NCBI GenBank assembly: GCA_963705255.1
Contig: OY970061.1
Coordinates: 2,400,001 to 2,464,000 of the forward strand
DNA: 64,000 bases
Origin: an uncultured Methanoregulaceae archaeon
Lineage (GTDB): Archaea; Halobacteriota; Methanomicrobia; Methanomicrobiales; Methanospirillaceae
Direction: 5' to 3'
Positions 1-64,000 of the stretch are shown in pieces (within the stretch, counting starts at the first letter, position 1; every line of letters starts with the position of its first letter). Below the pieces are notes generated by a model. It was not told the DNA's origin and ran no database searches. It saw only the letters and a list, made by a program, of their open reading frames with translations. The translations under genes were made by a program, and so were the position numbers.

Positions 1-2
1 CT

Positions 3-698
3 TTTCTCAGGGAAGTCTACCGCGGTGCGGCGGACCATGGGGCCGTCCTCCTCAGTTTTGCCGACACGGTAGGCTGCCTGATCCCAAGCGAGATGCGAGT
101 TGTGATGGCGGACCTCGTAGCATCGGTCGACCGCCCATTCTGCGCCCACTGTCACAATGACATGGGCTGCGCCGTGGCAAACACGATCACAGCGGCTGAG
201 GCAGGGGCCTTCCAGCTCCACACCACGGTCAACGGGATCGGGGAACGTGCCGGGAACGCATCCCTTGACGAACTGCTGGTCGCGCTGAGGATGAAAGGAG
301 GTGTTGACCGGTATGATCTCTCGCACCTCAAAGACCTCTCCCTCATGGTAGAGAAGTATTCCGGGATAACCCTCCCCCGGAACAAACCTGTAACCGGGGA
401 ACTCGCCTTTTCGCACGAGAGTGGCATCCACATCGCGGCGATCCTCGAAGACCCGCTCGCGTATGAGTACTTCCCGCCCGGGCTTGTTGGCGGAGAACGG
501 CACTTCATTCTCGGCAAGCACACCGGAAAAAAGGCGCTTGAGCATGTGGTGGCTTCCATGGGCTGCGAGCTCTCGGAAACGCAGATCTGCCGTGTTCTCG
601 ACATGGTCAAGAACCATTCGGAACACAAGTGCAACATCACGCCGGATGTGCTGAAAAAACTGATCCGGAAAGCACAACATGAACAGGAGAATGCCTGA
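3..698 (+). CDS. aksA: Homocitrate synthase / 2-isopropylmalate synthase family (5'-partial)
   Basis: Open frame from window start; ADTVG, HCHND.G, NGIGERAGNA and HESGIH motifs; no LeuA regulatory domain; first gene of the aconitase/dehydrogenase operon. Confidence 0.8.
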   Translation, partial: FLREVYRGAADHGAVLLSFADTVGCLIPSEMRVVMADLVASVDRPFCAHCHNDMGCAVANTITAAEAGAFQLHTTVNGIGERAGNASLDELLVALRMKGGVDRYDLSHLKDLSLMVEKYSGITLPRNKPVTGELAFSHESGIHIAAILEDPLAYEYFPPGLVGGERHFILGKHTGKKALEHVVASMGCELSETQICRVLDMVKNHSEHKCNITPDVLKKLIRKAQHEQENA

Positions 699-1910
699 AT
701 GAGTACCCTTTCGGAACGGATCCTTGGTGCATCGGCCGGGGAATATGTGGACCGGAACGTGGACCGGGCCTATGCCCACGATGGTACCGGTGTCCTTGCC
801 CTTGAAGCATGGAAGAACATGAGCGGAAGCCGGCTTGCAAAAGCAACCGAGCTCTATCTGCAGTTCGACCATATTGTCCCGGCAAACAACAGTACCACCG
901 CTACGCTCCAGCACGAGCTCCGTGAATTCGCCCGCAGTTCGTTCATGCACTTCTCCGATATCGGTGGAGGCATCTGCCACCAGCTGATGAGCGAGGGGGT
1001 CGTCCTGCCCGGGGAGATCGTTGTCGGTGCCGACTCGCACAGTGTTACTGTCGGGGCATTCGGCGCATTCGCGACCGGGGTCGGAGGCTACAGATATGGC
1101 AGCGATCTGGCTGACCGGTGAGACGTGGTTCCGGGTCCCGGAATCTGTCGGGATCCACCTCTCGGGCAGGTTTACCGGAGCTGCGGAAGCCAAGGACCTC
1201 GCCCTTACCTATGTCGGAAAGCTCGGAACTGACGGTGCCACGTATCAGGCGCTCGAGTTCGTGGGCGAGGGGATGCGGCACCTCTCTATGGATGAGCGGC
1301 TCGTGCTCTCCAACCTCTCGGTGGAAGCCGGGGCCAAGGCTGGGCTGTGCTATGCGGACGATATCACCGTCCGCTATCTCAGGGAACGGGGGCACGCGGT
1401 GTCAGCCCAGTTTCCTGAACCCTGCACGTACGCACAGGAACTGGAGATCGATCTCTCCGACGTCGTCCCGCTTGTTGCCGTACCCCCCCGTGTGGATATG
1501 GTGCAACCCGTCCACGAGCTCGAAGGGCTCCCGCTCGACCAGGTCTTTGTCGGGACCTGCACGAACGGGAGGTACTCCGACCTTGCCCGGTTCGCCCGGA
1601 TCGTGAAGGGCAGAAAAGTGGCGGTGAGGACCATAGTTATCCCGGCCTCTGCAGAAATTCTCGAGAAGACAATCCGGTCCGGCGTGCTTGCTGATATCAT
1701 CGGCGCAGGCTGCACCATCGGGACTCCCGGCTGCGGCCCCTGCATCGGCTACCATATGGGTGTCCTTGGTGAAGGGGAAGTATGCCTCTCTACGGCGAAC
1801 CGGAATTTCAAGAACCGGATGGGCGTGGGCGGCGAGATCTATCTCTCTTCTGTGGCCACCGCCGCAGCGAGCGCTCTTGAAGGTGAGATAACCGCGCCCG
1901 AGGTGATCTG
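699..1910 (+). CDS. aksD: Homoaconitase / isopropylmalate isomerase large subunit (one frameshift near 1085)
   Basis: DH, GICHQ, GADSH, GTCTNG, PGCGPC and STANRNF motifs split over ORFs 699..1121 and 1021..1911; removing one G restores ATGVGATDMA. Confidence 0.85.
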
Positions 1911-2381
1911 ATGCAGGGTGAAGGGCACGCTGTCTGTCTCCCGGCGGATATCGATACCGATTTGATTATTGCCGGGCGGTACCTGAGGACCAGAGACCGG
2001 AGCCTCTGGGCAGCCCACGTATTCGAGGACCTCGATCCCGCCCTTGCAGCCCGGCTCAAAGGCGCAGTGATCGTTGCCGGCAAGAATTTTGGCTGCGGGT
2101 CGTCGCGTGAGCAGGCCCCGATCGCAATCCGCGAAGCCGGTGTTGCTGCGGTCATTGCCCCCTCATTTGCTCGGATCTTCTTCCGCAACGCGGTCAACAT
2201 CGGGCTGCCGCTCATTGAATCGAATCTGTCCTGTGAAGAAGGGAATTCTGTCAGGTTCAACGTGGCTGAAGGCTGGGTGGAGAGCGGAGGAAAACGGTAC
2301 GGGATCCGTCCCCTCTCACCCCGCATGCGGGAGATTCTTGCTGCAGGAGGACTCGTGGAATACTGGAGAGGACACCAATGA
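1911..2381 (+). CDS. aksE: Homoaconitase small subunit
   Basis: DIDTD, NFGCGSSREQA, FARIFFRNA motifs; YLRT loop is the homoaconitase-type signature. Confidence 0.85.
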   Translation: MQGEGHAVCLPADIDTDLIIAGRYLRTRDRSLWAAHVFEDLDPALAARLKGAVIVAGKNFGCGSSREQAPIAIREAGVAAVIAPSFARIFFRNAVNIGLPLIESNLSCEEGNSVRFNVAEGWVESGGKRYGIRPLSPRMREILAAGGLVEYWRGHQ

Positions 2382-3178
2382 TATTCCCGGAACACTGCAA
2401 ATACGTGGGGATCGCCTCGACAAAACCCTGCGGAGAACGGGTCTATTTCCTGAGCCGGTACCTTCTCCGGGAGACGGATGGCGGGTATGAGTTATCGGAA
2501 GTGACACTCGACCCTGAAGAGAAAGGGATGATGCGGGACATCGTCTCGTCAAAGGTACTTGCCCGGCCCCATGAAGTGTACTGCTATCTGGAAAAAGTGC
2601 AGCTCCACGACCGCACACGGCTTGTCCGGCTGGCCCTTGAATCAGGACGCCGTTGCACGGTATTTACCGGCCTTGACGAGCACCGCACGTTCGTCCTCGA
2701 CCCCGACCTTTCCGGATTTCTGGAGATCCATGTCTATGACGTGACCCCTCCCCGCCCGAGCCTTTCCCTGTGCCTGCAGGAACTGGAATCCGCGGGGCTC
2801 TTCGGTGACCTCTCCGTTGTATTCAGCCACCATGTGCGGGACATCACGGATATCCATGCCGATGTTTACCCGTGCCGGGCAGCAGGATTTGCGAGAACGC
2901 TCGATGCCGATCCGATGTGCGGCGGTGAGCGCGTTGCAGGCTGTCTCACCGGCTCGCAGTTTTATACCGAGTCCTATGGGCACAACTTCAGGCTCGAGAA
3001 CATCTGTCCCCTTGAAAGCGTGAACGAAGAACCTTTCATCGCCAGGTGCTGCCGTGCAGAACGTGAGGGCCCCGGGAGCTGGAACGGGAAGTCAGGATCC
3101 ATTGTTCACTGGGGGGCAAACCCTGCGCAGATCGCCGGTTCGGTCAGGGAACTGGTCAGCCGCTGGAGGGCGAAGTGA
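2378..3178 (+). CDS. Cys-rich hypothetical protein inside the aks operon
   Basis: 266-aa ORF with 4-bp overlaps to both neighbours; YPCRA, GCLTG, ICP and RCCR cysteine motifs. Confidence 0.8.
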   Translation: MIFPEHCKYVGIASTKPCGERVYFLSRYLLRETDGGYELSEVTLDPEEKGMMRDIVSSKVLARPHEVYCYLEKVQLHDRTRLVRLALESGRRCTVFTGLDEHRTFVLDPDLSGFLEIHVYDVTPPRPSLSLCLQELESAGLFGDLSVVFSHHVRDITDIHADVYPCRAAGFARTLDADPMCGGERVAGCLTGSQFYTESYGHNFRLENICPLESVNEEPFIARCCRAEREGPGSWNGKSGSIVHWGANPAQIAGSVRELVSRWRAK

Positions 3179-4143
3179 AAAAAATTGCGGTTGTCGAAGG
3201 AGACGGAATCGGGCACGAAGTGATTCCGGTTGCAAAACGTGTCCTCGAACTCCTGCATCCTGAGTACGAGTATTTTCCGGTTGAGGTTGGCTATGGGAGG
3301 TGGGAGCGAACCGGGTGCCCCTGTACCGATCCTGATATTGCGGAACTGAAGACCGCTGATGCAATACTTTTTGGGGCTGTCACCACTCCTCCTATGAAGG
3401 ACTACCAGAGTGTTGTCCTGCGAATCAGGAAAGCGCTCGATCTCTATGCGAACCTGCGCCCGGTGAAGGATGGCGGGTTCGATATCATGATCGTACGGGA
3501 AAATACCGAAGGGCTCTACTCCGGCATCGAGGAGTCCGGTCCTGACCGGGCGACGACGCTCCGGGTCGTGACCCGGAAAGGGTCTGAACGGATCGCGAAA
3601 ACCGCAGTCCGGCTTGCACGGGAGCGGGGGGGCAGGCTGACGGTCGCGCACAAGGCAAATGTGCTCAAGTCCGATGTCTTCTTCCGGGATATCTGCCTTG
3701 CAGAGGCAAAGGCTGTCGGAATACCCTGTAATGACAAATTCATTGATGCCCTGTCGCTCGACATCCTCCAGCATCCGGAGTCGTATGACGTGGTCGTGAC
3801 CACCAATGTTTTCGGGGACATCCTGTCCGACGTGGCTTCGTACCTTGTCGGCGGGCTGGGATTCGTGCCCAGTGCCAATATCGGCGACCGCTACGCCCTT
3901 TTTGAGCCGGTGCACGGGAGTGCGCCCGATATTGCCGGGAAAAATATCGCGAACCCAATTGCTGCAATCCGGAGTGTGGCACTGCTGCTTGCATATCTGG
4001 GGGACAAGGGTGGTGCAGAGCGGACGGAATCTGCCATCAGGGAAGTGGTTGCCCAAAGGATTCGCACCCGGGACCTTGGCGGATCAGCCGGGACCCGCGA
4101 GTTCGGTGATGCGGTCATCCGTGCGCTCAGACACGGGCAATGA
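3175..4143 (+). CDS. aksF: Homoisocitrate / isopropylmalate dehydrogenase
   Basis: EGDGIGHEV, LYANLRP, RENTEGLY, HKANVL, NVFGDILSD, EPVHGSAPDIAG motifs. Confidence 0.88.
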   Translation: MKKIAVVEGDGIGHEVIPVAKRVLELLHPEYEYFPVEVGYGRWERTGCPCTDPDIAELKTADAILFGAVTTPPMKDYQSVVLRIRKALDLYANLRPVKDGGFDIMIVRENTEGLYSGIEESGPDRATTLRVVTRKGSERIAKTAVRLARERGGRLTVAHKANVLKSDVFFRDICLAEAKAVGIPCNDKFIDALSLDILQHPESYDVVVTTNVFGDILSDVASYLVGGLGFVPSANIGDRYALFEPVHGSAPDIAGKNIANPIAAIRSVALLLAYLGDKGGAERTESAIREVVAQRIRTRDLGGSAGTREFGDAVIRALRHGQ

Positions 4144-4218
4144 CCAGAAACGTTTGCAGAAAAAAGTGGAGGCGGATATGTGCCGTCTGTGACGGGATAA
4201 CCCGTTTCCTATTGAGGT

Positions 4219-4773
4219 TTATAAAAGCGGAGCATGGTCATCAACCTCTTCGTGCACCCGTGACCCAGGTACATCTGTCAGCACCTGCTTTATCTCAAGG
4301 GAAAACGGTGTCAGGACCGTGTCTACCGTTTCACCCGATTTAACAGCGAGCTGGTAATCGACATGGTAGCTGGCGTTTTCCGGTATCCCGACCGTAAACG
4401 GGAAGAGGAGCAGATGGTGACTGGATCTCCGTATCCGGGTCAGGGTGATTGACATGATGTTTTCATACAAAATTTCCCGGGCAGCCTTCACATCTGCAAG
4501 GATCTCGGCCGGGTCACTCATCATATACTGGTCTGCCAGCGTCCACGATGAACCGACTTCTCCTGAACCTGAAATGCAGAACGGCCACCAATTATTGCGT
4601 TTCTGTTTTGGGCGATCCTGCATGGTGGATTCAGGAAGAGGGGAGATGATGAGCCGTACGTTCGTAAGGATCAGCATGCAGTCCCGGTTTTTCTTTCCTG
4701 CACCGGTTAGTTTCCGGCACGGGGCTACGTGAAGGACACGATCCTTTATCCCGGGACCTTTCAATTCATCCAC
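4219..4773 (-). CDS. Hypothetical protein
   Basis: 184-aa ORF in the gap between recognised genes; no family motif recognised. Confidence 0.5.
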   Translation of the reverse strand: MDELKGPGIKDRVLHVAPCRKLTGAGKKNRDCMLILTNVRLIISPLPESTMQDRPKQKRNNWWPFCISGSGEVGSSWTLADQYMMSDPAEILADVKAAREILYENIMSITLTRIRRSSHHLLLFPFTVGIPENASYHVDYQLAVKSGETVDTVLTPFSLEIKQVLTDVPGSRVHEEVDDHAPLL

Positions 4774-5277
4774 GATACTAGTGGATAGTTACTCTCCATA
4801 AATAACGTTTTTCTGCAGTTATGGTCTCCTTTTGCATTCAGACGCATCTTCAGGGTCCGGGCATCCGAAGGACAAGAACCCCACCATCTTTTACCGGATA
4901 CCTGGTACCAAAACATTTCCATCAGATCCGGAAACCGACTGCAGAATGCCTGTTTATCTGAACCCCTGCTCTGGCTGCCAGCACCCGGTCCGGACAGATC
5001 CGAAAGAGAAGGAAATTCCTGTTTTGGCTCTGGCATTGTCCGCCCATTATTCTCATCACCCCTATCTCGTTCACGGGAATCCGGCAAAAGACGCATGTAT
5101 CCGGTATCTTCCCGTATCACAGATAGAATAATTTCTGAACCGCAAGGTTTGTGACGGGGGGCCGGCTGGGAACGGCGGAATATTTCCGTTAACTATTCAA
5201 GATCTACGGGCAGATTCAGCTTGTTCAGGAGCGTGTTTATTCATCGAACCGGTCATACTGGGGACAGCCGCGATGGT

Positions 5278-5816
5278 GTGCCCGTCCTCATTTTCTTTGC
5301 ACGTGTAGCCGAGGCGAGCCTAGAGTCGCTCAGGACGATCTATATCAGCAAAGGGCATGCGAACCTTGCAGCCTACGTCGGGATCGTCAAACCGGCATCT
5401 GGCTGATATCAACCGGTCTCGTGCTGACCGATCTTACTGATTTCTGGAACCTGTTTGCCTATCTCGCCGGTTATGGTATCGGGACAGTGCTCGGTATGCA
5501 GATTGAGAATATCATATCCATCGGGTACGTGATCGTACGGCTCATAACTCCCGACGACCCGCAGCCGCTCATCGCCCAGCTTTCCACGCTCGGCTATGGG
5601 ATGAAGAGGATCGAAGGTTCGGGCAGTTTCTCCCATACGGTGAATATCATCTTTATGATCGTCCCCCGCACCGAGCTGGCCCGCCTGCTCGGTATCATCT
5701 CCCGGGACTACCCGGATCTCCTGTACACTATTGAAGACGTACGGAACATCAAGGACGGGGCACGAATTTTCTACAAGGACCCGAAACGGCGGGTCCTAAG
5801 CTTCTTTGGGTTATAA
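5278..5816 (+). CDS. DUF2179/DUF5698-type membrane protein (frameshift near 5390; start approximate)
   Basis: LIFFARV..SL..LRTIYISKG and AYLAGYGIGT.LG motifs followed by a PII-like C-terminus, in two frames. Confidence 0.7.
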
Positions 5817-5878
5817 CTTCCCCTCTCCTTCGTTTTTAGCTCTATCCAAAGGTCTATTTCCCTTCCCTCCCATCCATC

Positions 5879-6364
5879 ATGCAGGAAGTCCCTATGAACA
5901 CCGGAACTGGCAGGAAAACCGGGGACCGTATCCCCATCTATAATGCCCGAACAGGAAACGTGGACCAGGTCACTCCTGTCATCCGCACAGATGCAGAATG
6001 GCAGGCGCTCCTCACGCCGGAGCAGTATCAGGTTGCGAGAAAACAGGGTACGGAATACGCGTTCACCGGCAGGTTCCACAACTGGAAGGAACACGGGATC
6101 TATGCCTGCGTCTGCTGCGGTACCGACCTCTTTTTATCGGACACCAAGTTCGATTCCGGGACCGGTTGGCCCAGTTTTTACGCGCCGGTCTCCGGGATCA
6201 ATGTCCTCACCCGGACCGATACCTCGCTGGGCACGCCCCGGACCGAAGTCCTCTGTGCACGGTGCGGTGCCCACCTCGGTCATGTCTTCGATGACGGGCC
6301 TCCCCCAACCTGGAAGCGGTACTGCATGAACTCGGCGGCTCTCGATTTTGTAAAGACGCCGTGA
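5879..6364 (+). CDS. msrB: Peptide methionine-(R)-sulfoxide reductase
   Basis: GTE.AF, CxxC, KFDSGTGWPSF, CxxC, HLGHVFDDGP, RYCMNS motifs. Confidence 0.95.
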   Translation: MQEVPMNTGTGRKTGDRIPIYNARTGNVDQVTPVIRTDAEWQALLTPEQYQVARKQGTEYAFTGRFHNWKEHGIYACVCCGTDLFLSDTKFDSGTGWPSFYAPVSGINVLTRTDTSLGTPRTEVLCARCGAHLGHVFDDGPPPTWKRYCMNSAALDFVKTP

Positions 6365-6701
6365 GCCGGGCGGACACATTCCTGCGTATCGGGTATCCCT
6401 TCATCAGCCGCTCGATCGGCTTCCCGCTATCCCACATGTTCAGACTTGCTCCTACCGCCCTGTCCGCGGATCGGTTCGACCCACCACTTACGTATTCCGT
6501 CTGTATGCTGTTGACATGGAAGTATCGGAGCCGATGGACGGGCACACTCCTCTCAAAGGTCGAATGTATCACTACGTTCGGGAGATATTTTTTCTTTTTG
6601 CCAAGAGTGAAAGGTACCTCGCCTCATATATTGTATGGTGAACAGTCTGTTGCAGGACAAAATCCGTAATGCTAATAATGATGACCTCCCCAACAATCCG
6701 C

Positions 6702-7427
6702 ATGAAGAAGTCTTATTCCGTTGGACTCGCAGTTATTGCACTTGTCCTGCTGGCGACATTCATCGCAGTTCCGGTATCAGCAGATGTTACCGTCAATGCA
6801 AGCACGGCAACGAACACCGCCGTGCAACCCTCAGTCTCTGCAACGGTCTCATCCGCAATCCCGACAGTCGGGACACCGGTAACCATCAGTGGTGTGGCAA
6901 CCGGTGGCAACCTGTCTGCCGGGATTCAGATCTGGGTCTTTGCCGGCAATTATGTAAATGTCTCTATCGTGCCGGTCAAACCCGATGGAACATTCTCCAA
7001 TACGTACCCGACAACCGGGTTCCCTCCCGCCACGTATTATGTATTTGTCCAGAGCCCGGGAAATGACGGGGTGTTCAATATGGACCTGCAATCATCAGGA
7101 GTTTATTCGGGTGATGTGGTAAATACCCAGACCGGGGCACTCCTCTTCAACTTCACCGGCGCCGGGAGCGTCCAGGACGCAGCTGCTTCCAAAGCGCTCT
7201 CGGACGCAATCAACCAGCAGTCATTCGATGATGTGTACACGAAGCTCACATTTCAGCTCGTTGCCGCAGGAACGACGCCCACAGAGATGATACCTGCCTC
7301 GTCGATCAGTACGACTGTAACCCAGACCCAGCTGCCTGCTACCACCCAGTCCCCTCTTTCGACAGCGACAATCCTTGCGGGGCTCTGTGTTGCCGGACTC
7401 GCGGTTACATGGTTCGTTCGCCGGTAA
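6702..7427 (+). CDS. Secreted/surface protein with Thr-rich linker and C-terminal membrane anchor
   Basis: Signal peptide ending VSA; C-terminal TQSP + hydrophobic helix + RR. Confidence 0.8.
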   Translation: MKKSYSVGLAVIALVLLATFIAVPVSADVTVNASTATNTAVQPSVSATVSSAIPTVGTPVTISGVATGGNLSAGIQIWVFAGNYVNVSIVPVKPDGTFSNTYPTTGFPPATYYVFVQSPGNDGVFNMDLQSSGVYSGDVVNTQTGALLFNFTGAGSVQDAAASKALSDAINQQSFDDVYTKLTFQLVAAGTTPTEMIPASSISTTVTQTQLPATTQSPLSTATILAGLCVAGLAVTWFVRR

Positions 7428-7513
7428 ACTATCTTTCCGTTTTTTTTCTCCTCTCGAGCGATAGTTTTTATTGACTGTCTCTCAAAGGTGAATTAAGCGG
7501 AAGGGAGATCTCT

Positions 7514-8473
7514 ATGAAAATCCTGCATCTTATCATCGTTCTTGCGATAATTTTTATTCTGGCAGGCGTGCCGTTGGCGTCCGCGGATGAATCCGCAGCA
7601 GGGAACCAGGGATGGTATGTCATCCATTGCAATGTGTATGGGGCGGACATTTATTTCGATGACAAATACGTCGGGAGATTCCAGGCAGGAACCATGACCG
7701 TTCCGGCATCCACCACCGGGACCCCGTACAAGACAATCAGGATACAGAGATATGGATATATGACCTACACCAGTTCCCTAACGCTCGTTCCGGGGACCGA
7801 CCAGACCGTTGACCTGAACGTAACCCTCAATCCGATCAGCAGCGTCACCCCCACGCAGACCACGGCTGGCAGTGATACTGGCTGGTACGTGGTCCACAGC
7901 AACGTTGAAGGGGCTACGGTTCTTTTCGATGGGGTGAATATGGGAATAATTTCAGGGGGGAATTTAACAGTGCCGGTCTATTCTACCGGGACCATTTATC
8001 AGTCTTATACGGTTCAGAAAGACGGATACACCACGTATTCCGGGAAGATTGCCAGTGTACCGCAGAAAGGGGAAACAGTTGATCTCTACTCCACCTTGAC
8101 CCTGGTGGCTGCCGTATCAACAACTCCCTCGGGAGCCCTCGGAGCTGTGGGTTGGTTTGTGGTCCACAGTAATATTGACGGTGCAAGCGTCTCGCTGGAT
8201 AACGATCCCAAAGGGGTGATAACGAATGGCAATCTCCTGATACGGGTCTCTGCGACCGGAACACCCTATAAAACCTTCACAGTATATAAGAGCGGGTATA
8301 TCCCATTCACCAGTATCATTGATACGTATCCTGCGCAAAACAGGACTGTTGACCTCTATGCAACCCTCAACCCGCAGACAGCGACGACCCCGAAATCTAC
8401 TCTCCCTCCGGTGATCCCCCTCATTTCCCTGATATCCGGTGGAATTGCCGCAGCAGTACTTTCACGAAAATAA
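7514..8473 (+). CDS. PEGA-repeat surface protein
   Basis: Three GWY/FVVHSNV.GA...D...G repeats; signal peptide; C-terminal anchor. Confidence 0.85.
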   Translation: MKILHLIIVLAIIFILAGVPLASADESAAGNQGWYVIHCNVYGADIYFDDKYVGRFQAGTMTVPASTTGTPYKTIRIQRYGYMTYTSSLTLVPGTDQTVDLNVTLNPISSVTPTQTTAGSDTGWYVVHSNVEGATVLFDGVNMGIISGGNLTVPVYSTGTIYQSYTVQKDGYTTYSGKIASVPQKGETVDLYSTLTLVAAVSTTPSGALGAVGWFVVHSNIDGASVSLDNDPKGVITNGNLLIRVSATGTPYKTFTVYKSGYIPFTSIIDTYPAQNRTVDLYATLNPQTATTPKSTLPPVIPLISLISGGIAAAVLSRK

Positions 8474-8769
8474 TTTTTTCTTGCTTTACTATAGTCATTA
8501 CGCTTCGTAACCGGTTTTTTCAGCGTCCGCCAGCAGGTGACAATACCGAGGATGAACATCGCCCCGGCGAAGATCATCTGGAGATTGTGCTGGTATGCCA
8601 GATCTCTTTTTCACCAATAATCCGGTGATGCCGGTCTGCCACTATTGTTCCGGATGACCCGCATTTTCTTCCAGCTCCCGCACCGTTCCCTCCCGCAAGG
8701 ATTTATCATGTTCATGGTTGTTCATTATTGCAGACATTCTGCGATGATGCCGGAAGGAGAAAAGAGAGC

Positions 8770-9831
8770 ATGATTGCACTCCGTTTTTACCGGATTTATG
8801 ATATCGGAAGGGAGATCGACCTCAACTGGCTGGAGCAGGCTCTCGCCAAGAACTATTTCACCGCACGGACGAGCTTTGTCCGTGTCAAGCCGAAATCGAT
8901 TATGATCGAGGAGCCCCCGCTCATGATCCAGATGAACCCGATCCGGGTCGAACGGGACGGGCGGCAGTTTGAGTTTTCCGTTGCTGCAAGGGTGTACGAT
9001 ATCGGGGTTATCAGTTTTTGTTTCATTTACGAGAACCCGATTGCGAATCTCGCCGCGCTTGAAGAACTGGCGTTCCTGTTTGCCGGCCAGGAAGGGCTTA
9101 CGGACTTCTATGTCCAGTACCTCAAGACTCTCGGGGAGATCATACGTCCCCACATCAGGAACTTTGCAATCAACCCGGACTTCTACGAAGATTACACCAT
9201 CTATGTGACCGACCGCCGGGACGATTCCATCGATCCGGTCGCCCTCCTGATAGGAGAAAAGACCAGTATCTCCTCCCAGATGCGCGAGGAGATCATCAAG
9301 AACTCCCTCAGCTATACGACCGATGACCTGGCGATCCTTTCATGGGATACAGCACTCCTGTGCAACCCTGAGAGCCCGACCGACCTCATCGACCTCATCG
9401 AATTTGCCAATGTCCAGGTCCTGGAACTCAGGTACTATGACCGGGAACTGACGCGGGAGATGGAGAAGATGTACGATGACATCGAGCATGCCGATCAGAT
9501 GGCCCCCTTCCGGAGGGGGCGGCAGTACCATGCAATCATGTCAAAGCTCATGGAGACCTCAGCAGAAATTTCCGAGATCATCGAAAAAGTCGACAACCTG
9601 ATCAAGGTCACGGAAGATGTCTATTACGCCCGGGTATACGCGACAGCTCTCAAGGTGCTCAGGAGCAGCCAGTGGAGCGAGAGCGTGAGCCGGAAGATCG
9701 AGGTGATCCAGGAGAACTACTCGATGCTCTCGGACGAGGTACGGATCCAGCACTCCAACTTCCTCGAATGGGTCATCATCATCCTCATCGCCCTCGAATT
9801 CGTGCTCGCTATCTGGCAGAGCATACGGTAG
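8770..9831 (+). CDS. RMD1/DUF155-like protein
   Basis: Helical ORF ending LEWVIIILIALE, typical of this family. Confidence 0.65.
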   Translation: MIALRFYRIYDIGREIDLNWLEQALAKNYFTARTSFVRVKPKSIMIEEPPLMIQMNPIRVERDGRQFEFSVAARVYDIGVISFCFIYENPIANLAALEELAFLFAGQEGLTDFYVQYLKTLGEIIRPHIRNFAINPDFYEDYTIYVTDRRDDSIDPVALLIGEKTSISSQMREEIIKNSLSYTTDDLAILSWDTALLCNPESPTDLIDLIEFANVQVLELRYYDRELTREMEKMYDDIEHADQMAPFRRGRQYHAIMSKLMETSAEISEIIEKVDNLIKVTEDVYYARVYATALKVLRSSQWSESVSRKIEVIQENYSMLSDEVRIQHSNFLEWVIIILIALEFVLAIWQSIR

Positions 9832-9842
9832 CGGGGGGTATC

Positions 9843-10325
9843 CTGACCTTCGAATGTTTCCAGTGCGGGGACTGCTGCAGCCACCTCGGCTGGGTCCATA
9901 TCATAAAGGAAGATTACGGGGAGTACCGTTTCCTGATCCGCAATACGTATACCGGCGAGGAGACCCCGGTAACTGTCGACCCTGACAAGAGGGAACTCTT
10001 TGATGACATGAGTATTTTTGAAAAGCTCCCACACACCTGCCCGTTCTTCCGCCATCGCCCCGGGAGCGAGAAGGCGTACTGTACCGTTCACCTGACACGG
10101 CCGGAAATCTGCCGCGACTATGGCTGCTGGAGGCTCCTGATCCTCGACCACCGGGGCAGGCGGGCGGGAAGGGTCAAGTATATCCGCACTCTCTGTTCCG
10201 AAGATACCCTCCTCAACCGGCTGTGGGAGAGCTGCATCGAAAATCACCGGGAACCGGATGATAAAAAATGGGAGGACGAGATGATCCGGATCCTCCGGCG
10301 GGCCGGGTACAGCGTCCGGAAATAA
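9843..10325 (+). CDS. YkgJ-family (CxxCxxCC) cysteine-cluster protein (start approximate)
   Basis: FECFQCGDCC, CPF, CTVH..RPEICRDY motifs. Confidence 0.8.
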   Translation: MTFECFQCGDCCSHLGWVHIIKEDYGEYRFLIRNTYTGEETPVTVDPDKRELFDDMSIFEKLPHTCPFFRHRPGSEKAYCTVHLTRPEICRDYGCWRLLILDHRGRRAGRVKYIRTLCSEDTLLNRLWESCIENHREPDDKKWEDEMIRILRRAGYSVRK

Positions 10326-10469
10326 GGGAGCACCACGATGGAACCGGGACCGGATGCCCAGATAATCGTGTATGAGCACTGTTCGAACCAGCTTCCCGGG
10401 TAAACCTGTTCACTTTCTCCCCGCGCACCTCCCCATTAAAAAGTCCCGTGTCCGTATCCTCACGCAGGA

Positions 10470-11646
10470 ATGATCGGTAAAGGTGCATATCTCAGGCAAC
10501 TGACGGCAGCGACCATGCCGATGAAGTCCGTTGCTGTGGGAAAGGAGCTGGAGGGAAGTTCTCCCCCGTCCGTTTTTGTCGGAAGCTGGAACTACCCGGA
10601 TGTGTATGCCGGACCCATGGTGACGCCCGTGCACGGGGACACAGCCGTCATGGATATGCCCGAGTCATGGATTCCGGCAAACAGGACGCAGGAAGAGATC
10701 ATCGGGTACCGCCTCAACCTCGTCCGGGGAAAACAGCGGGTGCATGCCAGCGATCTCACGAACCGGTTTGTGGAGAAACTGCAGGAGATCTCCCTTTCGG
10801 CATCGTCCATAGAGAGCGAAGTCTCCTTCACGGATACGCCGACTGGGCAGTCGTTTTCCGAGGAGCATACCCCGTTCGGGCCCAGCGCCCCTGTGGAACG
10901 TTTTGAGATCCAGGGCGGGAAATGGGACCGGGACCTCGAAAAGGTTTTTTATGATACCGACCTGAGAGCTGCTGATGCTGTCATCGACCTGCACCGGAAT
11001 GGTCTGCCGTTTTCAAGTATCCAGAAAGCTTTTTCCGTCGGCACGATGGGGCAGGAACGGGGGCGGCACCTGGTCCCCACCCGCTGGTCGATAACTGCGT
11101 GCGATACCCTAATCGGTGATCGGCTCCTTTTCCAGGTGAAAAAAAACCCGGTAATCGACAGACTGGCGGGTTCACGAGTTCTCTAGCCTGCACAACAACT
11201 ATGCGGTCATCCTCATGCCGACCGGCTGGCAGTACGAATGGTCGGAAGCGTTTCTCCGAGTACTGGGGAATGAGGAACTGGTATTTTCGGATCATGAAGG
11301 AAACAGGAAAAAAACCGAGTACTCATCCCTTGGCGGGTGCTACTATTCCTGCAAGATGGCAGTACTGGAAGCCCTTGCCCGGGAAGGGAAACAGGCCGGT
11401 GCGATAATTCTCCGGGAAGCGCTGAAGGGATATGTCCCAATGGGCGTATTCAACGTCAGGGAAAACGTGAGGAATGCGATGCAGCAGCCGGCATCCGAGT
11501 TCGAAGACATAAGGGCCGCACTCTCGCACATTTCGGAAAAGTTCATCCTTCCGGTCCAACGATTCATCGATGAAGGAGAGCTTCTCAGTATGATGATCCG
11601 GGAACGGCAGTGCACCCTGAAAGAGTTCACGCAGTCAGTGAATTGA
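10470..11646 (+). CDS. nreA: Nre-family DNA repair protein (frameshift near 11160)
   Basis: [40 protein letters not shown] motifs; C-terminal PIP box QCTLKEF. Confidence 0.85.
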
Positions 11647-11647
11647 C

Positions 11648-12570
11648 ATGGTCCCCGGCTCCGTACCTGAAGATACTGCAGGATCCCTCAAGGAAGCCTG
11701 TCCTGCACACGATCCCGCCGGCAGGATTATCCTCCATCTTGACATGGACAGTTTTTACGCGTCGGTTGAGGTACGGCACCGCCCGGAACTTGCAGGGAAA
11801 CCGGTGGTTATCGGTGCTGATCCGAAACAGGGCCGTGGGCGGGGGGTAGTCTCTACGTGCTCGTATGAGGCCCGGGCATTCGGTATACTGTCCGCAATGC
11901 CCATCTCGCAGGCATTCGTCCTGTGCCCCCGCGCCATCTATCTCCCGCCCGACTTTGCCCGGTATTCCCGGGCCTCAGCAGAAGTGATGCGAATCCTCGG
12001 GTCGTACGGGTTCCGACTCCAGCAGGTCAGTATCGACGAGGCGTTCCTTGACCTGACTCCCGTCGGGAGTTTTGAGTTAGCCCGGTCCGTTGCATCCTGG
12101 ATAAGGGCCGCGATAAAAAGCCAGCTCGGCCTTACTTGTTCAGTCGCCTTGCAAGCTCAAGGGTCGTTGCCAAGATCGCGTCAGACTTTAAAAAACCTGA
12201 CGGCCTTACGATAGTCCAACCCCACGACCTTCAGGAGTTCCTAGACCCGCTGCCGGTCAGAAAGATCCCCGGGATCGGGAAAAAGTCCGAGGCCGGACTC
12301 TCCGCGCTGGGGATCCGGACCATCGGTTACCTTGCACGATATAACATCCAGGTACTTATCGGGAGGTTCGGGCGGGGGGCACTGGTGTTGCACCAGCTCA
12401 CGCAGGGAATTGACGACACTGAGGTGGAGGAATACGGGGGAGTGAAATCCGTATCACGGGAGATGACCTTCGAAGCAGATACGGACGATGCCGGTGTCAT
12501 CGTATCGACCATCGATGACCTTGCCGGAGGGGTTCATGAAGACCTCGTACAGGAGCAGCTCCGGTTCAGG
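11648..12570 (+). CDS. dinB: DNA polymerase IV (Y family); frameshift near 12145 and C-terminally truncated
   Basis: HLDMDSFYASVE, STCSYEAR, SIDEAFLD, KIASDFKKPDG, IPGIG, KSVSRE.TF motifs; homology stops at LRFR. Confidence 0.85.
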
Positions 12571-12931
12571 TCCTCTTCCGTGCATGCGTGCGGAGCCAGT
12601 CTTCGATATCGTCCATCCCGGCCGTGAATGACCCGATACTTTTCGTCAGTTGTACCATATCTTCGCCCTCAAGGTCGGCCTCGTACCCTTCGGATGCAAG
12701 AACAATGCCGGTCGCGAGGAGGGCAGTCTGCCGGTTCTCCTCCCGGAAGACCGGGTACGTGATGAGCCAGTACAGTACGCACGCCGCACGGCGGAATACT
12801 GTATTCGTCAGGTTTGCCTGGAAGATCATCTGGTGCAGGCCCGCTTCCGATAGAAGCCGCGCATCACCGCCGTCCCGCTCTATGATACCCGCGTGGAGTG
12901 CGATTATTGACTCCGCAGTCAGCTCGTCCAT
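12566..12931 (-). CDS. Fic/Doc (death-on-curing) family protein with degenerate motif
   Basis: IIALH...I, and YPVFREENRQTA aligning to HPFxDGNKRTA. Confidence 0.65.
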   Translation of the reverse strand: MDELTAESIIALHAGIIERDGGDARLLSEAGLHQMIFQANLTNTVFRRAACVLYWLITYPVFREENRQTALLATGIVLASEGYEADLEGEDMVQLTKSIGSFTAGMDDIEDWLRTHARKRT

Positions 12932-13145
12932 CCGTGATGGTACTGGGAAGGGGATCCTGCAAAGGTTGCGATGCATCTCCCGGGCGCAGAAGAGTCGGGG
13001 TTAGGATGTTTCGGATATGGTGAAACCCGCTGGTCGGTGCTTCTTGTCAATCACCTCCAGCGGTACCCGGCAGGAACGGAAAAAAATCGTTTCACTATCT
13101 TCATATTGCCCCCCAAAGAATCCTGATCCTCAGCCGGGTGATCCA

Positions 13146-13668
13146 ATGAGCTCGATGAACCTTGACCTGTTTGACCGGATGTCTGATGCAGAAAAACACC
13201 AGTACCTGGAGTTCCTCCTCTGGCATTACCGCGTGGTAGACGCCTTCTGGTTCATCACGGTTGCCGATACCTATGGCCAGACCGGTTGCAGAGGCGATCA
13301 ACGAACAGGTCTGGGGGCGGGTAGCCGGCATGGCAGCACGGGACATCGTGCGCCGGTTCGGTATCACGGAAAAAGGCCTCGCCGGGTTTGTCCAGGCGCT
13401 GCGCCATTTCCCCTGGGCCATGATCGTGGGCTACACGATCGACGAGCAAAAGGACGAGGTCACCATCTCGGTGCCGTCGTGTCCGTCACAGGAAGCCCGG
13501 CTCCGGAGGGGCCAGGGCGAATATGTCTGCCGCGAGATGCACCGGGCCGAATTCACCGGCTTTGCTAGGGAGATCGATGATCGCATCCACGTGGAATGCA
13601 TCTTTGCCCCGCCGGACCCCCACCCGCCGGATATATTCTGTACTTGGCGGTTTTATCTCAAAGAATAG
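13146..13668 (+). CDS. DUF6125-like small ligand-binding protein (frameshift near 13280)
   Basis: [33 protein letters not shown] motifs. Confidence 0.65.
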
Positions 13669-13710
13669 AGCCTCAGGGAAATCCCATGAACGCGGGGTTT
13701 ACACAAGAAA

Positions 13711-13992
13711 ATGACAGCCACATCCCTCCCCCTCATTATCCTCATTTTTTACTTCGCCGTCAACATCGCAGTATTCCTGATCTTCGGGTACGACAAGAGA
13801 AATGCTCCGGGGAATAGATTGAGGATCAGCGAGAGCATGCTCCTTACCCTAGCGTTTTTCGGGCCGTTCGGCGCCATTGCCGCGATGAAGGTGTTCCGCC
13901 ATAAAACCCGGAAGATAAAATTTTACCTTGTCCCGCTGTTCGCTGCCATCCATCTGGCGATCATCCTGTACGGAATTTCAGCAATCGCCTGA
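13711..13992 (+). CDS. DUF1294 family membrane protein
   Basis: GYDKR.A, RISE..LL..A..G..GA, FRHKTRK motifs. Confidence 0.85.
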   Translation: MTATSLPLIILIFYFAVNIAVFLIFGYDKRNAPGNRLRISESMLLTLAFFGPFGAIAAMKVFRHKTRKIKFYLVPLFAAIHLAIILYGISAIA

Positions 13993-14056
13993 TCCTATAA
14001 ACAACGCCTTTTCCGGACCGTACCTCTTTAATATCGCCTCTGCCATAATTTCTTGA

Positions 14057-14542
14057 ATGCGGACCAACAGGCACCAGTATTTTCTCGACCTTGCCACGCG
14101 GTGTGCCCACCAGGGCACCTGCCTGCGGCGCAACTTCGGCGCCATCATCGTAGATGAGTTCAACACCATCGTATCCACCGGCTATACCGGAGCCCCGAGA
14201 AAACAGATGGACTGCACGGAACTGAACCGTTGCTGGAGAAAGGATCACAACATCCCCTCGGGATCCAACTACGAGCGGTGCAGGAGCGTCCACGCGGAGA
14301 TGAACGCGCTCCTGCAGGCAGGAAAACTCGCCCGGGGCTGCACGCTGTACCTTGCGGGGTTCGATGTCGAGACCGATGAGACCACGCAGATCTGGCCCTG
14401 TTTTCTCTGTTCGAAGATGATCGTCAACAGCGGCGTGGCAAATGTCATCATGCGGACGGGTAAGGACACACACAGGGAGATGGACCCCATGGTGCTGTAC
14501 CAGATGAGGAGCCGGGAAGCACTCGGCGAAGACGCAAAATAA
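14057..14542 (+). CDS. dCMP deaminase family protein
   Basis: TCLRR.FGA, STGY.GAP, HAE.NA and PCxxC zinc motifs. Confidence 0.88.
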   Translation: MRTNRHQYFLDLATRCAHQGTCLRRNFGAIIVDEFNTIVSTGYTGAPRKQMDCTELNRCWRKDHNIPSGSNYERCRSVHAEMNALLQAGKLARGCTLYLAGFDVETDETTQIWPCFLCSKMIVNSGVANVIMRTGKDTHREMDPMVLYQMRSREALGEDAK

Positions 14543-14609
14543 GAGGGGGCCGGGCTCCTGACCGATGGATATTATTCCCTATTTTCCTTTCTGGTTCTAC
14601 CAGGAACTC

Positions 14610-15110
14610 TCAAATCAGATGGATCTCGTTGTAGATCGAAACAAGCGAGAGGCTGATCAGGTTCATCGTAGTTGCAGCATACCACAGGTACAGTTCACCT
14701 GAATGCAGGTTGGCGATCCAGCCCGACCAGAGCATTGCGCAGATGATGGAGAAGGTCAGCAGGGTATCAATTGCAAGAAAGACCATCGGCCTGCCAATAA
14801 CGCGGCCTGCCTGAGCAATCGTGCAGTACTCGAAGGGTGCAGGGAGATGGAGGAGATCGAGGAGTGATCGGGCGATATTCATAAAGAGATCGGCCATCGC
14901 CCAGACGATGATGATATCCCCCAAAACCATGAGGTACGGCCCGCCCTGCACACCTCCCCTTACCGCGCTCAGGCCGAACAGGAGCTTGAACGCGCAGAAG
15001 GGAATCCCTATCGTGAAACTGAGGAAGAACGGCCGCCGGAAAAACCGCTGGATTGCGTCAGCCTCCTTCTCACCTGGCGGTTTCTGGATTTCGGAGACAT
15101 CGTTCGACAT
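14610..15110 (-). CDS. Hypothetical membrane protein
   Basis: About four hydrophobic segments; fills the intergenic gap. Confidence 0.7.
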   Translation of the reverse strand: MSNDVSEIQKPPGEKEADAIQRFFRRPFFLSFTIGIPFCAFKLLFGLSAVRGGVQGGPYLMVLGDIIIVWAMADLFMNIARSLLDLLHLPAPFEYCTIAQAGRVIGRPMVFLAIDTLLTFSIICAMLWSGWIANLHSGELYLWYAATTMNLISLSLVSIYNEIHLI

Positions 15111-15268
15111 AACTGGCAACCCGGGAGTCTGATAAAGGATCAATGAGCTGTTCGCTCTTAAGGGATACGATGCTGTCGCCATCAAGAACGACTTCTCACA
15201 CTCGTTTCATAATTTTTTTGGACCAGATTATCCGGCTGGCATTCCGCGCTTCTTCCCCGCTCCGGACA

Positions 15269-15987
15269 TTAAGATCGTTTTATCGCCGTGAGCAGACCCG
15301 CACCTATGGCAAGAGCAACAAGCCCGCTCTCAAGGGGAGCTGACCGGGTCGTTGTCCGGGTTGAAGGGGGGATTGTTGTCGGCTGAACGGTTATCGCCAG
15401 GGTTGACGATGTCGGAGATGGCAGAACAAGGGTTGTTTGGGTCGTAGTCGGTGTGATGATGACTGGCGTAGGGGGCGTTGTGCGTGAAAAAACCGTTTCC
15501 TGCAGGTAAACGCCGACTCCTGCAGCAGACTCGTGGTTTTCTGCTCTCACGGAGAACGATCTCGTGGCAGTTGCGGAAGATGTAAGGAAGGTGACTATGG
15601 CCTGCCCGCTGGAATCCGTAGTGACAAGCCCGTAATAATTCGTGTTCGACATCGACGCTGACGAGGGGGCGACGTCATCAAGGATAGTCCGGCCTCCTCC
15701 ATTGGAGTACTCATAGGAACCGATGGTATAAGGCCCGCCGGGCGGGTCCTGCCGGACATTTGCCTGGTTGGCCATGACGACCGGTGGCTGGTCGCCCGGT
15801 TCCCCGCTCATCGAGAAGGTGCCTGTCAGCCAGAAATAATATTGGGTGTTGGGCAGGCCGGTAACTTTGACCGAGAAGCTCCCCCGCGTGTCAGCGTACT
15901 TCCGGAATTGTCTGCCGATACCGGAATACCCGCGATAAGAATGCATGCGATGATGACCGAAACCGTCACCGTGCCGAAGTGTTTCAT
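15269..15987 (-). CDS. Secreted surface protein with Thr-rich linker and C-terminal anchor (frameshift near 15885)
   Basis: Signal peptide MKHFGTV...VSA in one frame joins TRGGSFSVKVTG... in the next; ends SAPL + TM + KRS. Confidence 0.75.
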
Positions 15988-16139
15988 ACTCCAACTCCAT
16001 GGAACCGAAAATATTGTCCTGAAGTGTCCTTGGAACGTACATGAATAAAAGGATGCACCATGGGGGCACTGCAATGAGTAAAAGGCACCCTCCACGTAAC
16101 CCTTCGTTGCTTTTATCTCCCGGGAACCGATTACTGATT

Positions 16140-16421
16140 ATGTCACCCAGAAACCCGAAACCCCCGGAAAAAACCAGGAAGGGCGTCGTTCCCAAGACCG
16201 GGCCGAGCAAGGACCGGGAGCGTCAGCTGGAGGATACCCGGCACCACCCGCTTGATCATCCCCTGCCGCATCCTGCCCACAAGACGCTGAAAAAACCTTC
16301 GCTCCCTCCAAAACACACCCCTCATTCCCATCCCCATGGAGATGAGCTCCCTGCCCACACGAACCCCCCTGGGCCGATCAAGCCCTCAAAGAAAGTGACC
16401 CGGACCGGTTCAAAGACATAG
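16140..16421 (+). CDS. Small Pro/His/Lys-rich, probably disordered protein
   Basis: 93-aa ATG ORF of biased composition. Confidence 0.45.
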   Translation: MSPRNPKPPEKTRKGVVPKTGPSKDRERQLEDTRHHPLDHPLPHPAHKTLKKPSLPPKHTPHSHPHGDELPAHTNPPGPIKPSKKVTRTGSKT

Positions 16422-16668
16422 CCGTGTCCTCCCTGCGGCGCTCGTATTGCGGACCTGAAGCGGACAGGGGCAAATATACCCTTTTCGGAGGAAGTGAACC
16501 CGACAAAACGGATTTTCTTTGAGGAAAGGGACTGCTACCACCTTATTCCTGCCTAATTTTTTTGCAACTCTGACCATCATCACCCCGCCAGATTGGCATT
16601 CAGGTTCCCGCTCTTAAAAAATGGCGAATTCAGGAAGATATTTACCCTTATGGGATAGTCTATCCATT

Positions 16669-17178
16669 ATGCAGGAAGTCCGGTTAACCATCAAAAAGCG
16701 GGCATTCCCTAGCCAGGGGCGGGTACGTTTCAATGTTGCACACCTGCCCGATCTGGGAATACTTGAAGGGGAACACGTAGATCTCATCAATGAATCCACC
16801 AAAAAAACGGTCACAACCTCGGTTATTGCTGATACCATGGTTCGGGAAGGGCAGATCCGGGTGAGTGAGGAGGATCTCAAGGCGCTCGGTCTCCAGGATG
16901 AAGAGGAAGTCCTTGTCAGAAAAACTCCGCCACTGGAAGAAAAGATCAAAAAGGCAGCGGCAGATGCCAACAAATCGTTCTCAAAGGGTCTTGACAAACT
17001 TGATGAGAAGGTAAAAAAGACCACCGGCGATGTAAAGGCCAGCACAGCAAAAGCTACGGACACCGTTAAAAAAGAGACAAAGAAGGCATCCGGTAAAATC
17101 GGAAAAACTGCTGTAAAAACTGCCAATACCGTGAAAAAAACGGTGAAGAAGATAACAGGATCCGGGGAAGATCTGTAA
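16669..17178 (+). CDS. CDC48-N-like double-psi barrel domain + Lys/Ala/Thr-rich tail
   Basis: Two half repeats GRVRF...LPDLGILEGEHV / GQIRV...LKALGLQDEEEV; low-complexity tail. Confidence 0.65.
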   Translation: MQEVRLTIKKRAFPSQGRVRFNVAHLPDLGILEGEHVDLINESTKKTVTTSVIADTMVREGQIRVSEEDLKALGLQDEEEVLVRKTPPLEEKIKKAAADANKSFSKGLDKLDEKVKKTTGDVKASTAKATDTVKKETKKASGKIGKTAVKTANTVKKTVKKITGSGEDL

Positions 17179-17235
17179 TATGGTCTGCTCATATGCAGGT
17201 CGTGTGGAAGAAACCCGTGATGTGGTGAAGTAACT

Positions 17236-17637
17236 ATGGCAGCAGAAGCAGTTGTGGCACAGGGAGCAGGAATCACCGATACCGTTCTCATGGGAATCCT
17301 TGTTGTTCTCGCGATGGTTATCGTATATTTCATCATCCGTGAGATACGGATTATGAAGACGGCTAACCGCACGATTGAACTGGAACTGGAAAAGGACAAG
17401 CTTAAGCTCCTCCAGCAGCATGAAGCATCAAAGGCATTTCCGTTCACCCGGTTCTCTCAGGAACAGACCGGGGAGATCAGAAATGTTGAAGATGAGAACA
17501 CGATCCTTGAAACGAATATCTTCGCAAAGGAAAGACTTATTGAAACGCGGTTGACCCGGCTCGAAAACCTGGTAAAAACAAGGAAACTGGATGATCTTCT
17601 GGGAAATATCCAGGAACAGGAAAAGAAGGTGAAGTAA
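17236..17637 (+). CDS. Single-pass membrane coiled-coil protein
   Basis: N-terminal TM then heptad-rich region; first gene of a five-gene cluster. Confidence 0.75.
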   Translation: MAAEAVVAQGAGITDTVLMGILVVLAMVIVYFIIREIRIMKTANRTIELELEKDKLKLLQQHEASKAFPFTRFSQEQTGEIRNVEDENTILETNIFAKERLIETRLTRLENLVKTRKLDDLLGNIQEQEKKVK

Positions 17638-17640
17638 ACC

Positions 17641-17958
17641 ATGTACCCGGTTATCAACCAGAATCCGGACCAGAATGTGACCGGAGATTCGTTTTGGGAT
17701 CAGTTCTCGCATATCTCCGAAACGATTGAATCCCGTATCCCTACGTTCGATAAATCGCTCGACGCTTATTTCGATCACAACTTTGCTGCCATCATCGAGG
17801 AATGGGATCTTGTGACCGACAGCGATCTGCACCGGCTTGAAAGCCGGCTTGCACGCGTGAGCGACGATATCAGTGGTCTCTACGCAGGAAAAATGAGCAT
17901 CGAAGCGCGGGCAAAAAAATTGGATGGCCTGATCTCATCGCTGGAGAGATCGTTATGA
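17641..17958 (+). CDS. Small coiled-coil protein (paralog 1)
   Basis: Motif DAYFDHNFAAIIEEWDLV. Confidence 0.75.
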   Translation: MYPVINQNPDQNVTGDSFWDQFSHISETIESRIPTFDKSLDAYFDHNFAAIIEEWDLVTDSDLHRLESRLARVSDDISGLYAGKMSIEARAKKLDGLISSLERSL

Positions 17959-18176
17959 TCGGCATGAACACGTACCTCAACACCTACGTTGACCGCCGGA
18001 TGAAATATATCGTTGACGAATGGGACCTCTCCACGGGGACAGATCTCGCTGATTTTGTGGGCCGGCTGGATGCACTGGATCAGGAGACCACACGGCTGAA
18101 AGCTTTTGAACAGGCAGCATCGGACAAACTGACCGAGCTTGAAGATCGTGCGAGGAAGCTGAAAGGGAGGGCCTGA
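17955..18176 (+). CDS. Small coiled-coil protein (paralog 2)
   Basis: Motif NTYVDRRMKYIVDEWDLS; ATGA overlap. Confidence 0.75.
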   Translation: MIGMNTYLNTYVDRRMKYIVDEWDLSTGTDLADFVGRLDALDQETTRLKAFEQAASDKLTELEDRARKLKGRA

Positions 18177-18177
18177 A

Positions 18178-18534
18178 ATGGACGTACTGGAGTTCATCAT
18201 CATCGTCATCATCCTGTGTGCTCTCATTTTCCTGATCTATTACTTCATTCGGGGTGCGAAAGGCGCGATATCGCTCACCCGTCCGGTAGAGAGCCGGGTG
18301 GACGAATACCTTGACCGCAGGTTCCAGAGCATGGTGGACGAGTGGCAACTGGTTTCCCGCCCAAAGCTCCAGAAGTTCAAGGAACAACGCTACAAGGAGA
18401 TCGAACAGGATGAAACACGCCTTGCTGAATTGAAGAACTACGAGTCCGGGATGCAGACCACGCTGGTATCGCTGGAGGCACGACTTGACGCTCTGGAAAA
18501 AGAACTGGCCCAGAAAGGAAGCGCCAAAAAATAA
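18178..18534 (+). CDS. Membrane-anchored coiled-coil protein (paralog 3)
   Basis: N-terminal TM; motif DEYLDRRFQSMVDEWQLV. Confidence 0.75.
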   Translation: MDVLEFIIIVIILCALIFLIYYFIRGAKGAISLTRPVESRVDEYLDRRFQSMVDEWQLVSRPKLQKFKEQRYKEIEQDETRLAELKNYESGMQTTLVSLEARLDALEKELAQKGSAKK

Positions 18535-18580
18535 GGATACTCCGGATCGCCTGCGTGAGCTGAAAAAAGAGATCACCGTG

Positions 18581-18787
18581 ATGCGCAAGCAGGGCGAGCC
18601 TCCTGTAAAGGATCCCCACAGCTTCGCGCAGTACACGTGCGATCTCTGCAGCACACCTCACCCGGTATCAGAACTCCGCCAGTGCGTCCTCTGCGGGCGA
18701 TGGGCATGCGATGCCTGCTGGAAAGATGAGTATTACACCTGCAAGTCCTGTTCCGGTCTCATAAAAATTCACATGATGAAGGGGTAA
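18581..18787 (+). CDS. Small zinc-finger protein (start may lie further upstream)
   Basis: Four CxxC pairs. Confidence 0.7.
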   Translation: MRKQGEPPVKDPHSFAQYTCDLCSTPHPVSELRQCVLCGRWACDACWKDEYYTCKSCSGLIKIHMMKG

Positions 18788-19972
18788 ACGGAGAATTCAA
18801 ATAGGTCTCCGCTCTTTTTCAGACTGTTTTGGCATGAAACACTCGAGGGTAGACCCTCACAAATAGTGTTTACATTCAGGTTCGGAGCTGACAGTCGGGT
18901 CCGGGCTTCGGTTTTTAAATCTACCTGCAGGTTATACCAATTTTTAAATGTCTTTTTCTGTTCACCGCTGCCGGTTGAAATGAATGACGAAGGCATTGGG
19001 ATCGGATGATCTCTATGCATCTCACGCATCGCCTTGAAAAACGGAACCGGTATAGTGGAGATAATTCTGCCCGTATCAGACTGATTTCTGGATTTGATTA
19101 TATTTTATTGAATATTCTACCAATCCGGCAAATTGATAATATTTTTATACCCCCTTTCTTCCACTGGAGCGGACTATTAAAAAGCCCCAATAATGTAAAG
19201 AAGTCTTTACAACGATTTTAGTACCAGTTGGTTTTGCCGGGTTCCTGCATGCCAGCACGGACAGGAAATTGTGGCATATCGCATCCATAAAAAAAATTTT
19301 ATTACCCCCCTTGGAAAAGGAAGCGATGTACTGTCCACCTGATGTCTCCAGATTTGACAGCGCATGCAACGCGAGAGGCAGAATGACCGGAATTTCCCGA
19401 ATCCGCTTCCATGAACAGGCAAACAGACAATAGTGTCAAGCCGGCCGCATAACAATTCCGGAGATGGGAAATGAGCGGTACCATTTACCCCGGCGGAGCG
19501 AGACCGGATTTTGCAGGAGGCGGGGAAATCCTGAAACGGGCGTGAACCCATAGCTCTGAGGGGATGGTGCAGGACGCTCAAAAGCCATGAACTTCTTCTG
19601 AAATACCGGCATGATGCCCGTTACACATTCTCTAGGATCGTCGTCTGGTATGTCGATCGCGGGGCGCCGGATGACCGCTCGTGCGTGGGAGGTGACGATA
19701 TCCTTGTGCTGGATGCGTATTATTTTGAGATCGCGTCTGCACATGGCACCAAATATATTCCTTACCACCGCATCAGGAAAATTGCCTATGACGGCACTAC
19801 CGCGTGGGAACGGTGAAAGAATTTCCTGGCGAGTGGTTTTTCCTGTCAGATTGTTGATGTATGACTTTTCTTCCTGCCAAAGCAGCGCCACCTCCGCATC
19901 GCCTTGTCTCCTGCCGCTGTCCCGACCCAAACCTTAACAAAAGACACGACCGAATGTTCTGTTACGGTGACA

Positions 19973-20791
19973 ATGCGCTACCCTTTCCTGATCTCGGTTC
20001 CTCATGGAGGCGTTGAAGTCCCCCCGGAGGTTTCCGGCAGGCTCGCACTCGGGCCCGGAGAGTTGTCCTGGTACTGCGATCCAGGTACACGGACCCTGTT
20101 CGATTTCGGCACGACCGTTGAAGCGTTCATCGACACTCCGGTCTCCCGCATGGTTGTCGACCTCAACCGCCCGCCGCTTCCCCTCCCCCCCCATGATCCG
20201 GATGGAATCATCAAGGTGCGTACTATCGATGGCAAGAGTGTCTATCTCCCGGGGCAGTTCCCGGATACCGCCCTGGTCCACCGTCTCCTGATGAAATGGT
20301 ACTTCCCCTTCCACCAGCAGGTTGACGACCTCATAGATCGTCGCGGGGTTGCCATCGCATTCGATTGTCACTCGATGCTGCCTGTCGGGTCACGCGAGCA
20401 GAAGGATGCCGGCCGGCTGCGCCCGCTGATATGCCTCGGGAACAACGGGGACTCCCGCGGCCGCCCGCGAAAGAACAGCATTGCAACCTGCCCGGAGTCC
20501 TGGGTGACCTCTCTTGCAGACGCGTTCCGGGAAGAGTTTTCCCTTGACCGTGAAGTGGCGATCAATAACCCTTTCTCCGGGGGATTCATCTCAAACGCCC
20601 ATTACTGGCGCAAGGGCGTTCCCTGGGTTCAGGTCGAGATCAACCGCTCGCTCTATGAACCCGGAGAGAAAACCGGCAGCAGTATGGAGAGCCACAGGAA
20701 TATCCTCCGGTTACGGGAGACGATCTGGAAGGCGCTTACCCGGTTCTGGGAAAACGCCAGACGTGAAGCGGTCCCTCACCAAGCCACCTGA
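19973..20791 (+). CDS. N-formylglutamate amidohydrolase family
   Basis: SVPHGG, SR.VVDLNR, YFPFH, DCHSM, N.PFSGGFI, QVEINR.LY motifs. Confidence 0.88.
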   Translation: MRYPFLISVPHGGVEVPPEVSGRLALGPGELSWYCDPGTRTLFDFGTTVEAFIDTPVSRMVVDLNRPPLPLPPHDPDGIIKVRTIDGKSVYLPGQFPDTALVHRLLMKWYFPFHQQVDDLIDRRGVAIAFDCHSMLPVGSREQKDAGRLRPLICLGNNGDSRGRPRKNSIATCPESWVTSLADAFREEFSLDREVAINNPFSGGFISNAHYWRKGVPWVQVEINRSLYEPGEKTGSSMESHRNILRLRETIWKALTRFWENARREAVPHQAT

Positions 20792-21028
20792 GCACGCGTC
20801 ACGGTCTCTTCAGCTTTTCGGGAGTACGGCTTTTACTTCCCCGGGCCGATCCCTGCGCCGGACGGCAACGATCGTTCCGTTCCGGGCCGGGTCTCTCCCC
20901 ATCCTGAAGATGCTCATCGAGGCCTATTGCGGCAGGGTACGGGCGGACGACCGCGTACCCGGCGATCCCGGCCAGGGTACAGCGAACGGTTTACCCTATA
21001 AAGAGCCGGTCCAGTACCCGGGGCCTGA

Positions 21029-21727
21029 TCAGGCTTTTCTTCGGACCCGGTGTTCTTCGAGGCGCCCATCATAAAATACCTGTATACGGATCTCTTCGCC
21101 ACGTGCAAAACCCCGCATCCGGTCATCGTAGACCTTCTGCACGTGCCTGAGCCGGTGCAAGGTGAAATAGTCCTGCATGAACCCAAGGAATGAGATCTGC
21201 TGGTCGAGGAACGCATCTTCGTACTCCTTGGTCTCACGGGCGAGATCGAGGCACATGCCGTCCGGTATCGCTTCATCGTATTCGCCGTGCTGGTCGGGAC
21301 CGGAGATCTGGCGCCAGTCCACGTTTCCCCGTTCATCGGGTTCGCGATGGAGCATATACGGATAGATCCGGCAGATGGCAAACCGCCGGTCGTAGATCCG
21401 GCACCTGCCCTCATCGAGGAAATAACAGGATCCGGATTCATCGTCTTTTGCCCGGAGCGCGTATCCCGAGACGTAAAAAGTGCCGTTCTGGTCGCAGAAC
21501 TCCGGTTCAGGGGCCGGTTCACATGCATCGGGATCTATCGTCTTCAGGGCGGTCACATCACGGTCAAGCAAAAAGACATGCCCGTTGAATACACGGGTGC
21601 AGCACTTCGCGCATCCCGTACACCGGAACCCGATCTCTTTTATTACGCCGGCAAGATCTTCCAGCGGATAAGCCAGGAGGCTGTTGCGTTCCTGCGTCAG
21701 GGCGGCAATACGGAAAGGAATGGGCAC
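21029..21727 (-). CDS. YkgJ-family cysteine-cluster protein (start approximate)
   Basis: FRCTGCAKCC, CYFL, CRIY..R..ICRIYPY motifs. Confidence 0.82.
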   Translation of the reverse strand: MPIPFRIAALTQERNSLLAYPLEDLAGVIKEIGFRCTGCAKCCTRVFNGHVFLLDRDVTALKTIDPDACEPAPEPEFCDQNGTFYVSGYALRAKDDESGSCYFLDEGRCRIYDRRFAICRIYPYMLHREPDERGNVDWRQISGPDQHGEYDEAIPDGMCLDLARETKEYEDAFLDQQISFLGFMQDYFTLHRLRHVQKVYDDRMRGFARGEEIRIQVFYDGRLEEHRVRRKA

Positions 21728-21938
21728 GAGGGAAACAGTTACCACCGCGGTCTGATCTACTGGAATGTATGACGGTACTCGGTATTGTTTTTTTGTAACA
21801 CGCGGTTTCCGGCAGTTCAGGCTGAAATACTGGGTATTGCTATCGTCAGAGCCGGGCTTGCTTACATGCACCTGCACTGTAGGTTGCCCGGAAAGACGAG
21901 GAATCAGAAGCCTGATACCTGCCGTAAAAAAAGAAAAA

Positions 21939-22439
21939 TCAGTTGTACGACCGGAACGGGACGTATGCATCGTAAATTTTCAACTTATCACCCTGAGGCG
22001 TGTATGCCCAGACTTCGACACGGTCCTTGTTCTGGGTCGTGCCCTTAAGCGTCAACGCCTTACCGATCGAGAAGGGCTGGACCATCTTTCCCTCTTCGAC
22101 AACCCCGTCTGAACGGGTAATCATGACGTCAATCTCCGGTATGACGTTCATTCCCTTGCCCCCGCTGATCGTTGTGGTGATCTCCGGGTCGATCGCCTCG
22201 CCATTGTTTGCCACCTGGATCTGGATCCCCCAGATATCAGAGAGCGTCTGGGTAGGCCCGGGTGTGATCGAGGAAGTCGTGGGTACCGCTGTTGGCGTTG
22301 GTACTGGCGTTGCCTCGGTGGTCTGGACCGTTGTCGGTGCAGGTGTAGCAGGGGGAGTCGCCGGCTGCGAGCACCCGGCAGCAACCGCAAGCACAAAACA
22401 GAGCATAAGTGAGAAGACGATAGTCAGAATCCTGTTCAT
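21939..22439 (-). CDS. Lipoprotein with Thr/Pro-rich linker
   Basis: Lipobox AAGC after a hydrophobic leader. Confidence 0.8.
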   Translation of the reverse strand: MNRILTIVFSLMLCFVLAVAAGCSQPATPPATPAPTTVQTTEATPVPTPTAVPTTSSITPGPTQTLSDIWGIQIQVANNGEAIDPEITTTISGGKGMNVIPEIDVMITRSDGVVEEGKMVQPFSIGKALTLKGTTQNKDRVEVWAYTPQGDKLKIYDAYVPFRSYN

Positions 22440-22565
22440 ACCGGAAGGTTTCCCGGGAGGGTATTTGAGTGTTGTGCCTTCCGGCAGGAAAGGGTTTACC
22501 GGAACGGGACAAAAGAACAGTACCTGTCGCGGAGCAGCAAAAAATGATTTTTGAATGAACGGGAA

Positions 22566-24164
22566 TTACGCCCGGTTGCCGGAAGCCGGCTCGATCCCTG
22601 TCGGCTGGTTGCGGATCGTCCGCTCCTTCATGATGGTGTAGACCTCGGCGGCGTGCTCTTTTGGCACTTCCACGAAGGAGTAGGAATCAAGGATGCGGAT
22701 CGCGCCGATCGCCTTTCCCGGTATCCCGGTCTCCCCTGCGATTGCACCGACGATGTCCTTGGGGGCGACCTTGTGCAGTCTGCCGACGGCAAGGAAGAAC
22801 CTGACCATCCCGTGCTCGGCGCCAGTGTCGCCGAAATCCACTCCTGCTGGTTTTTGCTCCGGCTCCCCGCTGCCCTGTTCCATCTGCAGTTTCAGGAGGG
22901 CTGCTGCAATCTCGACGGAGGACAGGTCCTCCTCACTCTCGTTCTCGACGATACGGACGTAACCTTCGATACCACCTGCTTTTATCGTCTCGCGCACCTT
23001 TTCGAGCACCGAACGGGTCCGGGTCTCGGCCACGTCGCTCTCGGTTGGGACCGGTATCCGGGGAATCTGGACTTTTGCATACTTCTGGATCTCATGGAGC
23101 TTGGTGTAGTCCCGTGGCGACACAAAGGTGACCGCCCTGCCGCTCTTGCCTGCCCTGCCCGTCCGCCCGATGCGGTGAACATCGTACTCAACGTCCTGCG
23201 GGACATCAAAATTGATGACAATATCCACGTCATCAACGTCAATTCCCCGCGCCGCCACATCGGTCGCGATCAGGATATCGATCGAACCCTTGCGGAACCC
23301 ACCCATAACCCGGTCGCGCTGGGACTGCTTCATGTCGCCGTGGAGCTCATCTGCACGGTATCCCCGCGCCCGGACTTTCCCGGACAGTTCCTCTGCCCGG
23401 CGCTTGGTGTTGCAGAAGACGATGGCCAGCTGCGGGTCGGCAAGGTCGATGAGCCTGCAGAGGACGTCGAGCTTGTCGCGGTCTTTCACTTCAATATAGG
23501 ACTGTTCGGTCTGCGGCACGGTCAGCTCGGCGTACTGGACCCGCACGAACTCCGGCTTGTTCTGGAAGCGTTTTGAGATATCGATGATCGGCTGGGGCAT
23601 GGTTGCGGAGAAGAGGAGGGTCTGACGGGCATGCGGGACGTTCTTTAAGATCAGTTCGATGTCGTCCCGGAAGCCCATGTCCAGCATCTGGTCGGCTTCG
23701 TCCAGCACGACGGTCGTGACATCCCGGAGGGAGAGTGTGCGGCGCCGGAGGTGATCCATGACGCGCCCTGGCGTGCCGATCACGATGTGCACGCCAGCCT
23801 GAAGTGCACGCAACTGGCGTTCGATAGGCTGGCCCCCGTATACCGGTAAAACAATAATCCGCGGGAGGTGAGCGAGGAGGCTGGAGAACTCTTCTGCGAT
23901 CTGGATAGCGAGCTCCCGGGTCGGGCAGAGGACGATGGCCTGCACGGCGCGGTTTGCGGGGTCGATCTTCTCGATGACGGGGATGCCGAATGCGGCGGTC
24001 TTGCCGGTGCCGGTCTGTGCTTGGGCGGTCACGTCGCGCCCGGCCTGGATGAGAGGAATGGCGAGCGCCTGGATGGGCGTGGGCTCTTCAAAGCCCATAT
24101 CTTCTATGGCTTTCCCGACTTCCTTTGAAAGGTTAAAGTCGGAAAACTGTATACGGGAATTCAT
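22566..24164 (-). CDS. deaD: DEAD-box RNA helicase (DeaD/CsdA type, DbpA-like C-terminus)
   Basis: Q motif, AQTGTGKT, PTRELA, TPGR, DEAD, SAT, ARGID, HRIGRTGR. Confidence 0.93.
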   Translation of the reverse strand: MNSRIQFSDFNLSKEVGKAIEDMGFEEPTPIQALAIPLIQAGRDVTAQAQTGTGKTAAFGIPVIEKIDPANRAVQAIVLCPTRELAIQIAEEFSSLLAHLPRIIVLPVYGGQPIERQLRALQAGVHIVIGTPGRVMDHLRRRTLSLRDVTTVVLDEADQMLDMGFRDDIELILKNVPHARQTLLFSATMPQPIIDISKRFQNKPEFVRVQYAELTVPQTEQSYIEVKDRDKLDVLCRLIDLADPQLAIVFCNTKRRAEELSGKVRARGYRADELHGDMKQSQRDRVMGGFRKGSIDILIATDVAARGIDVDDVDIVINFDVPQDVEYDVHRIGRTGRAGKSGRAVTFVSPRDYTKLHEIQKYAKVQIPRIPVPTESDVAETRTRSVLEKVRETIKAGGIEGYVRIVENESEEDLSSVEIAAALLKLQMEQGSGEPEQKPAGVDFGDTGAEHGMVRFFLAVGRLHKVAPKDIVGAIAGETGIPGKAIGAIRILDSYSFVEVPKEHAAEVYTIMKERTIRNQPTGIEPASGNRA

Positions 24165-24266
24165 ATCGCACCACCATTTAGCGCGAGGGGTCTTAAGATG
24201 GCGCACTGAGAGTGCGTTGTTTTCACCGGCTTTTTATTCCCGCAGGTGAACATGGGTGTGAGGACT

Positions 24267-24842
24267 ATGAAAGTCGTAGCATTCAATGGCAGCGCGCGGA
24301 AGGACGGCAACACGGCCATCCTGGTCAACGCACTCTTTAAGGAGCTGAAAAAGGACGGGATCGAGACCGAGCTCGTGCAGCTCGCGGGAAAGAAGATCCC
24401 CGGGTGCATCGCCTGCATGAAGTGTTTTGAGAAGAAGGACCGGCAGTGCGCGATCAAGGGCGACATCGTGAACGAGTGCATAGAAAAGATGGCGGAATCC
24501 GACGGGATCGTCCTTGCGTCCCCGACCTATTATGCCGATATCTCGGCGGGCATGAAGGCGCTGATCGAGCGGGCGGGTTTTGTGGCGCGTGCCAACGATG
24601 ACCTGTTCCGGCGCAAGATCGGGGCATCGGTGGTCGCCGTCCGGAGGGGCGGGGCCATCCACGCGTTCGACTCGATGAACCACTTCTTCTTCATCAACCA
24701 GATGATAGTCCCGGGCTCGTCCTACTGGAATGTCGGGATCGGGCTTGCCCCGGGGGACGTGAAGCACGATGAAGAGGGGATCGCCACGATGAAGACGCTC
24801 GGGCAGAATATGGCGTGGCTCCTGGAAAAATGCAATAAATAA
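24267..24842 (+). CDS. Iron-sulfur flavoprotein (Isf-like flavodoxin family)
   Basis: NGSARKDGNT, CIACMKC...C, ASPTYY motifs. Confidence 0.88.
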   Translation: MKVVAFNGSARKDGNTAILVNALFKELKKDGIETELVQLAGKKIPGCIACMKCFEKKDRQCAIKGDIVNECIEKMAESDGIVLASPTYYADISAGMKALIERAGFVARANDDLFRRKIGASVVAVRRGGAIHAFDSMNHFFFINQMIVPGSSYWNVGIGLAPGDVKHDEEGIATMKTLGQNMAWLLEKCNK

Positions 24843-24849
24843 TTTTTAT

Positions 24850-25593
24850 TCAGATTTCGATTGTCAGGTCGTCGGTCGAGACAATGAGGCCGGGGAATTC
24901 CTGCCCGAACTGCTCCTGCACGGCCCGCCTGTCGTCAAGCGTCCGGTAGACTTCAGCACCGAAGTGCACGAGGGCGAGGCAGCGGGCGTGTGCCTCCCGG
25001 GCGATCCGGATCGCGTCCTGCGGGTTGAGGTGGGGCCACAACGGGCTCTCCTCACCGGGTTTCAGCCCGCATTCGGTGATGAGCAGGTCGGCGTCCCGCC
25101 CGAGCCTGACGGCGTTGTCGCAGACGCCGGTATCCGTACAGTACGTGATCACCTTCCCGTCCAGCTCGACCCGGTACCCGTAACAGGGCGCCGGGTGGAC
25201 GAGCGGGCGGCACTCGACCGTGAACGGGAGGTGGTGGACCCCTTCTTCGAGTTCGGTGGCCTCTGCGGGAAACGGGAGCTGGGCAAGCGGCACCGTGAAC
25301 GGTTCGTTCACGAACGTTGCAAGGAGAGCCGAACTTCCCGGCAGGCTGAAGATCTTCAGTCCTTTTCTGAGCCGGAACTTGCAGAGCGTATGCAGCCCGG
25401 CGATATGATCGATGTGGAAATGGCTGAGGAAGAGATACACGGGCTTCTTCTGGGTGATGTACCGGTCTGCCTTGGCAATGCCGTTCCCCGCATCAAAGAT
25501 GATATCATATTCAGCCGATTGGACGAGGACGGAACAGGTATTGCCGGTAACAGTGTCGTACCAGCCGTTGGTCCCAAGGAATGTCACCTTCAT
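24850..25593 (-). CDS. RNase Z/BN-like MBL-fold hydrolase
   Basis: FLGT.G, DAGNG, SHFHIDHIAG, YCTDT, LVH motifs. Confidence 0.85.
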   Translation of the reverse strand: MKVTFLGTNGWYDTVTGNTCSVLVQSAEYDIIFDAGNGIAKADRYITQKKPVYLFLSHFHIDHIAGLHTLCKFRLRKGLKIFSLPGSSALLATFVNEPFTVPLAQLPFPAEATELEEGVHHLPFTVECRPLVHPAPCYGYRVELDGKVITYCTDTGVCDNAVRLGRDADLLITECGLKPGEESPLWPHLNPQDAIRIAREAHARCLALVHFGAEVYRTLDDRRAVQEQFGQEFPGLIVSTDDLTIEI

Positions 25594-25702
25594 GAGAGAG
25601 CATTGGGCCTTCATGAACAAAGAAGTTTCAGGTCATGTGCGTTGCCTTTTTATCTGTCCGCGTCGATGCTCGTTCTGTCTGATATCCTGTGGAGAAAGAA
25701 CC

Positions 25703-26569
25703 ATGAATCTTTTGTCATCCCTGTCCATTCTTGTTGCGATCATTGTACTATGCCTGTGTATTATGCCGGCGAGCGGGATCATTCAGGAAGTCACCATCAG
25801 AGGCTCGGTCACTTCCCCCGATCAGCCGAATAACACCCTGTCCATCGGGAACCCCCAGCAGTACGGGTGCAGTTATCCGGCGACCAGCGCTCCGGTCTGT
25901 TCCTATTCGCCTATGAACATCCCGGCCCTGACCGGGACGGTACCCAGTAACCTTGCGTACTCCATCTTCAAATCCGGAGACCCGGTCGTTGCGACGAGCC
26001 TCGGAGGCGCCGGGGGAACTTGGATCGGCCTTGCAAAGCTCTACGGGGCAAGCCCGGACGAGGAGTACGTGACCGATATCGTGGGAGACCCGGGCACGAT
26101 CCCGACACCGCTGATCGGCGGTTACGCGCTGGACGTGACAACGACTCCCGACTGTTCGGCCTGTTCCGGGACGACCTGCACCGCACTATCGTCGGACGTG
26201 AAAGTGATGAGCAGTGGAACGGTGGTCCATGAAGAGACCCTCCAGCCGCGGCAGTCCCTGATGTACAACGGAAGAAACGACGGCTCGAGCGTTGCGGTAA
26301 CATTCGTAAAAGGGGAGGCATCGTCCACGACCTGCGCGGGCAGGACCGGCATGACCGGGCCGCAGGCGGTCTCGGTGTATATTGTCAATATCGTCCCGCC
26401 GATCGGCTATGGACGGAACACAACCAGTCCGGGTGAAGCGCTGACACCTCTTCCACCGACCATTGTTACCACGGCGCCGGTCACCACGGCAAAGTCAGGC
26501 GGCCTTCCGATTGCCGTGATTGGTGCGCTTGGAGTGCTGGCCCTGGTAGTTGCGGAGCGGAAGAGGTAG
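25703..26569 (+). CDS. Secreted Cys-containing surface protein with C-terminal anchor
   Basis: Signal peptide; Thr-rich linker; KSG + TM + RKR. Confidence 0.75.
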   Translation: MNLLSSLSILVAIIVLCLCIMPASGIIQEVTIRGSVTSPDQPNNTLSIGNPQQYGCSYPATSAPVCSYSPMNIPALTGTVPSNLAYSIFKSGDPVVATSLGGAGGTWIGLAKLYGASPDEEYVTDIVGDPGTIPTPLIGGYALDVTTTPDCSACSGTTCTALSSDVKVMSSGTVVHEETLQPRQSLMYNGRNDGSSVAVTFVKGEASSTTCAGRTGMTGPQAVSVYIVNIVPPIGYGRNTTSPGEALTPLPPTIVTTAPVTTAKSGGLPIAVIGALGVLALVVAERKR

Positions 26570-26925
26570 ACCCGCGGGCTGGAACGGTTTCTTCATTTTC
26601 CGGAAAGGACTGCTAGGGATCGTATGCCTGTCAGTACCTGTTTTTTGCCCGCACCGGTACATGAGCGAAGGGATCTTTTTTGGAATCTGACGGAAAATCT
26701 GTTGGGCGTTTTTCAGAGAGAGGCCTGTGTCCGCGCGGCCATAGCCGGGATGACGGAACATGCCGTGGGGGTCACCATGAAAATGACCCCCGGAATCGCG
26801 GGGATGCCCATACCCTTCCCGGCACCCGTGCACCATCACCCGAAGGTCCTCTCCCTGATCGACTTGCCTGTCCTGGCAGAAAGGCTCATCATCAGACCCA
26901 ATCAGACAGGATCGCAGGAACATGC

Positions 26926-27078
26926 ATGACAGAAAACCTGAGAGAATCAGAGCGGGTCGATGTGACCGTACTTGTCGACAATTACATCGACCTGTTTGTC
27001 CCGCCCGCTATGGCGGGAGATCACCGCCCGCCGTTCTCCCCCGCCCGCCCCCTGCTCGCAGAACATGGCCTGTCCTGC
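26926..27078 (+). pseudogene. 5' fragment of an MBL-fold hydrolase
   Basis: VTVLVDNY.D and LLAEHGLS N-terminal motifs; homology ends at the junction with an oppositely oriented gene. Confidence 0.65.
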
Positions 27079-27400
27079 CCCGGTGGGAGCGGACCCGGTA
27101 GCCGATGGCGAGGATCATGTCGAGGTTGTAAAAGAGCGTGCGATAATTCCTGCTGTCAGCGGCAGTTGTTAAGTATTCCTTAATAACTGAACCCGCTTCC
27201 AGCTCGCCACCCCTGAGAATATTCCGGATATGCATGCTGATATTTGGTATGGAGGTCTGGTAGAGTTCCGCGATGCGGGCCTGGGTAAGCCAGACGGTTC
27301 CCTCATCGAGCCGGACTTCGATGCGGCTGCTCCCGTCTTCGGACTGGTAGAAGAGGATCTGCGACCGGGTTACCGGCTCCGGGAGGGGATTGCTGCTCAT
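27079..27400 (-). pseudogene. 5' fragment of a RhuM-family protein
   Basis: ILFYQSEDG, TVWLTQ..IAELY, YNLD.I.AIGYRVRS.RG then abrupt loss of homology. Confidence 0.8.
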
Positions 27401-27669
27401 TGTCCAACCATGCGCCACAGTGTACTTATTCTTAACCGGATGTTTGGCTTTTTATAGTGTGGCACCATGGGGTGAAAATAACCGGGGGTGGAAGGAGGGG
27501 CTGAAAACTGATGCGCGGGTATCCCATAATCCACCTATCTGTTCCTCTCAGTCCCGGTGCAGCCCCGGCAAAAGTCCCGGCATCATTTCACCGGCCCCAC
27601 TTCTCTATCGTGTCGATCTCCGCTATGAACTCCTTCAGCCGTTCGCGTTCCGGCCCGAACCATCGTTGT

Positions 27670-28113
27670 TTTTACTCCTGCCCCTTCGCCCACCGCACCA
27701 GCACCGCGAGGACCGCGACCAGCACCATGTCGAAGATTTACTTCGTAAATCTTCTCCTCTTCGAATTTCGCTTTGCTCAATTCTTCGGAGATCGAAGAAT
27801 TCTTGCGAATTCGGTCGAAGAACTTCGTTCAGGAGAAGATTCTTCTTCTCCTGTCTCAAGTCTGATGACTTTCGACATTCTGATGACCCTCAGCATTCTC
27901 CTCCTCCAGGTCCTGATGGACCTATCGGATGTCGGAGAAACCTGAAGGTTTCTTCTTTTCCTCCAGGTCTGATGACCTGTCGGACAAAAAAAACGACCGG
28001 CATGTGCGCCGAACCCCTGGACACGACCAGCACCATGTCGAGCACCATCCCGAGGGCCAGCCCCGCAGCGATGCCGACGATGAGGCGCCTGATCGTGCGG
28101 TCTTCGAAAATGG
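27670..28113 (-). repeat. Repeat A copy 1: small membrane gene interrupted by a hairpin-rich insert
   Basis: FEDRTIRRLIVGIAAGLALG... shared with three other copies; insert at ~27730-27986. Confidence 0.85.
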
Positions 28114-28215
28114 GAATACCCGAATAACCCGGATTTTAACAGCAATTTTCAGCAAAAAAATGATGACGGGGAAGAGATAATACCTACACAGAAAAGTTAT
28201 GGGAGAGCGGGTGCG

Positions 28216-28512
28216 ATGGCTGGACGGACATTGAAGAAGAAGATCCAAGATTCTATTGTCTCAATCCTGACCCGGTATGATGCCGAGCGGATCGCCATCT
28301 TTGGTTCCTATGCCCGGGGAGAAGCCGGCGAAAACAGCGATATTGACATCCTTGTAAGGTTTGCCCGGCCAAAAAGCCTGATCCAGATTGTACAGATCGA
28401 AGACGAGATCAGGAAGTTCATCCATATGAAAGTCGATCTCGTAACCGAGAAAGCCGTCAGCCCCCATCTTGCCGGCACCATTTTCCGCGATGAAATGGTG
28501 ATCTATGGATGA
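28216..28512 (+). CDS. Minimal nucleotidyltransferase (MNT antitoxin)
   Basis: FGSYARGE...SDIDILV and KVDLVT motifs. Confidence 0.9.
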   Translation: MAGRTLKKKIQDSIVSILTRYDAERIAIFGSYARGEAGENSDIDILVRFARPKSLIQIVQIEDEIRKFIHMKVDLVTEKAVSPHLAGTIFRDEMVIYG

Positions 28513-28604
28513 AACCGGAAGACCCGGCGTACCTCCATCACATGCCTGATGCTATTATCCATTTCGAAGATTTGATCCAAATCTTCTCGTCTTCAGGGTT
28601 CTGA
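28509..28604 (+). pseudogene. Truncated HEPN/DUF86 partner
   Basis: ATGA overlap with MNT; D..YL.HM.DAI N-terminus, stops after 31 codons. Confidence 0.6.
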
Positions 28605-28693
28605 TAAACCCCTCAGACATTGAGAAATTTTCCAAGGGAATCACATCTGCCTCTTCTCTTAAGGACCGCCCGCTTGAACGCGCCGGTATCACG

Positions 28694-29104
28694 CTAAATA
28701 CGTTCAGCGAGATCCCGGGTTGAATAGATCTTCAGGATATCCTGTTTAAGAAAATGCCGGTCTTCTGTCCAGATACCGTCGATACCAAGGGAAATGCCGA
28801 CAGCAAGGAACACAGAATCGTTTTCATCCACTGTTTCCATGACCTGCATTGCATGATTAAACTCGGCTGAGAACTCTTCAAAAGGAACAAGGACGACACG
28901 GTTAAGCAGGGTTTGCATAAGGATATCAAAGTCCTGTTCAGAGATTTTTGCCTTTTTCAGAAGGTAGGGCCGGTGTTTGTACAACTCGGTCTCAATATAA
29001 TCCGGGGCGTAAAATGAGAAGGACTTATGCAGGATAATTTTCCGCGAGACTGAATCCCGAAGGAGATCAGCCATGATCCGGTTGGTATCTATGACAAGTT
29101 TCAT
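28694..29104 (-). CDS. PIN-domain toxin
   Basis: LVIDTN, D.ND..FLA, IWTEDRHF motifs. Confidence 0.88.
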   Translation of the reverse strand: MKLVIDTNRIMADLLRDSVSRKIILHKSFSFYAPDYIETELYKHRPYLLKKAKISEQDFDILMQTLLNRVVLVPFEEFSAEFNHAMQVMETVDENDSVFLAVGISLGIDGIWTEDRHFLKQDILKIYSTRDLAERI

Positions 29105-29153
29105 CGGGTTCTGCCTTTGGCGTCAGGAAATAGTCTTAGGCTGCACTGCTTTT

Positions 29154-29414
29154 TTAAGAGAGATCTGCTTTCCTGGCGGGGCTTCGCGATGCTTTACCCT
29201 TGTAATGTTTCAGGATTCCCGCCTTCGCCTTCTTATCGAGAGCCATGATATCATCCTCAGTAAGCTCGCTCTCCCGGGTCATGGCATTCAGGAGCGCAAT
29301 TTTTTTGGCGTAATCCTCGATTGCCCTTCGGGCGATCTCACTCCACCGGACCTCATTGTGAGCTTTTACAATCTTGTAGACATCTTCCGGGAGCGACAGC
29401 GTCATGTTTGGCAT
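29154..29414 (-). CDS. Ribbon-helix-helix antitoxin
   Basis: NMTLSLPE...WSEIARRAI; directly upstream of the PIN gene. Confidence 0.82.
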   Translation of the reverse strand: MPNMTLSLPEDVYKIVKAHNEVRWSEIARRAIEDYAKKIALLNAMTRESELTEDDIMALDKKAKAGILKHYKGKASRSPARKADLS

Positions 29415-29540
29415 AACATCACCACACATATCTATGTGTATTCACATATTTAAGAGGATTGGGGCCAGATAGGTGGCTGCAATAATTTTTCTGATAAAAG
29501 AGTCACGATTTTCCCGCGTCCAAAAGCCCTTTGGATTAAC

Positions 29541-29737
29541 TTACTCCAGCCCGTTCGACCACCACACCAGCACGGCTAGGACCACTATGAGAACTAATAA
29601 AAAATAACCGGCATGTACGCCGAACCCCTGAACACAACCAGCACAATGTCCAGGATCATCCCGAGGGCCAGCCCCGCAGCGATACCGACGATGAGGCGTT
29701 TGATCGTGCGGTCTTCGAATATTGTTACATCCACCAT
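29541..29737 (-). repeat. Repeat A copy 2: ~65-aa two-TM protein (1-nt loss in a poly-T run)
   Basis: MVDVTIFEDRTIKRLIVG...VWWSNGLE; frame broken at A6 run near 29600. Confidence 0.8.
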
Positions 29738-29861
29738 GTTCTTTACTGAACGTGGATCGTGTTATGGTTTTGGGAGCGGGGTGGCATCGCCAATAGCCCT
29801 GAGGAGAATGCCCCCCGTTTTCAGGGCTTTGTCATGGCGGGGGCCCGGACCGAGGAAACCG

Positions 29862-30080
29862 TCACACAAGTTCACCGGGATCAATACCGGCATCCTTGCA
29901 GATCTGTTTTACGATCTTCGGGTGCAGGATCTTCCCGGCATGATCCGGTACGGTTACCCTGACACCAGCATCGTTTTTAAAAATTTTGTGACTCCCACTT
30001 TGCCGTACGCAACTGAACCCTTTCCTTTTCAGCAGGGTGATGATCCGTTCAGCCGGGATCCGGGGGAGTCTTTCACTCAT
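29862..30080 (-). CDS. hicA: HicA toxin
   Basis: GF..VRQSGSH, VTVP.H motifs. Confidence 0.9.
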   Translation of the reverse strand: MSERLPRIPAERIITLLKRKGFSCVRQSGSHKIFKNDAGVRVTVPDHAGKILHPKIVKQICKDAGIDPGELV

Positions 30081-30301
30081 ACCGTGACATCGACTGTGGT
30101 TAAATTGATCAGATGCGCCTGGGGGATCTTCTCTCCGGAATTGATGCGATCATCGAGATGGAGGCGGATGGCATCCCGGATATTGTCAAGGACTTCTTCA
30201 TAGGTCTCTCCCTGTGCATAGCATCCCTGGAGTTCCGGGCAGAATGCGGTGTAGCCATCTTCATCTTTTTCGATTACTACGGAAAAACGGAAATTGTTCA
30301 T
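30077..30301 (-). CDS. hicB: HicB antitoxin
   Basis: VVIEKDEDGY...CPEL.GC.AQGET.EE motif; ATGA overlap with hicA. Confidence 0.9.
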   Translation of the reverse strand: MNNFRFSVVIEKDEDGYTAFCPELQGCYAQGETYEEVLDNIRDAIRLHLDDRINSGEKIPQAHLINLTTVDVTV

Positions 30302-30467
30302 ACAGTAACCCCTTATGCGTCCTCTCGTGAATATATCGTATCGGCCAGTGCAATAACTTTTTGATTGCCTGCCATGAGTTGATGGCAGCCAGGGAGGGGA
30401 TTTGGGTCTGGGCCGGCCCGGTCCCCGGGGACGAGATTCATCCTTGGTACCGAAAGGGAATCCCACC

Positions 30468-30960
30468 TCACTCCAGCCCCTTCGCCCACCGCGCCAGCAC
30501 CGCGAGGACCACAACCAGCACCAGATCGAAGAATTCTTGCGAATTCGGTCGAAGAACTTCGTTCAATCGAAGGCGTTCCGCCTTCTCGTGTCTCAAGTCT
30601 GATGACTTTCGACATTCTCCTGCCTCGGGTCTTATGACCCTCAGCATTCTCCTCCTCCAGGTCCTGATGGACCTATCGGATGTCGGAGAAACCTGAAGGT
30701 TTCTTCTTTTCCTCCAGGTCTGATGACCTGTCGGACAAAAAAACGACCGGCATGTGCGCCGAGCCCCTGAACACGACCAGCACGATGTCGAGCACCATCC
30801 CGAGGGCCAGCCCCGCAACGATGCCGACGATGAGGCGCTTGATCGTGCGATCTTCGAATATGGTATAGTCTGTCATGGTTATTTCCTTACTTATCTTGCG
30901 TCGTCCTGGTTCCAGAAATTTCTTGCGGGGTCCGGCTTTTTTATTTCCATCACATCCAGA
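30468..30960 (-). repeat. Repeat A copy 3: small membrane gene (start 30876) with hairpin-rich insert
   Basis: MTDYTIFEDRT...; insert ~30524-30737 nearly identical to that of copy 1; upstream region shared with copy 4. Confidence 0.85.
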
Positions 30961-31302
30961 CACCGGACTGTGCCGGTGCACGGGTCACCATGTATCTCAG
31001 CCATCCCCATTCCCGCTCCCGAACACGTCCGGGAAATATTCCCGGATCCGGTGGCGTTCCCGCTCGTTTAGCCCGCGGAGCTTCCGGCCTGCCAGCCCTA
31101 TGATGAATGCCGCCGCATCGTACCGGTCCGCGAACGGGCTGATCATCGGCCGGCCCGAAGGCCCGGGCAGGTAGCAGAGATAGAAGGAGGATGCCCTCCC
31201 CGGTACCGGATGTGGGGCGAAGAACCCAGGGGGTTCTTCTTCTCCTCGAGGTCTGCTAACCTCTCGGACATAGAGAACTGTCTCCCGTACTGCCGTGATA
31301 CC

Positions 31303-31427
31303 GGTGACTGGTGAACTGTGCTGGATACGGAGGAGCGCCACGTCTGAACAGGGATTTGGTTCCCGAGGTTGTCCCTCCCTGTTCCGGCTGGCATCCGGCC
31401 GTTTCGTTTCCATCTTCACCAGGCACC
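31303..31427 (-). ncRNA. Candidate structured RNA, copy 1
   Basis: 5' GGTGCCTGGTGA pairs with 3' TCACCAGTCACC; internal GAACAGGGA/TCCCTGTTC stem. Confidence 0.55.
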
Positions 31428-31460
31428 AGTGCAGGTATTGGCGGGAGGTGGGGATAAATT

Positions 31461-31480
31461 TGTCGACTATAGTCTGCGAT
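31461..31480. promoter_or_regulatory. C-box-like operator palindrome GACTATAGTC
   Basis: Perfect palindrome between the candidate RNA and the divergent XRE-HTH gene. Confidence 0.5.
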
Positions 31481-31521
31481 AAACATTACCCTCTTTTCAA
31501 CTGAATCTCATTTGAGTGAAA

Positions 31522-31786
31522 ATGCACGAGGAAGAAATTTTTGGCAGGATATTGCAGGAAGAGCGGAAAGCCAAAAAAATTTCCCAGGAGAAACTTGCAA
31601 AACTCGCCGGCCTCGACCGGACCTTCATCAGACCTCATCGAAAACGGAAAACGGAGCCCGACTTTTTCTACGATTCTGAAAATTTGTTCTGCTCTCGAAA
31701 TCGATCCTTCTGAACTCTTCTCGATTTACGAGAAGAAGGATCCTGAATATTCCGTGAAGAAAGGCGGGAAGCGGGAGAAATTTTGA
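31522..31786 (+). CDS. XRE-family HTH regulator (frameshift near 31630)
   Basis: FG..L...RK...ISQE.LA..AGLDRTFI / LIENGKRSPT motifs in two frames. Confidence 0.82.
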
Positions 31787-31876
31787 TGCTCACTAGGACT
31801 CCGCAGTCCAAGATTCTCTTATGAGAATCTTCTCCACTGCTTTCTGGCAATCCTAGCCGCGTGGGCTTGCCCCCGA
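31781..31876 (-). repeat. Element C copy 1
   Basis: GGGGCAAGCCCACGCGGCTAGG - long hairpin - TGAGCATCA. Confidence 0.65.
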
Positions 31877-31881
31877 CGAAA

Positions 31882-32412
31882 TTATCTCGTTCTCATCCTG
31901 AATTTATCTATCTCCGGGAAAAAATTATGTTTTTCCAAGAATGCCTTGACACCCCCAATTCCCTTTTCAAGATAAATTATTCCTATCAGCATCTCGAAAC
32001 GGTCCGCCAGGATAATGGTCGCTGGCTGGTTCCACACGTGCTTATTCTTCTCATCAGACCCCCACAAAATAACATTTTGTAAACGGATGCGTTCTTCTGA
32101 GAACCACTGCAGGATCTCATTGTTCCCATAAAATTCCCGGAAATCGTTGATCTCTTTTGGAGTAGTGTTCTCTTTCCGGGAAAAATGTTCCATGATTGCA
32201 AAATCCAGGACATAATCTCCGAGTGTCGCCAGGCTCTTGTCCTCCGGGATTTTCCTGAGCTGGTCAAATCTTATCTTCTCATTCAGGAAAGCGTTGCTGA
32301 TGATTGCACTTACCAGTCGTTCTTTATTCTGGACGGGATATCCCAGAAGTAATTTTTCAACCGGAAAACATATTTCGTGCAGGTACGTCGCCCATTCAGT
32401 GTTCTTCTCCAT
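31882..32412 (-). CDS. Stand-alone ribonuclease III domain protein
   Basis: LATLGDYVLD and LADRFE.LIG.IYL motifs; no dsRBD. Confidence 0.8.
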   Translation of the reverse strand: MEKNTEWATYLHEICFPVEKLLLGYPVQNKERLVSAIISNAFLNEKIRFDQLRKIPEDKSLATLGDYVLDFAIMEHFSRKENTTPKEINDFREFYGNNEILQWFSEERIRLQNVILWGSDEKNKHVWNQPATIILADRFEMLIGIIYLEKGIGGVKAFLEKHNFFPEIDKFRMRTR

Positions 32413-32500
32413 AATATCTCCCGTTTTGGTATGAAGAGCAGAAGTATCGCTGAGGGCATAATCTTTATCGCTCCCTTTAGGCAAATCCCGGGGAATCATG

Positions 32501-32553
32501 GGTAGGTCTGACGCCCATCGCTCCCGCCCCTCGCCGGGTGGGCTAGCCCCGGA
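32501..32553 (-). repeat. Element C copy 2 (short)
   Basis: CCGGGGCTAGCCCACCCGGCGAGGGGCGGGAG...TGGGCGTCAGACC. Confidence 0.65.
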
Positions 32554-32624
32554 AGTTTCCAAGGATTTTATGTAATGATAGATACAATTCAAGAATAATT
32601 CTGAAATGAGCGTGAATAGATCCC

Positions 32625-33083
32625 ATGAAAGAAAAATTTAAAAAAATCATCGATGAATTACCAATTTTGATGAAAAAACTAAACGAATCTCCCCTTTGCC
32701 ACCGGTTAGAAACAGAAAAATTTCCTGAAAAAGGAATTTACGTTTTTTACGAGAATGGAAAGCCGATGTATACCGGCCGCTCTGAAGATATGAAAGAACG
32801 CCTTAAAGCACATGGTCGTCCAAGTTCTGGTCATAATTCGGCAACTTTTGCATTTATTTTAGTTAAAGAGAACGTGATAGGCTCTGAAATTGATCTCACA
32901 CAATCTAGAGAAGATCTTGAAAAAGATACAAAATTTAAACCGATTTATCGAGCGATGAAAGCCCGAGTTGCAAAAATGCAGATCAAGACCGTTGAGATTG
33001 ACAATCCTATCACACAAACTTTTTTCGAAGTCTATGCGGCTCTCGAATTGAATACACCTTATAACGAATGGGGAACTCACTAA
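32625..33083 (+). CDS. GIY-YIG nuclease family protein
   Basis: GIYVF...YTGRS...RL..H, late E and YN residues. Confidence 0.82.
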   Translation: MKEKFKKIIDELPILMKKLNESPLCHRLETEKFPEKGIYVFYENGKPMYTGRSEDMKERLKAHGRPSSGHNSATFAFILVKENVIGSEIDLTQSREDLEKDTKFKPIYRAMKARVAKMQIKTVEIDNPITQTFFEVYAALELNTPYNEWGTH

Positions 33084-33229
33084 TCGATTTTTTCTGAGGT
33101 ATATTTATCGCTCGCACCAGGCTACCCACTCATTATCACGAGTTGTTTCCCGAATGGATCATAACAATCCCTGCGGCTGGTCTGGCACCGTTACCGATTT
33201 TCTCTCTCGCGAAAGCTGAATGGCCTGCT

Positions 33230-33427
33230 TCACTCCTGCCCCTTCGCCCACCACACCAGCACCGCCAGGACGACGACCAATATTCCAATGAAAATCGCCG
33301 GCATGTACGCCGAACCCCTGAACACGACAAGCACGATGTCCAGCACCATCCCGAGGGCCAGCCCCGCAGCGATGCCGACGATGAGGCGCTTGATCGTGCG
33401 GTCTTCGAATATGGTGGAGTCCGTCAT
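33230..33427 (-). CDS. Repeat A copy 4: intact 65-aa two-TM protein
   Basis: Uninterrupted ORF MTDSTIFEDRT...VWWAKGQE. Confidence 0.75.
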   Translation of the reverse strand: MTDSTIFEDRTIKRLIVGIAAGLALGMVLDIVLVVFRGSAYMPAIFIGILVVVLAVLVWWAKGQE

Positions 33428-33553
33428 GGTTGTTTCCTTACTTATTTTGTATCATGCTCATGGTTTTGGAATTTGTTTGTGATGTTCGGTTTTTTATTTC
33501 CATCACATCCACAACGGGTTGGCGCGGGAGTGCTGCCTTCAATTCCGTATGCC

Positions 33554-33676
33554 GGTGACTGGTGAGATTTCCCGGAACGGCAGAGTACCGTGTTCAGACC
33601 AAGCGTCTAAGCCGGGGGTGTCCGATCGGGAATTTTCTCCGGTCCGGGAATTGACGAACTGGGTTCACCAGGCACC
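33554..33676 (-). ncRNA. Candidate structured RNA, copy 2
   Basis: Same terminal stem; inner TTCCCGGA/TCCGGGAA stem; AT-rich palindrome GGATAAATTTATCC ~25 nt upstream. Confidence 0.6.
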
Positions 33677-33763
33677 GAAATATAGATCGGTATGCAAACA
33701 GGATAAATTTATCCAAAGGTATGATGATTACATACTTGGTATATTCCGGTATAAAAGTATGAG

Positions 33764-33898
33764 ATGGCTCTGACTACGATCAAGATCCAAACGGAAACAC
33801 GGGACAAACTTGCGGATCTTGGGAAAAAATCGGAGAGCTATGATACTATCATCAACCGATTGATTGAATTTTACCGGGTCAATGCAAAGAAAGAATAA
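33764..33898 (+). CDS. 44-aa ribbon-helix-helix DNA-binding protein (below ORF-track cutoff)
   Basis: MALTTIKIQTETRDKLADLGKKSESYDTIINRLI; GGTAT repeats upstream. Confidence 0.78.
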   Translation: MALTTIKIQTETRDKLADLGKKSESYDTIINRLIEFYRVNAKKE

Positions 33899-33938
33899 TC
33901 TGATTTTTCCTCCATCTGCTTGTGTTACATGAGCGTGC

Positions 33939-34049
33939 GGAGGGTCTGACGCTCAACGAGGCTTGAAGTGATTTGAAAATCGCTTCTCAAATCTGCCATT
34001 CATTCTGAACGGCAGATACTCCGCCCTAGCAGCGTGGGCTTGCCCTGGA
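33939..34049 (-). repeat. Element C copy 3 (left edge of AT-rich island)
   Basis: CCAGGGCAAGCCCACGCTGCTAGGGCGGAG - two hairpins - TGAGCGTCAGACC. Confidence 0.65.
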
Positions 34050-34117
34050 TGATTAAGCTAAAAATGAAATAATAATTCTTTCGTTCCGATATCGTACAGA
34101 AAATTTAGTTCTAAAAA

Positions 34118-34495
34118 TTATTTTACTAATAGTCCATTCCGCTGTAAAGCGAGAACAACTTCCATTTGTCCATTTTGAATGATCTTTGTTTTAACAACTT
34201 GATTCCATAAATTGTCCTCATTCGAACACGTTGGTTTTTCTTTTAGTATCTTGGCGGCATCAATTGCATAATTTTTGTTTTTCTTAGAATTTGTATATGC
34301 TCCCTTCGGAATCCCATGGATTAATCCAACTTCACAAAGACCCAGAAATGCAGATTTAGGACAACACTTCTTTCTCACTGATTCACTATTCGTCTGGGTT
34401 TTTATTGCTTGTTCCCACGCCTCAATGGGATCCCCCACCTTTTTTTCGGCGAATAACTTGACTGCTAAAATTGCACTATCCCCAAAAATACCCAA
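34118..34495 (-). CDS. DUF6979-like protein
   Basis: AW, KCCPKSAFLGLCE.GLI.GIPKG.Y, KNK.YA, NGQM.VV motifs. Confidence 0.7.
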   Translation of the reverse strand: MGIFGDSAILAVKLFAEKKVGDPIEAWEQAIKTQTNSESVRKKCCPKSAFLGLCEVGLIHGIPKGAYTNSKKNKNYAIDAAKILKEKPTCSNEDNLWNQVVKTKIIQNGQMEVVLALQRNGLLVK

Positions 34496-34545
34496 AATTA
34501 TCACCTCTTTAAATTTTCAATTTTGATATTGATTATCCTTCACGA

Positions 34546-35432
34546 TTAAATTGCTGCATATTTCGAATCTTCAAGACGATATATCTGAATTAATGCTGAT
34601 CCCTCAGCTAGATTGGAATCAGTGAAGGTTTTTAACGGCACTAAATTGTTTTCATCAATTTTGCTTTCCATATACGGTTTTTGGTGTGAACGATAATTCA
34701 TACCAGTTCGCCAACTCTTCGGAATTGGTCTTCGAATGAAAATCGCAGCGCCGAAGACCGGAACGTGCCATTGGGCAGAAGCTCCGACAAAACCTTTTCT
34801 TACAAAATCCACGACACCTTTCGGGCCTTCTTCGGATAATGGAACAAAGTAATGAACATGGCTTAGGATAACATCGACTCCTGGATTCTCCAGCTTATAT
34901 TGTTGGGGTCGTAGGTATCATAACAGATTGCTGGATAAAATCGAATTCCGTTTAAGGAAAAAATTCGTGGTTTCCCTAATTCTCCTAAACGAAAATCGGT
35001 TGTCAGTTTTACACACTTTTTTTTTTCAGTAGTTTTTACTTGATATTTTCTACCAATGGAAATAATTCCGGATTTATCAAGGGAGATTGAAATTTGATCT
35101 TCATCGAACCCTTCACGATTAAATGATCCATCAATTCCAATACTCACGACAATATGCGCTGGAAATTTTTTTAAGCAATTGCTAATTTCTTTTTCAATAA
35201 ACGGAAAAATGGACTCAGCAGGATCTTTACCGGTATGAATCCATCCTCCCGGGAACAAGATAATACCATCCCCAGATATTTCGAATGAAACTTTTTCGAC
35301 GACTCGAAATAACCCTCTGAGTCGGTCTATATTTTTTCCAATGTATGGATTGGTTTCTGAAAATCTATCATCAATTGTTTCGAGAGTTACCGTTGCAATC
35401 CATATTGATATACGAGAACGATCCGAAGTCAT
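34546..35432 (-). CDS. Carbon-nitrogen hydrolase (nitrilase)-fold protein (frameshift at C-run near 34906)
   Basis: IILFPGG, GRKY, AICYD, GVDVIL motifs; catalytic Glu position reads Gly. Confidence 0.6.
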
Positions 35433-35441
35433 ACTGGAAAA

Positions 35442-36122
35442 TTATTGATATTCTACTGGATCCTTGATTCCAGCTTCACGAAATGCGGCTAATCGTTCGT
35501 CACATGACCCACATTTTCCACATGGTTTTTCACCGCCTTTGTAACAAGTCCAGGTCATAGAATAATCCACATTGAGCGACATACCTCGTTTCACGATATC
35601 TCCTTTGGTCATGTGCAAGTATGGGACATCCAGAATTATGTCGCTCCAATCACAAAGATGAAACGCTGTCGTCATTGCGCTGACAAATGCGGGTCGACAG
35701 TCCGGATAAATCGTGTGATCGCCTGCGTGAGCACCATAAAACAGATGGTTCGCTTTTATCCCAATCGCATATGCTGCCGCGATACTGAGTAAAACCATGT
35801 TCCTGTTAGGAACGACGGTCTGTTTCATATTTTCATCTGCATAATTTCCTTCCGGAACGGCCCAGTCCTTCCGAGTGAGTGATGAAGGTGCAATGTCGTT
35901 GAGGATTCCGACATCGATAATTTTGTGAGGGATGTGTAGTCTTTGGCAAATCTTTTGTGCACAAACGATCTCGTTGTTATGTTTTTGATGGTAATCAAAC
36001 GTTACGGCGTTGATTTCATATCCTTGATCGATCAAGTCATAGAGTAAAGTCGTGCTGTCCATGCCACCGGATAAAATGAGAACTGCCTTCCTGATCAATG
36101 AAAATTTATTCGTTTTCGTCAT
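35442..36122 (-). CDS. queC: 7-cyano-7-deazaguanine (preQ0) synthase
   Basis: LSGGMDS, FDY.QKH, VVPNRN, YPDCRP, TWTCY...CGKCGSC motifs. Confidence 0.95.
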   Translation of the reverse strand: MTKTNKFSLIRKAVLILSGGMDSTTLLYDLIDQGYEINAVTFDYHQKHNNEIVCAQKICQRLHIPHKIIDVGILNDIAPSSLTRKDWAVPEGNYADENMKQTVVPNRNMVLLSIAAAYAIGIKANHLFYGAHAGDHTIYPDCRPAFVSAMTTAFHLCDWSDIILDVPYLHMTKGDIVKRGMSLNVDYSMTWTCYKGGEKPCGKCGSCDERLAAFREAGIKDPVEYQ

Positions 36123-36469
36123 GGGATTCTTTTCTAGTATCTTTCATAATGTCTTCAAATTTCACCTTATTTATCTGGTAGATCCGTTTTCTGCCATCGG
36201 TGGGATCCCTTCGCTTAGAGATGTACCGGATTTCCCGAGTTTCGATAAAATTTGATTTGAATATCTTACGTCATGCTTGAGCAGCTTTCTGCATCCGGGA
36301 AAATAAAATCTTCATTCCCAAATTTTGAATGTAACAACGAGAGATCTTTAAGGAGAAATTTGGGAATAAAAACTGCCATGTTGTCCAGAGCAGATTTTAT
36401 TCGAAATATACTTATAGTTATGAGTAGTCAAATCATTAATTAGTCTAATGATTTGTTTGGGTTTTTATC

Positions 36470-37501
36470 ATGTTATCCAGTATCAAAATTATTGAGACGG
36501 CTCATGGAAATTTACAGACACCTGCATTTTTTCCGGTTTATCATCTCAACAAACGGGGAACGGTATCGTGTCCGAAATTTTGGAATGAAATTCCTGAGTT
36601 AAAAACTATGCTCGTCAATGCGCATGGTATAAAAGAATGTAAACGGTTTAAAAAAATTCTCACCCATGGTCTGGATAAACACCTCCACTTTCCCGGGATA
36701 ATTTTTGTTGATAGTGGGGGTCTGCAAAACCGTCTCTACGATTTGAAATTGGATCCATTAGAGATGTTAAGGGTTCAGGAAAAGATTGGTGCAGATATTG
36801 CCGCAACTCTCGATGCTCCGGTCTTTTCAAATGATAATATTTCTTCTATGGATCATTCTGAGCGGATCAGAATCACCATTCAGAATGCTTTGCTCTCGTT
36901 GAAAAATCGTGAACGGGAGGATATGCGACTCTACGCCGTAATTCATGGTAACGAAATTAAAGTCATGACAAACATGATTGATTATCTCAAAAGGAAAGGC
37001 GATTTTGACGGGTTTGCCATTGGGGGCCTGATTTTCAAACGATCGAATTATCGGAGTCTTATTGATCTTGTCATCGCTCTTCGGAAACGAGCCGGCGGTA
37101 AACCTCTACATGTTTTCGGGCTCGGCGGACCGACAATGATCCCTTTGCTGACGTATCTCGGTGTAGATACATTCGATTCATCATCGTTTCTTTCGGTTGG
37201 CTCGAATCGCGTTTATTTTACTCCCGAGCAAGGGTCATGGGAATTCAAAGAGATGCCCGAGATGGAATTTTTACCTTGCGTCTGTCCTGTCTGCAGTAAG
37301 AATACCTTGGAACATGTTCGCTCTGAACGAAGATTGATCGGGATGCACAATTTATGGATGATTTCTTACGAGATTCGAAAGTTGAAAATGCATATTCAGG
37401 AGGGAGACATGGATTCATATCTTGATTATCGGTTTGCAAATAACCCCCAGATAAAAATTGCGTACAAATATGCAAAAGCAAAAATCAGAGGTTTTGTATG
37501 A
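36470..37501 (+). CDS. Guanine transglycosylase (TGT)-family protein without PUA domain
   Basis: TPAFFP, VDSGG, LDAP, AIGGL, HVFGLG, DTFDSSS, CVCPVC...HN motifs. Confidence 0.88.
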   Translation: MLSSIKIIETAHGNLQTPAFFPVYHLNKRGTVSCPKFWNEIPELKTMLVNAHGIKECKRFKKILTHGLDKHLHFPGIIFVDSGGLQNRLYDLKLDPLEMLRVQEKIGADIAATLDAPVFSNDNISSMDHSERIRITIQNALLSLKNREREDMRLYAVIHGNEIKVMTNMIDYLKRKGDFDGFAIGGLIFKRSNYRSLIDLVIALRKRAGGKPLHVFGLGGPTMIPLLTYLGVDTFDSSSFLSVGSNRVYFTPEQGSWEFKEMPEMEFLPCVCPVCSKNTLEHVRSERRLIGMHNLWMISYEIRKLKMHIQEGDMDSYLDYRFANNPQIKIAYKYAKAKIRGFV

Positions 37502-38340
37502 GGCAAACAATGCGTCCGGTCTCATTGAGTCGAGTTGTCGAGACAGCGGATTTCGCGAGAAAAAAAGGAAAATTTAGTAGTAAGGATTTAGCCGAATTTT
37601 TAAAATCTTCACCGTCAAGAGGAAAAGAAATTGCAGAAGAGTCAGTAAATATTGGCATTCTGGCAAAAGAGAATGAGTTTTACATTCCCACAGTGTTGTG
37701 TTCTCTATTCCTTAACGCTCTACGACAAAATGATTGGAAAGGAATTCACCACATAATGATGGATTACTCCTTTTACCGGAAATTTTTTAAAATTCTTGAA
37801 TCGATTGAACCGTCAAATCCGGAAGAGATTCTTTCAGCATTAGGAAAATCAACAATCCCCTTCAATGAGGTTTCCCGTCAGGTTCTCTGCGACTGGGGAG
37901 AGCGTATAGGTTCGGTCCAGCGCAATATTTTCACGAACCAGTATTTTACAATCAGGGATTCAGGTCAGTCAATTATTCCCTCATTCCTTGATACGTACCG
38001 ATCACTGAACGTTAAAACCGGGTTGTCACTTCGACAGAGATATGTCGAGATTCCAAAGGTACGGGAATCTGTTTGCCAGGAATTGAAGATCTCCCGTGAA
38101 AATTTTGATCTGCGTTTCATAGATTTATGTCAAAAAAACATCGGAAAGATCGAACTTGCGGGAGCTCCAGTAACAACCCATGCAAAAAAATCCTCAAAAA
38201 AAGTGAAAAATGTGCAGTTTCTTGAACTTCAAGACAAAATCACGATGAAATTGTCATCGAATCAGTTTCTTAACGGCGTAATGGTTGGAAGAAAATCATA
38301 TTATTTTGTAGCATATCATGGCGGTGAATTGATTGACTGA
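37498..38340 (+). CDS. Hypothetical, probably winged-helix, protein coupled to TGT and ATPase
   Basis: Overlaps both neighbours; HTH-like N-terminus; YVEIPKVRE.VC..L segment. Confidence 0.7.
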   Translation: MRQTMRPVSLSRVVETADFARKKGKFSSKDLAEFLKSSPSRGKEIAEESVNIGILAKENEFYIPTVLCSLFLNALRQNDWKGIHHIMMDYSFYRKFFKILESIEPSNPEEILSALGKSTIPFNEVSRQVLCDWGERIGSVQRNIFTNQYFTIRDSGQSIIPSFLDTYRSLNVKTGLSLRQRYVEIPKVRESVCQELKISRENFDLRFIDLCQKNIGKIELAGAPVTTHAKKSSKKVKNVQFLELQDKITMKLSSNQFLNGVMVGRKSYYFVAYHGGELID

Positions 38341-39514
38341 ATTTTCTCTGACTTTAAAAAATAAAGATTACTCTAAATATGGATTAGCTGGGAATCCCTT
38401 CCCTTTCTCCGGAGTGCCTGACGAACACCCGAGTATCTACATTGGCCAGGATGAAGTGCTCGAACGAATTAATTCTGTTTTGTCTTCGACAGTGTTATCG
38501 CACCAATCAAGCCACCTCATTATTACCGGATCGTATGGGAATGGTAAGAGTCATACCCTCAAATTTATCAAATCCCATATTCGTGACGAATTTTCTGATA
38601 AGTCGCCTAAGAAAATATGCGTCGGTTATGTTTCACAACCCGGGGAGACCTTCCTCGATATATATACGAAATTCATGTACGATCTCGGCTATCATTTCGT
38701 GAAGCAGTTGTCGCAATCATACCTTGGCCAGATCGCGTATCAACTATCCAAAGAGGGTCTGATCGATGCCAAAATCCGTAAAGGCCAAGGGTGGAAACGA
38801 ATAGAGAATGGCGACGTTTTGATATCCGATATTGTTCCCAAGGCTATTGAACGATTGAATGACAGGATTAAGTTCGTAGATTTTACCCGAGCTTTCATCG
38901 CAATGTCGTACGAAGAAAATTCCATTTACTCATGGGAGTGGCTCTGTGGTGAAGGGGTCGAGTACAACAAACGGCACGAATTGTCCCTCGGAAAAAATCT
39001 CAACGATACGAATTCCATCCGTGCATTTGGAGCATTGAAATTTATCCTGGAAGATCTGGACTACTCTTCGATCGTTCTTCTGATCGATGAATTCGAATAT
39101 ATCGAGACGCTCCCCCCGCTCAAGAAGCAGAAATTACTAAATTCACTCCGGCACATCATCGATATGAATGGAGAAGGACTCTCGATGATTATTGCCTGTG
39201 CGCCGGAAGTCTGGCAGACGATTGTCGCCGAGTATCATGCATTTTCCGAACGTATTGCAAAGGAGACGAATCTCAAACCTCTTGACCAGGATAAAATCCG
39301 GTTATTGCTGATGTCGTACCTCAACAACAAAAGAGAGAAAAATCAGAAATCGCTTCTCCCCTTTACTGACGATTCAATTGAAGAGATCTTCCAGATTTCG
39401 CAGGGAAATACCCGTCGTGTGATCTCCCTTTGTAGTCAGGCCCTCGATGCCTCATTGCAATTTAACAAGCCAACGATCGATCGTGAGATTCTTGATTCGG
39501 TAATTGCCGGATAA
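38333..39514 (+). CDS. AAA+ ATPase (BrxD/DUF2791-like)
   Basis: YGL..NPF, Walker A GSYGNGKSH, Walker B LLIDEFE, PFT...GNTR lid. Confidence 0.82.
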   Translation: MTEFSLTLKNKDYSKYGLAGNPFPFSGVPDEHPSIYIGQDEVLERINSVLSSTVLSHQSSHLIITGSYGNGKSHTLKFIKSHIRDEFSDKSPKKICVGYVSQPGETFLDIYTKFMYDLGYHFVKQLSQSYLGQIAYQLSKEGLIDAKIRKGQGWKRIENGDVLISDIVPKAIERLNDRIKFVDFTRAFIAMSYEENSIYSWEWLCGEGVEYNKRHELSLGKNLNDTNSIRAFGALKFILEDLDYSSIVLLIDEFEYIETLPPLKKQKLLNSLRHIIDMNGEGLSMIIACAPEVWQTIVAEYHAFSERIAKETNLKPLDQDKIRLLLMSYLNNKREKNQKSLLPFTDDSIEEIFQISQGNTRRVISLCSQALDASLQFNKPTIDREILDSVIAG

Positions 39515-39564
39515 GAATTGAAATCTAAAATTTTTGAAAGACCAGGAGAACATATTCCAATGTT

Positions 39565-39912
39565 CATATTCCGGGATAATGCAACAATCTTCACGGACAT
39601 CACTGGAAGGTTGAGGTTTGGGTCGATGGGGAAGTTGATGAAAAGACACAGATTGTTGTCGATTACAATACAATCAAGAAAGTGATTGAACGGTTTGACC
39701 ATATGGTAATCCTGAATCGAAAGGACCCAATGATCTCCTGCCTCGAACGATATCAATCGGTCGTATCGGCAGATGGGGATCCAACGAGTGAGCTCCTGGC
39801 TCTTCACTTTAAAAATATGCTTGAAAATGATGAGGATTTCAAGAGGGCTGATGCGAAGGTGACGCGGATTAGAGTTTGAGAATCACCGACGAGTTGTGCG
39901 GAGATCATATAA
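39565..39912 (+). pseudogene. queD: 6-carboxytetrahydropterin synthase pseudogene
   Basis: G*CNNLHGHHW...VDY...FDH...PTSE...RV*ESPTSCA; in-frame stops at 39577 and 39877; N-terminus missing. Confidence 0.85.
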
Positions 39913-39936
39913 AAATCTCATTTTCATTAAAAAAAA

Positions 39937-41926
39937 TCATTGGGAAAAAAATGATTGCCAAAGCTCTTGCAAAAGAATTACTCCGATGACGTGTTCTGCA
40001 TTTTCCCTCTTTAAAATGTAGTTACATCCATAATATGGCCGACTTTGAGAATTTTCTTGAGTGATTTGTTGCAATTCATAGTCCATCAAAATTGCTTGAG
40101 TGTCCCACGCAACAATCAAATTAACCTGATCGAAGTACTTTTTTGACGGTTCTGATTCAGACCGCATCAAAATTTTCAATAATATCATCTAAAGTTACTT
40201 TTACTTCACACCAATGACCGTCTCGTTTGTACCGGTTATGATTATCAAATAATCCTGAATATAATCCCAAGGGGTTGCCCTGTGAATATTCTGTGATAGG
40301 ATTTTTCTCTAATAAATAATTAAAGAAAATATCATATCGGGAACTTGAACCAGGTATTCCATTTACTTTGTATCCTAACAATTTATCTCGGGAAATTAGT
40401 TCGAGAAATAAAGTTAAAACCTCACTTTCATAAATTGGTTCTTTACTTAAAATTTTTGAATTTGTAAGATTTTGGCGATTTGAATTAATTTGTTCTTCGA
40501 GTTCTCGTAGTTGTTGACGTGCAGACGCAAGATCAGTCGTTCCATGTCGGGTTTCTTCACCAACATGGATTAAATTCTTCTGATACCGATTCAGTAGTCG
40601 GTTAATTGATTCATTGATAAATTCAATCAATTCGGTTAGTTCAACGGGATATGTTTTTCTGCCGATATCCGGCCGCAATTTTTCATTAAAATGATACAAA
40701 ACAAAAAGCCTTTTTTGAATTTGAGGAGGTAATGTAACGGGAATTAAATCATTTACAGCACCCACGGGCATTGATGTTGTTCCAATTAAAAAACCACCTT
40801 TTATCTGAATATCATATTGATTTCCATTAAGTGCCCCGTATTTTTCTTTATAATACGTATTTTTATGAGATAAGCAGAAGTAAATTTCGGGCCTATATTT
40901 TTCCAATAGTTCATTGATTTTTTGAAACTTATTGAATCCTTCAATTTGCTCTTGTGTTGAGGATTCTCGCTCTAGACTCGATAAATAATTTCCGAATACC
41001 AGTCGTATTCCATTATAATCTAATTCGTCCCAAATAACTTCGTACTGTCGAGTGACTGAAGTCGTTACTAATGTTGTATATTTTACTTGTTTTCCTTCAA
41101 GTGAATATGAATGAGGATAAAACATGCCCGGCGAAAATAAAATCGGCGTACCATCCGAAATTTCAGATATATATGATAAATAAATTTTACATTGTTTAAC
41201 CCATTCAGGAAGCGATTTATTTATATTTATATAACCTGCAGCTGTTCTCGTCAAAAGAAGATGTTTCCAAAATTCTAATTTATTTCTTCCACCTATCACT
41301 TTAATTTTTTTAATCCCTGATAAATCACCAAATATAATCTTTGCATAGGTACCTTTCGAAGTTGTATCAAGTTTATTTGTAAATAGAATTCTCCTATTTA
41401 GCGGGGGAATTGCAGTCGTTGAAATTTCGTCATGAGGTGTGTTGTGCAACCAAGAGGCACCACCTTCATATTTCGCTTGATTTTTATCAGTTTCACTCAC
41501 TTTCGAGTGAAATTCAATATAATCATGCCCATGTAAAACATAAGTCATTGCAACTCCTTTATGTCCGCGCATTGGAGTCGTATAAATTAAATTTTTCAAG
41601 GATAAATTTGGTTTAAAAACATCTTTGAAATGAGTTGAATCAACACCACATCCGTTATCAATTACTTCTATTAGATTTTGACCAGACCTGGCATCAATGT
41701 TAATTTTAAGCCATGGATATAGGTTATCGTCAGTTTCATCAAAATGAGTTTCGTCTTTCCACCTTTTTTCTAAGGCATCAAAACTATTCTGAACTAATTC
41801 AATAATAATATCGAATTTGTCGTGATAACTATCTACGATATTTTTCACCATTGTGAAATACATCACATTTTTTACATCTTCGGAAATATCCGCGGAATCA
41901 AATGGTAAGAATTGATCATCAGGCAT
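39937..41926 (-). CDS. GHKL ATPase fused to PD-(D/E)xK-like nuclease (frameshift near 40162)
   Basis: ELVQNSFDA, DNGCG, RGHKGV, GT boxes; C-terminal E.EV..LF...YD...EVK...LIVAWD. Confidence 0.75.
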
Positions 41927-42107
41927 TTTTTCCCTCTTTTAAACCTGTTCATTTATTGCTTAGTTTGATTTTTTACACTTTACTCAGGTTCACCTATCTA
42001 TATATTCCTATTTTGAATAGAGCTGGTTTAACAAAAACGAGATCGTAGAACAAAAAATTACTGACGATCTATGCGAGATCAGGTATTTTATAGGATGAAT
42101 AAAAAAA

Positions 42108-42932
42108 TTATTTTGATAGATACTGTCCTAAAGTACTGTTCTCAAACAGTACAGGTTTTTTTATGTGAATCGTGTTGATGTCGAATTTTCCACGATGTAA
42201 TTCCAAATAATTTTCCTTAACCAATTTATTAACAATTTTTTGAAGTATGTCTAAAGAGAGGGTTCCTTTTGAGAAAAATAAATCAAGATCCGAATAGAGA
42301 TTGCTCTCTTTTACAGCATCCATCTCCAATTTATTGAGCACGGTTTCCAAATCTTTCATTGAAAGAAGGTCAATTGCTTTTCCTTCCAATCCTGGGTCAA
42401 ATTTCACTACAGGGCCAGAGGTATAATAAACACTCAAAGATTTTGACCACGATCTTAAACCCCCCTCAGCATATTTATTCAAGCCATGTAGTTTTTTAAT
42501 TTCATCAATAATTTTTTCGTAATCTGAGAACCCTTCTCGAATCATTTTTACAAAATCGCGGAAAACTGCATTATGGCTATACATATTCTTGAAAAAAGTA
42601 AATGAGACAAATGAATCCCATTCACCATTTGCACAACGAGATGCCACTCGTTTGCCAAGTATGCTTAAACTTTCATTTTCGATAAACTCCAATTTTTTTA
42701 ATAATTGAATTTGCGAGGAGATATGCTCACGAGAAACATTTTTAAACAACTCCCCCTCAGTCCTCCTTTTCTTCTCGTTATAAAAATTAAGAATATCATC
42801 TTCAAAATTCTGAAGAGGTTTGGAATCCAATTCAATATTCAGGAGTATTTCAAGAATTTCACAACAAGTACTCATTTTAGTTATTGAAAGTAAATGTTTT
42901 GAGATTTCAGAGGTGTTTTGTCGTAGAGCCAT
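42108..42932 (-). CDS. Hypothetical, probably winged-helix, protein
   Basis: 274-aa ORF abutting the large ATPase gene. Confidence 0.7.
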   Translation of the reverse strand: MALRQNTSEISKHLLSITKMSTCCEILEILLNIELDSKPLQNFEDDILNFYNEKKRRTEGELFKNVSREHISSQIQLLKKLEFIENESLSILGKRVASRCANGEWDSFVSFTFFKNMYSHNAVFRDFVKMIREGFSDYEKIIDEIKKLHGLNKYAEGGLRSWSKSLSVYYTSGPVVKFDPGLEGKAIDLLSMKDLETVLNKLEMDAVKESNLYSDLDLFFSKGTLSLDILQKIVNKLVKENYLELHRGKFDINTIHIKKPVLFENSTLGQYLSK

Positions 42933-45911
42933 TTACGATACCTTATAAGTCGCACAGAGCACATCACTCTCTTCTAAAAATCTCACAAATTCCCTTGCCT
43001 TTTTATCATCCAAGCCAAATTCCTCTCCAATAGATTCGATTGTGTATACTTTATTTGGTTTAAAAAGTGATTTGAAGGTTGGACCCAATCTTTTGAATTC
43101 ATCATCGAGAGTCACTTCAAGGGCTTCATACATTTTTCCATTATTAATCAATGTTCTGCAATTTGCAATTCTCTTATCCATATCATCAACAATTATTTTT
43201 ATTTTTTGAAGGTGGGATTTGTTTAAAAATTGTTCATAACGACGGAGAAGTAGGTTTGCTTCACCATATTTTTCTGATAAAGATTTAATGTGTGCAGTTG
43301 CTCTTTGGCCAAGGTCTGCATAAGTACCATGCAATGTCGATAGTTTCGTCTCAACGATATTGATATTATCACTTTTTCTAATTATTTCCCAATCTTCTTT
43401 CAATTTTTTTTCGTCGAGGTCAAGGACCTTCTTTTTCGATGCAGTAATCAATTCAGCAATATTGAAGTCTTTTAAATCACGTTCTAAATTTTTCCCCTTT
43501 GACGAAAACGCATTATATTTCGCTATCAGTTCCTCAAAAACCGGTTTAGATGCGAGGATGTATTTTTCGAGATCGCTCCGATCCAAACTCTGTTCAAGTT
43601 CCTTATCGAACTTCACTAATTCCTTTTCTAATTGTGAATCTTTGAATTTTAATTTCTTTAAATCTTGAATTGCGGAAGTTAGTGCAGTTTTTCTTGTATT
43701 ATACGTCTGGGAGATTTCAAGGATAAATGATATGAATTTGTTAGACCGTGCAACAACATCCTTTACTCTGACATCGTAGGTATACAGGTTGATAAAATTA
43801 GTGAAAATATTATCAGTAGGTTTGAACGCGGTGATCTCTTTTTTTATCTGAGAAAGCTGATTATCGAACGCGGAGATTTTGCTATCAAATTTTTCAATTA
43901 ATGTATCTCCAGCAACCTCCCGACTTGCTTCAATTGAACTACTCATTTCTTTGGAATATGCAATAATTGAATTATTTAACAATGTTCTTCTATCTTCGAA
44001 CACTCGAATTTTTAAACCATCGGTAATCTGTAATTTTTTTAATAATGAAACTGCAGCCTCGATAGGTCGGTTTTCTGAATTGAGATAAAAGACTTCTTTC
44101 CATAAGTGATCCGGATTAAAAATTCCCCGAGACACAATCTGATTATACCAATAAGGGGTTGTAAAACCAGCACCATCGAAAAATCCACACTCCATTAAAA
44201 TATCAGTATTAATTTTCTGTGTCTCACACTTTGATAAACTCTCTAAATTTTTAATAAATATTTCATAGTCTTCATCATTTTGCAGCTTGGCTCCCAACAA
44301 ATGAGGGATATAGTGCTGCTCCCTATTTTTTTTATAAAATGCATTTATCTTTTCAATTATTGATGTGATTTGAGGGGATATCTCTTCACGCCCTTTGTTT
44401 AACTCACCTACGGACAAGAGATTTTCATCAAACAAAGAATATCGAATCATCATCTCTGGAGATGAAGGTAAGACGAGGATTGCTTCATTCTCACCAACTT
44501 TTTTTGATTTGTTTTCTTTATTCAGGACATATACACAGAAAATGTCCGTACTGGTTTTGGGGTCACTTCCCTTTTTTACAGTAAGAGGAATCTTTGCTTT
44601 TTCACCAGGAATCGAGCATGCAATTTTCTTTGTTTTATTATCAATACTGAAGCGATCGGAACAGTAAGGTAAAATTTTACTCATTTTTTCAACAGCTAAA
44701 TCAAGCTGCAATTCAGGATTTGTTAGGAGACCCTTGCTTGCATATTCCTTGTATTTCTCTCTCGCAGGTCGAGTATCCTTTAACTCTACAAGGTCAATTT
44801 CAGATTCTTTACCTTTTTCCTCATGTTTCTTCGTATCGACGCGATGACTTCCGCTCTCTAACTGCCATTCGTTAACTTTCGCTTTATCAATATCTCCTCC
44901 TCCACGCCGATTTATATAAAAAAGAATGTCATGGCAGTTGATGATAAACTGCCTGAACGAGAAATGATCATTCGAATCTTTTGAAATTTTAATTATAAGG
45001 TGGATACTCTCCCGTGTAAAAGGATTAAAGTCATCGATTCCCGTTGTTTTTATCCTGCTCTTCTCTAACCGGATTTTTACATAATCTAAAGCATCTTGTT
45101 CAGAAAATGAAGATAAGGGAATTATCCGTTTGAGGCGTGTCTCTAATGCGTTATTAATACTATGAATACGCTGATAGGTAATATCGGTCATATAGAGGAA
45201 CAATGCAACAGGGAATTTCTGGTCCTGTTTTCCTTCCTGAATATAGCCAAGTAAATCTCTTAAATATTTCAAATCTCGTTCAATCTGGGATGTTGTCATG
45301 GAGGCCATGCCCCAACGATCTTCGACCTCATCGATATGAATTACGACGCAGTCGTGCCTACCAATCGTCGTAAGAGCATCGATGTACCCGTACCAAGTGC
45401 TCATAAGGTAAGTCGCTCTTCGGAGCTCGTCTTTATTGGATTTTTCAAGTTTTAATTCTTTAAAAGATAATTCCAGAGCATTTTTCAAACAGGTGCTGAC
45501 TTTTTCCTGGTCCAGGGTATTACAGGCAATTTCAAGGCGGTTTACGATTAATGCAAGAATAAAAAACGGGTCATCATAGGTCCCACTTTCCATGCGGATA
45601 TAGATGTGTTCCGTTGATGGGTGGTATTTACGGGAGCGATCTATTAATTTATAAGCGAGATGTGTTTTCCCGGCGGAGGGCTCTCCTTTGACAACAGCGG
45701 CGATAAGTTTCCCGCCCCGTCGGGCCATATCAATGATTTCATCGCCTTGTTTCAATTCCGTTTGTCGTAATAAAGAATCTTCAACAGATATGGTGGGATC
45801 AAACTCTCCCTGAGGTTCAAAAGGAATGTATTTTAGATTTAAATTCGCAAAACCGTTTGCTGATTCTTGAATTATCTTCTTGACCGCCATGATTTCGCCT
45901 GATTTTACCAT
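42933..45911 (-). CDS. Large P-loop ATPase with long coiled coil and C-terminal HTH-like end
   Basis: Walker A GEPSAGKTH, Walker B VIHIDEVE, PFT lid; heptad-rich distal third. Confidence 0.8.
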   Translation of the reverse strand: MVKSGEIMAVKKIIQESANGFANLNLKYIPFEPQGEFDPTISVEDSLLRQTELKQGDEIIDMARRGGKLIAAVVKGEPSAGKTHLAYKLIDRSRKYHPSTEHIYIRMESGTYDDPFFILALIVNRLEIACNTLDQEKVSTCLKNALELSFKELKLEKSNKDELRRATYLMSTWYGYIDALTTIGRHDCVVIHIDEVEDRWGMASMTTSQIERDLKYLRDLLGYIQEGKQDQKFPVALFLYMTDITYQRIHSINNALETRLKRIIPLSSFSEQDALDYVKIRLEKSRIKTTGIDDFNPFTRESIHLIIKISKDSNDHFSFRQFIINCHDILFYINRRGGGDIDKAKVNEWQLESGSHRVDTKKHEEKGKESEIDLVELKDTRPAREKYKEYASKGLLTNPELQLDLAVEKMSKILPYCSDRFSIDNKTKKIACSIPGEKAKIPLTVKKGSDPKTSTDIFCVYVLNKENKSKKVGENEAILVLPSSPEMMIRYSLFDENLLSVGELNKGREEISPQITSIIEKINAFYKKNREQHYIPHLLGAKLQNDEDYEIFIKNLESLSKCETQKINTDILMECGFFDGAGFTTPYWYNQIVSRGIFNPDHLWKEVFYLNSENRPIEAAVSLLKKLQITDGLKIRVFEDRRTLLNNSIIAYSKEMSSSIEASREVAGDTLIEKFDSKISAFDNQLSQIKKEITAFKPTDNIFTNFINLYTYDVRVKDVVARSNKFISFILEISQTYNTRKTALTSAIQDLKKLKFKDSQLEKELVKFDKELEQSLDRSDLEKYILASKPVFEELIAKYNAFSSKGKNLERDLKDFNIAELITASKKKVLDLDEKKLKEDWEIIRKSDNINIVETKLSTLHGTYADLGQRATAHIKSLSEKYGEANLLLRRYEQFLNKSHLQKIKIIVDDMDKRIANCRTLINNGKMYEALEVTLDDEFKRLGPTFKSLFKPNKVYTIESIGEEFGLDDKKAREFVRFLEESDVLCATYKVS

Positions 45912-45952
45912 TGATGATGTTAATTGATTAATTTTTTTAAGTTGTTTTTAAT

Positions 45953-47354
45953 ATGAAGTGTGAGAGACACTATGTCGTGACATCGGATTTATCATCAGAT
46001 GCTTATGATACATCGCGGTTAGGTATTATCATCCGTGATTCTGAGGGTGCATTTTACCAATCCAGAATCGAATGTGAAAAAACCGTCCGGCAAATAGAAT
46101 CTGAACTGGATCGGCATGCACTTCTTATCGATCCCGAAATCTCAAATCCGAATCCTGAAACAAAAATAAATTATGTAGCGATTGACGGAACGCGGGATAT
46201 TCTCGAAGGTCAGACTCATGCGCGTCTGTTCGCAGGGGCATTTGCGGTGTATGGAGAATTCAACAAGACCGTGGATATCACAGAAATTCAACGTAGTTGT
46301 GCTTTCAGTGTAGTATCATTGCCTTACAAAATATTGACATCCGGAAATGATTACATTACAGAGAGTGCAGGTTCTGTTACGAATCTACTCATGCTTTTAG
46401 CGGAAATTTATGTTGCAAAAACATACGCTGATAATGATAGCAAGGATCTTGATTTAATATTACTCGATCGCCCCCTCTGTGGGACGCTTGCACATACTCG
46501 CACCGCCCTATCCCCGCATAGTATTCTCAAAAAACTGGGAGCTGAAAAATATTCAAAATGACAAAAATCTCGATTCAGCTATTCCCATTTTTGAAGATAT
46601 TTGCAAACGGCTATTTGTTGAATCGCTTGCGGAACCTCTTAAAATTGAGGGGGAACACCTGTCTTCCGATGATCTAATGTATCTTTGTCGGGTGGGAATG
46701 AATGCCTTGTTCAGGATCTGTAAAGAGAAAAATATTGAATTGATCGGGGTCACAAAGACCACGAATGACTGCTCCTTTTTACGGTTATTGATAACACTGA
46801 ATGCGATGGAAGGTCGCGATACTAAGAAAATCTATAAAATTCTCTCCCAGATCGATGATTGCAAAATGCTCGGCAGTTGGATTAGTCCCTATCAGAAACT
46901 TGTCTGCACAAGGGAGTATGATACTGCCTTGATGACGATAATGGTTGACGAGTCAAAAAAATTGAGAGAACTTGGGGGTGGGGGGCAGGTTCCCCAAAAA
47001 CTGATTGTGCGTTCATACATGAGTTTTGGGTTACCAAACAAGGGGGGATTTATTTTTGCTGTTGAGCGACTGGTTTTGAAAAATGAAAAATCATCGACTA
47101 TCATGTTACCCAAAAATACCGAAATTTACCTCTATGCAAAAGAAGGAAATAAAAGCCAGTTAAACATATTTCATCTTCTCAAAAACATGTGCACCGGGGC
47201 ATTTCCCGAAGCATTGTACTATCCGCTGCCCCTTGCACTCGCACATAGGTTTGCAAAATCGAATTTTGATTATATCAGGCCCCGGTTAAAGGCAACAAGC
47301 CGAGTATTCGGAACAGAGTACGGGTTTAATGACCTGAAGAGAGAGTTCACATGA
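45953..47354 (+). CDS. nurA: NurA-family nuclease (frameshift near 46550)
   Basis: VAIDGT, LILLDRPL, IGVTK, YPLPLALAH..AK motifs; overlaps the herA start. Confidence 0.75.
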
Positions 47355-49168
47355 CAGAAGAGATTATTGAACCGTTCAGAAACGTCGGTCGAGTAATTAA
47401 GATTACCGGAAGTGGATCGTCTACCCTGGTGGAAATTTTCTTTCCCTATACTAAAGAAGCAATTACGAATATCCGGGAAGGAGCCTTCCTGGCTCTAGAA
47501 AATGTTCGATCGACATCCCAGAAACGAATATATTCATTATTCAATGTTGTCAGTTACGATGTTTTTCATTCGGGATTATCTGATTTAGATCCGACCAAAG
47601 TACCCTTCCCTGAAACGGTCATTGAAGTGGCATCCCGTGCCTACAAAGAACTTGTGGAAGGGATGCCGGATAAGATCAGTCTCGCGGGAATCAAGGTTCG
47701 GTGCATTCCTGCGGGATATGAGATTATCGACGATGACGCCTTGACAATCAATCCCAGTAATGAAAAGCCACTCATTGGAACTGAAGTGTACAATCCATCT
47801 GAAAAAATTTTAGATAAAATGTTCAATCGTGGACTCTCTAAAGAACGCGGCGCCATTGAGATTGGGCATTATCATCATGGTAACAATAAAATCGAAATTC
47901 TCCTTGATCCAAGAAGGTTAGTTCAGCATCATATTGGTGTTTTTGCGTCGACGGGCGCTGGAAAAAGTTTCTTGATTTCTAATTTATTAAAAGAAACTCT
48001 TGACCAAGGGATACGGAGTATTGTTTTTGACACCGTCCCTGAATTTCCAGCATTATTAATTGATGTCATTCACGAATATTCTTCAAAATATAACGACGAT
48101 TACAAAACCTCGATAATTTTTAGAGATCGGCAGGATATTGCAGCAATCAGTGATCCTGAAAAATTAATTGGACGTATGACCATCCCGGAAACAATCAGAA
48201 ACAAGCACCGGAATAAATTGCTTAGCATCATGTCAAACTCCCGGTTTTTATCGGATCCGGTTCCAAAAATAATGCTACCGTTTTTAACCTCAACTGAAAT
48301 TATTAACCTCGTAAATTATACAATGTCAATAAAACGACTTCCTCAGGCAGAAACTGTTGCTCAGACTATCGAGCAGTTAATTGAGGATAAATATCCTGAT
48401 GCGATTTTTGCAGGAAATGTAAGAAATCTCGACACCTATGTGACAGATTATACTCATATTCAGAAAGTTTTTGATATAATCCTTAGTGAGCAAAACCGTA
48501 TCGGTGATGATAAGGATATCACCTACAAATTCTACGATACAGTTTATCAGATGTTGCGGAATAAGGCCGACCGCCGTGATCGCGAACTCGAATTGTATCT
48601 GTCTGAAATAGATCAACTCAATATTAAGAAAAACCAGGTTACAGAACCCCGCAATCTTGTACGACCATTGATTGATGGGGATAGTAAACTGCATATCGTA
48701 ATTAGTGATACGACAGACGAGACAAAACACCTGATCTCAAACTCCATATCAAATGCATTCTCTCTGCAAAAAGGAAAAGCAGACAAAAGCCTGATGTTTG
48801 TTGTCGATGAGGCGCATAACTTCGCGTCAATAGATCCCACACCCAGCTCTAAGGCTCTTGAAAAATTAGCACGGGAAGGGAGGAAGTTCAACATTGGATT
48901 ATGCATGGCCTCACAACGATGCACTTACCTCAATACAAGTGTTATGGCTCAATTGAAGACCTATTTTATTAGCAACCTCAGGATGAAAACGGATAGAGAT
49001 CGGATCCGTTCTATCTTCGATATTAATTCTGAGATTCTCGATAGTTCCGCAAACTTAAGCGGTCAAGATTGGTATCTCGTATCGGAAGTTGCAACGGGAC
49101 TCCGAAATACTCCCATGAAAATCCGTGTTCATGATGTAAACAAGAGGATTGAAGATTCAATAAACTGA
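47351..49168 (+). CDS. herA: HerA-family ATPase/helicase
   Basis: HAS-barrel-like N-terminus; HIGVFASTGAGKS, VVDEAHNF, REGRKF, ASQR motifs. Confidence 0.88.
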   Translation: MTEEIIEPFRNVGRVIKITGSGSSTLVEIFFPYTKEAITNIREGAFLALENVRSTSQKRIYSLFNVVSYDVFHSGLSDLDPTKVPFPETVIEVASRAYKELVEGMPDKISLAGIKVRCIPAGYEIIDDDALTINPSNEKPLIGTEVYNPSEKILDKMFNRGLSKERGAIEIGHYHHGNNKIEILLDPRRLVQHHIGVFASTGAGKSFLISNLLKETLDQGIRSIVFDTVPEFPALLIDVIHEYSSKYNDDYKTSIIFRDRQDIAAISDPEKLIGRMTIPETIRNKHRNKLLSIMSNSRFLSDPVPKIMLPFLTSTEIINLVNYTMSIKRLPQAETVAQTIEQLIEDKYPDAIFAGNVRNLDTYVTDYTHIQKVFDIILSEQNRIGDDKDITYKFYDTVYQMLRNKADRRDRELELYLSEIDQLNIKKNQVTEPRNLVRPLIDGDSKLHIVISDTTDETKHLISNSISNAFSLQKGKADKSLMFVVDEAHNFASIDPTPSSKALEKLAREGRKFNIGLCMASQRCTYLNTSVMAQLKTYFISNLRMKTDRDRIRSIFDINSEILDSSANLSGQDWYLVSEVATGLRNTPMKIRVHDVNKRIEDSIN

Positions 49169-49230
49169 CTTGATAAAAATAAACAATACACAAATTTATT
49201 CCCTTTTTCTATCTAATGTGTGAATGAATC

Positions 49231-50968
49231 ATGCGTTTCTTCATTCCCGAATGGGACGACCGGGTAGACCCTGGCTACGATTTTCATTCCGATATGCACT
49301 CCCCGTCTCATAAGGCGAACCCAACAAAAAATGGCGCATACATGTGGGATATATTTGGAATAGAGAACATGCCTTTTGATGGTGTTCTGGTTTCAATCGC
49401 CACATTACAACAAAATAAGACGAAATACCAGTCTCTTCTCGGATCCGGAATTCACGAATTGCTTCACCTTCCAAAAAAAATTGAGATTTTAGCAGATTGT
49501 GGAGCATTCTCTTACATTGATAAAAAAATTCCCCCGTACAGAACCTCTGATGCCCTTAAACTCTATCGTGACGGTGGATTCGATTACGGTGTGAGTGTCG
49601 ACCATTTAGTTGTCCCAATGTATAAAGAGCAGAATCAAGCGAGGATAAAAATCACGTACGAGAATGGGGTTGATGCTTTTCAACTGTGGAGAAAAAAGTA
49701 CAAATCGGACTTTCAATTAATTGTCGCCGTCCAAGGATCGGAAATTAATGATTATATCAACATGTTTGATAAGTTCTATAAAAGGGGAATTCGCCATTTT
49801 GCATTCGGAAGTCTGGTTAGGGCTCCAACTTTTTTTATCATCAAACTCATAACAAGCCCTCATGGAAAATATTAAGTCAACCAATAAACATCCAGAATTC
49901 ATACATTTTTTCGGAGTAGCCCGATGTGCTCTTTTTCCAAAATTCAAGGAACTTGAGGAACTCACAGGAATTCAAGTTTCTTTTGATTCCGCCTCGTATC
50001 TGAGAAAAGCTTGGTTGACTTCAGCAAATACGCAATTCAATTATATTGATCAAGCATGGGAGGGTTACTCAGCAATTCGGATCCCCCCAAAACTTTCACG
50101 ATCGAAGGAAGAAAATCTCGATCATACTGAATATGAGATGATGTCTCAAAAGTGTCTAGAAGCATTACGAAATTTTGACGATGATAAAATTAGTCTTGAT
50201 GATGCACTGAATGAATTAAAAACATTCATCGAAAAAAGAAAGGACGATCCAAAATTACTCTCATATTACGAACGAACTCTAAAGTCAAAACCCTGGAAGA
50301 CCTGTCCCTGCCCGATTTGTAATGATATCGGAATAGATGTTATGATATTCCGAGGAAATAATCGTAACCGCCGCCGTGGTTTTCACAATATTTATACCTT
50401 CAATCAATTGGTGAAAGACAATTCTAAATGGGGAATATGCCAGAAAAAAGAAACCGCTAGACGAATGAAATTACAAGAAAGAACAAACCTCGAATTCCTG
50501 AAAAAAGGAATGAAGGTCTTAATCATCACAGCATGCAGTAAAAACAAACTCGGCTGTGATAGCTCAATATCAGCTCCAGCAAAAGAAATGTACCTGGGCA
50601 CACTCTTCAAAAAAGTGAAATTATATGCAGAAGTAATGAAATTCGAATATAGGATAATCTCAGCAGAACATGGCCTGGTAAAACCCGATCAAGAAATTGA
50701 AGGTTACGATAAAAAACTTCGAACGAATGGAGATATCGAATATATTCGGCCAGGTGTCGAAGAAAAGATTAGAGAAGAATTTTCTCACTATGATAAAATC
50801 GTTGTAGTTGCTGGAGAGAAATACCGGGAAGTTTTAGTGAATGTTTTCGATGAGAGATTTTATTTTTTGAAGGCAAGAGGGATCGGAGATCTTATCAGTA
50901 TAGTTTCAAAGGCGATTCCGAAACATAAATCATTGAGCAATTTTTTGGTTTCTGAAACAAAAGAATAG
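49231..50968 (+). CDS. dpdA: DNA-guanine transglycosylase DpdA fused to DUF6884 (extra A near 49851)
   Basis: FFIPEWDDRVDP.YDF, DGVLVS, DCGAFSY, SVDH, QG, SFDSAS, CPCPIC, FRGNNRNRRRGFHN; tail CSK.K, A.EMY.G, ISAEHGLV. Confidence 0.88.
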
Positions 50969-51010
50969 GATTTTCAATAAGGTTTGTAGAAATGGACATT
51001 CCAAAAACCA

Positions 51011-51063
51011 CCCAGGACCAACCTATTCAGCAAGTGGCTCCGGCCCCGTTCGCGCCAGACCTC
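51011..51063 (+). repeat. Element C copy 4 (degenerate, inverted; right edge of island)
   Basis: CCCAGGACCAACCTATTCAGCAAG...GTTCGCGCCAGACCTC aligns to both ends of copy 3. Confidence 0.45.
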
Positions 51064-51252
51064 TCACGCTTTCGTCTTATACACCCGCTCGTATTGTAAA
51101 ACAAGATTGCCCTTTTCTTCCTTGACAATCAGCCGGAAAACATCGCCTGGATTAATTTTGACAGACTTAACCACGTCAGATGGAATAGTGAGGTCGAGAG
51201 AATTGGAACCATAATGGAACCGGGACTTGACGATACTTTCCCTCTCAACCAT
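51064..51252 (-). CDS. AbrB/MazE-like DNA-binding protein
   Basis: GSNSLDLTIP..V.....I.PGD motif. Confidence 0.8.
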   Translation of the reverse strand: MVERESIVKSRFHYGSNSLDLTIPSDVVKSVKINPGDVFRLIVKEEKGNLVLQYERVYKTKA

Positions 51253-51269
51253 ACTTCCCAATGGGGGCT

Positions 51270-51325
51270 ATGCACATTTAGGACTTAATGCACATTTAAT
51301 ATAAAGTGCACATTATGTGCATTAA
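51270..51325. promoter_or_regulatory. Operator array TGCACAT (three direct + one inverted)
   Basis: ATGCACATTTA x2 then TGCACAT-T-ATGTGCA between the AbrB gene and the candidate RNA. Confidence 0.6.
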
Positions 51326-51360
51326 TTTATTTATTCTCATCTCATGCAAATCTCTACACC

Positions 51361-51485
51361 GATGCCTGGTGAACCCAGTTCGTCGTATCCCGGATAAATA
51401 AAATAATCCCGAGTGCCCGCCCCCCGGCTGTAGACCTCGAATCTTACGTGGCACTCATTCGTCCGGGAAAATCTCACCAGTCACC
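51361..51485 (+). ncRNA. Candidate structured RNA, copy 3
   Basis: GATGCCTGGTGA...TCACCAGTCACC; TCCCGGAT/GTCCGGGA and GAGTGCC/GGCACTC stems; TTTATT upstream. Confidence 0.6.
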
Positions 51486-51905
51486 GGTATACGGGACAAT
51501 GACGACACGATATTCTGTGACTCCCGGCGCCGGGAATAGAGATCTGTTTTATCACTCGCGGTTTGTGTATCCAGGTTCAGGCTATAGGAGACTGGTCCTC
51601 CCCGAACTGATCCCGCCGGGAGAAAAGCCACCCCGAAAAAACCAGGAAAAACAGGAAAAACTCAAGGGTCAGGTACCCCCCCACGTTGAGATGGTGAGTC
51701 CGTGCGAGCGGGCTGAAATAGAACAGCCAACTGATCCCGGTGATTGCAATTATTGCACCGGTAATTCCGTTTGTGGTAAAGAACCAAAAGAGAAATTTTT
51801 TTGACACGATCATTACCTCACCGGTTCCGGATACTTTCACAGTATACCGGTAAGCGGATTTCGGTATCCGGCATTTAACGTTTCTGACGCATTCGTCTAC
51901 TATTG
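51486..51905 (-). repeat. Repeat B copy 1 (78-aa two-TM ORF at 51577..51813)
   Basis: Near-identical to the copies at 54.2-54.8 and 59.4-59.85 kb. Confidence 0.88.
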
Positions 51906-51987
51906 TTCTCATACCGATCAAAATGGCATTTTCTCAACCGGAACCCGGTTCAAATGTTATATATAGTTATATAACAAAAATTATCTC

Positions 51988-52260
51988 ATGACATCGGAAG
52001 CCAGAGCAACCCATTCCCCCCAGCTTGATACGGTCCTGATGGTCGAGTCCTTCATCCGGGAGCATAGCGGGGAATATAAGAAACGCGCCCTGTGGGAGAA
52101 CCTGCCCAAGAAGATGATGTACCAGACATTTTCCACGATCATCGGCTACCTCCAGGACTCCGGGAAGATCGCAGCCGACGCAGACAAAAAAATCTGCTGG
52201 ATATATAATCCGGAACTTATAAATCGCTACCTCAGTAATAATAACCTGAAGATCCGATGA
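51988..52260 (+). CDS. Putative antitoxin / small wHTH protein
   Basis: ATGA-coupled to a RelE-like gene; own TATA-like element upstream. Confidence 0.7.
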   Translation: MTSEARATHSPQLDTVLMVESFIREHSGEYKKRALWENLPKKMMYQTFSTIIGYLQDSGKIAADADKKICWIYNPELINRYLSNNNLKIR

Positions 52261-52586
52261 AATCTGCCCTCTACTTTGCTGACGATCAGGTCAGGCAGTC
52301 TTTTTTACAACTCCGCTCGGGAAGGGCCGAAGAGAAAGAGATTTACGATCAGCTGAACGGGGTTTTCGATATCATCGCCACAGATCCCTTCTGCGGGATC
52401 CAGGTCCCCAAACGGCTTATCCCGAAAGTTTACCTCACGAAATACGGGATTGACAACCTTTGGAAATTTAATTTCCATAAGAACTGGCGGCTGATGTATT
52501 CAGTTGCCGGTAACGGGACAGAGCTCGTGACCCTTGTTCTGGAATGGCTTCCGCATAAGGAATACGAGCGAAGGTTTCGGTACTGA
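52257..52586 (+). CDS. RelE/ParE-like toxin
   Basis: DPF.G..V, NLWK, WRL.Y, H.EYER.F.Y motifs. Confidence 0.72.
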   Translation: MKSALYFADDQVRQSFLQLRSGRAEEKEIYDQLNGVFDIIATDPFCGIQVPKRLIPKVYLTKYGIDNLWKFNFHKNWRLMYSVAGNGTELVTLVLEWLPHKEYERRFRY

Positions 52587-52622
52587 TCAGGAGGATCTCC
52601 GCCCGCCCGCTGTTCACCCGCT

Positions 52623-52892
52623 TCAGGTGATGGTATTCCGGAGAATCTGCCACCGCTCCTCCATCACTCCCCGCGTCCTCTCCTTCACCAGCCGCCACAC
52701 CTTCCACGCCGAAACCGCCCCGATAACAATAAAACCCCCCGCAAGGCCGGACCAGCCATACCCGACCCCGCAGTCGTCCCCGCTGATGAATATCTCGTTG
52801 CACTCACGGGAAACGGTCACATAGATCAGGATAAGGCACAGGATGCTGAGGATAATGGCACCTGTATATGCGGGAAACGATCTGCAAAGCAT
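52623..52892 (-). CDS. Small two-TM hypothetical protein
   Basis: Two hydrophobic helices around a Cys pair. Confidence 0.5.
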   Translation of the reverse strand: MLCRSFPAYTGAIILSILCLILIYVTVSRECNEIFISGDDCGVGYGWSGLAGGFIVIGAVSAWKVWRLVKERTRGVMEERWQILRNTIT

Positions 52893-52953
52893 GTTATCCG
52901 GCAAAAAATCTATTTCATATACCAGACGAAACGTAGTGAACAGGTACGGCTCC

Positions 52954-53115
52954 ATGACGACCATGATAAAAAACCGGACACCGGTTCAGGTTCCTGCAGG
53001 CACCGGAAAAAAATCCCGGGCTACAGGGAAAAAACCCGTAGTAAAGGGCTTTTTCGGCCTGCTCCCGGACTGGACGATCGATACCCAGGCCCTTAAAGAT
53101 GAGCTGCGGGACTAA
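52954..53115 (+). CDS. Orphan VapB-like antitoxin fragment
   Basis: C-terminal FFGLLPDWTIDTQALKDELR resembles archaeal antitoxin tails. Confidence 0.45.
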   Translation: MTTMIKNRTPVQVPAGTGKKSRATGKKPVVKGFFGLLPDWTIDTQALKDELRD

Positions 53116-53284
53116 ACCATGCCCTCTTATGAACGACCCGGGGAGCGAAAAGATCAGGTCATATTCCCGGGAAAGGGAATAGGTCCCGAAATGCCGCATC
53201 AGCGCATCGTGGCAACCTGCCGGTGAACAACATTTCAAATAGTTCCATAGAAATATATTAATCAGGAAGCCAGAGGTGAAGAGT

Positions 53285-53437
53285 ATGGCAAAACCCATCG
53301 AGATCGGGCTGGTGCTGGAAGGAGAAGACGCCCGGCGGTTCCACAAATACATGGAGAACCCGAAGATCACAAAAGAAGGGCGCAACCTCATCCGCGAAGC
53401 CATCCAAATCGCAAAGAAAGAAAAGCTCTATGCCTGA
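53285..53437 (+). CDS. 50-aa putative antitoxin of the GNAT toxin (below ORF-track cutoff)
   Basis: MAKPIEIGLVLEGEDARRF...; strong RBS; overlaps the GNAT start. Confidence 0.75.
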   Translation: MAKPIEIGLVLEGEDARRFHKYMENPKITKEGRNLIREAIQIAKKEKLYA

Positions 53438-53990
53438 TCTTTCCTATTCTGATATCGTCTTTAAGCCGCTTGACGCGTTTGATGATGTCTCTTCTTTTCA
53501 TTCAACGGAACAGGAGCTTGACGATTTTTTAAAAGAGGATGCCCTCAATAACCAGACGAACCGGCTCTCCGCGACATTTCTTGCCTGCTGGAATGACGAA
53601 CTGGCAGGATACTTCACGTTAATCAATGACAGTATCGTCGCGGAAGCAGTACATGAATCGGACCGTGAACCCTCCTGGGAATACCGCAAATATCCTGCCA
53701 TCAAGATCGCCCGGATGGCCCGTCACCGCGATTTCGACGGCCATGGTATCGGGACCATCATGCTTCTCCGGATTTTTATCATTGTACTGCATGTCTCGCA
53801 ATTCACCGGCTGCCGGATCATTACGGTTGATTCCAAACCCGGTGCTGTCGAATGGTACCGGAAGAAGGGGTTCACGCTTGCGCAGCTGAAACCACGCGAT
53901 GATACCATTCCACTCTACATGGACTTCCACCGGTTTGTGTCCCAGGAAGAGCAGCGTGTACCTGCGTCTCTTCATGACGTTTCTGAATGA
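53430..53990 (+). CDS. GNAT acetyltransferase toxin (TacT/AtaT-like)
   Basis: F.S...ELDDFL, GYFTL, YPAIKIARMA, G.GIG, VDSK..A..WY...GF motifs. Confidence 0.85.
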   Translation: MPDLSYSDIVFKPLDAFDDVSSFHSTEQELDDFLKEDALNNQTNRLSATFLACWNDELAGYFTLINDSIVAEAVHESDREPSWEYRKYPAIKIARMARHRDFDGHGIGTIMLLRIFIIVLHVSQFTGCRIITVDSKPGAVEWYRKKGFTLAQLKPRDDTIPLYMDFHRFVSQEEQRVPASLHDVSE

Positions 53991-54201
53991 TTTTTTATCC
54001 GGGATGGATCTTCAGCATATCTTATCCGTAGCACCGGGAACGGAGGATAATGCAGCATACCCACGCAATGGTCTCGAAATCCTTCCACGAAGGGTCGTAC
54101 ATGATAGCTCAAAAGAATTCTCTGGTTATGAATATGCTCGCTCATCCGTCTACACAACATACTCCCGGCTCAATAAGCTCGGTCTGAATGCGGGCAAATC
54201 G

Positions 54202-54770
54202 GTCCGGGAAAATCTCACCAGTCACCGGTATACGGGACAATGACGACACGATATTCTATGACTCCCGGCGCCGGGAATAGAGATCTGTTTTATCACTCAC
54301 GGCTTGTGTATCCAGGTTCAGACTATGGGAGATTTGTCCTCCCTGAATTGATTTCGCCGGGAGAAAACATACCCTGAAAAAACCAGGACAAAAATGAAAA
54401 ACGCAAGGGTCAGGTACCCCAGTACGTTGAGATGGTGAGTACGTGCGAGCGGGCTGAAATAGAACAGCCAGCTGATCCCGGTGATTGCAATTATTGCACC
54501 GGTAATTCCGTTTGTGGTAAAGAACCAAAAGAGAAATTTTTTTGACACGATCATTACCTCACTGGTTCCGGATACTTTCACAGGATACCGGTAAGCGGAT
54601 TTCGGTATCCGCCACTTAACGTTTCTAACGCATTCATCTACGATTGCTCTTAAAGAACGGATAAAAATACAGCAGCCATTTCCCAGCCAGCAGCCCGGGA
54701 TACTCCAGTACATTGAGATGGTTAGACTCCCCTCACCTTACTTTCACCCCGCCAACCGGGTTCCTTATCC
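54202..54770 (-). repeat. Repeat B copy 2 (ORF 54318..54554), including the 3' part of the candidate RNA
   Basis: Direct repeat of 51462-51905 and 59397-59850. Confidence 0.88.
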
Positions 54771-54813
54771 TTTGCGAATCCCGACACTTCATGGAGAGAG
54801 ACATCATCCGCTT

Positions 54814-56172
54814 ATGACCTTGCAAGAATCCGATACTGCTGAATTCAAGGAATCCTTCGATCGGGATGCCGTCGTTACTGCCGGTGCATTTGCAAACACC
54901 CAGGGCGGCACGATTTTTATTGGAATCACCGATAGGGGAAAAGTCGTCGGGACTCTGATCGGTACCGAATCTTTCAAAGAATGGGCCAACACCATCTCCC
55001 AAGGCACCGAACCCCGCCTGATTCCGGAAATCGAGGAACTATCCCGTGAAGGCAAACCTGTTGCAGCGATCCGTATCAAAGAAAATCCTCTCAAGCCAGT
55101 GTCAGTCAGGGGCAGGTGCTACCGGCGCGTCGGCTCCAGCAACCGGGCGATGCAGCCCCACGAGATCGCCGGGATGCACCTGCAATCCATTGGAAGCAGC
55201 TGGGATCTGACTCCTGCACCGAAAACCACGCTTGCTGATCTGGACCCGGCAAAAGTCGCCGATTATATCAGAAAAGCAAACGAGACCGGGAGACGGAATA
55301 TCGCACCCGGCGAATCCCCGCCAACCGTCCTCGAAAAGATCGGACTGGTCCATGACAACAAACCAACCTGGGCCGCAATCCTCCTCTTTGGAAAAGACCC
55401 GCAGCGGTACCTGTCACAAGCGACCATGCACTGTGGGCTCTTCGATCCAGACGAGATCGGCGTACTGGATGACCGCATGGTGAGGGGCGCGATCCTTGAG
55501 CAGGTCAATGATTCGATGGAATTTATCCGGAAGAATATCCGGGTCGCCTTCGTGATGACCGGGGAACCCGAACGCAGGCAGGTCTGGGACTACCCGGTCG
55601 AGGCACTCCGCGAAGCCGTCATCAATGCCATCTGTCACCGTGATTACACGATCAGTTCAGCAGTGGAGATACGGATACTCAGGGACTCCCTGAAGGTCTG
55701 GAGCCCCGGCCGCCTCGCACCCGGCATCACATTACCCGAACTGTTTACCTCGCACGCATCAGTCCTGCGGAATAAAGGAATTGCACAGGTATTGTATGAT
55801 ATCGGCTGGATTGAACGGTGGGGCGGCGGGATCCAGAAGATGCGCAGTGCGAGTGTTGAGGCCGGGATACCAGAACCGGTCTTCCAGGAAGACCAGGGCT
55901 TCTCGGTGATATTCCGGAAAGACATTTTCAGTAGCGAATATCTCAGTAAAGAAGGACTGAATGCCCGCCAGATTCAGGCAGTTGGATACATTCGGGAGAA
56001 AGGAAAAATAACCAATTCAGAACTTCAGGTCCTTGCATCAATTAAAAAACGTCAGGCGACAACAGATCTTAATGATCTCGAACAACGCCAGATCATTTCT
56101 CGTGTCGGGAAGACCGGCAAAGGTACTCATTATATTCTCAAAGGGGCACCAAAGGGGCTAAAGGGGCACTGA
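54814..56172 (+). CDS. Schlafen/AlbA_2 + HATPase_c_4 + wHTH protein
   Basis: E....EFKE, AFANT.GG.I.IG, YP..ALREA..NA..HRDY, ERWG.GI motifs. Confidence 0.88.
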   Translation: MTLQESDTAEFKESFDRDAVVTAGAFANTQGGTIFIGITDRGKVVGTLIGTESFKEWANTISQGTEPRLIPEIEELSREGKPVAAIRIKENPLKPVSVRGRCYRRVGSSNRAMQPHEIAGMHLQSIGSSWDLTPAPKTTLADLDPAKVADYIRKANETGRRNIAPGESPPTVLEKIGLVHDNKPTWAAILLFGKDPQRYLSQATMHCGLFDPDEIGVLDDRMVRGAILEQVNDSMEFIRKNIRVAFVMTGEPERRQVWDYPVEALREAVINAICHRDYTISSAVEIRILRDSLKVWSPGRLAPGITLPELFTSHASVLRNKGIAQVLYDIGWIERWGGGIQKMRSASVEAGIPEPVFQEDQGFSVIFRKDIFSSEYLSKEGLNARQIQAVGYIREKGKITNSELQVLASIKKRQATTDLNDLEQRQIISRVGKTGKGTHYILKGAPKGLKGH

Positions 56173-56363
56173 AGGGGTATCATCGGGGGCAGAGACTGGA
56201 GAGATCCACGGTGAATGGGACGAGAGATGAACCGGGCGTCTCAAGAAACGCAATTAGCTCTTTGCCCCGTATGACCGGAAGCATTATGCCCCCGGGACTA
56301 TCTCAACCTCGCGGAATCCCACAAATGTATTGACAGGGTCAGAAGCTTGTGAATCCCGCCACG

Positions 56364-56497
56364 TAACGTTTCTAACGCGATCGTCTACCCGTCAGGCGTC
56401 CGGTAGATGACTGCGTTAGAATCGTTATATATCGGGTAACGAAATCCCCATTCGTGGACAGCCGGGGGTTGTCCCGAAAAGAAATGACGGGTTCACC
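56364..56497 (+). promoter_or_regulatory. Palindrome D + TATA box + conserved leader, copy 1
   Basis: TTCTAACGC.ATCGTCTACC / GGTAGATGA.TGCGTTAGAA inverted arms, TTATATAT, GGACAGCC/GGTTGTCC hairpin; repeated at 62721. Confidence 0.7.
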
Positions 56498-56817
56498 AAG
56501 AGACGAACTTCGCTGGACCCGGTCCACCCGCAGGCATGCGATCATTATCGTAAATTCTCACGAGGATCTTCCCGTGCCCGGGTTGACAGCAAGGGAAGTG
56601 ATAGCATAAACTCCACACACGGAAAGCAGAACAAAACCGGCGGTATCCGGCAGGATACCGTTCCGGTTAACGAAGAAGAGCGGGCATTTGCGCCTGACCG
56701 GGATGTACTCCGGAAGACGGAGATTCCCGTCACGGGCTTCCGGACAGGATCAAAAAGAAGACCGGGCAGCCCGGAATGCGGGGATCACGGGCCCGGGAAG
56801 ACGGAGGCGGGCACAGG

Positions 56818-57087
56818 ATGCCGAAGAGTAAATCCGTGACTGAAGGTGGTATTCCTCTCTATCTCCTGCCCCGGGCAATCGCCCGGCAGATCACCCGGAT
56901 CGGGGACCCGGTGTACCGCATCAGCGTGAAACGGACGCACTGGCATCATTACAACATATCCGTCAGGACAAAATCCCTGCCAAAGGAGCTTGCCCCGGCA
57001 CGGGTTACGGGACTGGAGGGTCCCGGGGATTCCGCCACGGAACACCGGCACAGTACCGGTGAGCCGGGCCTGGGGTGCGACGCATGA
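56818..57087 (+). CDS. Small basic hypothetical protein
   Basis: ATG ORF coupled by ATGA to the next gene. Confidence 0.55.
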   Translation: MPKSKSVTEGGIPLYLLPRAIARQITRIGDPVYRISVKRTHWHHYNISVRTKSLPKELAPARVTGLEGPGDSATEHRHSTGEPGLGCDA

Positions 57088-57497
57088 CACGCGGGCCGCT
57101 ACCGACAGAGGCGATCAGGCAGGCAATAAAGAACGCGGCAGGACGCGGGACCGTGATGGACCGTGACCTGCTCCGGGAATCCTGGCTTGAATTCATCCTT
57201 TTCTGCCTAGGCCTTACGGTCTTTGTCCGGGTCCGGCGGTGCCGTTCGCACCTCATGAGTCCGGAGGATTGTGCCGCGGAATGTAAACAGGATATCCTGC
57301 ATCTCCGCAGGGTGCCACTGACCGGCGTCACCGCCCGCGAACTCTGGCTGTTATCACCGTGGGGGACCTGGCAGTATTTCCGGATTCTCGACGACCGGCT
57401 CATCGAGATCCGGGCGGATGGGACCCCGGTACTACAGGGAGTGGTGCCCGGGGTACCCCCGTCCTGCCCTGTATCATCGTCGGAGAGTGGGAAATGA
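57084..57497 (+). CDS. Hypothetical protein, possible degenerate restriction-endonuclease-like fold
   Basis: EFIL....TVFVRVRR, RELWL.SPWG.W.YF pattern. Confidence 0.6.
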   Translation: MTRGPLPTEAIRQAIKNAAGRGTVMDRDLLRESWLEFILFCLGLTVFVRVRRCRSHLMSPEDCAAECKQDILHLRRVPLTGVTARELWLLSPWGTWQYFRILDDRLIEIRADGTPVLQGVVPGVPPSCPVSSSESGK

Positions 57498-58060
57498 GAT
57501 CCCCTTTTTTGACGTATGGGGGTCTCACCCCCTTATTTTGGTGAAAAAAGCCAATCCGGGCTCGTATAGGGCTTCTTTTCCCTTTTTCCGGATTTCGCCG
57601 ACCGGCCTGTTTCGGCCCTTTTTTGGGAAGGTTTTTCTGGAAATGCTGATACTGCCCCGGATTACCAGACCGGGCTTATTACGAGGGATAAAACCGGCCT
57701 GTGTAGATCTGTTTGGTTCGAGGATAGGTCATGGATACGGGATTTAGGATGCGGGAGGCCAGGTGAAGGAATCGTTAAAACGGATTTTTGGGGGATCAGC
57801 CATCGGCGGATTTATGCTCCAGGTGTTCAATTGGAGATACATATTTTTCACGCATACTACCGGTCGTCCGGCACTTCCTCCACGCTTCGTGTCGGGGGAC
57901 GGGAAGTGCCAGATCTGCCCCCCACCCCCACACTTTCACCATCCCCCTGCCTCCGCCATATCCCCTTCTCCACCCATTCCCTCATATGAAAATCCAATCC
58001 GGGCCCCGGCACAGGCACTGGAATGGCGGGAAGCCTGATTTTTTTGAAAACTAAAAAAAT

Positions 58061-58267
58061 TCACCGGGATTTCTTCTTCCGGCGCTCTTTGATTCCGGCC
58101 ATAACCGTATCGAAATCCTTGTCAAGCCACTGCTTGCGCTCTTTCGTATAATCACCGCTCCCGTGTGAATAACTCTGGATGAACCGGATTGCATCGGCAG
58201 GCCCGAGGTTCTTCACCAGCAACCGGAACCCCTTGATCCTGATCTCATTCAATGTCTTCGCTTCCAT
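58061..58267 (-). CDS. Putative antitoxin
   Basis: GF..L...LG..DA.RFI...G.GDYT.ER..WL; overlaps PIN gene end. Confidence 0.75.
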   Translation of the reverse strand: MEAKTLNEIRIKGFRLLVKNLGPADAIRFIQSYSHGSGDYTKERKQWLDKDFDTVMAGIKERRKKKSR

Positions 58268-58712
58268 CCTTCGTCACCTCCATCAGCCACTGCACGGGAT
58301 TATGTACTCTGGTAATGATCTTGTCTTCGTGCCTCTTAATAGATTTTATCAGCGAGTCATCAGTGGTCAGGAAGACTGCACCTGCAGATCCTGCACAGGC
58401 AAGGTGAAGGGCATCAAAAGGATCCAGGCCGAACCGGTGATATCCCCGTGCAATAGCTTCGACCTCTTCATCGATCACGACACGGCTCTTAATAAACTGG
58501 AGAACACTCTCCACACTCTCCCTTCGTTCTTCATCAGATATCTCAAAAATCTCTGATTCTATTGCTTCGCTTCCCACCAGTTCCCAACCGGTCATACAAT
58601 GTTTGAGAATCTCGGTGATTGCCTCAGTCTCCATCCGGATCCGGTGAACCGTCTGGTCATCGAACGGCCTGCACAGGCAGCAAACGTCCAGATAGATCCT
58701 TTTTGGGGTCAT
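58245..58712 (-). CDS. PIN-domain toxin
   Basis: IYLD.C.L.RPFDD, FDALHLA.A, FLTTDD, NP..W motifs. Confidence 0.88.
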   Translation of the reverse strand: MTPKRIYLDVCCLCRPFDDQTVHRIRMETEAITEILKHCMTGWELVGSEAIESEIFEISDEERRESVESVLQFIKSRVVIDEEVEAIARGYHRFGLDPFDALHLACAGSAGAVFLTTDDSLIKSIKRHEDKIITRVHNPVQWLMEVTKDGSEDIE

Positions 58713-58759
58713 CCTGATCCTCTATTCTCATGCGGTACCAATAAATGATTGGATCGGCC

Positions 58760-59220
58760 CGGAGATCAAGAAACGAATCCTCGCGTGTATCGCATCTGCC
58801 GATGTGGATATTGCCTACTGTGTGCTCCGGAAAGAACAGGTCTACCCGCATCTGCGATCAAATCACCAGATAGTATACAATTACCTGACCGGGTCTCTCA
58901 TCTCCCACATTGTCCAGCGATTTTATGATGGCGGCCCTGTTGAGATTACCGTGGATAAATCCCTTAATGGGATCCAGCGGGAAGCCTTCGATCAATATCT
59001 CGTGTACAAAACGTTTGAAAAGAACCTGGGAACTGATCTCACTGCAATTCCCCTTGAGATCGAGCATGCCGATTCAAAGAATGAGCCCGGTATCCAGGCC
59101 GCCGATTTCATTGCGGGAGCATTGCATTATTATTACCGGACAGATGATGACACATTCTCCGGTATCATCGATGAAAAGGTCACGCTGGCATTTGATTATT
59201 TCAAAGGTCCGCAGAAATGA
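58760..59220 (+). pseudogene. DUF3800-family 3' fragment
   Basis: YNY, ITVDK, DS....GIQAADFIAG motifs; N-terminal DESG region absent. Confidence 0.7.
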
Positions 59221-59221
59221 A

Positions 59222-59295
59222 CAGTGAACCCTTCCCTACTTCGTCCCATCCACCTCAGGGTGGCATCATCCTTTTCGGGAAGGACTTACTCACTG
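59222..59295 (+). ncRNA. Candidate DUF3800-associated structured RNA
   Basis: CAGTGA/TCACTG closing stem with CCACC/GGTGG and TCCTT/AAGGA hairpins right after the stop codon. Confidence 0.5.
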
Positions 59296-59396
59296 ATCTA
59301 TACATATGTCACTCAATATTAATAAATTTCCATAAGTTACCTATCCCGGATTTTACGATGACATGCTCTCCCTTTTGAGCGTCAAACCTCTCACGA

Positions 59397-59850
59397 TTCA
59401 GGCTATGGGAAATTAGTCCTCCCCGAATTCATATCGCCGGTAAAAAACCCACCCCGAAAAAACCAGGACAAAAATGAAAAACGCAAGGGTCAGGTACCCC
59501 AGTACGTTGAGATGGTGAGTGCATGCGAGCGGGCTGAAATAGAACAGCCAGCCGATCCCGGTGATTGCAATTATTGCACCGGTAATCCCGTTTGTGGTAA
59601 AGAACCAAAAGAGAAATTTTTCTGGCACGATCATTACCTCACTGGTTCCGGATACTTTCATAGGATACCGGTAAGCGGATTCCGGTATCCGCCACGTAAC
59701 GTTTCTAACGCATTCATCTACGATTGCTCTCAAAGAACGGATAAAAATACAGCAGCCATTTCCCAGCCAGCAGCCCGGGATACTCCAGTACATTGAGATG
59801 GTGAGACTCCCCTCACCTTACTTTCACCCTGCCAACCGGGCTCCTTATTC
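59397..59850 (-). repeat. Repeat B copy 3 (ORF 59413..59634, early stop)
   Basis: Direct repeat of copies 1 and 2. Confidence 0.88.
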
Positions 59851-59892
59851 TTACCGGCAACGACTTTCCGGGTACAGGTACACGAGTCCGCT

Positions 59893-60984
59893 ATGAAACC
59901 CACGTCACCCGTCAGGGATCTCCCGGAAGACTACCCGGAATTCATCGTCTCCCTGAAAAACCGGATCCGGTCAGCACAGGTTAAAGCCGCAGTATCCGTG
60001 AACCGTGAACTGGTCCTTCTCTACTGGCAGATTGGGCGAGAGCTTCTGGAGAAAGCGGATGCTGGCAGCTGGGGTGCGAAAGTGATCGACACGCTCGCCC
60101 GGGATCTTCAGTTGGAATTTCCCGGTACCGGGGGGTTTTCGCGGACCAATCTGTACCGTATGCGGGCGTTCTATGCAGCATACCCCGTAACTCCGGCAAT
60201 TGTCCCACAGGTTGTGGGACAAACTGAAAGCCAGCTGCCAGAACCGATCCTGCGTATCCCGTGGGGTCACAATGTGATCCTTATCGAGAAAGTAAAAGAA
60301 CCCGCAGAGAGGGTATGGTATGCCCGGCAGGCGATCGAACATGGCTGGTCGCGTGCGGTTCTCCATCACCAGATCGAATCAGATCTCTCTGCGCGACAGG
60401 GAAAGGCAATTACCAACTTTTCAGATACGCTTCCTGCGCCCCAGTCAGACATCGCCATGCAGACATTCAAGGATCCCTATATCTTCAGTTTTCTGACCCT
60501 TGATTTATCGGCACGGGAACGGGACCTGGAACAGGGCCTGATGGATCATATCCAGAAATTCCTTCTTGAGCTGGGTGTCGGATTCTCTTTTGTCGGGCGA
60601 CAGTACCTGCTTGAGGTCGAGGGCGGTGAATATTACCTCGATCTCCTCTTCTATCACCTCAGGCTCCGGTGTTTCGTTGTAATCGATCTCAAGATGGAAG
60701 AGTTCACACCGGAACATGCCGGTAAAATGAATTTCTATCTCTCAGTCGTGGATGACCGGCTACGCCAACCCGGGGACCAGCCATCGATCGGTCTTGTATT
60801 ATGTAAAACCAAAAAACATCTGACGGTCGAGTACGCACTGCGTGATATGGGGAAGCCTATCGGGGTATCAGAATGGCGTACCGGCATCGTGGCATCGCTT
60901 CCGGAGCAGCTGCGGGGGAGTCTTCCGACCATTGAAGAGCTGGAGAATGAACTTACAAAAGAGACTGTTAACGGGAGAAAATGA
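59893..60984 (+). CDS. YhcG/DUF1016 PD-(D/E)xK nuclease domain protein
   Basis: VN.EL..LYW.IG, KDPY.F.FL, FLLELG.GF.FVGRQ, DLLFYH..L, GKMNFY motifs. Confidence 0.92.
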   Translation: MKPTSPVRDLPEDYPEFIVSLKNRIRSAQVKAAVSVNRELVLLYWQIGRELLEKADAGSWGAKVIDTLARDLQLEFPGTGGFSRTNLYRMRAFYAAYPVTPAIVPQVVGQTESQLPEPILRIPWGHNVILIEKVKEPAERVWYARQAIEHGWSRAVLHHQIESDLSARQGKAITNFSDTLPAPQSDIAMQTFKDPYIFSFLTLDLSARERDLEQGLMDHIQKFLLELGVGFSFVGRQYLLEVEGGEYYLDLLFYHLRLRCFVVIDLKMEEFTPEHAGKMNFYLSVVDDRLRQPGDQPSIGLVLCKTKKHLTVEYALRDMGKPIGVSEWRTGIVASLPEQLRGSLPTIEELENELTKETVNGRK

Positions 60985-61101
60985 TCGCAATGCAATCATT
61001 TTTACGACGAGCGCCCGACGGGAATTCAGGCCCGGCCCCGGTTCTCATGCTTGATGGTTGAAGAGGTTTTTTGAAACCTCGACAATGAGAAGGGAGGCAT
61101 C

Positions 61102-61283
61102 AGCCGACCTTCGAATTCAGCAAGGATATCAATCCTCGATGAGGAGAAGATTGGTGGAGCCGACCTTCGAATTCAGCAAGGATATCAATCCTTGATGAGG
61201 AGAAGATTGGTGGAGCCGACCTTCGAATTCAGCAAGGATATCAATCCTTGATGAGGAGAAGATTGGTGGAGCCGACCTTCGAA
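61102..61283 (+). repeat. Tandem repeat, 56-bp unit x ~3.25
   Basis: Units start at 61102, 61158, 61214, 61270; internal CAAGGAT-ATCA-ATCCTTG hairpin; no spacers. Confidence 0.92.
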
Positions 61284-61395
61284 GTGTTGCCGGCAGCATT
61301 CCTGCGCAATCTCCACTGCCGCACGGTGGAGGGCGTACTTGCAGGGCATGTCCTTGCTGTCTGGCTCAATAATCGTGTTGATCGTTTTCACCAGC

Positions 61396-62196
61396 CTACT
61401 TCTTCGTATCATCCCCGGCCGCCGCGTTCCCGGGCTCCATCCCGGCCTCCTGCCCGCGGAACCGCCTGAAGATATCCGCCCCCGCGGGGCAGAGAATATA
61501 ACGGACTGCTCTCCCTTCTTTACAGGTGGTGATAATCCCGTCGCCGGACAACCGCTTCGTGTGCCAGGTGATCGACGGGCCGGCAATGCCCACGACCTCT
61601 GCGATCTCCTTCCGGGAGACTTCCGGGGAAGAGGCAAGGATCTCGAGGATCCTTCGTGTCGTCGGGTTCTGCAGGTGCAGGAACACCTTCTTTTCCAGTT
61701 CGCTGTACCGCCCGTTGTTCTCAAAATACCGTACTGACCTCCCGCTGCCAAAGGAAACAATCCTCCGCTTCATCCCGAGGACCAGCACGTGGTACTTCAG
61801 GGTCCCCTCTTTTACCCCGGTCAGCCGTTCCAGTGCATTGAACTTCACGCCCGGGTTTGCCGCTATGCAGTCGTAAATATTCTGGCGGTTCCGGTTCCAC
61901 AGGATGGCATTCCGCTCGACTTTCCGGTACCCGAGGGCCGCCAGCATTTTCAGGAAGAAGAAGATCTCAACCGGATATACGAGCACCGGGCAAAAAGACA
62001 GGGATACTGCAATGAGCATCTCCCGCACCGTGAGGTCCCAGAACGATACCGGCACGGGGTCCTGGAGGTCAGCCGGCAATGCACCGGCCAGGCCCGGGGC
62101 CGCGCTGTATCCGCCGGTACCAGCTGCGGCGGACGGCACGGCAACCAGAAAAAGGGAAATGATGAGGGCGACAGCCCTCACCGGAGAGGATTCCAT
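61396..62196 (-). CDS. Membrane-tethered double winged-HTH transcriptional regulator
   Basis: Signal + TM, then R..IY..I..NPG..F, GTL.YH and SITWH..RL HTH motifs. Confidence 0.82.
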   Translation of the reverse strand: MESSPVRAVALIISLFLVAVPSAAAGTGGYSAAPGLAGALPADLQDPVPVSFWDLTVREMLIAVSLSFCPVLVYPVEIFFFLKMLAALGYRKVERNAILWNRNRQNIYDCIAANPGVKFNALERLTGVKEGTLKYHVLVLGMKRRIVSFGSGRSVRYFENNGRYSELEKKVFLHLQNPTTRRILEILASSPEVSRKEIAEVVGIAGPSITWHTKRLSGDGIITTCKEGRAVRYILCPAGADIFRRFRGQEAGMEPGNAAAGDDTKK

Positions 62197-62241
62197 CAAT
62201 GACTATTTCTCATGACGGAATATCAGTTTTATGGTTTTGTT

Positions 62242-62685
62242 TTAATAAATAACAAAATTATAACTCTGGGTCCCCAGGACACTCACTCCATACACCCTGA
62301 ACTTCCATGTCCCGGGAGCAATCCCGCCGGTCCTGCTGATCGTAAGGAAGATTCTCCCGTCCGTTACCCCGTCAGATGCATCATAAAACGGGCCGATGGT
62401 CCCGTCCGGGGCGATGGCCGTGAGCGAAAGCGAATTAGGGGCATATCCCCAGTTCAGGTCCACTGTCAGGGACGCCTTTCCTGAGGGGACCACTACTGAA
62501 TACCAGTTTGTCTGCCCCTGGGTGATAGTACCAGCGGTCATGGGTGACATGACCGCAGGCAGGTGCAGGTCTCCGGCCGGGGTTGCTGAATACGCGGCAC
62601 TGGTGTTGGCATTCTGTGCAGAAACTCCCGATACGAGCACGATGGCGCAGACCAGGATTACCAGACTGATTACGGATACTTTCAT
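62242..62685 (-). CDS. Secreted PPC-like beta-sandwich protein
   Basis: Signal peptide; TITQGQTNW, L.VDLNWG, GTWKF.VYG motifs. Confidence 0.75.
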   Translation of the reverse strand: MKVSVISLVILVCAIVLVSGVSAQNANTSAAYSATPAGDLHLPAVMSPMTAGTITQGQTNWYSVVVPSGKASLTVDLNWGYAPNSLSLTAIAPDGTIGPFYDASDGVTDGRIFLTISRTGGIAPGTWKFRVYGVSVLGTQSYNFVIY

Positions 62686-62720
62686 AGTATACCGGTAAGC
62701 GGGTTTCGGTATCCGGCACT

Positions 62721-62853
62721 TAACCTTTCTAGCGCGATCGTCTACCGATCAGGGTCCGGTAGATGGCTGCGTTAGAATCGTTATATATCGCGTAGTGAAA
62801 TCCCCATTCGTGGACAGCCGGGGGTTGTCCCAAAAAGAAAGGACGGGTTCACC
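62721..62853 (+). promoter_or_regulatory. Palindrome D + TATA box + conserved leader, copy 2
   Basis: Near-identical to 56364-56497; lies between divergent secreted-protein genes. Confidence 0.7.
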
Positions 62854-62974
62854 TCAGGTCGAATTGCGGTTGAACCCGGTCCCGCCCGAAGGCATGGGAG
62901 TGTCATCTTCTGATCCTATGAAGGGTTTCCCATGCCTTCGAGCATAAAGCATGGAAAAAATGGAGGAAAAACAA

Positions 62975-63533
62975 ATGAGCCTACACAAAACAGTTGTCAT
63001 CCTGCTGGCACTGCTGCTGGCAGGGATAGCACTGGTACCGATAGTAAGTGCTGAAAGCAGCGATCTTGGTGTAACTACACAATATCTGTCCCCGGAAGAA
63101 GGGGCAAAGTTTACCGGAGCCAATCCTGCAAAGGACATAGGGGTTGGGGGCATGCTGAAGACGAAGACTGCTGTCAAATCGAATCCCGCAACATTTGCGG
63201 CAACTGAAGCACCTCACTGGAGTGCTTACACAGATCTTTGGAGAAACTGGTGGTCAGCAAGTCCCGTGTATTGTGATGCATATTCCCGTTCAAGAACCAG
63301 CTCAGGTTCAGCATATGATATCAATAAAATCGGCTTGCGAGAACGTGTCTGGAGAGATGGTTCACTCTACAATGACCAGACTGACACTCATTATAATTCT
63401 GCTGATGCACAAGTGAATTATCAGTACCTCGGCCGTGTATACCGGAGGAACATGGACCGCCCAATCCGATCACACCTTCGAACTTTCAGGGTATTCATCC
63501 TGGTATCCGGTTACAACCGATACCTTAACCTAA
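62975..63533 (+). CDS. Secreted hypothetical protein (probable frameshift near 63435)
   Basis: Signal peptide ending VSA; alternative frame YTGGTWTAQSDH...TLT gives a more plausible C-terminus. Confidence 0.65.
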
Positions 63534-63561
63534 TTTATTTTTTAATACTTGGTGGGAACAC

Positions 63562-64000
63562 ATGGAAAAAATAAAGGTACTTATTTATCCGGCTCTTTTT
63601 GGTTTTGCTATCATTCTTGTGACTATAGGTATTATGGGCGTCCCCAACGCGGAAAAATCCCCGCTTTGGGCGATGACATTGAATTCTTCAGACAATAATA
63701 CGACATATTCGACAACGTATAACAAGAATCAGGTTACGGAAAGTTTCGGTGTTAATATTTTCCCGGGTCCGGTAAAACAAAATGAGACTGCGCAAACGGC
63801 GTTAAGGACAATTGACTCAAATGAGTCATTTGAAGGATATCTTTGGGTAAACAATCAGATGACAAAGGGTAATGATTTTCTCATTTTCGGACTCTTGGAT
63901 TACCAGCAGATACCGTTTGAATTCAATAATTCGGGTACAAACGTTCACCACGTAATTCATATGGCTGCCTTCGAAGAATCCTTCTATCACTTCAGGATTC
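63562..64000 (+). CDS. Secreted/membrane-anchored hypothetical protein (3'-partial)
   Basis: N-terminal hydrophobic helix; frame open to the window end. Confidence 0.65.
   Translation, partial: MEKIKVLIYPALFGFAIILVTIGIMGVPNAEKSPLWAMTLNSSDNNTTYSTTYNKNQVTESFGVNIFPGPVKQNETAQTALRTIDSNESFEGYLWVNNQMTKGNDFLIFGLLDYQQIPFEFNNSGTNVHHVIHMAAFEESFYHFRI

Follow-up and report, generated by a model that had tools for sequence, protein, structure and literature searches.

A predicted Dpd-like 7-deazaguanine DNA modification-restriction island with two transglycosylase genes in a Methanoregula-type methanogen

Results

An AT-rich block in the 64,000-nt stretch of DNA analysed here (the window) carries a real variant of Dpd-type modification-restriction, whose conserved five-part core is a DNA-guanine transglycosylase (DpdA) with a DpdC-like DUF6884, a second transglycosylase (TGT2), a triple winged-helix protein (u280) and an AAA+ ATPase. 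From its gene content we predict that the backbone of the island is probably an archaeal Dpd-like 7-deazaguanine DNA modification-restriction system. A preliminary description of this DNA had suspected an undescribed Dpd subtype; the gene set does fall outside the definitions of BRIGADE and BRC given in the excerpts of PMC12458937 and PMC12839542 considered here, but both partly anticipate the theme.

The island genes span positions 34118-50968 of the window (Table 1), and the GC content, which falls from 0.55-0.60 in the flanks to 0.33-0.42 over 34-52 kb, bears out the AT-rich block described earlier. Two inverted-repeat pairs, I1 and I2 (66 nt at 76% and 45 nt at 82% complementary), bracket the block; the GC drop together with these repeats argues for a foreign origin, and the block is probably a horizontally acquired defence island. 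Our search for the ATPase of the TGT2-u280-ATPase trio in 2.9 million viral contigs did not find it, which argues that the system is not viral. The genes first recognised as DpdA, a second TGT, QueC, a QueD remnant and two ATPase/partner pairs (u280 with the 393-aa ATPase, and u274 with the 992-aa ATPase, A992) are all present.

Table 1. Features of the AT-rich island, in window positions.
Feature	Position	Strand	Basis
Inverted repeats, left arm	33545..33708		bracket AT-rich block
DUF6979 protein, 128 aa	34118..34504	-	Pfam DUF6979 3e-42
Nitrilase-superfamily-fold gene, split into 189-aa and 88-aa ORFs	34546..35432	-	fold of orthologue
QueC (7-cyano-7-deazaguanine synthase), intact second copy	35442..36122	-	Pfam, TIGR00364
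Remnant of ~90-aa MarR-like wHTH gene, divergent from TGT2	36112..36379	-	L018/L019 ORF matches
TGT2, arcTGT-like, catalytic domain only, intact	36470..37501	+	Pfam TGT, TIGR00432, 1iq8
u280, tandem winged-helix (three wHTH), putative DNA-binding protein, intact	37498..38340	+	AF2, Foldseek
AAA+ ATPase (BrxC/BrxD-, ORC/Cdc6-like), 393 aa, intact	38333..39514	+	Pfam BrxC_BrxD, PADLOC BrxD
QueD pseudogene	39568..39906	+	PTPS 1.2e-21
GHKL ATPase with C-terminal D...ExK region, frame-broken near 3' end	39937..41926	-	weak GHKL matches
u274, partner of 992-aa ATPase	42108..42932	-	kept with A992 in L018 and L019
A992, P-loop ATPase with long helical C-terminal part	42933..45911	-	weak AAA_22 match
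NurA-like gene, split in window	45953..47354	+	ESM features
HerA/FtsK-type ATPase, intact	47351..49168	+	Pfam DUF87 1.4e-14; PADLOC HerA 1.3e-34
DpdA fused to DUF6884 (DpdC-like), split	49231..50968	+	PADLOC, DUF6884 match
Inverted repeats, right arm	51329..51494		pairs with 33545..33708

The window dpdA matches PADLOC DpdA (e-values = 3e-36 and 2e-38) and DUF6884 (6.6e-19), but an additional base at about 49853-49855 splits it; intact orthologues are 573-583 aa long. The orthologue in genome G004 scores 301.5 bits on the NCBIfam DpdA equivalog (cut-off 200), matches DpdA of S. Montevideo (7ui4; e-value = 2.8e-46) and aligns residues equivalent to Asp95, Asp130 and Asp256 of 7ui4, whose roles are given in the part of PMC10164549 drawn on here. 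DUF6884 carries CSKNK and ISAEHG, versions of the CxxxK and LSAxxG motifs named in the consulted section of PMC11701544, and matches three PADLOC DpdC models (best e-value = 7e-7). In that section its Pfam authors call DUF6884 a distant relative of YaaA/PF03883, the family in which an excerpt of PMC12839542 places DpdC, so that the reported absence of DpdC was wrong in substance.

TGT2 matches Pfam TGT (e-value = 7e-39), arcTGT model TIGR00432 (1.2e-54, under its cut-off) and P. horikoshii arcTGT 1iq8 (2.6e-38 over residues 11-334), and is nearer to the tRNA enzyme than to DpdA (2.8e-9). It retains the VDSG, LDxP and FDS aspartates and the CxCxxC...H zinc site and is without the PUA-type C-terminal domains (343 aa vs 582 aa in 1iq8). 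The start of u280 overlaps the TGT2 stop; its AF2 model (pLDDT 86) finds SelB WH1-4, RPC62 and FokI as the best Foldseek matches listed, all weak, and its family has 156 representatives among 1.84 billion. By HMM and profile comparison, u280 is not DUF4007. The 393-aa ATPase matches Pfam BrxC_BrxD (2.2e-11) and PADLOC BrxD (1.8e-9), with Walker A (GNGKS) and Walker B (LIDEFE) invariant in three orthologues.

The island QueC (Pfam e-value = 1.3e-69; TIGR00364 219 bits, cut-off 150) is canonical and not QatC-like (QatC 28 bits, cut-off 280); the genome has a housekeeping copy as well, at position 2237245. In some relatives QueC has the nitrilase-fold gene, QueD and the small wHTH gene alongside. 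The QueD remnant is 82% identical to the intact 133-aa QueD of L019 but has lost its N-terminus and contains two in-frame stops (one TGA, one TAA); a housekeeping QueD is also in the genome. A nitrilase fold, as claimed earlier, stands on the intact 294-aa L018 orthologue (AF2 pLDDT 84; best Foldseek match Nit2, 1e-10), whose 213 matches at E<=0.001 are nitrilase-superfamily enzymes throughout among those listed, and K128 and C169 are invariant; the window gene itself is split, with a frame change at about 34899-34908 where a C5 run reads C4. The small wHTH remnant matches 90-aa ORFs of L018 and L019 in three frames, implying two frame shifts; the L018 copy has a weak MarR match. Of 36 metagenome loci, all found with u280 as query, 23 have the gene. 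The DUF6979 protein is a recurrent cluster neighbour, with homologues adjoining QueC or the trio in L018, L020, L021 and L022 and occurring in three of the metagenome loci.

Across a sample of 401 genomes of the phylum, the ATPase was found in 17, the DpdA part in 17 and both in 15, a co-occurrence that is overstated because these genomes are related and not independent. Among 24 genome regions compared, related genomes again being non-independent, 22 hold the complete trio and 19 have DpdA+DUF6884 within the fetched stretch; the copy in G328 lies 20.5 kb away. The five core parts are contiguous in haloarchaea (L024, G270, G335, G110, G148, G245, G390, G058, L108-L112 and L114). TGT2 adjoins u280 in 34 of the 36 metagenome loci and the ATPase does so in 33. 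DpdA is missing from 24 of them, which is uninformative and not contrary, since most are short or end inside an effector block; we found no case of a trio with DpdA truly absent, G096 having u280 and the ATPase only. The trio and DpdA+DUF6884 recur together in two archaeal classes, which speaks against a chance pile-up.

The helicase-nuclease modules beside this core are interchangeable among relatives. UvrD with a PD-(D/E)XK nuclease accompanies it in 10 of the 24 regions; a DpdJ/MZB/PD-(D/E)XK-SF1/HEAT block is complete in three and partial in G270, and parts of it occur in 11 of the 36 metagenome loci (MZB 10, DpdJ 8). The DpdJ/YprA-type DEAD-helicase block of G031 matches PADLOC DpdJ at 5e-68. 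The preliminary description had proposed that deazaguanine marking is coupled to a different motor/nuclease set: the non-canonical Dpd-like system is there, but relatives use UvrD + PD-(D/E)XK or the DpdJ/YprA DEAD-helicase block, classes noted as missing. In the window's genome we found neither UvrD-like and PD-(D/E)XK partners (G004 proteins as queries) nor a DpdJ/YprA-type helicase, which leaves the window without either of the two commonest effector modules. The reported lack of DpdB, SNF2/DEAD helicase and PLD genes holds for the ORFs scanned (all of at least 120 aa in 34-51 kb and four shorter ones).

Six island genes are broken: dpdA, the NurA-like, nitrilase-fold, GHKL and small wHTH genes by frame shifts when set against intact homologues (at about 34899-34908, 36225, 36290-36311, 40158-40163, 46544 and 49853-49855) and QueD by stops. 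Because dpdA is among them, the window copy may not work, and the function of the system in this genome is uncertain. A decaying, non-functional relic, its marking enzyme and several partners now pseudogenes, is a serious possibility, though not the reading we favour. It would account for the frame shifts that five genes carry within 17 kb, at least six in all and two of them in the small wHTH gene, and for the truncated N-terminus and the two nonsense codons of QueD, substitutions to stop codons being atypical of consensus errors. It also fits the absence of the UvrD + PD-(D/E)XK pair. Outside the island, four large aminoacyl-tRNA synthetase genes of this genome are intact, which argues against a uniformly error-ridden assembly. 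However, 46544, the only break clearly covered, is absent in all four public runs compared, which lack the base in question, and in one of them all 35 contigs are at least 99% identical; the NurA-like split is probably an assembly error. The close relative L018 is also frame-broken, in TGT2 and A992, the 89.5% completeness of this single-contig genome fits indel errors, and the broken genes other than QueD have no further stops or deletions. Decay of the redundant QueD would be harmless to the system, given the housekeeping copy.

Between the two core halves of the window, directly upstream of dpdA, where relatives have UvrD + PD-(D/E)XK, lies a cassette of A992, u274, the NurA-like gene and HerA. 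The A992 family comprises 11 clusters (888-997 aa) with PF01637 and PF13191 as its only precomputed Pfam domains, and u274 gave no Pfam, PADLOC or NCBIfam match. The HerA half of the NurA-HerA pair named earlier is secure; the NurA half was assigned through protein-language-model (ESM) features (30 of 30 matches to NurA clusters, score 0.93), with no match to the Pfam NurA model and none in a PDB profile search, and is split in the window. In L018 and L019 the homologue is one uninterrupted ORF (463-467 aa), and in L023 its frame is continuous.

For the GHKL gene, the claimed GHKL-nuclease fusion survives in part: the head matches weakly (HATPase_c_3 4e-4; family profile vs Hsp90 N-domains 7e-6), and the C-terminal region is a putative nuclease by its D...ExK motif, invariant in nine homologues. 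These homologues (643-672 aa) read through into an 83-aa ORF that lies in another frame in the window, the break falling at about 40158-40163. The gene was found in none of the 23 other genome regions and none of the 36 metagenome loci, and a public 19.8-kb contig (X2) joins 39904 to 42110, skipping the 2205 nt that hold it; it is a window-specific one-off insertion.

It is possible, though we think it doubtful, that NurA-like-HerA with A992/u274, and perhaps GHKL, act as a restriction arm dedicated to the deazaguanine mark, replacing the helicase-nuclease pair of other variants. The cassette does sit in or beside the Dpd-like locus in two arrangements, between the ATPase and UvrD/DpdA in the window, L018, L019, L085 and L086, and inverted downstream of DpdA in L023 and L106; the A992 family is narrow, and the X2 contig match covers HerA to its end and takes in the first 63 nt of dpdA, so that HerA apparently directly precedes dpdA there as it does in the window. 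Yet the cassette occurs in only four of the 24 genome regions, with parts in three of the 36 metagenome loci, counts that cover Dpd-like loci only, all having been found through the trio. L018, L019 and L085 hold it together with UvrD, and lineages whose trio regions can be aligned only patchily share it at about 96% identity, so that it moves separately from the core. As for GHKL, a one-off insertion, the two of its nine homologues that carry organism names are both actinobacterial. DpdA, NurA-HerA and GHKL do not make up the conserved unit.

Discussion

The Dpd-like reading that we prefer places the island near several known systems, compared here as they appear in the portions of the cited papers drawn on. 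With Dpd of Salmonella Montevideo (dpdA-K; PMC10164549) it shares a DpdA-type transglycosylase above the NCBIfam equivalog cut-off, a predicted dependence on preQ0 (QueC), a DpdC-related domain, an ATPase gene beside the transglycosylase and, in its relatives, DpdJ-type helicase blocks. It differs in being without DpdB (ParB/DndB-like) and, in the window, the DpdD-K set, in having DUF6884 fused to or next to DpdA instead of DpdC, in adding an arcTGT-like TGT with wHTH and AAA+ partners, and in its archaeal hosts. BRIGADE (Bell et al. 2025 preprint, PMC12458937) is likewise archaeal and Dpd-like and joins helicases and PLD or PD-(D/E)xK nucleases to a predicted cluster for 7-deazaguanine biosynthesis; our haloarchaeal relatives, some with DpdJ-like matches nearby, may be BRIGADE loci. 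Two YprA-like helicases are the defining feature of BRIGADE, and halophilic archaea are the only hosts reported for it. The window, in contrast, is from a methanogen and is without a YprA/DpdJ-type helicase, and the portion of the BRIGADE text used makes no mention of a two-TGT core.

BREX-related capture (BRC; PMC12839542) also combines a TGT, a tripartite wHTH protein, an active NTPase, a large BrxC-like ATPase and a HerA/FtsK translocase; unlike BRC, the island is without PglZ, DUF6079 and GNAT, its u280 is not DUF4007, and it has a DpdA+DUF6884 core where BRC is described as without DpdC homologues. SspABCD (PMC10853773) is similar by analogy in pairing a multi-wHTH reader (triple-wHTH SspB) with an ORC-clade AAA+ ATPase (ORC/Cdc6-type SspC), but it makes phosphorothioates instead of exchanging bases. 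As in the HerA-NurA end-resection pair and HerA-based defence (PMC12977600, PMC11472057), the gene for a hexameric HerA-type ATPase comes straight after a nuclease-like gene and overlaps it; the island version differs in a NurA-like protein that the Pfam NurA model misses, in its coupling to the 992-aa ATPase and 274-aa partner, and in its location, which is an AT-rich island instead of the neighbourhood of Mre11-Rad50.

It seems improbable that TGT2, the wHTH protein and the ATPase write no DNA mark and instead modify protein or RNA or form a regulatory or sensor module: TGT2 does resemble tRNA arcTGT more than DpdA, and the part of 10.64898/2026.10.19.760177 drawn on here reports TGT-family enzymes that modify a protein, attaching deazaguanine to a nucleotidyltransferase in CBASS-type systems, but TGT2 is without the C-terminal part of arcTGT, shares translational coupling with a multi-wHTH protein and with an ATPase of the ORC/BrxC-like kind, and is tightly linked to DpdA, and the island QueC is not of the QatC type.

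In the Dpd-like system that we propose instead, QueC and the housekeeping pathway would supply preQ0, DpdA would exchange guanine for preQ0 in DNA, and the fused DUF6884 may process the nitrile on DNA to an amide, as DpdC does. TGT2, whose closest relative is a tRNA enzyme, may serve as a second DNA transglycosylase, aimed at a sequence by the wHTH protein and driven by the AAA+ ATPase, a job that DpdB does for DpdA in bacteria; in the excerpts considered, the BRC authors too propose that an NTPase substitutes for DpdB (PMC12839542), and an SspB/SspC-type pair is proposed to scan DNA and place the modification enzyme (PMC10853773). Helicase-nuclease modules would attack DNA without the mark. 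These archaea would thus probably mark their own DNA with 7-deazaguanine through two different transglycosylases, and the helicase-nuclease modules would then tell self from invader.

Gene content and setting of the AT-rich island

Among named assemblies, those closest to the locus belong to Methanoregula/Methanoregulaceae, and the host (2.6 Mb in one contig, completeness of 89.5%) is a Methanoregula-type methanogen. Within the window, an AT-rich island (GC of 0.33-0.42 over ~34-52 kb versus 0.55-0.60 outside) carries genes of 7-deazaguanine metabolism together with ATPase and putative nuclease genes. The inventory of the preliminary description, a QueD remnant included, proved essentially right; the 14 genes of the island are listed in the table.

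Genes of the AT-rich island, with positions in the window
Gene	Position	Strand	State
DUF6979	34118-34504	-	intact
nitrilase-fold gene	34546-35432	-	two pieces
QueC	35442-36122	-	intact
small MarR-like wHTH gene	36112-36379	-	remnant, two shifts
TGT2 (arcTGT-like TGT)	36470-37501	+	intact
u280 (triple wHTH)	37498-38340	+	intact
AAA+ ATPase (393 aa)	38333-39514	+	intact
QueD	39568-39906	+	pseudogene
GHKL gene	39937-41926	-	frame broken near 3' end
u274	42108-42932	-	intact
A992 (992-aa ATPase)	42933-45911	-	intact
NurA-like gene	45953-47354	+	two pieces
HerA	47351-49168	+	intact
DpdA-DUF6884	49231-50968	+	two pieces

Inverted repeats at 33545-33708 and 51329-51494 (66 nt at 76% and 45 nt at 82% complementary) bracket the island. 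These repeats belong to one family, which also has four direct copies upstream (27674-33511) at an irregular spacing of 0.9-2.8 kb and a downstream pair (51461-51760 and 54202-54501; 300 nt, 92%). ORFs across the bracketing family gave no Pfam match. No tRNA gene lies in the window and hence no integration site linked to one was found, and no integrase was seen in the subset of flank ORFs scanned. The island flanks (31882-32592, 32625-33083 and 53430-53990) encode an RNase III-domain protein (2.5e-11), a weak GIY-YIG (4e-4) and a weak GNAT (1.4e-5), the last lying outside the AT-rich block although GNAT is a component of BRC, a published and partly similar system. More defence-type genes are found downstream (54718-56172 and 59893-60984), where a Schlafen AlbA_2 + HATPase_c_4 protein (5e-22, 3e-19) and a YhcG/DUF1016 PD-(D/E)XK nuclease (8e-64) are encoded.

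A conserved and linked core in archaeal genomes

Our search with the 393-aa ATPase as the query revealed 7 loci among genome contigs and 17 carriers in a 401-genome phylum sample. Up to 40 kb was fetched around each match and 24 regions were compared, the window counted in. The complete TGT2-u280-ATPase trio was found in 22 of the 24 regions, while G096 has u280 and the ATPase only and G150 only a weak ATPase relative. DpdA and DUF6884 lie within the fetched stretch in 19/24 regions and 20.5 kb off in G328; the stretches of L018, a close relative's locus, and of L019 stop short of the expected position of dpdA. Of the co-occurrence survey that the preliminary description had called for, the outcome is that the DpdA part matches in 17 of the 401 genomes and that 15 of these 17 are ATPase carriers; six more genomes match the DUF6884 part only. 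Scanning metagenomes with u280 yielded 36 loci, many on short contigs, at which u280 has TGT2 beside it in 34 cases and the ATPase in 33, while DpdA+DUF6884 is present in 12. Some of these contigs equal genome records in length (L082 and L020, L105 and L021) and may be the same records. The core is conserved and linked, and the proposal of a non-canonical archaeal Dpd subtype holds: a conserved Dpd-type variant exists in archaea.

The two halves of the window's DpdA match positions 1-219 (e-value = 3e-36) and 221-409 (e-value = 2e-38) of the PADLOC DpdA model. The intact orthologue in the relative G004 scores 301.5 bits on NCBIfam NF041059 (cut-off 200) and aligns with the S. Montevideo DpdA structure 7ui4 across 389 residues (e-value = 2.8e-46), retaining the counterparts of Asp95, Asp130 and Asp256 with His181 replaced by Gln; the roles of these residues are described in PMC10164549. 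The window's copy has the same motifs. Its DUF6884 domain (e-value = 6.6e-19) is matched weakly, over ~50 residues, by three PADLOC DpdC models (7e-7, 1.7e-4 and 2.2e-3), and PF03883 did not match this region at E<=0.01. The motifs CSKNK and ISAEHG correspond to the CxxxK and LSAxxG motifs that the authors of Pfam name for DUF6884, a family related in their account to YaaA/PF03883 (PMC11701544); DpdC has been placed in PF03883 (PMC12839542).

DpdA and DUF6884 are fused in Methanomicrobiales. Haloarchaea carry a longer DpdA of 716 aa at the head of a contiguous five-gene string that continues with DUF6884, TGT2, u280 and the ATPase. In several haloarchaea (G110, G390, G245, G148, G058 and G335) the DpdA match falls within a 965-970-aa open frame, so the two may be fused there too; in L024 they are separate ORFs. 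In a same-genus genome (L016 / L010, G019:C6), DpdA (421 aa) and DUF6884 (175 aa) are encoded by unfused genes ~4.5 kb apart, and the trio was not detected within the fetched stretch. At L023:16380-17285 and in L106, a gene for an OGG-type 8-oxoguanine DNA glycosylase (OGG_N, 4.7e-20) lies directly 3' of dpdA, between it and an inverted HerA-NurA-like pair.

TGT2 matches the catalytic domain of the P. horikoshii arcTGT (e-value = 2.6e-38) and ends short of the C-terminal domains, the missing part being the one that holds the tRNA-binding PUA domain in arcTGT. It retains the CxCxxC...H site and the aspartates of VDSG, LDxP and FDS, which we take to be catalytic residues or zinc ligands in arcTGT, and a housekeeping arcTGT of 491 aa is encoded elsewhere in the genome. 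The viral relatives of TGT2 are only 22-37% identical to it, and a search of 2.9 million viral contigs did not recover the 393-aa ATPase. The Walker A and B motifs of this ATPase are invariant, and it resembles BrxC/BrxD, KAP and ORC types. The u280 model (pLDDT of 86) has three winged helices and a small beta domain; Foldseek returned no match at E<=0.001, its best rows being weak matches to multi-wHTH proteins (SelB, RPC62, FokI), and a PDB sequence-profile search gave single-wHTH hints only. The family is rare, with 156 representatives at E<=0.001 among 1.84 billion. Comparison of u274 with u280 (hhalign probability of 0.66%) did not show a relationship, and a predicted complex of TGT2 (9-row alignment) with u280 (10-row alignment) scored 0.01 against a mark of 0.32, which speaks neither for nor against an interaction.

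As for the supply of the precursor, there are housekeeping copies of both QueC and QueD at ~2.237-2.239 Mb. The model of the nitrilase-fold protein (pLDDT of 84, pTM of 0.88) matches Nit2 in Foldseek (prob 1.00, TM ~0.55) along with amidases and nitrilases, and among the 213 matches at E<=0.001 those listed all belong to the nitrilase superfamily. Pfam gave no match, and a PDB sequence-profile search of nit294 gave no meaningful match. Members of this superfamily use a Glu-Lys-Cys triad. All 18 sequences compared keep Lys128 and Cys169; the Pro-Glu motif was not seen, its usual position reading FPGG, so the catalytic Glu was not identified.

Variable effector modules

The genes that accompany the core differ between loci. 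A UvrD/PcrA-like helicase with a Cas4/RecB-like PD-(D/E)XK nuclease is found in 10/24 genome regions, and among the 36 metagenome loci the helicase occurs in 5 and the nuclease in 4. A second, DpdJ-like block is complete in 3/24 regions and partial in G270, with parts in 11/36 metagenome loci (MZB in 10, DpdJ in 8). This block consists of a DEAD helicase (PADLOC DpdJ, e-value = 5e-68), an MZB/DUF1998 protein, a PD-(D/E)XK-SF1 fusion, a HEAT protein, a 1118-aa ORC/SMC-like ATPase and its 268-aa partner, the DpdJ-like gene being carried by G031, G368 and G343 (5e-68). The window's own A992-u274-NurA-like-HerA cassette occurs in 4/24 regions, with parts in 3/36 metagenome loci, and its GHKL family in the window alone (1/24 regions, 0/36 metagenome loci); L024 and G110 carry a separate GHKL family. 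The coupling to NurA-HerA and a GHKL-nuclease that had been proposed from the window is at best a minority arrangement. With the queries used, no UvrD-like or PD-(D/E)XK partner and no DpdJ-type helicase was found elsewhere in the genome.

A 19.8-kb contig from the public sequencing run X2 joins position 39904 to 42110, skipping the 2.2-kb GHKL segment, and is ~96% identical to the cassette (296 differences in 7185 nt) while the trio region is alignable in patches only, which indicates that the Dpd-like backbone received the cassette and the GHKL gene as separate mobile insertions. The cassette (42110-49294) is ~96% identical in contigs of X2, X6 and X7, runs from three different studies, and the adjoining trio is far more diverged; this pattern suggests that the cassette has spread laterally in recent times. 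As the X2 match continues beyond HerA and covers the first 63 nt of dpdA, the X2 lineage, like the window, appears to have no UvrD and nuclease genes between HerA and dpdA.

All 30 of the 30 best ESM Atlas clusters for the NurA-like protein are NurA (score of 0.93), and the protein has a conserved IDGTRD motif that we take to be the NurA catalytic motif. It gave no PF09376 match in ORF scans or a six-frame genome search at E<=1 and no PDB match by sequence or sequence-profile search. The sole Pfam NurA match of the genome is borderline (21.2 bits, 1.7e-4) and lies in a 780-aa frame far from the island (G000:C1:299104-299859). The head of the GHKL protein matches HATPase_c_3 under the cut-off (4e-4), its family profile matches Hsp90 N-domains (7e-6), and its putative nuclease part has invariant D534, E574 and K576. 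In pairwise BLASTP, neither GHKL589 with the haloarchaeal 770-aa GHKL nor u274 with the 268-aa partner u268 of G031 produced a useful match, and A992 shared only a P-loop match (E = 0.02) with the 1118-aa ATPase of G031.

Comparison with Dpd, BRIGADE and BRC

The window's system is Dpd-type by its DpdA, a gene interrupted here by one surplus base, and by its logic. Unlike Dpd, it has no DpdB: as the preliminary description had noted, the island ORFs contain no DpdB/ParB/DndB match (Pfam, PADLOC, NCBIfam), and the neighbouring ATPases are of the AAA+/BrxC-BrxD type only. The DpdC of Dpd is a DUF328/PF03883 nitrile hydratase that works on DNA; its counterpart here would be DUF6884, with the weak DpdC-model matches given above. 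Nor do the island ORFs include DpdD-K with its DpdJ helicase; genome-wide, the DpdJ model gave partial helicase-motif matches only (best 1.3e-8).

BRIGADE is described as a Dpd-like system that includes a deazaguanine cluster, is defined by two YprA helicases and is found exclusively in haloarchaea (PMC12458937). It shares 7-deazaguanine genes with the window, but its two YprA-like helicases and its PLD or PD-(D/E)xK nuclease have no match in the island, which also bears out the earlier remark that no PLD gene is present, and its hosts are halophilic archaea. The window is not BRIGADE, although the haloarchaeal relatives of the core may be BRIGADE loci. With BRC, as far as its account in PMC12839542 goes, the window shares the theme of a TGT, a tripartite wHTH protein, an NTPase and HerA, the HerA/FtsK translocase and TGT of BRC having counterparts in HerA and TGT2. 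In contrast, PglZ and DUF6079 (the BrxC homologue) of BRC have no match among the island ORFs or in the A983 orthologue of L019, and A992 homologues carry PF01637 or PF13191 only. Further, u280, despite its three predicted wHTH domains, is not the DUF4007 protein of BRC: 0/114 family members match PF13182, hhalign against three DUF4007 proteins gave a probability of 0.15%, and neither of the 2/401 genomes with DUF4007 carries the trio.

In the portions of the literature on DUF6884 and on archaeal DpdA/deazaguanine that we consulted, the DpdA-DUF6884 and TGT-wHTH-AAA+ core was not found described; the supplements of PMC12458937 and PMC12839542, with their gene contents and taxa, may already contain these loci.

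Broken reading frames

The window's copy of the island is damaged or mis-assembled. The dpdA-DUF6884 gene is a single ORF in relatives (573-583 aa in G004/G031, 573-580 aa in L020/L023) and has one surplus base at ~49853-49855 in the window. In L018/L019 the NurA-like gene forms a single ORF (463-467 aa), and in L023 it has one continuous frame; the nitrilase-fold gene encodes 294 aa in L018, where a C5 run corresponds to C4 in the window; the 90-aa wHTH gene requires two shifts to restore its frame; and the GHKL homologues (643-672 aa, n=9) extend into the sequence of the window's 83-aa ORF, which is in a different frame. The QueD gene lacks its N-terminus and is interrupted by two in-frame stops; an intact copy in L019 is 82% identical. 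Besides the dpdA site, the disrupted positions lie at ~34899-34908, 36225, 36290-36311, 39577, 39880 and 40158-40163. Elsewhere in the genome, four large aminoacyl-tRNA synthetase genes have stop-free frames of 462-1123 aa.

Logan contigs from four public runs were aligned to 34000-51100. Base 46544, in the shift zone of the NurA-like gene, is absent in 4/4 runs, in one of which all 35 contigs are >=99% identical to the window, which makes the NurA-like break either an assembly error or a feature that this assembly alone has. The evidence from the runs concerns this position only, since the depth of run X1 (0.26-1.15 in the bins of the other shift sites) allows no conclusion there. The odds that the window's island is functional are roughly even. 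The L018 locus, from the closest named relative (ATPase 94% identical), is also frame-broken, in TGT2 and in the A992 orthologue (L018:8137-9169 and 12043-15035); long-read-type indel errors may be common in assemblies such as that of L018.

A proposed mechanism and its meaning

Taking together the observed gene content, the conserved and linked core, the kept catalytic motifs and the modular effector arms, we propose that QueC would make preQ0, which DpdA would insert into DNA and DUF6884 would mature. TGT2 would act as a second transglycosylase on DNA, with u280 directing it and the AAA+ ATPase driving it, a role suggested because of parallels with DpdB, which requires ATPase activity (PMC10164549), with the reader-motor pair SspB/SspC (PMC10853773) and with the proposal made for BRC (PMC12839542). 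Unmarked DNA would then be attacked by the helicase-nuclease arms. We consider it rather improbable that the archaeal core holds two mechanistically distinct DNA transglycosylase machines, in which DpdA-DUF6884 makes and matures one mark and TGT2, as an ATP-driven sequence scanner with its triple-wHTH reader and AAA+ motor, adds a second, different mark or excises guanine from unmarked foreign DNA. If TGT2 did excise guanine, in a form of base-excision restriction, the five genes of the haloarchaeal operon would by themselves form a modification-restriction system based on two TGT paralogues.

In the accounts consulted (PMC10164549, PMC6884629, PMC10516641), 7-deazaguanine in DNA is described from bacteria, phages and archaeal viruses. 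Here a DpdA-type enzyme is found within a conserved cellular system of methanogens and haloarchaea, with a DpdA/DpdC-like fusion, a second arcTGT-derived TGT served by targeting proteins of its own, and three or more exchangeable helicase-nuclease arms. The haloarchaeal carriers are cultivable, so the question is directly testable; one with an intact five-gene operon is the Halobacterium bonnevillei strain of L024. If the proposed mark is true, deazaguanine modification of DNA would reach archaeal chromosomes, the loci would provide a natural experiment in which one self-mark is set against different effectors, and the system would show the recruitment of a tRNA enzyme to DNA.
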